From the IMG/VR virus record IMGVR_UViG_3300020352_000009, positions 1-40,093 of that record: a stretch of DNA of 40,093 nt; one strand, written 5' to 3'. This DNA is from a virus. Taxonomy: Duplodnaviria > Caudoviricetes. The number at the start of each line of letters is the position of its first letter. The stretch's first letter is position 1. Shown here one piece after another: positions 1-40,093 of the stretch. The notes beneath the pieces are model-generated. The model ran no database searches. It was not told the DNA's origin and saw only the letters and a list, made by a program, of their open reading frames with translations. The position numbers and the translations under genes were made by a program.

Positions 1-39
1 AGCTATAGCTTCTATTAGTTCTATTTTTTTAGTTGGCAT
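1..39 (-). CDS. 5' end of a truncated late gene (MPTKKIELIEAIA...)
   Basis: ATG at 39 preceded by an AT-rich leader just after the stop of 54..719; frame open to the window edge. Confidence 0.5.
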   Translation of the reverse strand, partial: MPTKKIELIEAIA

Positions 40-53
40 TTTATAAATTTAAT

Positions 54-719
54 TTAAAATACTGAAAAAAAGTCACCTCCACTAGTATCAACTGAACTCG
101 TTAACCCTTTTATCTCTGTTCTGTCTAAAGTCAAGTTACCACTAGTAGATGTAGACCTTAGAGAAATACTACCAGCACTATGTCCGGTATCAGCACTAAT
201 TGCACCCGTTGCTACTTGTCTATTAGTATTGTGTTGAGTATAAGTTCTGTTAGTACCCTGTGGTATTTGTTGGCTTGTAATAGCGTTAATTGAACAAGAC
301 GTAATCATTATTAATGAATCATCTTCAACTGTTAAACTTTGAGTGTTCGGTGTTGATTGACCCCCTGTTCTGCCTGAAGCTCCCACACCTCCTGAATTAG
401 TAAAGCTTCTAATGTGCATGCTAATAGGATTCCACTGAGAGCCACTAAAACTAACGACTAAGTTGTTACTCCCCGTTGGTGGATTCTCCAAATAGAAGAA
501 AGCCATTCGTTGACCTAACCCACTTCTGTTAATTTGATATAACTGAGTCATAGCTTGACCACCATAAGTACACCCTGAGTAAGTTCTACTGTTACTCATA
601 GTAAACTGAGCAATAATTAAACCATCATTACCCGTATTTTGCGTATGAGCTTGAGTTTTTGAACTAGCTCCAGGAGTAGGATTCGCACTCGTAGTATTTC
701 CTTTAGTAGGTACTGCCAT
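54..719 (-). CDS. Tail fibre/spike-associated beta-rich protein
   Basis: 221 aa, rich in S/T/G/N; end of tail module; start overlaps the upstream stop. Confidence 0.55.
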   Translation of the reverse strand: MAVPTKGNTTSANPTPGASSKTQAHTQNTGNDGLIIAQFTMSNSRTYSGCTYGGQAMTQLYQINRSGLGQRMAFFYLENPPTGSNNLVVSFSGSQWNPISMHIRSFTNSGGVGASGRTGGQSTPNTQSLTVEDDSLIMITSCSINAITSQQIPQGTNRTYTQHNTNRQVATGAISADTGHSAGSISLRSTSTSGNLTLDRTEIKGLTSSVDTSGGDFFSVF

Positions 720-1000
720 TATAATTGACTTAGATCAGTAATTTTAGTTAAACTTGAATCTTCAACAATTTCTACTTGAGTTCTTGCTTCATTAACAGAA
801 TCAATACCATTAAAAAAGGTACTTATAGATGCCTCTCCTATTTCTAATTTAGTCCTGTTCTCTCCTAAAAATTTCCCTAGTGTAGAATCATAATCCTCGT
901 TTATCTGATTAACAATAGCGTCATCTTCGGTATGACCAATATCTGTATACTTTAAACTGTCTGTACCCTCTAATTCTATTTTTGAAATAATTGTAACCAT
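719..1000 (-). CDS. Hypothetical acidic protein in the tail fibre module
   Basis: 93 aa ORF tightly coupled to both neighbours. Confidence 0.6.
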   Translation of the reverse strand: MVTIISKIELEGTDSLKYTDIGHTEDDAIVNQINEDYDSTLGKFLGENRTKLEIGEASISTFFNGIDSVNEARTQVEIVEDSSLTKITDLSQL

Positions 1001-1001
1001 T

Positions 1002-1688
1002 TTACGCTTCTGTTTTAGTTGCTAAAATATCCCATTTAGTATCTGTACTGTTATAAACAAGACCTAAGTAAGTTGTTTTACTTGCTACTGTTGTAGTTGG
1101 TAAAGTCACTCCTAAGGCTCTAAAAATAGCATTAAAAGTGATTGCTCTAGCACTACCATCATCTTTAAGTCTAATAATTAACTTCTGACCTTCTACAGGT
1201 GTACCCGTTGGAGCTGCTATTGTTAAAGCTTCAGCCTGTGCAGTTATAATGCTTTGGTCTGTTGTTGAAGAACTTACAGTTAATGTTGCTGTTGATGTAA
1301 CTGATACTATTCTTGGTTCTGCTGGTGCATTCCCTTGCCATTTTAAACCTGTTGCCTCATTACTATCAGCTACTAATATTTGTCCGTTTGTTCCAACTGG
1401 CAATCTTGCGTCTGCTTGACCATAAGAGTACAAATCTCCTTTAGTTGTTAATGGACTAGCAGAGCCTGAAGAAGGTAAATTGCCAATAGTGATTTTCTTT
1501 TTGTTATTACTATCAGCAGCGTCCTCTATTAATAGAATATCACTTGTTGTAGGAGTTCCTTTTGCTGTTATCCCGTCTATCTCACCTGCTGCGTTAACAT
1601 GCACTGCGTTTGCATCAGTACCACCACCACCGCCTCCAGCGTCAGATTCTCTTAATTTTCCTAATACGTAATCATACTTAATTGCCAT
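1002..1688 (-). CDS. Tail fibre protein
   Basis: Poly-G linker; fibre-like segments TTKGDLY..ARLPVGTNGQILVADS..GLKW and GTPVEGQKLIIRLKDDGSARAITF..YNSTDTKWD. Confidence 0.7.
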   Translation of the reverse strand: MAIKYDYVLGKLRESDAGGGGGGTDANAVHVNAAGEIDGITAKGTPTTSDILLIEDAADSNNKKKITIGNLPSSGSASPLTTKGDLYSYGQADARLPVGTNGQILVADSNEATGLKWQGNAPAEPRIVSVTSTATLTVSSSTTDQSIITAQAEALTIAAPTGTPVEGQKLIIRLKDDGSARAITFNAIFRALGVTLPTTTVASKTTYLGLVYNSTDTKWDILATKTEA

Positions 1689-1699
1689 AATCTATTTTT

Positions 1700-2356
1700 T
1701 TAAGAGTAACTTAAAGATGTTCTATCGTCCCAAACATTATCAAAAAGCTTGTTACCGTCTGCATAAGTGATTGTCGTAACAGTACCTGCAACAACAGTCT
1801 TTTTAATTCTCCAATTACCAGAGCTATTAGCAGTACCTAAATCAGCGTACCCTATATAGTTTGTTCCTGATGGATTGTTCGTATCAACTCTTAATGGTTC
1901 TGGCTCATTGTTTATTGTTACAATAGCAGGAACTATTCTTAAGTCAGCTACTAGCTTTACTGTTAAAGATGTTCTTATTGTACTTCCTGTTACTCCTGAG
2001 TCTGTTAATGCTACTTCTGTGTTCTTTACGACATTTATATTAATCGTGTGACCTACAGCAACCGCTGACTCTATATTAGCGTTAGAAGCAATAGCCGTAG
2101 CAAAAGCAGCAACAGTAGTTGCAGTATCCGTTGAGAAAGAAGTTGATATAGTGCTAGACCCCACCTTGATGGTTAAACCATTGGAGTAGGTATCTAAGTC
2201 TATATTGTCAGGAGTAGCATTTCCCTCTTGTCTTAGAATCAACTGATAAACCTGCTGTCCGAATCTATAACCTGAATCTACAATTGCGTTATTAATATCT
2301 CTCATTCCACTCGCATCATCTGATTTAGGAGCTTGATATTGTTTACTTTGAATCAT
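1700..2356 (-). CDS. Virion structural / tail-associated protein
   Basis: 218 aa, T/S/A rich; central domain resembles those of 18415..20280 and 31265..31978. Confidence 0.6.
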   Translation of the reverse strand: MIQSKQYQAPKSDDASGMRDINNAIVDSGYRFGQQVYQLILRQEGNATPDNIDLDTYSNGLTIKVGSSTISTSFSTDTATTVAAFATAIASNANIESAVAVGHTININVVKNTEVALTDSGVTGSTIRTSLTVKLVADLRIVPAIVTINNEPEPLRVDTNNPSGTNYIGYADLGTANSSGNWRIKKTVVAGTVTTITYADGNKLFDNVWDDRTSLSYS

Positions 2357-2409
2357 CTTAATTATTTTTTATAAATATAGTTAATTTTTATTTTTGAGTT
2401 TTTAGTTAT

Positions 2410-5400
2410 TTACAACCCTTCTATTTTAATTATTTTTTCTAATTCTTTATCAAAACTTTCCTCATCTAAGCCTTTCTCCATTTTCTCTAATTCTTTTTCA
2501 AGTTCTGTTTTTACCTTTTTTGATTTTTTAATTCCTAAAGCATGGTCACCATAACCTACAAATTTTCTAAGTGTTTTATTGTCAAAATTACCTTTATTTA
2601 TTCTTTCTAAATTATCAATAGTTAATTTTTTGGCATTTTTAATTGGAAACCCTGTTCTTAATTCTACTGCAGGGATAGCAATATCCTCTATAAACTCATC
2701 CATTGGTATATCGCCTTCCTCTATTCCTTCTACAACAGCTTTAGTTAGTTTAAAAATAGCGTCAAAAACAGGGGCTGAGTTTATGCCAAAATCCTCTCCT
2801 TTTAGGAGGTTTACACCAGCAGTCAGCATATCTCCGAATACAGGTATACCTGAAAGGTTTCCAGCCGTAACCGAAGCCACGTAATCTTTAGCATCATCTT
2901 CATCTGGAAATAAAAGACCCTTACTGGCAGCAGTAAATAAAGTAGGAAGAACTACGTTAAACATAGCAATATTTTTAATGTCTTGAGATGTTCCCCTTCC
3001 CCTTACTATGTTTCTGACAGGAGTTGTCATTCCTTTTCTAAGGTACTGAGCAGGAGATGTTTTAAACATTGTAAACAACTTCATCATTTTAGACCCTCTT
3101 TGAAGGTCAGAAAGTTCAGAAGTAGAAGAAGATTGCTGAGTAGCTTCAGTAGCGTTTTCAAAATCAAACATAGCTTTTTCTGTAGCTTCTGCCCTTGACA
3201 TTCCCTGCTTCATATATTTTTTCTTCATAGAAGTGTAATATGGAGTACCGCCAAGAACAATAGCTCCTATATCACCGTACTTGGTCATAAACATTAATTT
3301 ATTTCTAACTCTTCCTCCTCCTCTGACAAGTTTGTTAAAGTCATTTTTATAATTTAAAGCAGTATCTCTATCGAAACCTGCTCTTTTTAGTCTGTCTCTA
3401 ACGTAGTCAGATCTAGATATATCAATTAAGTCTCTTCTACCTTCTTTAGTTGTTAGCATCCTAGCGGCTTGATTTACGTAATCAAGAGTGTTAACCCCTT
3501 CAGCAGTAGCGTAAGCAGGGGCAGAGGTCATCTGTTTAACAAAAACTACAGGGTTTAATCCTAAAACTGCTGTGGTGTACCTTCTTCTTAATTTATCCAT
3601 GAAGTCCATTGTGGCTTCATCAGCTTTTTGATTTCCTGCTAAAGATTTTATAAACCTATCTAGAACACCATTGACACCTGACCCAAACTTTTGCGTAATA
3701 ACATTTTTAACACCAGAATCGTTAAAAGTTCTATTTAAAAACTTAACAGCGTCTGTATGAGTTATAAAGTGTTCCATTGAATCCATATAACCTAACATTG
3801 TTCCATCCATTCCTAAAGTTAGGTCTAGGTCTTTAGTGTTGGTTATTCTTTCTTTTAAAGAACCATTAAGAGTTGAAGCTATGTTTCTAGTAGGATTTAA
3901 CATATCAACATCTTGATTAGGAGCGTCTATTCTTCTTATAGGAGAGTAGTTTTCATTAAAAGGTAAATTGAAATCATACTGTTTTCTATATTCATTATTA
4001 ATTCTATTATAATAATTTGGGTAAAAATCATTATGAACCCAATCAGCATACTCTTGTAATTTAGAATCTTCAGCCACTAATTTATTAGCTGTATCTATTA
4101 AAGCTTTGTTAGCTGGGTCTTTTTTCATTTTATTAAATGTGTCAGCTAAAGTAGGGTCTTTCTGGAGATTGTATATATACATAGCCTGGTCTTTAGTTAT
4201 ACTTAAATAACCAAACTCTCCTGATGATATTCTATCTCCATTAACATCCCTTACAAACATTGTTTTCTGAAGGTCTTTGTTTACCTTTGAAATGTTTTTA
4301 CCAAAAATAGATTGTTTCTTGTCCTTAATATTACTAGTGATGTTTTGAACATTTTTAGTTTTTTGAGACCTAGCTTTTTGAACAGGAACAAGAAATTTCT
4401 CCTTTAAGAAATCTCTTGCTTTTTGATTACCACCAACTTGTTTACCTGACAAATTGTTTATGTGGTTTAACAATCCAGCCCAATTTTCTATTTTAGGCAC
4501 ACCTAATCTAAGAGTGTCTATAAGCTTAGTAAAAGAAGCCTTTATTTCTTGAACAGTTGTTTTTGTAGAGCTTTTACGAAGATTAGGATTCATCTCTACG
4601 TCTTTACCCAAAATAGCAGTTTTTAAATCTGAAACACCCTCCTTGTATTTCTTAGCCCTTGCTTCTTTTTTTAGTTTTAACCACTGCCTACCTTTTGACT
4701 TATATTCTTTAATTGTCTTCTTTAATTCATTTAAAGATTCTATTGACTTACTATCTAAATCAGCAAAATCCAAAGTCATAAGAGTTTCTTGGTCTTCTAT
4801 GGAAATATCGTTAAAATCTTTAACTCCTTTTAAAATAGAGTCTATTTTTTCAGAAGCCTCTTCTTTTGTAAGGTTTACTGCGTCTCTTATTTTTTGAAAA
4901 AACTTATCAATTTCAATAGCCACCGTACCTTGAGCATACTTACCTCCTTTTTTTCTAAAAGACTTAATATCTATTTCTTTCCTTATATCATCTATAACCT
5001 TAGCCCTAGCTTCTTGTTCTTTTTTGAACTTAGTATCCTTAATTATTTTAGAAATATACTCTGCTGTGCTTTTTAAAGTAGCAGGAGAACTTACACCTGC
5101 TAACTTGTTTGCAATAGTAGCGTTTAAAGCAGGAGATGCCTGTCTTAATATTTTCTTATTTGCAGATATAAAATCTTTAAATCTTTTTTGGATTTTTCTT
5201 ACATCTCTAGCTGTTTTTGGCTTCTTGGTATCTAAAGACTCCTCTATTAAAGCCTCCAACTCTAGGTTTAACTCATCCTCTAAAGTGTCTTCTCTTTTTT
5301 GTTGCTCCCCTTTGGTTTCTTGCTCAACTCTTGATACAATATCATCTAAGCTAGAATCATCAATAAACTTTTGGTCTTCTTTTCTAAGTACCTTATACTC

Positions 5401-8400
5401 TTTACTTTTTATAATTTCCTTCTTAGCTTTACTAATAGCTTGCTCTAAAGAAATACCAACTTTAAGACCTTTTCTAACAGCAGCTAACAACAACTTAGCA
5501 GCAGGAGTTATTAAGAAAGGATCAGACAGAGATAAGTTTTTCAACTTATTATCCAAAGCGTTTACTTTTTCTAAAGCTTTTTCCAAAGAAGTCTTATCCA
5601 TTTTAGAGGTCATCTCTTCTTTAGTAAAAGAACCCTCTAAATCTTTTTCTACTTCTTTTTCAGAAACCTTTTCTTTAGTTTCAATAGGTTCGGTTTTTGC
5701 AACCTCTGGGGTTGATTTTATTGGCTCTACTTCTTTCTTTGGTTTTGCTTTAGGCTTATCAATAGCCACTTCAATACCTTCTTCTTCAATAACATTCTCG
5801 TAAGCAACCTCTATATCACTTAAAGGATTTCGACCTATCATCTTTTCCTGAAGTTCAATACCCATATCTAGACCTACTTCAGGATTATTTATAATCATTT
5901 CTCCTGAAGGAGTGTTTATTCTTACACCTGAAACATTTCCATTCTCATCTTTTAAAATATTATCAGTAGTAATATCTTGAGTTAATATGTCAGCAGCCTT
6001 TCCAAGAGACCTACGAGTTCCTTTTTCAGTTATAAACACTTGGTCTCCCTGAACATCAATAACTCCCTTAGAGCCACCTATTTCTGCTTCTGAGCCTGAG
6101 ACTTGATCCCTGAAGGCTTTTTCATTAACTTTTCCTGCATTTTCTCTAAAACGAGTAAGTAGTCTTGTTTTGGCAGTTGTTTTTTTAACTGTTTTAGTTT
6201 TGTTATCATAGTTTTCTATTTTTTCGATTACATCATATAGTTCTGATTCTTTAACTGAACCTTCTACTACGTTTTCTGAATCTATTAAATCATATATCTT
6301 ATTAGTGTACTCTTCAGCTTGTGATTCATTTATAGACTCATTGTTTTTTACTTTAGAAAGTAAGTCGTTATTATCTAATACTTCAGACACCTCTTCAGCA
6401 GACCTTGCTTCTATGTATTCTCTAACCTCTTTGTTTTCTTCTTTAGCTAATTCTTTTATTTCTTCCGTAAATGTGTCACCTTCCTCTTGTACTTCTTCCT
6501 TAGATTCAGCCTCTAACTTTCTTTTGTTGCTTCGTAATAATATTTCTTTTCTTTTATTACTATTTTCTTCCATTTTAGCATCTAAATCTGAAATAATTTC
6601 AGGGTCAGACTCTTGTATTTTTTGCCTAGATAAACCTTTAAACTCCTCCTCTAAAGCATCTACTTCTTTTCTTTCTTCTTGAGTAAACGTGTCACCTTCT
6701 TCAACAACCTCTTCAGACTTGGCGGTAATATCGCCAGGTTCAACTTCGGTAGTTTCTTCTTTTTTTAACTCTGATATATCTATATCGTTCTCTTCTGCGT
6801 ATGCCTCTAGCTCCTCTTCAGACATATCTTTTAAAGATTTAGGCTTTGACTTCCTAGCGTCTTCTATAGTCTTTTTAAGTTCTGATATATCTACATCATT
6901 TTCTTCTGCATACTTCTCTAGCTCTGTGTCTGACATATTATCAAACTTAGTAAGAACTTGCTCTTGCTTGGTTTTTTGAATTTCAGTATAAGCTTTTTCT
7001 ACATCATTAAGCTGTGTTTGGTCTCCTGAATTTTTATAGTAATCCTTACCAAGCTTATACATGTTAGAAACCTCAGCACCTGTACCAAAAGTACCTGTAA
7101 GAATTAAAGTCATTAATAGCTTATCCTTAGCCTCATCGTAGTTTCTACCAAATGTATTTCTAAAAGTTTCTTTAGAGATAAAACCGTTTTTAAATCCTTG
7201 CTCTAGATATTCACCACCATACTCTTCTACAGTACCAGCGGTAGTAGCACCCATAACTCTTGTTAAGGGTTTTATAAATTTCATAAATTTAGCAGACTTA
7301 CCTTTAGATAAAAGATTTAAAACCTTATCTGCTCCTTTAGCTCCCAAGAACTCTCCCATACCCATAGCAGCAGAACCCTGAGAGGTTAAATCAAAAGCAA
7401 CGGCTTGTTCTAAGGCTTTAAGCCCCTCACCTGCTATACGTGCTGTTTTTTGACTTCCACCTAAAGCACTAACCAACTTTCCAATTTTACTTGTTAAGTT
7501 AATAGCCGAAGAAGCGTTTCTAGCAATCATTGAGGTTACTATTATCTCCCCCATTATCTCGGCTGAAGTACCAAATGTAGAACCAATTTTTTCTGCCATA
7601 TTATCTACAGCAGAATCGTATTGATCCTCAGTCAATGTAACTCCCTCTTCATTCGCTATACGAACAATGTCTTTTTTAAAGTCTCTATCCGTTCCTACAT
7701 TACCCACTCCTGGGATTGCCTCTGCAAAGCTTTCTCCAAAAGAAGTTATACCCTCTCCAATCTTATCTAAAAATGGAATATTAAACTCACTATCCTCAGC
7801 ATTGAAAAACTCTCCCCAACCCTTAGCTACTGCCGATGGGTTTTCATTTAACAGTAAAGCCCTAGATAAGGCACTAAAATTTAATTCTGATTTTTCTTTT
7901 TCTTCTAAAAGAGAATAAACCTTTTCAGCACCTTCAGGAAGTAAGCCTAACTCTGCCATTTTTATGACGTTAGCGTCAGTCATCCTACCGTTCACAACAC
8001 CATCAGGAAGTGTACCGTCTTTAGTCATTCTAGATATATCATCTCTAGATACATTACCAAACAAACCAAACTCTCCGTTGAAATCTACTTCTGATCTATC
8101 GCCAAAAAAAGCGTCTACCATAGAGTTGTCTATAGCGTTTAAATTGTCATATTCTTGCTTATATCTAGAACTAAATTTTTGAAAGTCTGTTTTAGCCTCT
8201 TTTGAATATTCAGCTTCTAAATCATTTACTAGCTTTTTTTTCTCTCCGTCTATCTCACCCGTCTCTGGATTTATAAAGAACTTTTCAGAATCTTCTCTAA
8301 ATTGGCTTACATAATCTTTTAACTCATATATTTTAGACTTCTGCTCTGGGGTTCTTTCATTATAAGGTATTTGTCTTAACTTATAATACTCATCTATTTT

Positions 8401-9105
8401 AGGTTTTGCCTCATCAATTCTATCTGAATCTAAACCTAACGAGTTAATACCCTTACTTCTCATGGATTTTGAATAATCCCTAGCCGTAAAATCCCTAGCC
8501 TCCTCTATTGTTGCAGCATCACCCCTGTCTAAATAAACTTGAGATGAATCAGACAACATTTTGCTATAGTAATCTTTTCCTTGCTTATTTAATAGGTTAT
8601 TCTTTCTCTCCTCTATTACCTGAAAAACAGAATTGTCATCTGCCTCAGCAGGAAACATGTTAGAAATCTCCTCTGTTGTTTTTGATAAATAATCAAATTT
8701 GTCTCCTAAAATATTATCAGCTTCAGACACAGCGTCTTCATACCAATACTTATCGCTATCTGCCGCCTCTTTAGCTTTTTTTTCGGGTTGATCAAAAACT
8801 TCGTCTGGGTAGTAACCTTTAGCTGATTTAAAAGCTAATTCCGCTTCTGTTCTTTCTTTAGGAAACTCTAAAGGAATATTAGTCTTCTCCAATTGAGATT
8901 CCAAAGAACCATCTTCCGATACAGATTCCGTATCTTCTTGAACCATCTCTTGAGATTCTTCCTGAACTTCTTCTTGGACTTTTTTTTTACTATCTTCTTC
9001 TGGTTGAACATCTAGTTCTTCGAAAGCCGAGTTGTCAAATTCTTCGAAAGCCGAGTTGTCAAATTCTTCGAAAGCCGAGTTGTCAAAAGATTGCTTTTTA
9101 GCCAT
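2410..9105 (-). CDS. Giant internal virion (DNA ejection) protein
   Basis: 2231 aa, helical E/K-rich with G/A-rich hydrophobic patches; last of three genes of increasing size after the tail nozzle, as in podovirus ejection modules. Confidence 0.65.
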   Translation of the reverse strand: MAKKQSFDNSAFEEFDNSAFEEFDNSAFEELDVQPEEDSKKKVQEEVQEESQEMVQEDTESVSEDGSLESQLEKTNIPLEFPKERTEAELAFKSAKGYYPDEVFDQPEKKAKEAADSDKYWYEDAVSEADNILGDKFDYLSKTTEEISNMFPAEADDNSVFQVIEERKNNLLNKQGKDYYSKMLSDSSQVYLDRGDAATIEEARDFTARDYSKSMRSKGINSLGLDSDRIDEAKPKIDEYYKLRQIPYNERTPEQKSKIYELKDYVSQFREDSEKFFINPETGEIDGEKKKLVNDLEAEYSKEAKTDFQKFSSRYKQEYDNLNAIDNSMVDAFFGDRSEVDFNGEFGLFGNVSRDDISRMTKDGTLPDGVVNGRMTDANVIKMAELGLLPEGAEKVYSLLEEKEKSELNFSALSRALLLNENPSAVAKGWGEFFNAEDSEFNIPFLDKIGEGITSFGESFAEAIPGVGNVGTDRDFKKDIVRIANEEGVTLTEDQYDSAVDNMAEKIGSTFGTSAEIMGEIIVTSMIARNASSAINLTSKIGKLVSALGGSQKTARIAGEGLKALEQAVAFDLTSQGSAAMGMGEFLGAKGADKVLNLLSKGKSAKFMKFIKPLTRVMGATTAGTVEEYGGEYLEQGFKNGFISKETFRNTFGRNYDEAKDKLLMTLILTGTFGTGAEVSNMYKLGKDYYKNSGDQTQLNDVEKAYTEIQKTKQEQVLTKFDNMSDTELEKYAEENDVDISELKKTIEDARKSKPKSLKDMSEEELEAYAEENDIDISELKKEETTEVEPGDITAKSEEVVEEGDTFTQEERKEVDALEEEFKGLSRQKIQESDPEIISDLDAKMEENSNKRKEILLRSNKRKLEAESKEEVQEEGDTFTEEIKELAKEENKEVREYIEARSAEEVSEVLDNNDLLSKVKNNESINESQAEEYTNKIYDLIDSENVVEGSVKESELYDVIEKIENYDNKTKTVKKTTAKTRLLTRFRENAGKVNEKAFRDQVSGSEAEIGGSKGVIDVQGDQVFITEKGTRRSLGKAADILTQDITTDNILKDENGNVSGVRINTPSGEMIINNPEVGLDMGIELQEKMIGRNPLSDIEVAYENVIEEEGIEVAIDKPKAKPKKEVEPIKSTPEVAKTEPIETKEKVSEKEVEKDLEGSFTKEEMTSKMDKTSLEKALEKVNALDNKLKNLSLSDPFLITPAAKLLLAAVRKGLKVGISLEQAISKAKKEIIKSKEYKVLRKEDQKFIDDSSLDDIVSRVEQETKGEQQKREDTLEDELNLELEALIEESLDTKKPKTARDVRKIQKRFKDFISANKKILRQASPALNATIANKLAGVSSPATLKSTAEYISKIIKDTKFKKEQEARAKVIDDIRKEIDIKSFRKKGGKYAQGTVAIEIDKFFQKIRDAVNLTKEEASEKIDSILKGVKDFNDISIEDQETLMTLDFADLDSKSIESLNELKKTIKEYKSKGRQWLKLKKEARAKKYKEGVSDLKTAILGKDVEMNPNLRKSSTKTTVQEIKASFTKLIDTLRLGVPKIENWAGLLNHINNLSGKQVGGNQKARDFLKEKFLVPVQKARSQKTKNVQNITSNIKDKKQSIFGKNISKVNKDLQKTMFVRDVNGDRISSGEFGYLSITKDQAMYIYNLQKDPTLADTFNKMKKDPANKALIDTANKLVAEDSKLQEYADWVHNDFYPNYYNRINNEYRKQYDFNLPFNENYSPIRRIDAPNQDVDMLNPTRNIASTLNGSLKERITNTKDLDLTLGMDGTMLGYMDSMEHFITHTDAVKFLNRTFNDSGVKNVITQKFGSGVNGVLDRFIKSLAGNQKADEATMDFMDKLRRRYTTAVLGLNPVVFVKQMTSAPAYATAEGVNTLDYVNQAARMLTTKEGRRDLIDISRSDYVRDRLKRAGFDRDTALNYKNDFNKLVRGGGRVRNKLMFMTKYGDIGAIVLGGTPYYTSMKKKYMKQGMSRAEATEKAMFDFENATEATQQSSSTSELSDLQRGSKMMKLFTMFKTSPAQYLRKGMTTPVRNIVRGRGTSQDIKNIAMFNVVLPTLFTAASKGLLFPDEDDAKDYVASVTAGNLSGIPVFGDMLTAGVNLLKGEDFGINSAPVFDAIFKLTKAVVEGIEEGDIPMDEFIEDIAIPAVELRTGFPIKNAKKLTIDNLERINKGNFDNKTLRKFVGYGDHALGIKKSKKVKTELEKELEKMEKGLDEESFDKELEKIIKIEGL
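9016..9087. repeat. Perfect 24-bp tandem repeat x3 (TTCTTCGAAAGCCGAGTTGTCAAA) encoding FDNSAFEE x3
   Basis: Units at 9016-9039, 9040-9063 and 9064-9087. Confidence 0.97.
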
Positions 9106-9108
9106 TTG

Positions 9109-10746
9109 TTAGTTTTTTTTACCTTTTAAATAGTTCTCATACGCTTTTAAAGCAGTAGCTCTATTCTCTTTAGTGTCTTTTAATTTATTTTTTTTAAGCC
9201 AATTTTGAAGAACCGCTTGTACTTCAGGAGTGCTTTTACCACTAGACGGTAGTTTTTGACCTGTAAAGTCTTCATAAGCAGCACTAAAACCTTGTTGTGC
9301 TAAATAATTTTTAGTTTTTTCATACCACTCATTATACCTAGTTTTATTATCTCCTTTGTATTGCTGTGCAATAGACTTGTGAACTTTATGATAAGGTTCT
9401 AAAACCTGTTGACCTTGATTTTCTAAAACAGCGTAATATCTTTTTTCAGGTTTACCGTCTTTTACTTGATCTTTAAACTTTTGAGTTTTTAAAGACGCAC
9501 CATCTATAGGCATACCTCCTAAATCTACATCTGAACTTGATTTATAGCCTTTAGGAAAAGTGTCTAAAATCATTGACTGAGATACAGTCCAATTTCCAGA
9601 CTTAAAACCTAATTTAACATCAGCTAAATTAAACTTATTTCCTGCCTCTGCTCTGCCTCCTATACCCCTCATTGATTTATCTTTGGTTATGATGCGAGGA
9701 TCATTTTCGTCTAAAGCGTAAGCTTGGCTAACAAAGTTACCACCTATCGGAACAGCTTCTGATGAAGGCTTAAACCTAAAACTTATAGAAGTTTCATAAT
9801 TAAAGGTGTTTTGAGAAGCAACATCCCCCTTGTTGTATCCTATAGTTCCTGGTGCAATCTTTTCTCCAAGTTTGCCTTTAATACCAGTAGCCTGTTTAAT
9901 TCCATAAGGGACATTAAAAGACGTTATTAATGGCGAGGGGTCAAAATCAAAAGCTTGAACAACTTCTGGAGAGCCATTAGGGTTGTAAGCCGATGGCTTA
10001 TTAAAAGCTGTTCGTTTTTTACCCAACATAGCTATTTCTTGATCTATTATTTCTTGGGTTTGTTCATCTGTCCAATACTTCCTAGCCTCTTCGCCATAAA
10101 ACTTAATAGCATTATCTCTTTGTTTTAGAACAATTTCCTCTACTGCCTCTGGAGACTGAGCTAATGTATTAACCCTTATTCCGTCTTTTGTAGTGTAAAG
10201 AGATTCAGGTTTGTAACCTATTTTGTAAACCTCACCCGATATAGCTTTCAAAGCATCTGAAGCATCATATTTTTCATTTAATATCAATTCTGAAGTATCA
10301 AAATTTCCAGCTTGAGCTTGATTAACAAAATCAAAAATCTTCTGTCTAGAATCATCTGTATAGTTAGAACCTGGCTTGTTTACCAACTTCAACATCTCGT
10401 TAGCATACTTTTGAGCATCTTTTGATGAGGTAACATATTGAGCCATTTCATTCTGCTTTTGCTTGAGCTTAAGTGTGGCATCAAAATCACCTTTAATTAT
10501 TGCTCTAGCATTATCTCTATAAAACTTCTGTAAATCATTAACCATTGGCTTGAAAGCTCCAACATCCCTGGACCATAACTGACTTGAATCAGAAACCTTA
10601 GCCATAGCATCAGTAACCTCTTTATCTTTCTTTTTTGCCTCAGTTAGTCTTTCCTTAAAATAAGGATTATAAGTACTCCCAAAAACCTGAGCTGCACCTT
10701 TTCCTTGTCCTGTAGATAAACCTGTAGGGTTGTTTTTCTTTGCCAT
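9109..10746 (-). CDS. Probable internal virion/ejection protein
   Basis: 545 aa, helical N-terminal half; lies between the 255 aa and 2231 aa genes. Confidence 0.55.
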   Translation of the reverse strand: MAKKNNPTGLSTGQGKGAAQVFGSTYNPYFKERLTEAKKKDKEVTDAMAKVSDSSQLWSRDVGAFKPMVNDLQKFYRDNARAIIKGDFDATLKLKQKQNEMAQYVTSSKDAQKYANEMLKLVNKPGSNYTDDSRQKIFDFVNQAQAGNFDTSELILNEKYDASDALKAISGEVYKIGYKPESLYTTKDGIRVNTLAQSPEAVEEIVLKQRDNAIKFYGEEARKYWTDEQTQEIIDQEIAMLGKKRTAFNKPSAYNPNGSPEVVQAFDFDPSPLITSFNVPYGIKQATGIKGKLGEKIAPGTIGYNKGDVASQNTFNYETSISFRFKPSSEAVPIGGNFVSQAYALDENDPRIITKDKSMRGIGGRAEAGNKFNLADVKLGFKSGNWTVSQSMILDTFPKGYKSSSDVDLGGMPIDGASLKTQKFKDQVKDGKPEKRYYAVLENQGQQVLEPYHKVHKSIAQQYKGDNKTRYNEWYEKTKNYLAQQGFSAAYEDFTGQKLPSSGKSTPEVQAVLQNWLKKNKLKDTKENRATALKAYENYLKGKKN

Positions 10747-10751
10747 TATAG

Positions 10752-10952
10752 TTATCTTCTTTTTACAGACATACGTCTTCTTAACTCCTCGTACCTTTTA
10801 TGATCCTCTGGAGTAAATCTTTTAGTTTCTTCATCACCTCCCATCTCAGGAGAATTATTAACCTGTGGAGAAGAAAAAGGTGTAGACCTTACCTCATCCA
10901 TAGCTTTTGCTCTTTTGTACGAATTATATATTCCTAAGTTGTCTGAAATCAT
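10752..10952 (-). CDS. Small hypothetical protein
   Basis: 66 aa; fills the gap exactly with a stop/start overlap. Confidence 0.55.
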   Translation of the reverse strand: MISDNLGIYNSYKRAKAMDEVRSTPFSSPQVNNSPEMGGDEETKRFTPEDHKRYEELRRRMSVKRR

Positions 10953-11719
10953 TATACTGTAAAATTAGTATCAGGATATACATTATCATAAATCCCTCTT
11001 AAATAATTGCTTTCCCTCATTAATGCTTGTTGTTTTGTTTGGTAGGGTAATACAGAAGAAGCGTTGTTTACATTACCTGTATTTTGAGAAACATCAACGG
11101 GTGGTAGATAACCACTAGCAATAGTAGAACCAACAGTATTATTAGCACCACCCGAACCACCTAGATTATTCATATACTGATTAAACATAACAGCGTCTAA
11201 CCCCATTTGAGAGCCTGACTGAACACCACCCATAATATTTTGCATTCCTGCTCCTGTCATAGCCTCTGCTGCCGCCATAGTTTCTTGATAAGGTTGAGCT
11301 TGGTTATAATCAAACTGTTTATCTTTAAAACCTGCAACAACGCCTCTAGTGTTTTGCAAAGCCCTCTCATTAACCTGTCTTTGTTGAGCATCCATTGAAA
11401 GCATATTTCTATAAGCGTCAACCGCAGTTTGCTGAACACCTGCTAATCCTGCCAACCCTGCTTTTCTATCTCCCATAGCATCCAAAGAAGCCTGCTGAGA
11501 CCTCATAACATTATCAATATACTGTTGCTTTTGTTCTGCAGGCATACCTCTTAATGCTTGGATTTGAGCATCGGTTAAACTATCTAAAATCTCTTGAGGG
11601 ATTTCATAATTTGGTCTATCCATAGAGTTTCTCAACTGATTACCCTTTACAGCTTGGTAGATACCTGTCCCTGCTTGAATTGCTGCTGGTGCTAGTGTTA
11701 GTGCTAATGGTAGTGCCAT
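10952..11719 (-). CDS. Probable DNA ejection/pilot protein
   Basis: A/G/Q/M-rich with hydrophobic N-terminus MALPLALTLAPAAIQAGTGIYQA; directly follows the nozzle gene. Confidence 0.65.
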   Translation of the reverse strand: MALPLALTLAPAAIQAGTGIYQAVKGNQLRNSMDRPNYEIPQEILDSLTDAQIQALRGMPAEQKQQYIDNVMRSQQASLDAMGDRKAGLAGLAGVQQTAVDAYRNMLSMDAQQRQVNERALQNTRGVVAGFKDKQFDYNQAQPYQETMAAAEAMTGAGMQNIMGGVQSGSQMGLDAVMFNQYMNNLGGSGGANNTVGSTIASGYLPPVDVSQNTGNVNNASSVLPYQTKQQALMRESNYLRGIYDNVYPDTNFTV

Positions 11720-11753
11720 ATCTTTTTCTTTTTACTAATTTATGAAATATATA

Positions 11754-14700
11754 TTATCTATTACTTCTCTCCGACAATGAGTAATTAATACTCGCTGCGA
11801 ATAGTCTTTCTTCCTTAGTTGAGTCGTTTATTAATTTAACTAATATACTAACATCTCTCATTGAATCACCCTCTATTAATGGGTTATCTACATTAGGTGT
11901 GTTCTCGTCTTTCCAGAAAGGTGCGTAATGGATGTTTTCTTTACTATAAAGTGTGTGACCTTGACCATAAGCTACAGAGAAATCATCTTTAGTTAAATTA
12001 CTTCTCTGACCTCCTTGAGTAAATATATCTCTAACCTGCCACACAGAATCAGACTCCTCACTTAACGCTTGGAAGACTTTTACATTACTTGGGTTTTGAT
12101 TAAACACAGCCCAAACTTCACTACCCCTCTCCTCTCCGTAGAAGCTATTTCTCTTTGCGTTTGAGGTGTTATGCAGGTACGCTTGACCGTTTCTAAAACT
12201 TAAGAAGTCAACCCCTGCTCTTATCATACATTCTGGATCGTAAGAATAGAAAGATGTCCAATGACCCGTTTTCTCTGAGAACCCTAAAGTCTCGGCAGGA
12301 ATAGCCAACAACTTCTGCCTGTCTAGTGTTATATCACCTGCTACACTGTTTACTATAAATGTACCATTAGATAAATCTCTTACAATTTGGAACTCTGTTG
12401 GTACTCCTAGCTTATTAGCAGAGTAGAGAATATCAAAGGTAAATGTGAGACCATCCCTAGTTTCTGTAATCTGATCTGCTTGAGAAGCTACTAACGCTAG
12501 TTCATCAGGAGTAAAACCTTCCGGTCTGCTAACACTTCCAAAAGCAATAATGTATTCATCAAAATTCTCATCAAACACACCCCAAACTTCAGGAAGCAAA
12601 TTAAATGCTGAGTAAAAATTACTCTTACTCTCAAAGTATCCGTGCATTTTATTATCAGACAAAGGAGTGATACCATCATTTGATAGCCTCAACACCTTTC
12701 CATTTCTAACATCAAACCAATACCTTCTGCCTTCGTTTTCCACAAAGCTTTCAGGATTTAAAGTACCGTAGTCACCCTTGTAGTATATTATCTTAGATAA
12801 AACCCTAGAAGAAGAAGCTATAGTTCCTTTGTCAAATTGGTCAAAAATTACATTTTCCTCTACCAATATCTTTCCTGACTTTGTTTCTTGGTAGCAGTCT
12901 AACCTCTTGTCTTGAGAGAATAGTTTTTGAATAGAACCATACTTTCTGTCATAAGTCTCAAATGCGGTATCAAAGAAGCTGCTTAAGCCGTTTATATTCG
13001 TTTCTGGTATAAACCTATCAGAATAGTATATAGTTGTTATCCTGTTAACCCTCTTAGCGTTTTTATCTACAATATTAGGTCTCCCTATATCCGATATTTT
13101 AGACTGCCAAGAATCAGAGTACAGCTGACTATCTATATTTACATTGTAAATTTCTAAACCTGAATTTATAGACCTTTTTCTATAATAAGTGTCACCACCC
13201 CTTAAAGTACCCTTAGCAGGCGTGGAAGAAGGATTAAGAGGATCTTGATTTCCAGTACCACCCTCATGGTAATTAATAACATTACCATCGTCATCCGTGT
13301 GCTTTAAAACCCTAAAACACTCTCCTATTTCATAGTATATATTTTGAGAAGATTCTAACTTAGGTGTGTAAATTTCAAAAAACACACCAGAGCTTAAATC
13401 TAAGTCATCTATGTCATTTTTAACTCTTAGTATACCAGTCTCAAAAGATAAAATACTTAAATCTATATAATCATCAAAAAAGGTTTCACTACTATCTCTA
13501 ATTAACCTTATTCTGTCTCCAGGAGTGAAGTCGTAAACCAAAACAGAACCAGGGTTAGACGTTTTATATTCCTCCGTCAAATTAGTTATATCTAAAACAA
13601 TAATACCAGCATCGTTAAAACTAGTACCGCCATCCTCATAAGTAACTTCACTTGTATACCATTGTAAATATTTACTTGAAGAAGTGTTTTCTGTTCTAAC
13701 AATCTGATAATGAGTAGCCCAATCAGGGGCTAAGTTTTTTATTTCCCAACTTACAATTGGAGCTGTTTTTATTGTTTCTGAGCCTTCTGTATAAAAAGGC
13801 AAAGACAACTCTATCCCGGGATTTGTAACACCACTCCTGTTAGCTCTATCGTAGTAAACAATACCAAAGCTATATACGCCCCCGTTTTTTAATCTAGAAT
13901 TAGAAGCAGAAATCTCAGTTGAATAAACAAAAGCATCTAACTCGGTTGTGTCTTCGTCGTTTAATAAATCCTTACCTATAAACAAACCTTTACTCCTAAT
14001 AAACGGCTCAAAAGAGCCACTTTCGGTTTTTGGTAAAACAGGAATAAAAGTTAAAAAAGACTCACCTCCTCCAGGTGCTAACGCAGTTGTGTAGTCATAA
14101 ACTATAAAAGTAGCCTTACCCCCTGTTTTTGTTTCTTGAGTATCACCACGAACACTAACTACAGAAACACCCTCTACAGGTTCTCCCGTAGGTGTTATGA
14201 CATCCACAGTAAGTTTAGTTCTTGAAAAGTTTTTTATGTCTGTGTTTTTGTTAGGCACTAAAAACAAAAAAGTTCGACTTCCTGTTCCTGTGGCAACAGG
14301 GAAAACTAAGTCTGTACTAGTAGTGGTTAAATCTATAACCGATTGAAAGCTTTGTGTTTCATATTGATAAGCACCCACTTCTATATTTCTAATTCCCGAA
14401 GCCCCTACGCCATTTATATTTGTGCAAAAATAAAAACCATTATGGTCTGCCACTTGAGTAAGAGTGCCTCTTGAGTTTCTACCCGTAGAATAAAAAACGA
14501 CAGCGTTTTCTATTCTTTTTTGACCTAAAGCATCAGCCACGCTAGTTGGGGTGTAAACACTATCATCCTCGTTTATAAAATCACAAACATAACCAGCTAT
14601 ATTATCAATTTTAGCAGATATTTTTGGCACTGACAAATCAGCAATAACAATTTCTATATCTTCAACCGTTACACCATCTTTAACAGTTATCTTAAATTCT

Positions 14701-16310
14701 TTTTTATCAAAAGCTTGATAGCTTCCATACGCTGATCCCCTCGTTGAGCCTTTGTTTATTGAATTTACATACGTTGATGTTCTTTGGTAGGCTCGATTAG
14801 CAAAGTCCGCAGATGTTGTAAGGTGAGAAGCAACCCTTAATATATAAGTTCCATCAGGAACGTCATCAATCTCAAAAGTAGAATAAGCTCCAGAGCTTCC
14901 GTGAGGAGTGTCTCCACTGTTTTCTATAGCCGACCTTATGGCTTTTTTAGCCCCAGAAGAGTCGCCTACATATATGTTTTTTGTTCCTTCTTGGTATCTA
15001 ACATAGTTAAATTTAGCCTTTACTTGTTTAGACACGCCAAAAAAATCTGTACCTGCCAAATACACCACAAAGCCACCCAGAGGGATTTGCTGATGATAAT
15101 TATAAATCATTCCAGAGGAGGTAACTCTTCGGGAATTGTTGTAACCACCAAAAACAGGAATCTCATTACGTGAATCTTTACGTATAACCTGATTCATTCC
15201 GTATTCGTCATTATAAGATAGGTTAGGGTTGGAAATCCTAACAAACCCTTTTATTTTGTTTTTAGAAGTGGAAAGACCTTTTTCATAATCTACCTTCAAG
15301 CCTAAATCAACGTCAACATTATCATAACCCTCTGTTATATTTCCATAAGTTATTCTGTTTCCCTCTATGTATTCTTGAGCTTTGGCAATTTGAGGAAGAG
15401 AATCAAAAAGCTTATTAGACTTTGGCAAAGATATACTATTGTAATACTTATCATTTTTAAAATCATAAATGTAATTACTTTCACGATCTCTTTCATAATC
15501 ATCAGAGTCTTGGTCTACAACCTGAACAAAATCACCTATATTACCAAACCTAACAGCCAAAATAACTCTCTCTACAAGAGAGCCGCCTCTAGGCACTGTT
15601 ACACGAATAACATTTGAGCTATCAGGAATAGCCTGAACAGATATGGGGGAATAGGCACTTTCTTCTTTATCGTCATAAACATAAGCAGCCTTAAACTGAA
15701 CAATCTTGTCAATTAAATAATTAACTTTTTGTTCTGGGTCTGTAATATACTCAAAAGTAGGAGGGAATAAAGGAGGGTATTTAATAGCGTCTATAATATC
15801 TTCGGTTAGAGTACCAGGGTAAGTTTTTTCTCCTAAAGGGGTTAACTTCGTTTTTGGTCTTGCTGTTTCTATATTTATTTTACGAGGAGGGTTAAAGCCA
15901 TCAGTGAAATATAATAAATGATTGTCCTTATCAAACTCTACTACATTATGTCCAGTTATTAATTTATCAGGCTGAAAGTTAAAAAGACTTGTAATCATAA
16001 TCTTATTAATCTTTCCCTCTACGTGGTTATACTCAAATATACCGTGATTGCTTTCTGAGTTATAAACGAAGTAATAACTTAAGTCTCTTAATTTATCCCA
16101 ACATGATCCTATAACCTTATTAGTACCTGATGGTAGTTCTGTATTTGGTATAAATGTGTTACCTTGAATGTTTTCCGCAGAGTAAACTCCACTATCAGTA
16201 GAAGAGCCAATCCTTACATTAACATTTTTTCTAGAAAAACCAGGTTGTATTAATCTCTCTTCGGTATCTAAATCCATACCGTATAAAAACTGTCTCTTCT
16301 CGTAACCCAT
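11754..16310 (-). CDS. Tail nozzle/stabilization protein (P22 gp10-like, crAss muzzle-like) with a large insertion
   Basis: 1518 aa beta-rich; segments LLYFTDGFNPPRKIN, GNRITYGNITEGYD, YSFGIVYYDRANR, YGSIQKL, YWFDVRNGKVLRLSNDGITPLS, WTSFYSYDPE. Confidence 0.8.
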   Translation of the reverse strand: MGYEKRQFLYGMDLDTEERLIQPGFSRKNVNVRIGSSTDSGVYSAENIQGNTFIPNTELPSGTNKVIGSCWDKLRDLSYYFVYNSESNHGIFEYNHVEGKINKIMITSLFNFQPDKLITGHNVVEFDKDNHLLYFTDGFNPPRKINIETARPKTKLTPLGEKTYPGTLTEDIIDAIKYPPLFPPTFEYITDPEQKVNYLIDKIVQFKAAYVYDDKEESAYSPISVQAIPDSSNVIRVTVPRGGSLVERVILAVRFGNIGDFVQVVDQDSDDYERDRESNYIYDFKNDKYYNSISLPKSNKLFDSLPQIAKAQEYIEGNRITYGNITEGYDNVDVDLGLKVDYEKGLSTSKNKIKGFVRISNPNLSYNDEYGMNQVIRKDSRNEIPVFGGYNNSRRVTSSGMIYNYHQQIPLGGFVVYLAGTDFFGVSKQVKAKFNYVRYQEGTKNIYVGDSSGAKKAIRSAIENSGDTPHGSSGAYSTFEIDDVPDGTYILRVASHLTTSADFANRAYQRTSTYVNSINKGSTRGSAYGSYQAFDKKEFKITVKDGVTVEDIEIVIADLSVPKISAKIDNIAGYVCDFINEDDSVYTPTSVADALGQKRIENAVVFYSTGRNSRGTLTQVADHNGFYFCTNINGVGASGIRNIEVGAYQYETQSFQSVIDLTTTSTDLVFPVATGTGSRTFLFLVPNKNTDIKNFSRTKLTVDVITPTGEPVEGVSVVSVRGDTQETKTGGKATFIVYDYTTALAPGGGESFLTFIPVLPKTESGSFEPFIRSKGLFIGKDLLNDEDTTELDAFVYSTEISASNSRLKNGGVYSFGIVYYDRANRSGVTNPGIELSLPFYTEGSETIKTAPIVSWEIKNLAPDWATHYQIVRTENTSSSKYLQWYTSEVTYEDGGTSFNDAGIIVLDITNLTEEYKTSNPGSVLVYDFTPGDRIRLIRDSSETFFDDYIDLSILSFETGILRVKNDIDDLDLSSGVFFEIYTPKLESSQNIYYEIGECFRVLKHTDDDGNVINYHEGGTGNQDPLNPSSTPAKGTLRGGDTYYRKRSINSGLEIYNVNIDSQLYSDSWQSKISDIGRPNIVDKNAKRVNRITTIYYSDRFIPETNINGLSSFFDTAFETYDRKYGSIQKLFSQDKRLDCYQETKSGKILVEENVIFDQFDKGTIASSSRVLSKIIYYKGDYGTLNPESFVENEGRRYWFDVRNGKVLRLSNDGITPLSDNKMHGYFESKSNFYSAFNLLPEVWGVFDENFDEYIIAFGSVSRPEGFTPDELALVASQADQITETRDGLTFTFDILYSANKLGVPTEFQIVRDLSNGTFIVNSVAGDITLDRQKLLAIPAETLGFSEKTGHWTSFYSYDPECMIRAGVDFLSFRNGQAYLHNTSNAKRNSFYGEERGSEVWAVFNQNPSNVKVFQALSEESDSVWQVRDIFTQGGQRSNLTKDDFSVAYGQGHTLYSKENIHYAPFWKDENTPNVDNPLIEGDSMRDVSILVKLINDSTKEERLFAASINYSLSERSNR

Positions 16311-16313
16311 TTT

Positions 16314-17075
16314 TTAAAATTTAGGTGATGCTTTATTACCTTTTCTAAATGCCTGCAAGATGTCCTGAACACTCATAGATGACATCCTAGACCTTAACAA
16401 TTTTTTATTACCACCATAAAGCTGTCTTTTTCTTTCTGACACGCCCGCTCCAATGTTAGCGTTATTCTCAGTAAACTTCCAATCTATCCAAGATTTTATA
16501 GTTTCAACAGCAAAAGGATGTACAGTAAACTCTCCGTTTGTTTTGTTAGGGTCTGCTAAATATTCTAAAGTGATAGTAGAACCACCCCTATATTTGTCTA
16601 ACTGAATCTGCTGGTAGTTTTTATCTATTTTAAAACAACCATTAGAATTTCCTCCACCACCTAAACCATAGTATCTTCCTACGTTTTCACCATTTGTATA
16701 ATGAACCGAAGAATACTCGACATTACCAATATTATAATTACTAGAAGAGGCGTTATCATCCGAACTTTTCTTTCTTGCAATTCTTTTCCCACAATCGTTT
16801 AAGGTTCTATTTAAAGCTATACCATCATTAACGCCTATCTCCCTAAAGTATCCGTGCGAATCTGTAAAACCTATACGTATATAGTTCAAGTAGTCATCAG
16901 GAAGGTCTACGGTGTCTATCTCAGAAACCGTAAGTTCTTTTACAACTGGAGTCCCTATAACGTCGTAATGAAGCTCTCTTAAGCACGCTATGCCTAATTG
17001 AAGTGCTTGGACAAACCTGTGTTCTGTTCTACCCGTTTCTATTAAAAACTCCCTAACTACTTTTTCTAGTTCCAT
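16314..17075 (-). CDS. Tail ring/tubular protein
   Basis: 253 aa; VDLPDDYLNYIRIG and TLEYLAD..HPFAVETI patterns; precedes the nozzle gene. Confidence 0.7.
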   Translation of the reverse strand: MELEKVVREFLIETGRTEHRFVQALQLGIACLRELHYDVIGTPVVKELTVSEIDTVDLPDDYLNYIRIGFTDSHGYFREIGVNDGIALNRTLNDCGKRIARKKSSDDNASSSNYNIGNVEYSSVHYTNGENVGRYYGLGGGGNSNGCFKIDKNYQQIQLDKYRGGSTITLEYLADPNKTNGEFTVHPFAVETIKSWIDWKFTENNANIGAGVSERKRQLYGGNKKLLRSRMSSMSVQDILQAFRKGNKASPKF

Positions 17076-17704
17076 TAAGCTTTATTATTATCGTTTATAT
17101 CATCTTTAGGAATCTGTCTCTGCTTCATATAAAGCTCTACCGTAAAACCAACTAAAGCTTGTTGCATATCTAAAGGAATGTCAACCTCTGGGTCTATCTC
17201 TTCAGACTGAATACCACCTGCTAGTTTTATTAAAATATTATCAACACAATCTGAAGATTTCAAATTAATAAAATACATCTTGGTGTTTTCTACAAAATAA
17301 GCTCTTCTTCCTGCTAGTTTATTAACCAACAATCCCCTAGATAAACCTAAGAAGTTTGGGTTGGTAGGAACAAAAGTGTCAAACTCTGAAGTAACATTAG
17401 AAACCTGAACTATACCCATTCCTAAAGGAAGACCAACATAGGTAGAGGGTATTTTTATATACTTCATACCCCTATACTTATCCTCCTTTACTTTTTCTAC
17501 AAAGCTATATACAAAACCACCGTCTATCCAACTAACGCCCTCTGCTTTATTCTGATAAAAGCTTTGTTTTACCATCTGACCAAAAGCTTGATCAACATAA
17601 ATCATTAACTCATCTTTTCTAACTTCAGAGTCTGCAGTAGGTGTTCCTCCCTCTATAATTCTTTGTGCTTGCTCAGCTATTATTTCCCTAGTATCTCTTG
17701 TCAT
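17075..17704 (-). CDS. Tail ring/tubular protein
   Basis: 209 aa in the ring cluster; DIPLDMQQAL..IPKDDINDN C-terminus. Confidence 0.65.
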   Translation of the reverse strand: MTRDTREIIAEQAQRIIEGGTPTADSEVRKDELMIYVDQAFGQMVKQSFYQNKAEGVSWIDGGFVYSFVEKVKEDKYRGMKYIKIPSTYVGLPLGMGIVQVSNVTSEFDTFVPTNPNFLGLSRGLLVNKLAGRRAYFVENTKMYFINLKSSDCVDNILIKLAGGIQSEEIDPEVDIPLDMQQALVGFTVELYMKQRQIPKDDINDNNKA

Positions 17705-17716
17705 TTTATAAATGTG

Positions 17717-18415
17717 TTACACTCCTTGTTGTTTCATTTGTTCGGCATACTGAATCAATTGAGGCTCTCTTAGGTTAATACCCAAGTAAGAGGCGCACAT
17801 CATAACAATTTCATTAACAACCTCATCTGGAGCTTCTAAATCAATAGAATTAGTAGAATCATAAACAGGTCTTCCGTTTACCAATGTAAAAGCCCAATAA
17901 GGGGTAATAGGTTGTCTTAAGTAGGTAAAATCAACAACACCTATATTTTTTGGATATATCTGTATGTGGTCTTTATAAAAAGCAGCTATAACGTATTTTT
18001 TAGACTTTATTCTTTTTGCATAAATACTAGAACCTAAAAATGAAGAAATCTCGTTATCGTCAACAATATCAACCATACTAGGCATAACAACAGTCTCCCC
18101 ATCCTCCTCAAACTTATAATTGTAAACCAAACTCGAAAGGTGTAGATAGTCGTTAGGCAAAGAAAGTTTACCGTCAGTACCGATAGAAGAAAACTCTTTT
18201 CTTACTAATAAAAACTTGAGATCGTCTGTTACTTTTTGATTTTTCTGCCAACCTGTTTTTACCTGATTAACGTCTTTCAGGTTGTTATACCTTTTCATCG
18301 TCCACTCAGAAAAAGCCCTATCTATAGATAAGTTAAACTCTTTAGGGGTGATATTTCCAGATTGGTCTTTATCAGCTAAATACTTTAAGAAGTCGTATAC
18401 CTTATTTATATCCAT
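17717..18415 (-). CDS. Head-tail adaptor/ring protein
   Basis: 232 aa; DKDQSGNITPKEFN N-terminus, LPNDYLHL, YLRQP. Confidence 0.7.
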   Translation of the reverse strand: MDINKVYDFLKYLADKDQSGNITPKEFNLSIDRAFSEWTMKRYNNLKDVNQVKTGWQKNQKVTDDLKFLLVRKEFSSIGTDGKLSLPNDYLHLSSLVYNYKFEEDGETVVMPSMVDIVDDNEISSFLGSSIYAKRIKSKKYVIAAFYKDHIQIYPKNIGVVDFTYLRQPITPYWAFTLVNGRPVYDSTNSIDLEAPDEVVNEIVMMCASYLGINLREPQLIQYAEQMKQQGV

Positions 18416-20280
18416 TAAGCACCATATTTAACAAGTCTAACGCTTCTGATAGAAATGTCTCCAGCAGAAGAAGATGTCATAGAATTAATCTTTAAATCGT
18501 AACTATTAGACGTAAAATCTAAAGAAGAAATAGAGTCATACTCTAACTCAGGATTATTACCACCTAAAGTTAAAACACCATCACCAATAAGACCTGTGTT
18601 TGAAATATTAAACAGCGTAACCCTTGCTTTGAACAAAACATTATTAGGAGAAGTTAAAACTGTATTATTTAAAATAGTAGTAGCTCCAAACATAATAAAA
18701 AGACCCTTAGCGTTGGAGTTGCCAGCGAAATACCCACTAATTTCCAACTCTAAACTTTCTCCTGTTAAAAAAGTGTTAGGGTTTATTGTGTATGTGTAAG
18801 CCGTCTCTGTCCCGGTAGTAGAGTTAAATATAGTTAAGTCTGTGTCTAAAGTGGAAGCATAAGCGTTAGAAACCCAAGACCTAACTCCTGCGGTTGTAGA
18901 AGAAAGTATATAGCCGTTAGCACCAGGGTTACCCAATACAGGTTCTTTCGTAGCTAAATCTGTCGTGTCTACCAAATTAACACCTGCCGTATCTCTTAGA
19001 GTAACAACAGACCAAGAAGAAGAAGAAGATATATAGGTAGCTTTTAAGCTTACATTCTCTCCCCCTATTTGAGCCTCTGTTAGTGCGATTCCAAATATAG
19101 TGACATTGTTTTGAGCTGTAGAAAATGTTGCTTTGTAGTCAACAATAAATGTGTCACCATCTATAGGTGAACCCCCTAGGTTGTAACTCCAAGAACCTGT
19201 TAAAGTACCCGTTCCTGTAAGAACTATATGACCTTTATCAACGCCCGGTTGAACAGTCACAGAACCTCCTCCAACTGTTAAGGTGGTAGCCTGAACGCCT
19301 TGTATAGGAGTTGAAATACTAGCTGATCTCAATGAAGCAACCGATAAGTTGTTCCCTGGGCTTCTAGATATTTCGTACCATTTATTATCAGACGTACTAT
19401 ACTGAAGAAGTATAGCGTAATCTTTTGTCGCTGTAAGAAAATCAGCATTATTAGCTAACTCTATGTTACCACCCTCTTTTACAGTAGTAACTTTAGCAGA
19501 TTCCTTACCTCTTATAATAACGACATCTCCATCGTTAAATATTCCTGCATCTATTGCTGTTAAATCATCTGCGGCTATAGCACCTTCGGTTTGAACACTA
19601 ACAACAGTTGTAGCTCCGTCTCTAGGTAAAGAAATACTTCCCGAAGAAATTTGAACATCTCTTATAGAATAAGGAGAACTAGCAGCTTTTCTTAAGACAC
19701 CCGATGTAATATCTGTTGCGCCAACTAAAGTTCCAAAAGCAGCAGTGGCAGAAGAGTTTAAATACATCTTATACCCCAACTGAGGATCAACCTCGTCAGA
19801 AGGATAAGCACCACCATCTAAGCTAGTAGCTGTTATTGTTGTAGCTCCCGTAAATGACAAACCTGCAGCTGTCCCGTTTAAAGAACTTCCCTTGTCTGCT
19901 TCTAGCGAAACAATAACATTACTTCCTGAAGCTACAGCAGTATACTCTGGAGTGCTAACATGAGAATTTATAGCCGATGCTAAATTAGTAGCCACATCTG
20001 CTGTAGTAGCCCCCGTTATAGGGCTTGCGGTATTAAAAACAGAAACTCCATTGTAGGATAAGTTTGTAATAGTGCCACCTGCAGCAGTTACAGAGACGGT
20101 TGAAACAGCAGCAATATTAGAGCTTAATGTTGATGAAACAATCATCTGTCTCTCGGCTGAATCCCTTCCTTCTTTATTATTAAAAAACTGAAGAGCTGTA
20201 ATTAACGTGTCACTAGCATCAGTAAGGTAAATTTTACCCGAACCTGAACCTAGTTTTGATAACTCTGAACTAACTGACAT
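18415..20280 (-). CDS. Tail fibre/appendage structural protein
   Basis: 621 aa S/T/G/A-rich multidomain protein; fibre-like GANGYILSSTTAGVRSW. Confidence 0.65.
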   Translation of the reverse strand: MSVSSELSKLGSGSGKIYLTDASDTLITALQFFNNKEGRDSAERQMIVSSTLSSNIAAVSTVSVTAAGGTITNLSYNGVSVFNTASPITGATTADVATNLASAINSHVSTPEYTAVASGSNVIVSLEADKGSSLNGTAAGLSFTGATTITATSLDGGAYPSDEVDPQLGYKMYLNSSATAAFGTLVGATDITSGVLRKAASSPYSIRDVQISSGSISLPRDGATTVVSVQTEGAIAADDLTAIDAGIFNDGDVVIIRGKESAKVTTVKEGGNIELANNADFLTATKDYAILLQYSTSDNKWYEISRSPGNNLSVASLRSASISTPIQGVQATTLTVGGGSVTVQPGVDKGHIVLTGTGTLTGSWSYNLGGSPIDGDTFIVDYKATFSTAQNNVTIFGIALTEAQIGGENVSLKATYISSSSSWSVVTLRDTAGVNLVDTTDLATKEPVLGNPGANGYILSSTTAGVRSWVSNAYASTLDTDLTIFNSTTGTETAYTYTINPNTFLTGESLELEISGYFAGNSNAKGLFIMFGATTILNNTVLTSPNNVLFKARVTLFNISNTGLIGDGVLTLGGNNPELEYDSISSLDFTSNSYDLKINSMTSSSAGDISIRSVRLVKYGA

Positions 20281-22148
20281 TATTCGTATATTTTAATAGT
20301 TAAATAAATTTTTGAGTAAACATAAGTGGGATTGGAAATAGTCCCAAACTTTACATACGTTGAAGAGCCTGGTCTTGTAAAAACAAAGTTAAAAAACCCG
20401 TTGTCAGTTTTTACAACTTTAGGGCTTAGGCTCTTGTATCCAAAATTTTCATCATCTGAATCTATTGTCTCGCTTGTTCCAATAAGACTATATTCTTGAA
20501 AATATGAACTAATATCTACTTTATATGTAGAATTAGGAGATGTTTGAAAATTTTCAATTTTAATTTTAAAAGTTTCACTAATACTTCCAGTAGGATAAAC
20601 AGAGTAAGTCCATGGGGAAGATACAGGATTTTTTAAATTTGTTGGATTTTGATGCAGAAAATCCTCTTTAGGCGTAAAAACGTGTCCAGAAGTGTTACCT
20701 TGGTTATCAATCTCCAACTTCATAACCATAAATTCCTTTGGAGGAACAATTGGAGTTGATGGAGGTATTTTTATATCATATTGTGTATTCGTACTTGTAC
20801 TAGCCGAAGGTGTTACCGTTATAGAAGAATCTGAAGAGATAACACTACTTGTTGCTGTAGCAGCCGCTATATCAGCTAATATCGAAGCTGTAAGGGCTAA
20901 GGTGTATGTTGTTGTACTGCCACTCACTGAAGTGGATACATTAAGACCATTACCTGCTGAAACTACATTATATATGTTACCACCACTAGAAGATCCACCT
21001 GTTCCTGTAATCAGAATAGGGTCTCCAGTAGTGCAATCACACTTATCGTCACACTGAGCAACATCTTTTATTTGCTCTGTTAGTTTTGTAACAGCGGTTG
21101 CGTCTCCACACTCATAAGCTGTTCTTAAAGAGGCTAAATGAGAAGTTATTATAGTGTATCTTCCTAAAGCTAAATCAGCTAAAGTTTTATTCACACACTT
21201 ATATTTCATGTACTCTCCAAAAACAGAGTTTATACAACAAAAAACATCACAAAGATTATTTTCACAATCTACGTTTATTGAGTCCGAAGAAACAAAAGAA
21301 TCTGAAACAGAAAAACCTCCTCCAAAATCGTATAAAACGTGAGACTCAAAAGAAAAAGATTGTAGCTGACTATAAAAAGAATTAGTAGTTAATATAGGGC
21401 TATAACCTATTAAAGGGTCTACACCAGGAACAGAAGTGAAATACAATGTAGTCCTTCTTTGAACTATTGTCCCATCTACCGTAGTGTTTGGCATTGAACC
21501 CGAAACAAAAACAAAAGTTCTGTTTTCTGACTCATCATAGCTTACATCCGTTATAGTATATTGACCGTTATTACCAGTTGAGCCAATAACATCAATCTTG
21601 TTTCCAGTAGTGAAAAACCCAACCTTATCGCCAGAAATAGCAAAATAACTAGCCGTTTGATTTAACGAGGTAATTAAAAACCTATCACTAGGAGTCACAC
21701 CATCAACTAGATAATTAGTTGTATCAGCACCTTTTAACTCCGGGGATAAACAATTAGCTGTTAGTTGATTAGTTGCTTTTGGTTTTGTATATGAGTAGTT
21801 AAAAGTTTTAATTTTTGTAACGGTTGGATCTACTAAAGGGTCAGTTCCGTCAGTGGATGCGTATTCAAAAGTATATACACCAACCTCTGGAGTTCCGCTA
21901 GACAACAGAGGAACAAGTATTGTTGTAGTGTTAACTCTTTTTGTTGAAACAAGAGCGCCTGATATATCTGCTGAACCGCCTAGATTGTTATATACAATTC
22001 CGCTAGGAGCTGTAACTTTAATTCTACCTGTTATCGAAGATAACGATACACCTTGGGCGGTATAATCTGTTATATCGGTAAACTTAAAGACTTTTGAGCT
22101 TCCACCCAATAAAAACGATACGTTAAAATCTGTTGTTGTTAAAGCCAT
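20280..22148 (-). CDS. Tail hub/fibre attachment structural protein
   Basis: 622 aa; beta-rich N-half, Cys-rich helical middle (CDVFCC..CDDKCDC), G/S linker. Confidence 0.6.
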   Translation of the reverse strand: MALTTTDFNVSFLLGGSSKVFKFTDITDYTAQGVSLSSITGRIKVTAPSGIVYNNLGGSADISGALVSTKRVNTTTILVPLLSSGTPEVGVYTFEYASTDGTDPLVDPTVTKIKTFNYSYTKPKATNQLTANCLSPELKGADTTNYLVDGVTPSDRFLITSLNQTASYFAISGDKVGFFTTGNKIDVIGSTGNNGQYTITDVSYDESENRTFVFVSGSMPNTTVDGTIVQRRTTLYFTSVPGVDPLIGYSPILTTNSFYSQLQSFSFESHVLYDFGGGFSVSDSFVSSDSINVDCENNLCDVFCCINSVFGEYMKYKCVNKTLADLALGRYTIITSHLASLRTAYECGDATAVTKLTEQIKDVAQCDDKCDCTTGDPILITGTGGSSSGGNIYNVVSAGNGLNVSTSVSGSTTTYTLALTASILADIAAATATSSVISSDSSITVTPSASTSTNTQYDIKIPPSTPIVPPKEFMVMKLEIDNQGNTSGHVFTPKEDFLHQNPTNLKNPVSSPWTYSVYPTGSISETFKIKIENFQTSPNSTYKVDISSYFQEYSLIGTSETIDSDDENFGYKSLSPKVVKTDNGFFNFVFTRPGSSTYVKFGTISNPTYVYSKIYLTIKIYE

Positions 22149-22185
22149 CTTTTTATAATAACATTATTGATTAGTAAATATACAT

Positions 22186-22218
22186 AAAAAAAAAGAGAGG
22201 CTTATTGAGCCTCCCTTT
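22186..22218 (-). terminator. Intrinsic terminator after the 372 aa gene
   Basis: GAGGCT/AGCCTC stem followed by 9 T on the minus strand. Confidence 0.8.
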
Positions 22219-22240
22219 AGGTATATAACTATGCAGTTTA

Positions 22241-23359
22241 CTATTTTTTAGAAGATTCTTTTTTGTCTTTTTCTAAAAGCAAAACATCCTCAGCCTCTAA
22301 AACCATTCCCTCTATTTTTTTGTAAACTTCAGGATGGAACTCCAAATGCTGAGTAGCACCTTTTATTCCAGTACCTCTTTCTCCTAACATACCAAGGTTG
22401 TTAGCTGAAATACTTCCAAAAGCGTTTTTACAAACTTTTAAGTTTAAAGCCTTCTTGAGCATCTTATACTCTTTTGTTCCTTCAAACTTTTCTTTAGCTG
22501 GTTTCTTGTTGTTTTCTACAGCATCCTTAATTGACTTGTAAGCTTCTTTTATCTCCGTTCTCGTTGTAGCTAAATCTACAAAGAAATCTAAAGGCTCAGC
22601 ATACGAAGGTACATCAAGTATTCTCGTTTTACCACCTATATTGTTATAGAAAGACCTACCACCTTTATCGTAAGAAATGATATTATCTCTTAACGCTAAC
22701 GACAACACCTCTTTAAATCTTCTTGTTTCTGATTCTAACTCCTTCTCAAATCTGTAAGGGTCATAATTTATCATATCAAAAAACACACTTCTTGCACCTT
22801 TTATACTAGCAATAATTGTGTCATTATTAGCATTATCAAAAGCCACGTTTAAAGTGAGTGCCAATCCTTCAATCTCCTCAGCAGACAAGTCATTTACAAT
22901 TTGAGATAAAGATAAAACCTTTTCCTGTCTCTGTAATTTTACATTTGTCTTATACTGACTAGAGTTAGACCTAAATATAGCTGACTTATTAGGTGCAGCA
23001 GTTCCTTCTTCGTGATTGGAAATATTATGATTAGTATACTCTAAGTACTTTTGCTTTGTAACCTCCATTGGATGAGAAATTAAATTACCGTCATTAAACA
23101 GTAAAACTCCTCTTCTTTTTTCTGCAGTTTCTGATTGCTCATCTACAAATATAGATGTCTCACCTACTGAGTATCTAATTCTTCTTAATCCTGATTGCTT
23201 GTTTCCGAAATCATCTTCCCACTCCATATAAACTTCATCCTCTGCAGGAATCTGATAGAAGGGAGGGTATTTTCCGTTTTTAGATTTAACTAGCGTATAT
23301 ACAACATTACGCATTCCTGGATTCACAGCCTGTTTTGGCTGTTTTGTTAATTGTGCCAT
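22241..23359 (-). CDS. Conserved-type virion protein downstream of the major capsid gene
   Basis: 372 aa; RRIRYSVGETSIFVDEQ segment; synteny. Confidence 0.6.
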   Translation of the reverse strand: MAQLTKQPKQAVNPGMRNVVYTLVKSKNGKYPPFYQIPAEDEVYMEWEDDFGNKQSGLRRIRYSVGETSIFVDEQSETAEKRRGVLLFNDGNLISHPMEVTKQKYLEYTNHNISNHEEGTAAPNKSAIFRSNSSQYKTNVKLQRQEKVLSLSQIVNDLSAEEIEGLALTLNVAFDNANNDTIIASIKGARSVFFDMINYDPYRFEKELESETRRFKEVLSLALRDNIISYDKGGRSFYNNIGGKTRILDVPSYAEPLDFFVDLATTRTEIKEAYKSIKDAVENNKKPAKEKFEGTKEYKMLKKALNLKVCKNAFGSISANNLGMLGERGTGIKGATQHLEFHPEVYKKIEGMVLEAEDVLLLEKDKKESSKK

Positions 23360-23396
23360 TTTAATTTTAGTTTTAATTAATTTAAAGTCCTAAGAC

Positions 23397-23654
23397 CTAC
23401 TTCATTGATTTTTTACCTCTACACTTCCACTTTTTTCTTGATAAGTCATTTGCACAGGGTGGTTTTTTGCATTTTTTAATCTTAGCAGACCTAGCACAGT
23501 AAGCATCACCTTTAGCAGTTCCGGGACGAATTCTATCCCCACCACTTTTTGCTTTTCCTGCCTGACCATAAGAAACTTTTCTTGTTCTCCCCGTCTTACT
23601 GTCTTTTACAACTTTTACAAATCTTTTACCTTTTGCTGGTTTTTTGGTAGCCAT
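23397..23654 (-). CDS. Small highly basic Cys-containing protein
   Basis: 85 aa K/R-rich; SYGQAG and PGTAKGDAYCARS. Confidence 0.75.
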   Translation of the reverse strand: MATKKPAKGKRFVKVVKDSKTGRTRKVSYGQAGKAKSGGDRIRPGTAKGDAYCARSAKIKKCKKPPCANDLSRKKWKCRGKKSMK

Positions 23655-23679
23655 ATCAATTAAGCTTAGTGTTAATATT

Positions 23680-23713
23680 AAAAGAGGGATGAACTAACAC
23701 CCCTCTTTTTTTT
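23680..23713. terminator. Bidirectional-type terminator after the major capsid gene
   Basis: AAAAGAGGG...CCCTCTTTT stem flanked by A and T runs. Confidence 0.8.
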
Positions 23714-23726
23714 AATCCTTGTAGAA

Positions 23727-25148
23727 TTATCCTTGCTTGATGTAAGCGAACTTGTTCAAACAGAAAGACTCTAGACCTACATTGTCCTTGTAGAATACGC
23801 TATAAGTATCCTTACCAGTGATTTTGTAGTTATCAATAATCTCCGATCTTTGGTTTCTTTCTCCTGTAGCAGGATTAACCAAGTAACGAAGTCTTAAGTG
23901 ATTAGTCTTCTCTCCTGTTCCAGCATCTCTAGTCTGATCCATTGGAATAACAAGACCTTCGTTTGTGAAACCAAAACCATCAGCACCTAAAGTCTGAAGG
24001 TCATTGAAAGAATCAAACTTCTTCTTAGAGAAGATGTAGTCATCAATCTTGAACTTATCAAACTGGAAGTTTACGCTTGCCTCTTCAGAGAAAGTGTAGT
24101 TACCATAAGTAATAGCACCTGCAGTCTTGTAAGAAGCTAGAGTGTTATCAATCGCTATTGATAGGTCAATTCCTGGAGCTAATAGGTTGTTCTTAGAACC
24201 TTTTTGCTTATCTAAAACCTTAACTAAAGACTCAGCATCTTGCTTGTCCCAACCTGTAGCCTCAGAGTAAGCAGAAGTGTTTCCTTTTGATAGGATACCT
24301 GGTATAAGACCCTCTGTTAGAGAGATTGGTCCAGAGTTAGCGTCACCACTAGCAACCCAAGCATTAGCCACAGTATCGTTGTTAAGCTTCTCACCCAAAA
24401 GTAAAGTCAATTCCTTTTGAGACATGAAGTTTTTATACTCATCAGCCTCTCCTTTTAGGTAGTACATCTTACCTGCCTTACCGTCTTTACCTACAAAGTC
24501 AACCCAAGATAACATATCTCTTTCTGTTGAAGTAACTTCATAAGTTCCTTTTACAGTCTGAATTTGGTTAATCTCTTTTTTAACTTTAGTCTGTCTAGCT
24601 CCTGGCTGCATAGAACCTTCCCCGTAAGCGTTACCGTAGATAACGATTTCTTGAGCCGAACCTATAGCTGGAACACTGTCACCAGAATCCAAAGGCGAAG
24701 CCTTGAATGTTGTTGCAGTAACCTCGTCTATAATAGCCTTAATATATCTGTCAGCAGAAACAATTCCTGATGCAGGCTTAATTAAGATTAATTCCCCTCT
24801 TCTTGGAATAGTGATAGAAGTAGTAGTACTTCCATCATAAGGAGAAGCAAATTCTGGAACATCATATTTAGACGATGCAGCCATAGTGAAAGTTGCTTGA
24901 GCCCCTGCTCCTGCTCCTGCTGAAGTAGCGTAAAGCTTAGGGTAAATTCTTTCTTCCTCGTAGTGAGTATATTCCAAAGCAGAAACACCTTTTTCTGCTC
25001 CAATCATTGATAACATTCCTGTTAACATTTGATTACCAAAAGTTTGAGTTAATTCTGACTCAATCTCTGGTTTGTGTAAATCCATGGTAGTTACAAAGTT
25101 ATAATCTGCTACTCTGTTAAAACTACCTCCTTGATATGGTAATGCCAT
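23727..25148 (-). CDS. Major capsid protein (HK97 fold expected)
   Basis: 473 aa after portal and scaffold; VIYGNAYGEGS, ELTLLLGE..TEGLIP; followed by a strong terminator. Confidence 0.88.
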   Translation of the reverse strand: MALPYQGGSFNRVADYNFVTTMDLHKPEIESELTQTFGNQMLTGMLSMIGAEKGVSALEYTHYEEERIYPKLYATSAGAGAGAQATFTMAASSKYDVPEFASPYDGSTTTSITIPRRGELILIKPASGIVSADRYIKAIIDEVTATTFKASPLDSGDSVPAIGSAQEIVIYGNAYGEGSMQPGARQTKVKKEINQIQTVKGTYEVTSTERDMLSWVDFVGKDGKAGKMYYLKGEADEYKNFMSQKELTLLLGEKLNNDTVANAWVASGDANSGPISLTEGLIPGILSKGNTSAYSEATGWDKQDAESLVKVLDKQKGSKNNLLAPGIDLSIAIDNTLASYKTAGAITYGNYTFSEEASVNFQFDKFKIDDYIFSKKKFDSFNDLQTLGADGFGFTNEGLVIPMDQTRDAGTGEKTNHLRLRYLVNPATGERNQRSEIIDNYKITGKDTYSVFYKDNVGLESFCLNKFAYIKQG

Positions 25149-25166
25149 TTTTTTTAGTTTTTAAAA

Positions 25167-26249
25167 TTATCTAATTCCTTGACCTTTTAAGAAGCCGTCA
25201 ATTATCTGATCCTGAACACTAGCATTAGAAGATGGTGCTTGTGATTTCTTAGATTTATCAACTACGTTGTTAATCTCCTTCACAGCATTTATCTCGCCTT
25301 TGTTAATGTTAGACTCAACTGCCGACTTTAATATTTGATCGAAAAAAAGTTCCTTGGCAATAGTCTCCTTCATATTATTATAATCTACACCGTTAGCACT
25401 AACGAAGTTGGTATAATACTCATTGATTCCATTCATCCTTTCTTGAACCTTTTGCTTCATCTCATCATTCAACTCAAACGTAAATTCATTATCCTCTCCG
25501 AGTTTAAGACTTACTGAGTTAAATTCTTTTACTGATTCTGAAACAGAAGACTCATAACGATTCTTCAATTCATCAAATTCTTTTTGTTGCTTCTCTATTA
25601 ATTCCTTGTCATCTGTAGGTTTTTTCAAGTCTGGCAAAGAATACTTCTCATCATTCTTTACAGAATTTAAGAAATCTTTACTTTCCTTTTGCAGTCTATC
25701 ATAACGTGCTAAAGCTGCTTTATGTTCGATTTTCTCATCGTCATCCATCAACTCTAAATCTGCATCATTAAGTTTGTCATACTCCCTTAATTTAGCATTT
25801 ATCTCTGCTGTGGATAAGCCGTCTTTCATCTCTAACATCTTAGATAATGCTTGACGACCATCTAATGAATCAACATTTAGCGTCTTAACGTCTGCAATCT
25901 CTTTAATCTTATCCCAAGAGAATCCAGAACCTAACACCTTTTCTAGTCTATCTATACTATCAGACTCATACTTGTCTTCAAATTTTGAAGCACTTGCCTT
26001 TTCTTCCAAAGAACTTAATTTAGCCTCTAAATCTTCTAAAGAACCGTATTTCTCTTTAAAAGAATCCTCGAAACTAATCTCTTTAACCTCTGCATCAGAT
26101 TCCTCCTTAGCTTCTGGTTGAGGGGTTTCCTCTATATCTTTAACCTCCTGTTGAGGTTCAACTTCTTGTTTTGGTTGTTCATCTCTTGACGCATCGCCAG
26201 AACCAACAACTTTAAGCCCTTGGGCTTTTAATAAATCTTCAAAACTCAT
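25167..26249 (-). CDS. Capsid scaffolding protein
   Basis: 360 aa, very acidic and helical; between portal and capsid genes. Confidence 0.75.
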   Translation of the reverse strand: MSFEDLLKAQGLKVVGSGDASRDEQPKQEVEPQQEVKDIEETPQPEAKEESDAEVKEISFEDSFKEKYGSLEDLEAKLSSLEEKASASKFEDKYESDSIDRLEKVLGSGFSWDKIKEIADVKTLNVDSLDGRQALSKMLEMKDGLSTAEINAKLREYDKLNDADLELMDDDEKIEHKAALARYDRLQKESKDFLNSVKNDEKYSLPDLKKPTDDKELIEKQQKEFDELKNRYESSVSESVKEFNSVSLKLGEDNEFTFELNDEMKQKVQERMNGINEYYTNFVSANGVDYNNMKETIAKELFFDQILKSAVESNINKGEINAVKEINNVVDKSKKSQAPSSNASVQDQIIDGFLKGQGIR

Positions 26250-26292
26250 TTTAATTTTAATTTACGGTTCAACTAATATATAATAAAAAAAT

Positions 26293-28677
26293 TTAATCTA
26301 ATTTCTTACTATCTCCAACACCACTAAACACTCTAGGCTCTCTAACAGAATTACCTATAGAAGTGTCGTCAATATTATTCTTTTTAGCAGCATCTATCTG
26401 CTTTAGTTTTTCATCATTATTAATCATAGCAACCTCAGCATCTGCCATACCTTTTGTTCTGACCTTAATCTGCTCTAACTGCATCTTTAACTGATACTCC
26501 ATTTGAAGTCTTTCCATTCCCATTTGATGCTCCATTTGCTTTAGTTGCATCTCAGACTGAGCAGCAGATTGTTGTGACTGCATTTGTGCTTGAGCATTCT
26601 GTTGTGAAGCATTATTAGCTATAGCCATATCTGACTCTTGCTTTTCCTTTCTTCTTTTCTTTAATAAGTGTGTCGCCTTCTTGATATTAACCTTAGCAAC
26701 ATCCTTAACCTCCATAGCGTCTTCCAGCTCTATAGATTGAGCAGTTATCGCTTTCTCAATTAATATGTTTAACTCCTGCATCTCCTCAGCACTAGGTAAT
26801 ATCTCAATCTCAATACCTAACTCTGCTAGGCTTAAATCTTTGACAATATTAACAACATCAACAACCTCTTTACCTAAAGCAAGCTCATAACCTCTTAGCC
26901 CATCTGCAATAGCCTTGTTCTGAACCATCATAGCTATATTGTCAGCTAAAGATTTAAAACTATGGATATAAGCATCATTTAAAGACCTGGTGGCGTTACG
27001 GCTCATATTTACAGCCATCTTCTGAACACCAACCAAAGCTTTAGGAGAAGGAGTAGAACCATCCCTAGCTTCATTCAACCCCGTAATTGTCCTAATCATA
27101 TTCAAGTTGTGATTCCACACCTCTACGAAATACAACGCACTTGGACTAAGACCATTAGCAAGCTCCTGAATTGGCTTCTGATTAATCATTCCACCAAACT
27201 CTGAATCTTCACTTCTGTAATATAAATTACCCGTCTGATCAAATATTTCTACAATATCAGTCGGATCTAGGAAATCCTCACCTCTACCTTTTAAAACATC
27301 CTCCAAAGAAGAAGAGTCAACAGCTAAACCTGCTGGTCTAGCCTTAATCATCTGTTGCTGAAGCTTTAAATAAGCTAAAGTCATCTGATTATCAAAAGGC
27401 AACATCTGCTCTACCATAGACTTATTCTCCATGTCATACATACCTGGAGCAATAATGCTATATCTACTCTTAACCTCAGAAGAATAAGCACCACTCTTCT
27501 TGGGTCTATTCATATTTTCCTGAAGACCATACTTATAGATGTAATCAGAACCTATAACATACAACCCCTCATAAAAAACTTCTACCCTCTTTCTGGTTAC
27601 ATCCCTCTTCTTCTTGCTATACTTCTTAGGCTCGTAACCTGTTTTCTTTTTGTTTAAGAAAAAATTTCCTTTGCTAATATATTTTTGCTCATAGGTTAAC
27701 TCATGGTTTGTTGACCTAATCTCAAAGTCTAAAACCTCAATATAAAAATCATCAACCTGACCCCTACCGTAATAAGGTGACTGGTAATACCTACCATTCT
27801 CTTGAGTTAATCCATCGTTAGCTATGTCTTTTTTACCTACCCTTTTAGCAATATCATAGTACTGGTCTTCAGTCATCTCATCGCCAACCAAGGCAACAAA
27901 ATCATGAAAGCTCATTTTTAATATCTCTCCCGTATAAGGACTATCTCTGAAATAAGGGTCTTTAGAATATGGTAAAACTAAATTTGCAGGATCTACATAC
28001 CTTAACTTGATGTCATTATTGTCATCAAAATAAGACCTTGTAGCGCATATCTTTATAACTATTAAATCTCTAATTAATCTTTCCTTAACCTCTTTGTCAA
28101 AATTGTTAGCTCGTAAAACAAAAGAAATACAAACCTCCATGGCTATCTCAACAGCTTGCTTTAAAGTAGTCTCTATTAAAACATCTGCCTCCTCTAAATC
28201 TTTTGGAACGGGAATAGATTTATCAACCATAGAAAAACCAGTCTCAGCCTCCATCTTCTGAGAAAACTCAGCCATCAACATATTGGCATATATCTTATTC
28301 TTCTCCTCCTCAAATTTTTCCATTGAAGATTCATCCATAGCCACAGCGTTAACCTTAAACTCCTGGTTAATCATCTCCCCAACTACCAACTGAACAAACT
28401 TAGGAATTACAGATACCGACTGCCAATCCAAATTTAAGTAAGAAGTGTCTCCATTCAAATCAAGCAAATCCTTAAACTTGTCAACACTTGACAACCCTTC
28501 AGCAGCTTTCCTGTTCTCTACAAATTTTGCAATCTTATTATAAACAGACCAATCAGTACCCCTATGTTTTCCGTATATCGCTTTCGCACATCCTAACCCG
28601 TATTTTTTAGTCGATTTCTCCTCTTTAGATAAGGTCGGATTCGGAAAGTTAGGAAGCTTAGTATTTGATTTTGTCAT
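26293..28677 (-). CDS. Portal protein
   Basis: 794 aa right after terminase; IPKFVQLVVG, YVDPANLV, TGLNEARDGS, Q/M-rich C-terminal barrel. Confidence 0.9.
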   Translation of the reverse strand: MTKSNTKLPNFPNPTLSKEEKSTKKYGLGCAKAIYGKHRGTDWSVYNKIAKFVENRKAAEGLSSVDKFKDLLDLNGDTSYLNLDWQSVSVIPKFVQLVVGEMINQEFKVNAVAMDESSMEKFEEEKNKIYANMLMAEFSQKMEAETGFSMVDKSIPVPKDLEEADVLIETTLKQAVEIAMEVCISFVLRANNFDKEVKERLIRDLIVIKICATRSYFDDNNDIKLRYVDPANLVLPYSKDPYFRDSPYTGEILKMSFHDFVALVGDEMTEDQYYDIAKRVGKKDIANDGLTQENGRYYQSPYYGRGQVDDFYIEVLDFEIRSTNHELTYEQKYISKGNFFLNKKKTGYEPKKYSKKKRDVTRKRVEVFYEGLYVIGSDYIYKYGLQENMNRPKKSGAYSSEVKSRYSIIAPGMYDMENKSMVEQMLPFDNQMTLAYLKLQQQMIKARPAGLAVDSSSLEDVLKGRGEDFLDPTDIVEIFDQTGNLYYRSEDSEFGGMINQKPIQELANGLSPSALYFVEVWNHNLNMIRTITGLNEARDGSTPSPKALVGVQKMAVNMSRNATRSLNDAYIHSFKSLADNIAMMVQNKAIADGLRGYELALGKEVVDVVNIVKDLSLAELGIEIEILPSAEEMQELNILIEKAITAQSIELEDAMEVKDVAKVNIKKATHLLKKRRKEKQESDMAIANNASQQNAQAQMQSQQSAAQSEMQLKQMEHQMGMERLQMEYQLKMQLEQIKVRTKGMADAEVAMINNDEKLKQIDAAKKNNIDDTSIGNSVREPRVFSGVGDSKKLD

Positions 28678-28704
28678 TCTCTTACTAAAAAATAGTTATA
28701 CTAA

Positions 28705-28712
28705 CAAATGTA
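28705..28712 (-). promoter_or_regulatory. Bacteroidota -7 promoter box upstream of the portal gene
   Basis: TACATTTG on the minus strand matches TAnnTTTG, 27 nt before the ATG; no perfect -33 TTTG. Confidence 0.5.
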
Positions 28713-28730
28713 AGCAATTATTTTAACTAC

Positions 28731-30815
28731 CTAGAAACGATTACGTTTGTTATATGTTTTAATAAAGTTACCCACAGATCTACCTTTTTTATTGGTCTTC
28801 TTTCTTACATATCTTTCCTTACCAAACAAACACAAAGCAGCAGCAACAAACTCATCATAGTCAGTCCATTTCTGAGGATTGAATTTTATCCAACACTTTA
28901 ATAAATCATTGAAATAAACCTTACCATGAAAGTCCTTCTCAAAGTCATAGCCAGTATTAGAATACACAAAACCCTCCGTAACTTCTATAGCCCTCTGCCT
29001 AACAGCCTCCGAGTTCATAGGAATACCCTTTTCCTTCTGCCTCTTCCTGCTATAGTCAGTATGAGTGAAGTCAGGTCTGTCCATTAAATACCCACCATAA
29101 CCATTGTTATCAAACCAATTGATTAAACCAATCTTATTATTCTCACACAATAACTCGCAGCCATAAAAAATACACTGCCTAGCTATATCCTCATAAAACA
29201 TATCAGGAGTGGCAGGACGATTAACATACTCACAAACAAAAGTATCACTCAGCCCCTGGTCAAAAGGCTCTAACTTTCGGTACACATAACTAGCCCCATT
29301 AGACTTCTTATTATCGGTGGTCATCTTATGGTCAAAAGGGTCACAGCCTGCCACAGACTTATCAAAGTTTCCAGGCTTAAGACCCCTAGATGTTTGTACG
29401 GTTTTATTCCTCTCCTCAACAGGAGGCATCCACAACACTTTCCACCTACCACTAGGAGACGGTTGCCATCCTACCTCTGAGTTAGACCTATCTATCCATA
29501 CGAAGTTTCCCTGTATGACCTTATTACTAAGTGTGCCATTATAAGATATTTGATCGTTCAACTTAATAATATCAAAAGGACTTAACTTACCCTCCTCAAT
29601 GAAAGCCTCATCAATAGTTAACGGATACTTCCTCTTCTCGCCTGCCAACTTGTTTCCCGACAACCCCTTTCTCCTTCGGTTAATATAACTAACACTACCT
29701 ACCTCTATCTTCTTTCCGTCAATACCTAAAACAGGTCGCTTAGGGTCTTCAACAACACTATAACCATAACTGTCTATAAACCCCTCCAAGCCATGAGTGG
29801 CAGGCTTAAACCACCTCAGCAAACCAGAAACAGTAAACTCCCTGCCATTAGCGTCAGACTCTATAATATCAGAATCATCCCACATATCCTTGGCAGCAGC
29901 TCCACCCTTCTCCTCCATCTCCTCAGCAGTAGTAGTATGCAAACTCTTTCCCACAATATTCTTCCCCTGGACCAAACATTCCTTAACAACCTGCCAACGC
30001 TCATTAACATCTACCTCTGTAGTTTTTCCATACTCATCATCATAGTAATACTTTAACTTAGAACCATCATAAGCGTTCTCAACAGAAGGCTTATAATTAA
30101 TCATAGAGTTTAAAACCTCCTTGTAGATTTTCTTTCCACCCTTTGTACTCCGCTTAGCAGGTTCTTCAAACTTTAAGGCAGCACTAGGATTAGTGTCACC
30201 AGAATCTTCAGGCTTTAAATAATCAGGAAGCTTCTGCCAACTCTTAACCATCTTCTTGAAAATAGTTCTTGCATCATTATTCGTCTTACTCTGAATACCT
30301 CCATTAGCATCATAGTTCAACGTAATACGATTGTAAATAATAGAAGTAGCCTTACCAGTCTTACCATCCCTACGATTAGTAACCTGCATCCAACCCAAAC
30401 AAGAATCCAACATCTGACAATGACGCTCGATATAAAAAAACATAGCATCACTATCCTTCCAATAAGGGACAATACCATCAATCCTCCAAAATGCTAAATA
30501 GAAAAAATGATCACCCGTTAAATACTCAATATTCCCATGGTTATAAAACCAATAACCATTAATACGGTGATAAGCTACCTGCTTCAAATAATCAATCTGA
30601 TTATCGACATCTAAAGAGTCAAATTCAATCTGAGATAATATCCAATCAGGAATACCCCACCTCTGGTCTCTTATTTTTTTATCCCATTTATCAATTTTAT
30701 AATAAACAGGAGGCTTAGGAAGATTAACGCTAAACTCAATTTTATCACCCAATTTTATATTCCTAACTCTCTCGAATTTATCAGGGCGCATAGAGCCTGC
30801 CGCAAGTTTACCCAT
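28731..30815 (-). CDS. terL: Terminase large subunit
   Basis: 694 aa; Walker A-like NRRDGKT, Walker B YYYDDE, RKYPLTIDEAF linker, nuclease motif AGCDPFD, CENNK. Confidence 0.92.
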   Translation of the reverse strand: MGKLAAGSMRPDKFERVRNIKLGDKIEFSVNLPKPPVYYKIDKWDKKIRDQRWGIPDWILSQIEFDSLDVDNQIDYLKQVAYHRINGYWFYNHGNIEYLTGDHFFYLAFWRIDGIVPYWKDSDAMFFYIERHCQMLDSCLGWMQVTNRRDGKTGKATSIIYNRITLNYDANGGIQSKTNNDARTIFKKMVKSWQKLPDYLKPEDSGDTNPSAALKFEEPAKRSTKGGKKIYKEVLNSMINYKPSVENAYDGSKLKYYYDDEYGKTTEVDVNERWQVVKECLVQGKNIVGKSLHTTTAEEMEEKGGAAAKDMWDDSDIIESDANGREFTVSGLLRWFKPATHGLEGFIDSYGYSVVEDPKRPVLGIDGKKIEVGSVSYINRRRKGLSGNKLAGEKRKYPLTIDEAFIEEGKLSPFDIIKLNDQISYNGTLSNKVIQGNFVWIDRSNSEVGWQPSPSGRWKVLWMPPVEERNKTVQTSRGLKPGNFDKSVAGCDPFDHKMTTDNKKSNGASYVYRKLEPFDQGLSDTFVCEYVNRPATPDMFYEDIARQCIFYGCELLCENNKIGLINWFDNNGYGGYLMDRPDFTHTDYSRKRQKEKGIPMNSEAVRQRAIEVTEGFVYSNTGYDFEKDFHGKVYFNDLLKCWIKFNPQKWTDYDEFVAAALCLFGKERYVRKKTNKKGRSVGNFIKTYNKRNRF

Positions 30816-31167
30816 TTTTTATCTCCCTCATAGCCTGCTCGTAAGCCGAAGCAGCCTTCTGTTTACCCTGCTCTTCAGGGATTTCACCAATCTCACTATA
30901 CATCTTATCCAACAACGTCTGCAGATAATCCAACTTCTCCGAGAACTTTAAACCCCTTTCCAAAGCTTTATCCTCCTTGTCAGAAAGCTCATCCGCTGAA
31001 TCAGATACCCGATAATTTGTCAGCAGCTTATTGTTCTGAGTAATGAAGTTTTTTAAAGCTAAAAATGATTTAACCTTAGTAGTGTTCGCCTCAAACTCTT
31101 CAAGCTTTAACTGAAGACCACGAACATACTTACGAACTTTTACGTCCTTAATATCTTCTAATTTCAT
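30808..31167 (-). CDS. Candidate terminase small subunit
   Basis: 119 aa helical ORF overlapping the terL start; position only. Confidence 0.5.
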   Translation of the reverse strand: MKLEDIKDVKVRKYVRGLQLKLEEFEANTTKVKSFLALKNFITQNNKLLTNYRVSDSADELSDKEDKALERGLKFSEKLDYLQTLLDKMYSEIGEIPEEQGKQKAASAYEQAMREIKNG

Positions 31168-31195
31168 TTTAATTTTAATTTAACCCCAATATAAC

Positions 31196-31224
31196 AAAAA
31201 ACCCTAACTATAAAAGCTAGGGTT
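31196..31224 (-). terminator. Intrinsic terminator after the 237 aa gene
   Basis: Minus strand AACCCTAGC-loop-GTTAGGGTT followed by a T run. Confidence 0.7.
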
Positions 31225-31264
31225 ATAAAACAATTAAATATAAATCAATACAACATGCAAAATA

Positions 31265-31978
31265 TTATAATGCGTCTATCAAAGTCTTAACTGCAGAGAA
31301 TGACTCAGTACAAAGAACCTCATCAACCTTTTGGAAAGTATTACCAGCTCCATTGTAGTAAATTAAACTTCCACCACCCGGCTGCTGATTTACAGACCTG
31401 ATTCTTAAAACATTCAACGCCTTAGTAGCACCATTCTCTAGAGTAACATTGATGCTAAAACTAGTCAAAGCTGCATCTATAAGACTCTTCTGATTAGTAC
31501 CTCCAGACAAATTCACATCCGTCTTAGCTAATGTACCAGTAACCGTAGAAGCAACAACAAAAGTATTCGGAGTATCAGCCTCAGCCTTATCAGCAGAGAT
31601 AGTTACAACCGCACCTGCAGCACTAGCCGTATAGTTAGGAACAGTAACAAAAGAATTTATCGCTGTAACTAGGTTAGAAGCAAGCTCATTCAATGAAGCT
31701 CCCGATACAGCCGTAGCAGTATCAAAAATACTAAAAGCTGCCCCTCCTGAAGCATTAACAGTCAAATTTGTGATAGTTCCCGAACCTGAGTTCAAAGTAA
31801 CACTACCCGTAGCTGCCGTATTTTGTGTTTTTATAATCTGAGGATCTTGACCGTAAACATCAATCTCCACATCAACGTCACCCTCAAAAGAGTTCACCGC
31901 CTTTACCTTGTCCGATAAAACAGTAGTAGTATTACCACTCTTATCAACAATATTTAACGTACTTAATGTAATTGCCAT
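31265..31978 (-). CDS. Virion structural/decoration-like protein
   Basis: 237 aa T/S/A/V-rich; shares a domain with 18415..20280. Confidence 0.65.
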   Translation of the reverse strand: MAITLSTLNIVDKSGNTTTVLSDKVKAVNSFEGDVDVEIDVYGQDPQIIKTQNTAATGSVTLNSGSGTITNLTVNASGGAAFSIFDTATAVSGASLNELASNLVTAINSFVTVPNYTASAAGAVVTISADKAEADTPNTFVVASTVTGTLAKTDVNLSGGTNQKSLIDAALTSFSINVTLENGATKALNVLRIRSVNQQPGGGSLIYYNGAGNTFQKVDEVLCTESFSAVKTLIDAL

Positions 31979-32007
31979 TATTTCTTATTTTTAAATTTAT
32001 ACTTATA

Positions 32008-32310
32008 CTAAACTAATAAATGTTCTGGAACTCCCCTCTTTACCTCTAAACTAGCATTCTCATAATAAGCATGCTTGAACTCCTCCCCATTAGGTGCTTT
32101 CAAAAAAATTATCCAACGACTCTGACCATTAAAATGAAACGCAGTGTCATCATGAAGTATCTTTGAACATTCAAACCTCTGCCCGGCAACTCGATAATTC
32201 TTACCCACCTGCCAAACAAATCCAGGAGTATCTCCCAACGTCTTATTCAAAACTATCAACTGATACACGTTCTCAATAACATCCCTGTCCATATTGTAAA
32301 TATATAACAA
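32008..32310 (-). CDS. Hypothetical protein (true start may be the ATG at 32292)
   Basis: About 95-100 aa ORF co-oriented with the block. Confidence 0.65.
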   Translation of the reverse strand: MLYIYNMDRDVIENVYQLIVLNKTLGDTPGFVWQVGKNYRVAGQRFECSKILHDDTAFHFNGQSRWIIFLKAPNGEEFKHAYYENASLEVKRGVPEHLLV

Positions 32311-32343
32311 TTATTTTTTACCCTAAATGTGTCACCTACAAAC

Positions 32344-32378
32344 AAAAAAAAGAGGTGCAAAACAAACAAAGCACCTCT
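32344..32378 (-). terminator. Intrinsic terminator after the nuclease gene
   Basis: Perfect AGAGGTGC/GCACCTCT stem followed by a T run on the minus strand. Confidence 0.8.
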
Positions 32379-32433
32379 CCAAACAAAACAATATATGAAT
32401 ATACATTAAAACCCTTGCACCAAGATAAACATT

Positions 32434-33036
32434 TTATTTTAAATAATCACCAAGAACCGTCAAACCAACATTCCGAGGTGAACGCTTTATATCCGTAACC
32501 AAATACTCACCAGGATGAAAATTCATTCCAAACATACTCGGTATCTTAAACATATTAATATAAACACCCTGAGTAGCAAACAACCAATTAATCTTCACCT
32601 GAGCATAACTCGTCATATTATTCTGATTGTGAACAGGCTTTATCTCTACATAACTAACCAACCCATCACCCAAATGATACAACGGCTTACTATTACTAGT
32701 CAAACGCTCCGCATCAACATAATCATAATAAAAAACACCCTCAGCCTTCTCCGTCCACTCTACCTTAAAATCAGGAGTGTAAACAGTAGGCTTAACCAAA
32801 CACTCCCTCTTATAATTTACCTTCGTCTTTAACCTCTGCTCATACAACTTCTCATAACCACCATACAACTCAAAAGTCCTACTCTCATACCAAGCATTAT
32901 CAACATACCCGGCATCACACAACTCACTCAACCAACACAAATAAAAAAACTCCTCGTCAGAACGTAAACAATCCAACTCTATCTCAGGGAAATTAGTGTT
33001 TAACCACTTTGCCACACTCGGCACAATCTTTCTCAT
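32434..33036 (-). CDS. PD-(D/E)XK endonuclease (T7 endonuclease I / resolvase-like)
   Basis: RSDEE, YTPDF and YVEIKP motifs. Confidence 0.75.
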   Translation of the reverse strand: MRKIVPSVAKWLNTNFPEIELDCLRSDEEFFYLCWLSELCDAGYVDNAWYESRTFELYGGYEKLYEQRLKTKVNYKRECLVKPTVYTPDFKVEWTEKAEGVFYYDYVDAERLTSNSKPLYHLGDGLVSYVEIKPVHNQNNMTSYAQVKINWLFATQGVYINMFKIPSMFGMNFHPGEYLVTDIKRSPRNVGLTVLGDYLK

Positions 33037-33220
33037 AAACCCTATAACATTTTCTGCATAACTTCAAACCCCTATCATAAGCATACTCCTTCAACCGATC
33101 CAAATAAGGTCGCCCAACCCTATCAATATTATTCAAAACATAACAACGATGATTCTCCAAAAACTTCTCCTCATCTAATATAACTCCTACCATAAAAAAA
33201 CAAAAAAAAGGTAACGCCAT
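32993..33220 (-). CDS. Small Zn-finger protein (likely start ATG 33193)
   Basis: CRKC-x6-CAEC; the annotated N-terminus overlaps a terminator-like hairpin. Confidence 0.55.
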   Translation of the reverse strand: MALPFFCFFMVGVILDEEKFLENHRCYVLNNIDRVGRPYLDRLKEYAYDRGLKLCRKCYRVYEKDCAECGKVVKH

Positions 33221-33231
33221 CCACGATACCT
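33202..33231 (-). terminator. Possible intrinsic terminator
   Basis: Imperfect AGGTA.CG...CG.TACCT stem followed by a T run on the minus strand. Confidence 0.5.
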
Positions 33232-33279
33232 AAACTAACTAATAAATATTTTGTTACAAACAAACACCACCAAAAAAAA

Positions 33280-33477
33280 CTAAACCTCTAAACCCCTAAA
33301 CTCTATCTCTGACCATAAATAATCCAAAACAGGATTCTCTGGACGATACCTAATCTGATTCTCATAAATCTTTAACAAATGATTATCATGCAAATCCTCC
33401 AAATGAAAATGACTCCCCTTACGAGTTACCCAAACTATCCTCTTTCCCTCACCATCCAAGTGCCTTACGTCAGACAT
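33280..33477 (-). CDS. Hypothetical protein
   Basis: 65 aa; WVTRKG..LEDLHDNHLLKI..EIEFRG. Confidence 0.65.
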   Translation of the reverse strand: MSDVRHLDGEGKRIVWVTRKGSHFHLEDLHDNHLLKIYENQIRYRPENPVLDYLWSEIEFRGLEV

Positions 33478-33815
33478 AATACCAAACTAAAAACTATAAC
33501 CAAAAAAACAAAAATTAAAACTATCCGCAAAAACAAATTAAAACGAGAATCATCCACCAAGCTAAATCCCAACCCATCAAACAAACTCACCCTCCTAACC
33601 GTTACCTTAGTGAAGTTCTCCTGACCAACATCCCACCAAGAAATATCCAACACATACTCAATACCAAACTCCCCAACATCATAACGATTCAAAACCTCAT
33701 AACCCTCACCAAAATAATCATCTATAGATTCCGTAACACCAGACAAACTCCGACAAACAGATAACAAACTATATCCCTCACCACAACTCTCCGTAACCAC
33801 ATACAAACTCAACAT
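33465..33815 (-). CDS. Hypothetical membrane-anchored protein
   Basis: 116 aa with a C-terminal hydrophobic helix. Confidence 0.6.
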   Translation of the reverse strand: MLSLYVVTESCGEGYSLLSVCRSLSGVTESIDDYFGEGYEVLNRYDVGEFGIEYVLDISWWDVGQENFTKVTVRRVSLFDGLGFSLVDDSRFNLFLRIVLIFVFLVIVFSLVLCLT

Positions 33816-33818
33816 AAC

Positions 33819-34142
33819 CTAACCCTTTTTTCTGTCCGAACTAACATGCTTATACTCTATACGCTTACCCCTCTTAGTATGACTGAACACATCCCCAACA
33901 ACAACAACATCCAAATTATAACCAATAACATTAAAAGCCCTTACCAACTCAAACATCTTAAAACTAGATATACAAACCTCCTTAGCATAATAAGTCCTAT
34001 AACTTAAACCCATGTGATGAGCAACATACTTCCGACTAATACCTCGCAACTTCCTTAAACTCACAAACTTATCCAACCAAACAATATACATAGGATCATA
34101 CTTCATCCTCCTGTCATCATGCTTTAAATATACATATGCCAT
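33819..34142 (-). CDS. XRE/Cro-family HTH transcriptional regulator
   Basis: LRKLRGISRKYVAHHMGLSYRTYYAKE fits the XRE HTH pattern; first gene of the leftward block. Confidence 0.75.
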   Translation of the reverse strand: MAYVYLKHDDRRMKYDPMYIVWLDKFVSLRKLRGISRKYVAHHMGLSYRTYYAKEVCISSFKMFELVRAFNVIGYNLDVVVVGDVFSHTKRGKRIEYKHVSSDRKKG

Positions 34143-34544
34143 TTTACATAACTTTTATCGCCTAAACCCGAGTGGAGACCTACCACTTTACATAGCCAAG
34201 ACGTAATTTAACATCCAATATATAAATACATCCCCAAATAACCAAATACCGCTTTAATAAATCCTCTCCTTATGCAAACCGGAATGCGTTACGGTTAGGT
34301 AAATAAACTTCCATACAAGCCTTTAGAGGCAATAAAACCTAGTGAGTGAGGGTAAGGGTCTAGACTGGAGGTAGGTTTTCTTAGAAGTTCTCTGTGGTTG
34401 TGTGGGTGGGGTTATAGCGGTGTGCGACGGGGTGTAGCGATCCTGTGGGGGGCGCAAAACTTTTGGGGGGTGGGTGCGTTTTGGGTTTTGTTGTGCCCCT
34501 CTTTACTGTTTTTGTTTCGCCCCCGCATTACTTAACTGTTTATT

Positions 34545-34557
34545 AATCAACTCTTTA
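34545..34557 (+). promoter_or_regulatory. IHF-consensus box
   Basis: AATCAA-CTCT-TTA matches WATCARNNNNTTR. Confidence 0.55.
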
Positions 34558-34832
34558 CATGTACCCAATAGAACGTTAAAGAAAACTTTGTTTTTGTTTC
34601 TATTTGGGGAAAACTAAAAAGCGTAAACAGTTTTAAAAAGTTTTGTATCTGTTTAAATCGTTTGTTTAATCCTATGAAGTATTATTTTTTTTAGTCCATC
34701 ACTTTAAAAGATCCTTTCCTTTTATCCTTTCTTTTGTTTCTCTCTCTATTGTAATAGTATTGTTGTTTCCTTTTTCTAATTGTGTAACCTTGAAACCTTT
34801 TTTTTGAATTTCCAGGAAACTATTAATATCTG

Positions 34833-34845
34833 TAAAGCGTTGATA
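34833..34845 (-). promoter_or_regulatory. IHF-consensus box, inverted relative to 34545
   Basis: Minus strand TATCAA-CGCT-TTA matches WATCARNNNNTTR. Confidence 0.55.
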
Positions 34846-34888
34846 ATTAGACATTTACAAATTAATTGAAAAAAAACTTTACTTTTTA

Positions 34889-34921
34889 TTTGTTTTTTAC
34901 ATTTGTTCGGGCGTATCTTTG
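34889..34921 (+). promoter_or_regulatory. Bacteroidota housekeeping-sigma early promoter (-33/-7)
   Basis: TTTG (34889-92), 21-nt spacer, TATCTTTG (34914-21); upstream of the first + strand gene. Confidence 0.75.
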
Positions 34922-34993
34922 TTAAAACGGTTATGTTTAAAGCCTAAAATTTAGACACGATATAATAAAGACCTTTAATGAGGCATCAATAAA

Positions 34994-35443
34994 ATGAATA
35001 ATTTAAGAATAGTAATCGCACAGACTCAAAAAGTGGTAACCACTAAAAAAGAGCTAACAACTGACAAAGTAACGAGCGAAAACAAAGTTAATTTGAAAAC
35101 TTGGAATTTTGACACTGAATCAAAATTCAATCAAAAAAAATCATTGCTTGCAATCGTAAACGGTACTTATGCAATAATAGAAAGAGAAAAGCAAAGAAAA
35201 AAAGAAGGTTTGAGACCTTTCAATCCTATTCAAATTAGTAAGCCTTTAGAGATAGTATTGACTTGGAATAACTCAAGAAAGATAATACTTGCAATCGAGG
35301 AAAGCGGGACTGTAAAAGCCTATAATTATAAACAAGGTTCAAAACAAGACCTAAACAAGGCTAAAGGGCGTTTCTTCCATGAAATTAAAGATATATTGAA
35401 CGGTTACAATGTAAAAGATATATTCGAAGATTTCACAGTATAA
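34994..35443 (+). CDS. First early gene, basic hypothetical protein
   Basis: 149 aa K-rich; A-rich leader; downstream of the promoter. Confidence 0.75.
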   Translation: MNNLRIVIAQTQKVVTTKKELTTDKVTSENKVNLKTWNFDTESKFNQKKSLLAIVNGTYAIIEREKQRKKEGLRPFNPIQISKPLEIVLTWNNSRKIILAIEESGTVKAYNYKQGSKQDLNKAKGRFFHEIKDILNGYNVKDIFEDFTV

Positions 35444-35452
35444 CAAAGTTTT

Positions 35453-35515
35453 AACGGGCGCTAGGCGCAAAACTGGAAACTCAGTTTTAAAGGTTCGAAC
35501 CCTTTGCCCGTTCCA
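35453..35515 (+). ncRNA. tRNA-like element 1 (no D arm, ends in CCA)
   Basis: AACGGGC/GCCCGTT stem; T arm AAAGG-TTCGAAC-CCTTT; single internal hairpin AAAACTG/CAGTTTT; 3' CCA. Confidence 0.75.
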
Positions 35516-35772
35516 AGAATACCCCGTTTTTTGACATTTTGATAAAATTTTAAACGTGTGCAAATTTGTTGCTTTAATGTTTTAAATTGAACGCCCTTTG
35601 TGTTTATACAACTTGACAAGGCTATTAAATGAAATACAAAAAAGACTAACGGCAAAAAATGAAATGTTTAAGACTAAATTAATAAGTAGAAAGGAAGCTT
35701 TACAGCGTAATTAATAACCAAAATTTTTACGTGTTGTTTGTTTCTAATTATAGCTTATTAATATACTATGTT

Positions 35773-35816
35773 ATTTAATAAGGTGGCATTATTCTAAATG
35801 TGTCACCTTATTAAAT
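35773..35816 (+). other. 16-bp hairpin whose 3' side contains the dispersed motif
   Basis: ATTTAATAAGGTGGCA / TGTCACCTTATTAAAT with one G-U pair. Confidence 0.75.
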
Positions 35817-35827
35817 TAAATTTTAAA

Positions 35828-35902
35828 AACCTACGATTCTGGGAATCTGCTGAATCAGTAAGAAACAAGTACGTATAAGGGTTCGATCCCCTTAGTAGGT
35901 TC
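35828..35902 (+). ncRNA. tRNA-like element 2
   Basis: AACCTAC/GTAGGTT stem; T arm TAAGGG-TTCGATC-CCCTTA; two mini-hairpins inside; no encoded CCA. Confidence 0.65.
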
Positions 35903-35954
35903 TATTATAAATGTGTAACCTTAAAAAACATTTAAACTTTAAAAACAAACAAAA

Positions 35955-36071
35955 ATGAAAAAAATAATAGACAGTTTTAAAACTACAGAAAGAAAAATAA
36001 ATTATGAATTTTTAATCTGTTTTGGCTCAGCTCTAATAGTCTGGACCTTACTTATAATTAATAGAATTTAA
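35955..36071 (+). CDS. 38 aa single-TM microprotein (not in the ORF track)
   Basis: MKKIIDSFKTTERKINYEFLICFGSALIVWTLLIINRI; AAAACAAACAAAA leader like its neighbours. Confidence 0.65.
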   Translation: MKKIIDSFKTTERKINYEFLICFGSALIVWTLLIINRI

Positions 36072-36091
36072 AAACTAAAACCCCAAACAAA

Positions 36092-36358
36092 ATGAAAAAT
36101 TTTATAACACACGGATACTATACGGTATCTAATTTAGGCGGATACGAAATACAATTGAGTGACTGCGGAAGCTCTGCAAGAGTAAAAGACGCATGGGGAA
36201 GTGAAACCCCAATCATAAGTGAATGGTTCGAAATAGAATATATTGAAAACGGTTATCCTAATATGATGGATGAAAACAAAGAAATGGGGGAATTAATACC
36301 CGTTATTGATCCTGATGGGTATGATATACCCCTTAATATGGTAAAAACTAAAATTTAA
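36092..36358 (+). CDS. Early hypothetical protein, paralog of the C-terminal half of 37033..37560
   Basis: 88 aa; shared SARVKDAWGS and PVIDPDGY. Confidence 0.8.
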   Translation: MKNFITHGYYTVSNLGGYEIQLSDCGSSARVKDAWGSETPIISEWFEIEYIENGYPNMMDENKEMGELIPVIDPDGYDIPLNMVKTKI

Positions 36359-36362
36359 AACA

Positions 36363-36566
36363 ATGAAAAACTTTGAAGTATACAAAGATCTTAGAAACAA
36401 TCCGATTTACAAAGTAAACGATACATTCTACACAGAAAACAACGGACAAATAGAACCTGCACCTAAATTTCTACAATCCTGGTTTCAAAAATGGATAGAA
36501 GAAAACAGGACAGATTTAATAATAAAAACAAACTTTAGTGATTTTACTATTGTCAGTACAAAATAA
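36363..36566 (+). CDS. Early hypothetical protein
   Basis: 67 aa, A-rich leader. Confidence 0.7.
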   Translation: MKNFEVYKDLRNNPIYKVNDTFYTENNGQIEPAPKFLQSWFQKWIEENRTDLIIKTNFSDFTIVSTK

Positions 36567-36637
36567 AATAACTAACTTAGCAAAAAGGTAATTAGTTCAG
36601 CCTATAAAATGAACCAATAATATAAAATCAAATCAAA

Positions 36638-37000
36638 ATGGGACGTATTACAAAAATTGACAGTTTAGAAAAAGCGTGGAAGGTAGTAGATTACCAAACC
36701 TCTGCACAAGATTTATTGAATGAAAGGTTATATCTAAAAACGACAGGATGGTCCAGAGTTCAATTAACAGAAGAATTTAAAAGACAACTTTGCGATATGC
36801 TGACTAAGGATATTGGTGGACATCACAAAACAAAGGAAAAAGTAGAACGGTGTTTACTGTTTAGATCTCCTCAGCATTGGGCATTAAAAAGGTTCTTCCT
36901 TACTAAGTACGGGAAAGAAGCTAGAATATCTTATTACGCAGGGCAAGACCACATATCAGAGATGAGAGACTTAAGAAACTTTCTTTATAACGAATACTAA
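36638..37000 (+). CDS. Early hypothetical protein
   Basis: 120 aa, A-rich leader. Confidence 0.75.
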   Translation: MGRITKIDSLEKAWKVVDYQTSAQDLLNERLYLKTTGWSRVQLTEEFKRQLCDMLTKDIGGHHKTKEKVERCLLFRSPQHWALKRFFLTKYGKEARISYYAGQDHISEMRDLRNFLYNEY

Positions 37001-37003
37001 TAC

Positions 37004-37035
37004 TAAACGTGTAACCTTAAAAACAAACAATCATG
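37004..37035 (+). repeat. Junction repeat TAAAYGTGTRACCTTAAAAACAAACAATCATG, copy A
   Basis: 30 of 32 bases identical to 39656-39687. Confidence 0.9.
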
Positions 37036-37560
37036 AAAGTAATTAAAATAGAATTAGAGACTGCTGGAATAGTTTCAAGCGTCCAAATAGAGACAGAAAA
37101 CAATTTAAAAATATGGTTTGACGTATGGGAAAATAGAACATACGAAGAAGTATACGAAGAACCCGAAATAACGGGTGATTGGAACAAGTATATCTTTAAA
37201 CTAGACAATAAAGAAGACTTAAAAATAAAAGAGTTTCAAAACAATAGTGAAAACTTTAGTGAATGCTTAGAACTTGCTATTAATGAATACGAAAAACACA
37301 AAAGTTTTAAAGTTCATGGAGGATATACAATATCTAATACAGGTGGATACGAAATAGAAATAAGTGAATGTGGCGACTCTGCAAGAGTAAAAGATGCGTG
37401 GGGAAGTAAAAACCCTAGAATAAGTGAATGGCTAGAAATAGAATACATAATAGATGAAGACTCAGAGCCTGATGAAGAAGGATACAAAGAATCTGAGCCT
37501 GTTATTGATCCTGATGGATATAACATACCCCTAAACATGGTAATGAGAGTAAATGTGTGA
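37033..37560 (+). CDS. Early acidic two-domain protein
   Basis: 175 aa E-rich; C-terminal domain duplicated from 36092..36358. Confidence 0.8.
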   Translation: MKVIKIELETAGIVSSVQIETENNLKIWFDVWENRTYEEVYEEPEITGDWNKYIFKLDNKEDLKIKEFQNNSENFSECLELAINEYEKHKSFKVHGGYTISNTGGYEIEISECGDSARVKDAWGSKNPRISEWLEIEYIIDEDSEPDEEGYKESEPVIDPDGYNIPLNMVMRVNV

Positions 37561-37609
37561 CCTTAAGTAACATCCTCACTTAGGGTTACACACAAAAAAT
37601 TAAGAGGAT
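37554..37609 (+). ncRNA. Putative H-type pseudoknot, copy 1
   Basis: 15-bp stem (two G-U) with loop AACATCCTC complementary to downstream GAGGAT. Confidence 0.7.
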
Positions 37610-37623
37610 AAAATTTAATTATT

Positions 37624-37866
37624 ATGGACTGGACAAACATTAATTTAGAAAGTGGTTATGAGAAAGCTCAAAACCTAATGGATGGATACACATTCGAACA
37701 ATTATTACTTGAGGTATATTGTAACATAAGAGAAGAAAACTTAACCCCTGAAGAGATTAAGAAACACGCTCTAAATGTACTCAAGGCTAAACACAGCGAA
37801 GCAATTGAAATTTTGAATGATAACCTTATAAATATTACAAACCACGCTAAAAACGAACGAAAATGA
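37624..37866 (+). CDS. Early hypothetical protein
   Basis: 80 aa. Confidence 0.75.
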   Translation: MDWTNINLESGYEKAQNLMDGYTFEQLLLEVYCNIREENLTPEEIKKHALNVLKAKHSEAIEILNDNLINITNHAKNERK

Positions 37867-38144
37867 GAGCAATAGAAAAAGCAAAAGAAATCTATAACAA
37901 AAGTATAGATTGTAAAGACATGAAGAAGTTAACCACTTATATTAATGAAGTGGTTGAAATATATCAAGAACACGACAAAGAAGTAAAAGAGAAAATTGAT
38001 ATGCAAGATTTTAGAGATGTTAACAATGTTGACTTTAACGAATGGGCACACGATCAGCAAGACGATATTGAAAGAATATATCAAGATCTTAGGTCTGATC
38101 TTGGCTCTTTAAGTTTTGAACAAAACGGATTCAGTATAATTTAA
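37863..38144 (+). CDS. Early acidic hypothetical protein
   Basis: 93 aa; ATGA overlap with the previous gene. Confidence 0.75.
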   Translation: MRAIEKAKEIYNKSIDCKDMKKLTTYINEVVEIYQEHDKEVKEKIDMQDFRDVNNVDFNEWAHDQQDDIERIYQDLRSDLGSLSFEQNGFSII

Positions 38145-38156
38145 AATAAAACAATC

Positions 38157-38342
38157 ATGAAAAAAGAATATCAAACATACAAAGGCTACGGAATAAACTT
38201 AATACAAAAAGAATACACAGCTTTAGCCTATGCGAATCCTGGTTTTTTCGGGAGCAATCTCTCTAAAATAAAAAGAGCAATCAACCAATATTTAAGAGAC
38301 GAAAAGTATACGGATACAAACGAAATTTATCACATAAAATAA
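38157..38342 (+). CDS. Early hypothetical protein
   Basis: 61 aa; AAAACAATC-ATG leader. Confidence 0.7.
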   Translation: MKKEYQTYKGYGINLIQKEYTALAYANPGFFGSNLSKIKRAINQYLRDEKYTDTNEIYHIK

Positions 38343-38349
38343 AACAATC

Positions 38350-38973
38350 ATGAAAAAAATAGAAAGTTACTTACCATTATTCGATGGGTTCTATAATACC
38401 CTATTCGAATACGACAGAGAAGATGATGATATTAAATCTTACAATGACGAATACGAAACAGATTTCGATTATGATAATTTTACCTGGAATTATTCTGAAA
38501 GAAATGAAAGAATATCTAAGCAAATTTGCGGAATATTAGAAAGCTTATTGTCAGATGAAATGCTAGAAATGACTATCAACTTTCAAAAGTTAGTTAGTCC
38601 TAAATACTACAACTTTGGAAATGATAGTATAAACTGTGAATACGTTATATCTCAAAGTCAATACGATCTAGTCATAGACTATCTAAAATCTAATTGGACA
38701 AACTTTGAAGCATGGATAAAAGATAGATACACCTCTAGGTCTGGGTTTATCTCCTCGCACAGTAATAATGCAGAGGTATGGATAAACAATATGAAGTCAG
38801 AATCTCATTTAGAACATAATTTCGGAAGTGTATTAGAGTTTATACTACAGAACGAAGGTTATGAGTCATGTAATGTATCTGATTTAATACAAGATGATCA
38901 CATAGAGTTTGAGCCTACTATAGGTGACACTTGTAGAAATGGTAAAGAATGGGATGAATGTAATTGTTGCTAA
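38350..38973 (+). CDS. Early highly acidic protein
   Basis: 207 aa; PLFDGFYNT, SPKYYNFGNDSI, YTSRSGFIS. Confidence 0.8.
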   Translation: MKKIESYLPLFDGFYNTLFEYDREDDDIKSYNDEYETDFDYDNFTWNYSERNERISKQICGILESLLSDEMLEMTINFQKLVSPKYYNFGNDSINCEYVISQSQYDLVIDYLKSNWTNFEAWIKDRYTSRSGFISSHSNNAEVWINNMKSESHLEHNFGSVLEFILQNEGYESCNVSDLIQDDHIEFEPTIGDTCRNGKEWDECNCC

Positions 38974-38980
38974 TAATAAA

Positions 38981-39036
38981 TGTGTAACCCTGAGTAATAT
39001 CCTCACTCTAGGTTACACAGTTTTTAAAGAGGATGT
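38981..39036 (+). ncRNA. Putative H-type pseudoknot, copy 2
   Basis: TGTGTAACC..GAGT / ACTC..GGTTACACA stem; loop AATATCCTC complementary to GAGGATGT. Confidence 0.7.
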
Positions 39037-39049
39037 AATTTAATTAATC

Positions 39050-39655
39050 ATGAGAACAGAAACAACAAAAATTTACGAGTTCGAAGAACTTGATGAATCA
39101 GTACAAGAAAAAGTAATCGAGAAATTTTACGACCTGAACATACGTGAAGGATGGTGGGATAGTGTTTATGAAATGTACAAAGAAGATGAAACAGGATTCG
39201 ATATTGATAAAATATATTTCAGAGGATTCGCCTCTCAAGGTGATGGTGCTATGTTTGAAGGATCACCAAACAAAGATATACTACACTTCATAACTCCAGG
39301 ATATAACAACCAACAGTACCAAAAAGATTGGTACAGAGTTATAAAGCTAATTAAAAACGGTGACATAAACATATACGGAAGCTTCAAACACAGTGGACAC
39401 TACTACCATTCAAAAAGTTATTCAGACAACTTAGATGCTGAAATGACTAACGATTGGTATGGTAGGAACTATTCCAATATAGAAGACATCTGCGAAGACA
39501 TCTTATATGAAATAAGAGAACACTACGAAGATATATGTAACAAGATATACCATTCACTAGAACAAGAATACGAATACTACACTTCTAGAGAAGCTATAGA
39601 AGAAACTATTATAGATAATGGGTACGAGTTTACAGAAAGTGGAGAACGATATTAA
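39050..39655 (+). CDS. Early highly acidic, Tyr-rich protein
   Basis: 201 aa; IYFRGFASQGDGAMFEG and LEQEYEYYTS..NGYEFTESG. Confidence 0.8.
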   Translation: MRTETTKIYEFEELDESVQEKVIEKFYDLNIREGWWDSVYEMYKEDETGFDIDKIYFRGFASQGDGAMFEGSPNKDILHFITPGYNNQQYQKDWYRVIKLIKNGDINIYGSFKHSGHYYHSKSYSDNLDAEMTNDWYGRNYSNIEDICEDILYEIREHYEDICNKIYHSLEQEYEYYTSREAIEETIIDNGYEFTESGERY

Positions 39656-39687
39656 TAAATGTGTGACCTTAAAAACAAACAATCATG
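39656..39687 (+). repeat. Junction repeat, copy B
   Basis: TAAATGTGTGACCTTAAAAACAAACAATCATG. Confidence 0.9.
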
Positions 39688-39828
39688 AAAAAAATTAAAA
39701 TAGAATTTACAAGATACGATATAGAAGACCTATTAAGCTCTTTAAATAAAGGAGAAAGACTATACGACACTTGGGTTGTAATGGTAGATAACGAAGAAGC
39801 ATTATTAGAAATAACAATAGAACAATAA
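39685..39828 (+). CDS. 47 aa early microprotein (not in the ORF track)
   Basis: MKKIKIEFTRYDIEDLLSSLNKGERLYDTWVVMVDNEEALLEITIEQ; conserved leader. Confidence 0.7.
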   Translation: MKKIKIEFTRYDIEDLLSSLNKGERLYDTWVVMVDNEEALLEITIEQ

Positions 39829-39840
39829 AAACAAACAATC

Positions 39841-40093
39841 ATGGATAAATACAGAGAATTATTAAACAACCCTCCGAAGCTGGAGGTAAAAGAAAATGCA
39901 AGAGAAGTAGTTATTAACCTTATATCTTGTATGTGTGATAACAGAAACAAATGGACTATCAAAAAGAACCCTGAAGGAGACTTCAAAATTAATACGCATG
40001 GTTTCGCCTTCAGTAATTTTCAAGTCAAATTTCATAGAGATGACATCGAATGGGAAGCTGATGACAGTAACTGGAATAAAGTTTTTGATATGA
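39841..40093 (+). CDS. Early hypothetical protein, 3' truncated
   Basis: MDKYRELLNNPPKLEV... open to the window end; AAAACAAACAATC leader. Confidence 0.7.
   Translation, partial: MDKYRELLNNPPKLEVKENAREVVINLISCMCDNRNKWTIKKNPEGDFKINTHGFAFSNFQVKFHRDDIEWEADDSNWNKVFDM

Follow-up and report, generated by a model that had tools for sequence, protein, structure and literature searches.

Phage L5 and the other cluster A phages carry more than 20 asymmetric 13-mers across their genomes, many of them in short intergenic gaps, and in the excerpted account (PMC9283540) the repressor that reads these stoperators is a monomer and has two DNA-binding domains. The SPbeta element SPBRE, a 15-bp sequence of prophage promoter regions, is bound by MrpR (PMC10516654, in excerpt). 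The PeSL cassettes of T4-like phages are repeated junction units which combine G-T stem-loops with a translation start and shuffle early genes (extracts of PMC2839356 and PMC4122927). DnaA has a described roadblock termination activity (extract of PMC11317965) and, for phi14:2, the available sections of bioRxiv 2020.03.07.982082 report no common motif upstream of the early transcripts.

The stretch of DNA studied here (the window, 40,093 nucleotides) carries a repeated 13-bp motif, refined to TAAWYGTGYNACC, which is also carried by 9/9 related records searched. As judged by sequence comparison, the window belongs to an uncultured marine podovirus of Bacteroidetes type, a distant relative of the Pachyviridae and Elemovirus: the pairwise identities to Elemovirus, Pachyviridae, Pervagoviridae and MW202828 are 25.6-32.3% for TerL and 22-34% for the portal. 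The genome of its relative G001 is 98% complete. A tRNA-type search of the phage with ARAGORN returned nothing. The linear genome likely starts at a 148-bp repeat, followed rightwards by the early region, the middle region (outside the window) and the late region. In RNA runs, the contig corresponding to this repeat stands at about twice the flanking depth in X2 (26.8 vs 12-14) and X5 (60.5 vs 32), a doubling not found in X1; these runs are low-depth contigs of parts of the early and late regions and carry neither strand nor transcript ends. The DTR of Gundel_1 is located at the same kind of divergence point. If the repeat is terminal, the + strand corresponds to the left-to-right direction. 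The features of the early side are the following:

34453..34600, no strand: probable direct terminal repeat (DTR), 148 bp, from contig depth in RNA runs
34777..34789, + strand: first site, TAATTGTGTAACC, 177 bp inside of the repeat, ahead of the first early gene
34914..34921, + strand: host-type -7 box TATCTTTG, preceding the first early gene
35773..35816, + strand: type C hairpin, with the site (35795-35807) as part of the loop and 3' arm
35908..35920, + strand: exact early junction site
37004..37035, + strand: type A junction unit, made up of the site, a 16-nt leader TTAAAAACAAACAATC and ATG
37550..37609, + strand: type B junction unit, the site being the 5' arm of a 15-bp stem (37554-37592)
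38977..39034, + strand: second type B junction unit, site with stem
39656..39687, + strand: type A junction unit, site with 16-nt leader to ATG

The early junction sites lie 0-3 bp past stop codons, often 16 bp ahead of the next ATG, and the leader length is fixed at 16 nt in type A units. Stem-loops are found in types B, C and D and none in type A. The type C hairpin has a predicted RNA fold of -20 kcal/mol (z -6.6) and variants in relatives; the loop of the type B unit at 37550..37609 may possibly pair with GAGGAT at 37604-37609 to form a pseudoknot. The units are repeated and flank variable early genes, and the order of the cassettes varies. The first site occupies the same position in G001, G002 and G005, and has no counterpart with one mismatch or fewer in G004 or G009. 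Syntenic to the 35908 site, G001, G004 and G009 have type E, a 16-bp dyad (TGTGYNAC/GTNRCACA) in which N varies independently in the two halves.

An earlier note on the window had counted 11 exact copies, every one on the + strand; each of them was recovered where it had been placed, while 100 dinucleotide shuffles gave none. With up to two mismatches the window has 28 matches, 24 on the + strand and 4 on the - strand (shuffle mean 6.1, maximum 14). The near matches given in the same note hold at 2041, 4134, 17709 and 34777 (one mismatch) and at 11948 (two), but not at 35551, where TAAACGTGTGCAA has three mismatches; a further copy with one mismatch, at 12440, had been overlooked. Four exact copies do lie within minus-strand CDSs, where they read EGDTFT (twice), QGNTFI and DGDTFI. 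The features of the late side are:

2041..2053, + strand: site TAATCGTGTGACC, antisense in a 218-aa gene (GHTIN)
4134..4146, + strand: one-mismatch site, antisense in the 2231-aa gene
6468-6480 and 6684-6696, + strand: two exact sites, antisense in the 2231-aa virion gene (GDTFT)
12440..12452, + strand: one-mismatch site, antisense in the 1518-aa gene (GLTFT)
16151..16163, + strand: exact site, antisense in the muzzle-like 1518-aa gene (GNTFI)
17709..17721, + strand: one-mismatch site at a junction of late genes, 4 nt ahead of the ATG that starts a minus-strand 209-aa gene
19146..19158, + strand: exact site, antisense in a 621-aa virion gene (GDTFI)
32304-32297, - strand: putative late -7 box TATATTTA of an inferred promoter
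32324..32336, + strand: exact site in the intergenic stretch that separates a minus-strand terminator-like hairpin from the putative late -7 box

The persistence of these sites differs. The 19146 site is spelled by the codons GGT GAC ACA TTT in 6/6 aligned genomes; at 16151 the codons are identical in 5/6, G009 having lost the site. The 2041 site is present in the window, G001 and G002 and absent in G008, the 17709 site has two mismatches in both G001 and G002, and the 32324 site, which would span about -44 to -32 of the putative late promoter, has one mismatch in G001 and two in G002. The copies at 6468 and 6684, in similar acidic segments of one protein, may represent a duplication.

Codon-preserving shuffles and synonymous positions, the checks advocated in the earlier note, both point to a signal in the DNA. 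The late CDSs of the window contain 4 exact copies, compared to a shuffle mean of 0.24 (maximum 3 in 1000), and 7 copies with up to one mismatch compared to a synonymous-shuffle mean of 1.7 (maximum 5). Late-CDS counts exceed their synonymous shuffles in 5/5 genomes (5-7 exact copies vs 0.14-0.29, with 0/300 shuffles as high), and the same test gives no excess in 5/5 motif-free isolates. Orthologous sites keep identical codons, against a background third-position identity of 0.4-0.7, and sites have been gained and lost at about 20 alignment columns. The shuffle excess, the identical codons at near-saturated third positions and the gain and loss together indicate that selection acts on the DNA, and they support the view that the motif is a functional DNA signal. 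The sites cluster in proteins tolerating G-D-T-[FI], and we infer that intragenic copies arise where the coding strand cheaply spells G-[DNH]-T-[FI].

The reading which these data favor, and to which we give a probability of about one half, is that TAAWYGTGYNACC forms an operator array for a phage-encoded regulator, probably a 290-300-aa protein with a DnaA-domain-IV fold, the binding being putative. An operator for a phage protein had already been suggested in the earlier note, and that part of its proposal is retained; the XRE protein (33819), which it had named as an example of a reader, is unlikely, since G009 keeps the motif and has no tblastn match to XRE, a different XRE-like ORF occupying the position of the window's XRE gene. 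The gene of the candidate reader lies outside the window, in the middle region of relatives; in G001 it occupies contig positions 17100-18005 of the minus strand. In the AlphaFold model of the protein (pLDDT 93.9), the segment of residues 39-142 has two matches to DnaA domain IV, one at Z 9.8 with 92 residues aligned (rmsd 3.0) and one at Z 9.6 with 91 (rmsd 2.8), the next unrelated row being at Z 5.2. DnaA domain IV is also the top row in Foldseek, yet with E 0.29, and there is a profile match to 1j1v (E 0.004). The candidate reader is present in 5/5 motif records covering its region and in 0/5 motif-free isolates, a co-occurrence confounded by kinship. In G004 and G009, its gene has a one-mismatch site 101-112 bp upstream, and no motif site is found near the gene in G001 or G002. 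In the same two genomes with the upstream site, G004 and G009, the protein shows an identity of only 26-31%, though the motif is nearly unchanged there. In the related MW202828, which has the same layout, a perfect 16-bp palindrome lies at early junctions and inside 6 CDSs; such a palindrome cannot be a one-way promoter.

In the operator reading, the regulator, once the middle region is expressed, would occupy the junction sites and shut off early transcription, the bound sites blocking initiation or elongation in the fashion of L5 stoperators. It would also occupy the site just upstream of the putative late promoter. The intragenic copies would be extra binding sites, which stop antisense read-through or titrate the regulator during copying of the genome. 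The junction units, because they are repeated, would also act as crossover points shuffling early gene cassettes. A bolder version of this model, which we consider rather doubtful, is that a lytic Bacteroidetes podovirus made the DnaA DNA-binding domain its master regulator, with the antisense boxes in virion genes serving as a copy-number timer for the early-to-late switch. In such a timer, the boxes would cost amino-acid changes, and they would stop antisense transcription or titrate the protein with the rising number of genomes.

Alternatively, the motif could be an early promoter of the phage that extends from -12 to +1 and varies the Bacteroidetes -7 box TAnnTTTG, set in PeSL-like promoter/stem-loop cassettes, in which case the intragenic copies would fire antisense and silence late and middle genes early. 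Though unlikely, this is the most serious of the alternatives. The first 8 bases of the motif agree with 5/6 positions of the host box, which counts against an operator and suits a promoter; as the host box covers -12 to -5 in the portion of PMC9723704 that defines its consensus, the 13-mer would end at +1. The fixed leader of type A, the stems with G-T pairs that overlap the motif as in PeSLs and the variable cassette order are also in keeping with promoters, as is the orientation of the sites: 41 early sites are sense and 1 is not, and, with up to one mismatch, 55 late sites are antisense and 1 is not. Nevertheless, position 6 is G in all counted sites and T in the host, and canonical TAnnTTTG boxes exist elsewhere in the phage. 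By eye, the contexts in the window show no TTTG at the upstream distance expected of a host primary-sigma promoter. A motif and family search of 49 G001 proteins, from the early, middle and distal parts of its genome, and 39 window proteins yielded no RNA polymerase, virion or single-subunit, and no sigma factor; the 2231-aa protein has no DxDxD, nor is one conserved among 23 homologues, and its residues 880-2231 match unnamed viral clusters in the Atlas, in one of which 28% of the members have LPD39. Host genomes show no enrichment either (23 matches vs 21 in the reversed control across 5 Bacteroidota-labelled genomes, among which the true host may not be), and an 18-letter pattern has 46 single matches in GTDB genomes, none of them clustered. 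Finally, the palindromic dyads and the palindrome of MW202828 suit operators better.

The earlier note had also proposed a process that travels along the genome in a single direction, and such a genome-polar signal, read from left to right in ejection, translocation, replication or Chi-like protection, seems improbable. The + strand being left-to-right if the repeat is terminal, and the first copy lying just inside of it, this reading accommodates the exact sites on one strand only, 31 vs 0 in the early and 37 vs 0 in the late region of 8 records. Within the window, the copies indeed keep one orientation across the divergence near 34.3 kb, as had been claimed. But the relatives tend to flip in the middle region, which the window lacks: in five partly redundant records, sites with up to one mismatch are 19 on the opposite strand vs 6, and exact ones 4 vs 0, there being no exact + site and 4 exact - sites in 84.6 kb. 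Inverted intergenic copies also occur in G004 (25663) and G009 (31835). This middle-region excess is modest; among ORFs of at least 60 aa it is significant only in G009 (4 vs 0.55), with p 0.055-0.2 in G001, G004 and G005, the pattern having been widened after seeing G009, and G001, G002 and G005 having sites in common. Furthermore, codon constraints alone favor the antisense orientation within genes about 3- to 20-fold. The late strand bias (about 20 independent columns) goes somewhat beyond a 4:1 background, with p about 0.01 by rough arithmetic, which counts against the operator reading. A rule which fits the sequences is sense at early gene junctions and antisense within CDSs, its middle-gene part being less well supported. 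An apparent genome-wide polarity can thus stem from gene layout and codon constraints. The concentration of sites in tolerant proteins, motif-free gaps (13 kb in the window, about 20 kb in G009) and the lack of the motif in five related isolates whose virion architecture is the same also argue against a polar signal.

Very improbable is an RNA-level or recombination element (a processing site, early/late antisense RNA pairing or a serine resolvase site) or molecular drive: resolvase is encoded in G001, G002, G004, G005 and G009, G-T outnumbers A-C by 25 to 6, and the type B stem, in which 95.8% of the cells are paired and 3 pairs show two-sided changes, has a covariation score above all 500 shuffles, but its 17 sequences are close kin, early and late sites differ at N (A/G vs C/T) so that their RNAs would mispair, a stem is absent from type A and intragenic sites, the resolvase gene has no site upstream of it and no Rfam family reaches the gathering score, the two miRNA-family matches being far below it.

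Other readers and identities were rejected. The first early protein (34994-35443) has no tblastn match in G002, which has 16 sites; its model has a pLDDT of 60.5 and no fold match above Z 4.9, which is not proof of a new fold. A double winged-helix protein of about 305 aa has no match in G004. A mini-ORF (ATG-TGT...TGA) in type A is broken by ACG variants, and the late sites do not fit it. Resemblances to Hin/Gin, CRP, dif and ECF sites, and to the SP6 promoter, whose core the motif presumably resembles, found no support in the analysis. Nor does the motif match the Bacteroidetes LexA boxes, GGA-N5-TCC and CTAA-N5-TTAG, as given in the extract of PMC8565304. A literature search by motif spellings found nothing on such a phage by title, though supplements may describe phi38:1 or elemo motifs, and the accessible portions of the Pachyviridae literature contain no such motif.

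The analysis names a precise site and a candidate reader, which can be tested by EMSA, and gives clear evidence for the influence of a regulatory word on the sequence of virion proteins. We know of no description of gene timing in the RNAP-less relatives of crAss-like phages. The related isolates phi38:1, which is culturable, and MW202828 carry junction motifs of their own (AAACACTATCAAA in phi38:1), suggesting that the design may be general in this group.

Compared to known systems, the phage departs from those with T7/SP6-like promoters in that no phage single-subunit RNAP gene was found among the window and G001 proteins, and from those with crAss-type virion RNAP promoters in that its large virion protein has no DFDxD motif. 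The DnaA box is TTATNCACA; the motif, at 13 bp, has only a TGTG core in common with it. DnaA domain IV resembles the predicted fold of the candidate reader and also has an asymmetric box with CACA/TGTG, but the candidate lacks the AAA+ domain and has two extra C-terminal helical repeats. Like PeSLs, the units here are repeated and flank variable early genes; PeSLs, in the extracts cited above, carry consensus sigma70 promoters and are known from hyperplastic regions, whereas the core here departs from the host consensus and the motif recurs antisense in conserved late genes. L5 stoperators share the many asymmetric 13-bp sites across a phage genome. They differ, following the same partial account, in pointing with transcription, whereas the intragenic copies here point against it, and the candidate reader here has a predicted DnaA-domain-IV fold; moreover, G001 has only a 221-aa resolvase-family gene, and no integrase-based lysogeny module is seen. 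SPBRE is confined to the promoter regions of a prophage, as far as the excerpt describes, while many sites here lie within CDSs and a temperate life style is not evident. Yet SPBRE too is a repeated phage-wide element found in silico and later shown to be the site of a master regulator, and its reader MrpR is a repurposed DNA-enzyme fold (PMC10516654, in excerpt), as the candidate reader would likewise be repurposed.

The eleven exact copies of the 13-bp motif reported in an earlier note are all present where it placed them, on the plus strand only, and none occurs in 100 shuffles. With up to two mismatches, the window contains 28 matches against a shuffle mean of 6.1, unequally divided between the plus (24) and minus (4) strands; the near matches previously listed stand in part, as 35551 has no match within two mismatches and one at 12440 had been overlooked. 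The record is 40,093 bases long. From 1 to 34.1 kb its genes lie on the minus strand and include the portal and large terminase genes, one for a muzzle-like protein and one probably for the capsid protein; from 35.0 kb, short genes lie on the plus strand. The labels early, middle and late were assigned from gene content and position. Since TerL is 25.6-32.3% identical to that of Elemovirus, Pachyviridae, Pervagoviridae and MW202828 records, we infer a Bacteroidota host. The DNA runs covering most of the window are marine. A 148-bp contig (34453-34600) has about twice the depth of its flanks in two of three DNA runs, as a terminal repeat would, and the terminal repeat of Gundel_1 is in a comparable position. 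A variant 72-bp segment at 39945-40064 occurs in four sequencing runs (X1, X2, X5 and X13), so at least two strains coexist.

The motif, with the refined pattern TAAWYGTGYNACC, was found in all nine related records searched. Allowing for redundancy (there is overlap between G003 and G001, G005 closely resembles G002, and G007 mirrors G006), these make up about seven independent lineages with the window included. The five related isolates contain zero or one exact match apiece. Strands were tallied in eight records, G003 and G007 being left out, with region borders that we set from ORF maps.

Strand tally of the motif by region (eight records)
Early regions: exact, 31 plus and 0 minus; at most one mismatch, 41 plus and 1 minus
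Late regions: exact, 37 plus and 0 minus; at most one mismatch, 55 plus and 1 minus
Middle regions: exact, 0 plus and 4 minus; at most one mismatch, 6 plus and 19 minus

The 13-mer is a real, functional site. In a comparison of the kind the earlier note had proposed, copies inside late genes exceed synonymous shuffles (4 in the window against 0.24); the excess recurs in five of five genomes with the W-widened pattern and in none of the five motif-free isolates. Synonymous conservation, which it had suggested testing, is also found: the site in the 621-aa gene reads GGT GAC ACA TTT in six of six genomes, where background third-position identity to distant genomes is 0.4-0.7. Other intragenic sites are gained and lost across genomes (23 alignment columns, two of them paralogue duplicates); in G009 one column encodes GDTI without the motif codons and another encodes GSTI with them.

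Most early junction sites start 0-3 bp past a stop codon or overlap the stop, and cassette content and order vary among five genomes. Type A units carry a leader of 16 nt. The 15-bp stem of type B has the site as its 5' arm; over 17 sequences, 95.8% of cells are paired, with 25 G-T against 6 A-C, and the loop is complementary to a downstream GAGGAT, a pairing without covariation. In type C the site occupies the loop and 3' arm of a hairpin (z -6.6); type D has a small hairpin and type E is a 16-bp dyad, TGTGYNAC/GTNRCACA. The same region of the window contains other elements.

Other early elements of the window
35455-35517 and 35830-35905, plus strand: two intergenic elements resembling tRNAs, with a GGTTCGA loop like that of a T arm
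36092-36358, plus strand: 88-aa ORF resembling the C-terminal half of the 175-aa ORF
37033-37560, plus strand: 175-aa ORF

One of the two tRNA-like elements ends in CCA, similar sequences occur in G001, G004 and G009, and neither element received an ARAGORN or Rfam call. The ORF pair is likely an early-cassette duplication.

The reading we favor, with a probability of about 0.5, is a putative array of operators for a phage protein, one of the options the earlier note had put forward. Occupied early junction sites would shut off early expression, the site at 32324, which closely precedes a putative late promoter, would belong to the array, and intragenic copies would act as antisense roadblocks or as a titration sink. 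That the motif is instead a promoter is a serious though less probable alternative: it matches five of six positions of the -7 box, located at -12 to -5 (PMC9723704, in its accessible part), and the fixed leader and PeSL-like stems fit as well, but the G at motif position 6 is invariant, the site has palindromic forms, and no phage RNA polymerase or sigma factor was matched among 49 proteins of G001, a 98%-complete relative. The 2231-aa virion protein contains no DxDxD. Late genes have boxes of another type upstream instead of the 13-mer, several of which follow terminator-like hairpins, and a leaderless start is possible for the ORF at 32292.

Examples of late boxes
Intergenic gaps upstream of 32292, 31167, 26249, 22148, 11719 and 2356, minus strand: TATATT(T/A/G)-type boxes

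A genome-polar translocation signal is improbable. The one-way polarity proposed earlier holds for the early and late regions, where every exact copy is on the plus strand, but not for the middle region, whose sites lie mostly on the opposite one (6/19 at up to one mismatch). Site orientation tracks gene context better than genome direction, given the codon bias, the antisense near matches in middle genes and the exact intergenic copies on the minus strand in G004 and G009, although the middle evidence is modest. On the coding strand, an intragenic site almost always reads G-x-T-[FI]; antisense placement is favored because sense copies are barred from frame 0 by a stop codon and need rarer codons, a bias of about 1.5- to 2.5-fold from opportunity counts and about 3- to 20-fold from shuffle means. 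Middle genes are on the plus strand and near matches there are also antisense, with an excess that at a threshold of 60 aa or more is significant in G009 only. The one-sidedness of the late sites somewhat exceeds what the background would lead one to expect.

Antisense near matches in middle genes (ORFs of at least 45 aa)
G001: 4 against 0.41
G005: 5 against 1.14
G009: 4 against 0.74

An RNA or recombination element is less probable still.

As to the reader, the protein that would bind the operators, the XRE regulator (33819) named in the earlier note is missing from one motif-bearing genome and was rejected, as were the first early protein and a double winged-helix protein, each likewise missing from one. 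The first early protein (34994-35443, plus strand) is 80% identical in G009, against 55% for the capsid protein, has no family or fold match, and is replaced in G002 by an unrelated-looking ORF. The frame of the double winged-helix protein (G001 contig 16119-17057, minus strand) is open for about 45 codons upstream of the first ATG/GTG, also in G009, so its start is possibly non-standard. The candidate reader is a 290-300-aa middle protein, singled out by its predicted DnaA domain IV fold and the TGTG core of the motif. It is present in five of five motif records covering its region and in none of five isolates, a co-occurrence that does not single it out since the resolvase, primase-helicase and annealing protein genes of the middle region are as widespread. 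Its model (pLDDT 93.9) resembles DnaA domain IV with Z scores of 9.8 and 9.6 (first unrelated row, 5.2), two more helical repeats following this part; Foldseek also ranks DnaA first, but with E = 0.29. In G004 and G009 its gene has a one-mismatch site about 100 bp upstream; in G001 and G002 the gene is elsewhere and the same GroES-like turn carries no site. The accessible part of PMC11317965 describes roadblock activity of DnaA against RNA polymerase.

Two related records have junction motifs of their own. MW202828.1 has, within 43745-55154, 14 exact copies of a perfect palindrome, GTGTCGTTAACGACAC, at early junctions and in CDS interiors (six within annotated CDSs); its one near copy is inside a gene annotated dnaA. 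In phi38:1 (NC_021796.1, 11.9-29.7 kb), AAACACTATCAAA lies in a single orientation shortly upstream of nine minus-strand genes; this phage is culturable and could serve for testing junction motifs. ElemoA has the host-type TATCTTTGCA only. Among the relatives of the window, a host-type TAACTTTGCA box precedes a candidate nitrogen-uptake auxiliary module.

Auxiliary module
G001 contig 10105-12709, minus strand: glnK (P-II), amtB ammonium transporter and BBP2 porin; also in G005, partly in G002

The literature on the motif and its clade, within the accessible texts and outside their supplements, yielded no description of it. As far as the accessible parts of the sources go, its sites are not oriented as the L5 stoperators are (PMC9283540), and it does not carry the consensus promoter of the PeSLs, the promoter/stem-loop cassettes of T4-like phages (PMC2839356, PMC4122927). 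It nevertheless shares with the PeSLs a variable cassette content and order at junctions (PMC2839356, PMC4122927), and with both the L5 stoperators (PMC9283540) and the SPbeta repeated element SPBRE (PMC10516654) the character of a phage site repeated genome-wide.
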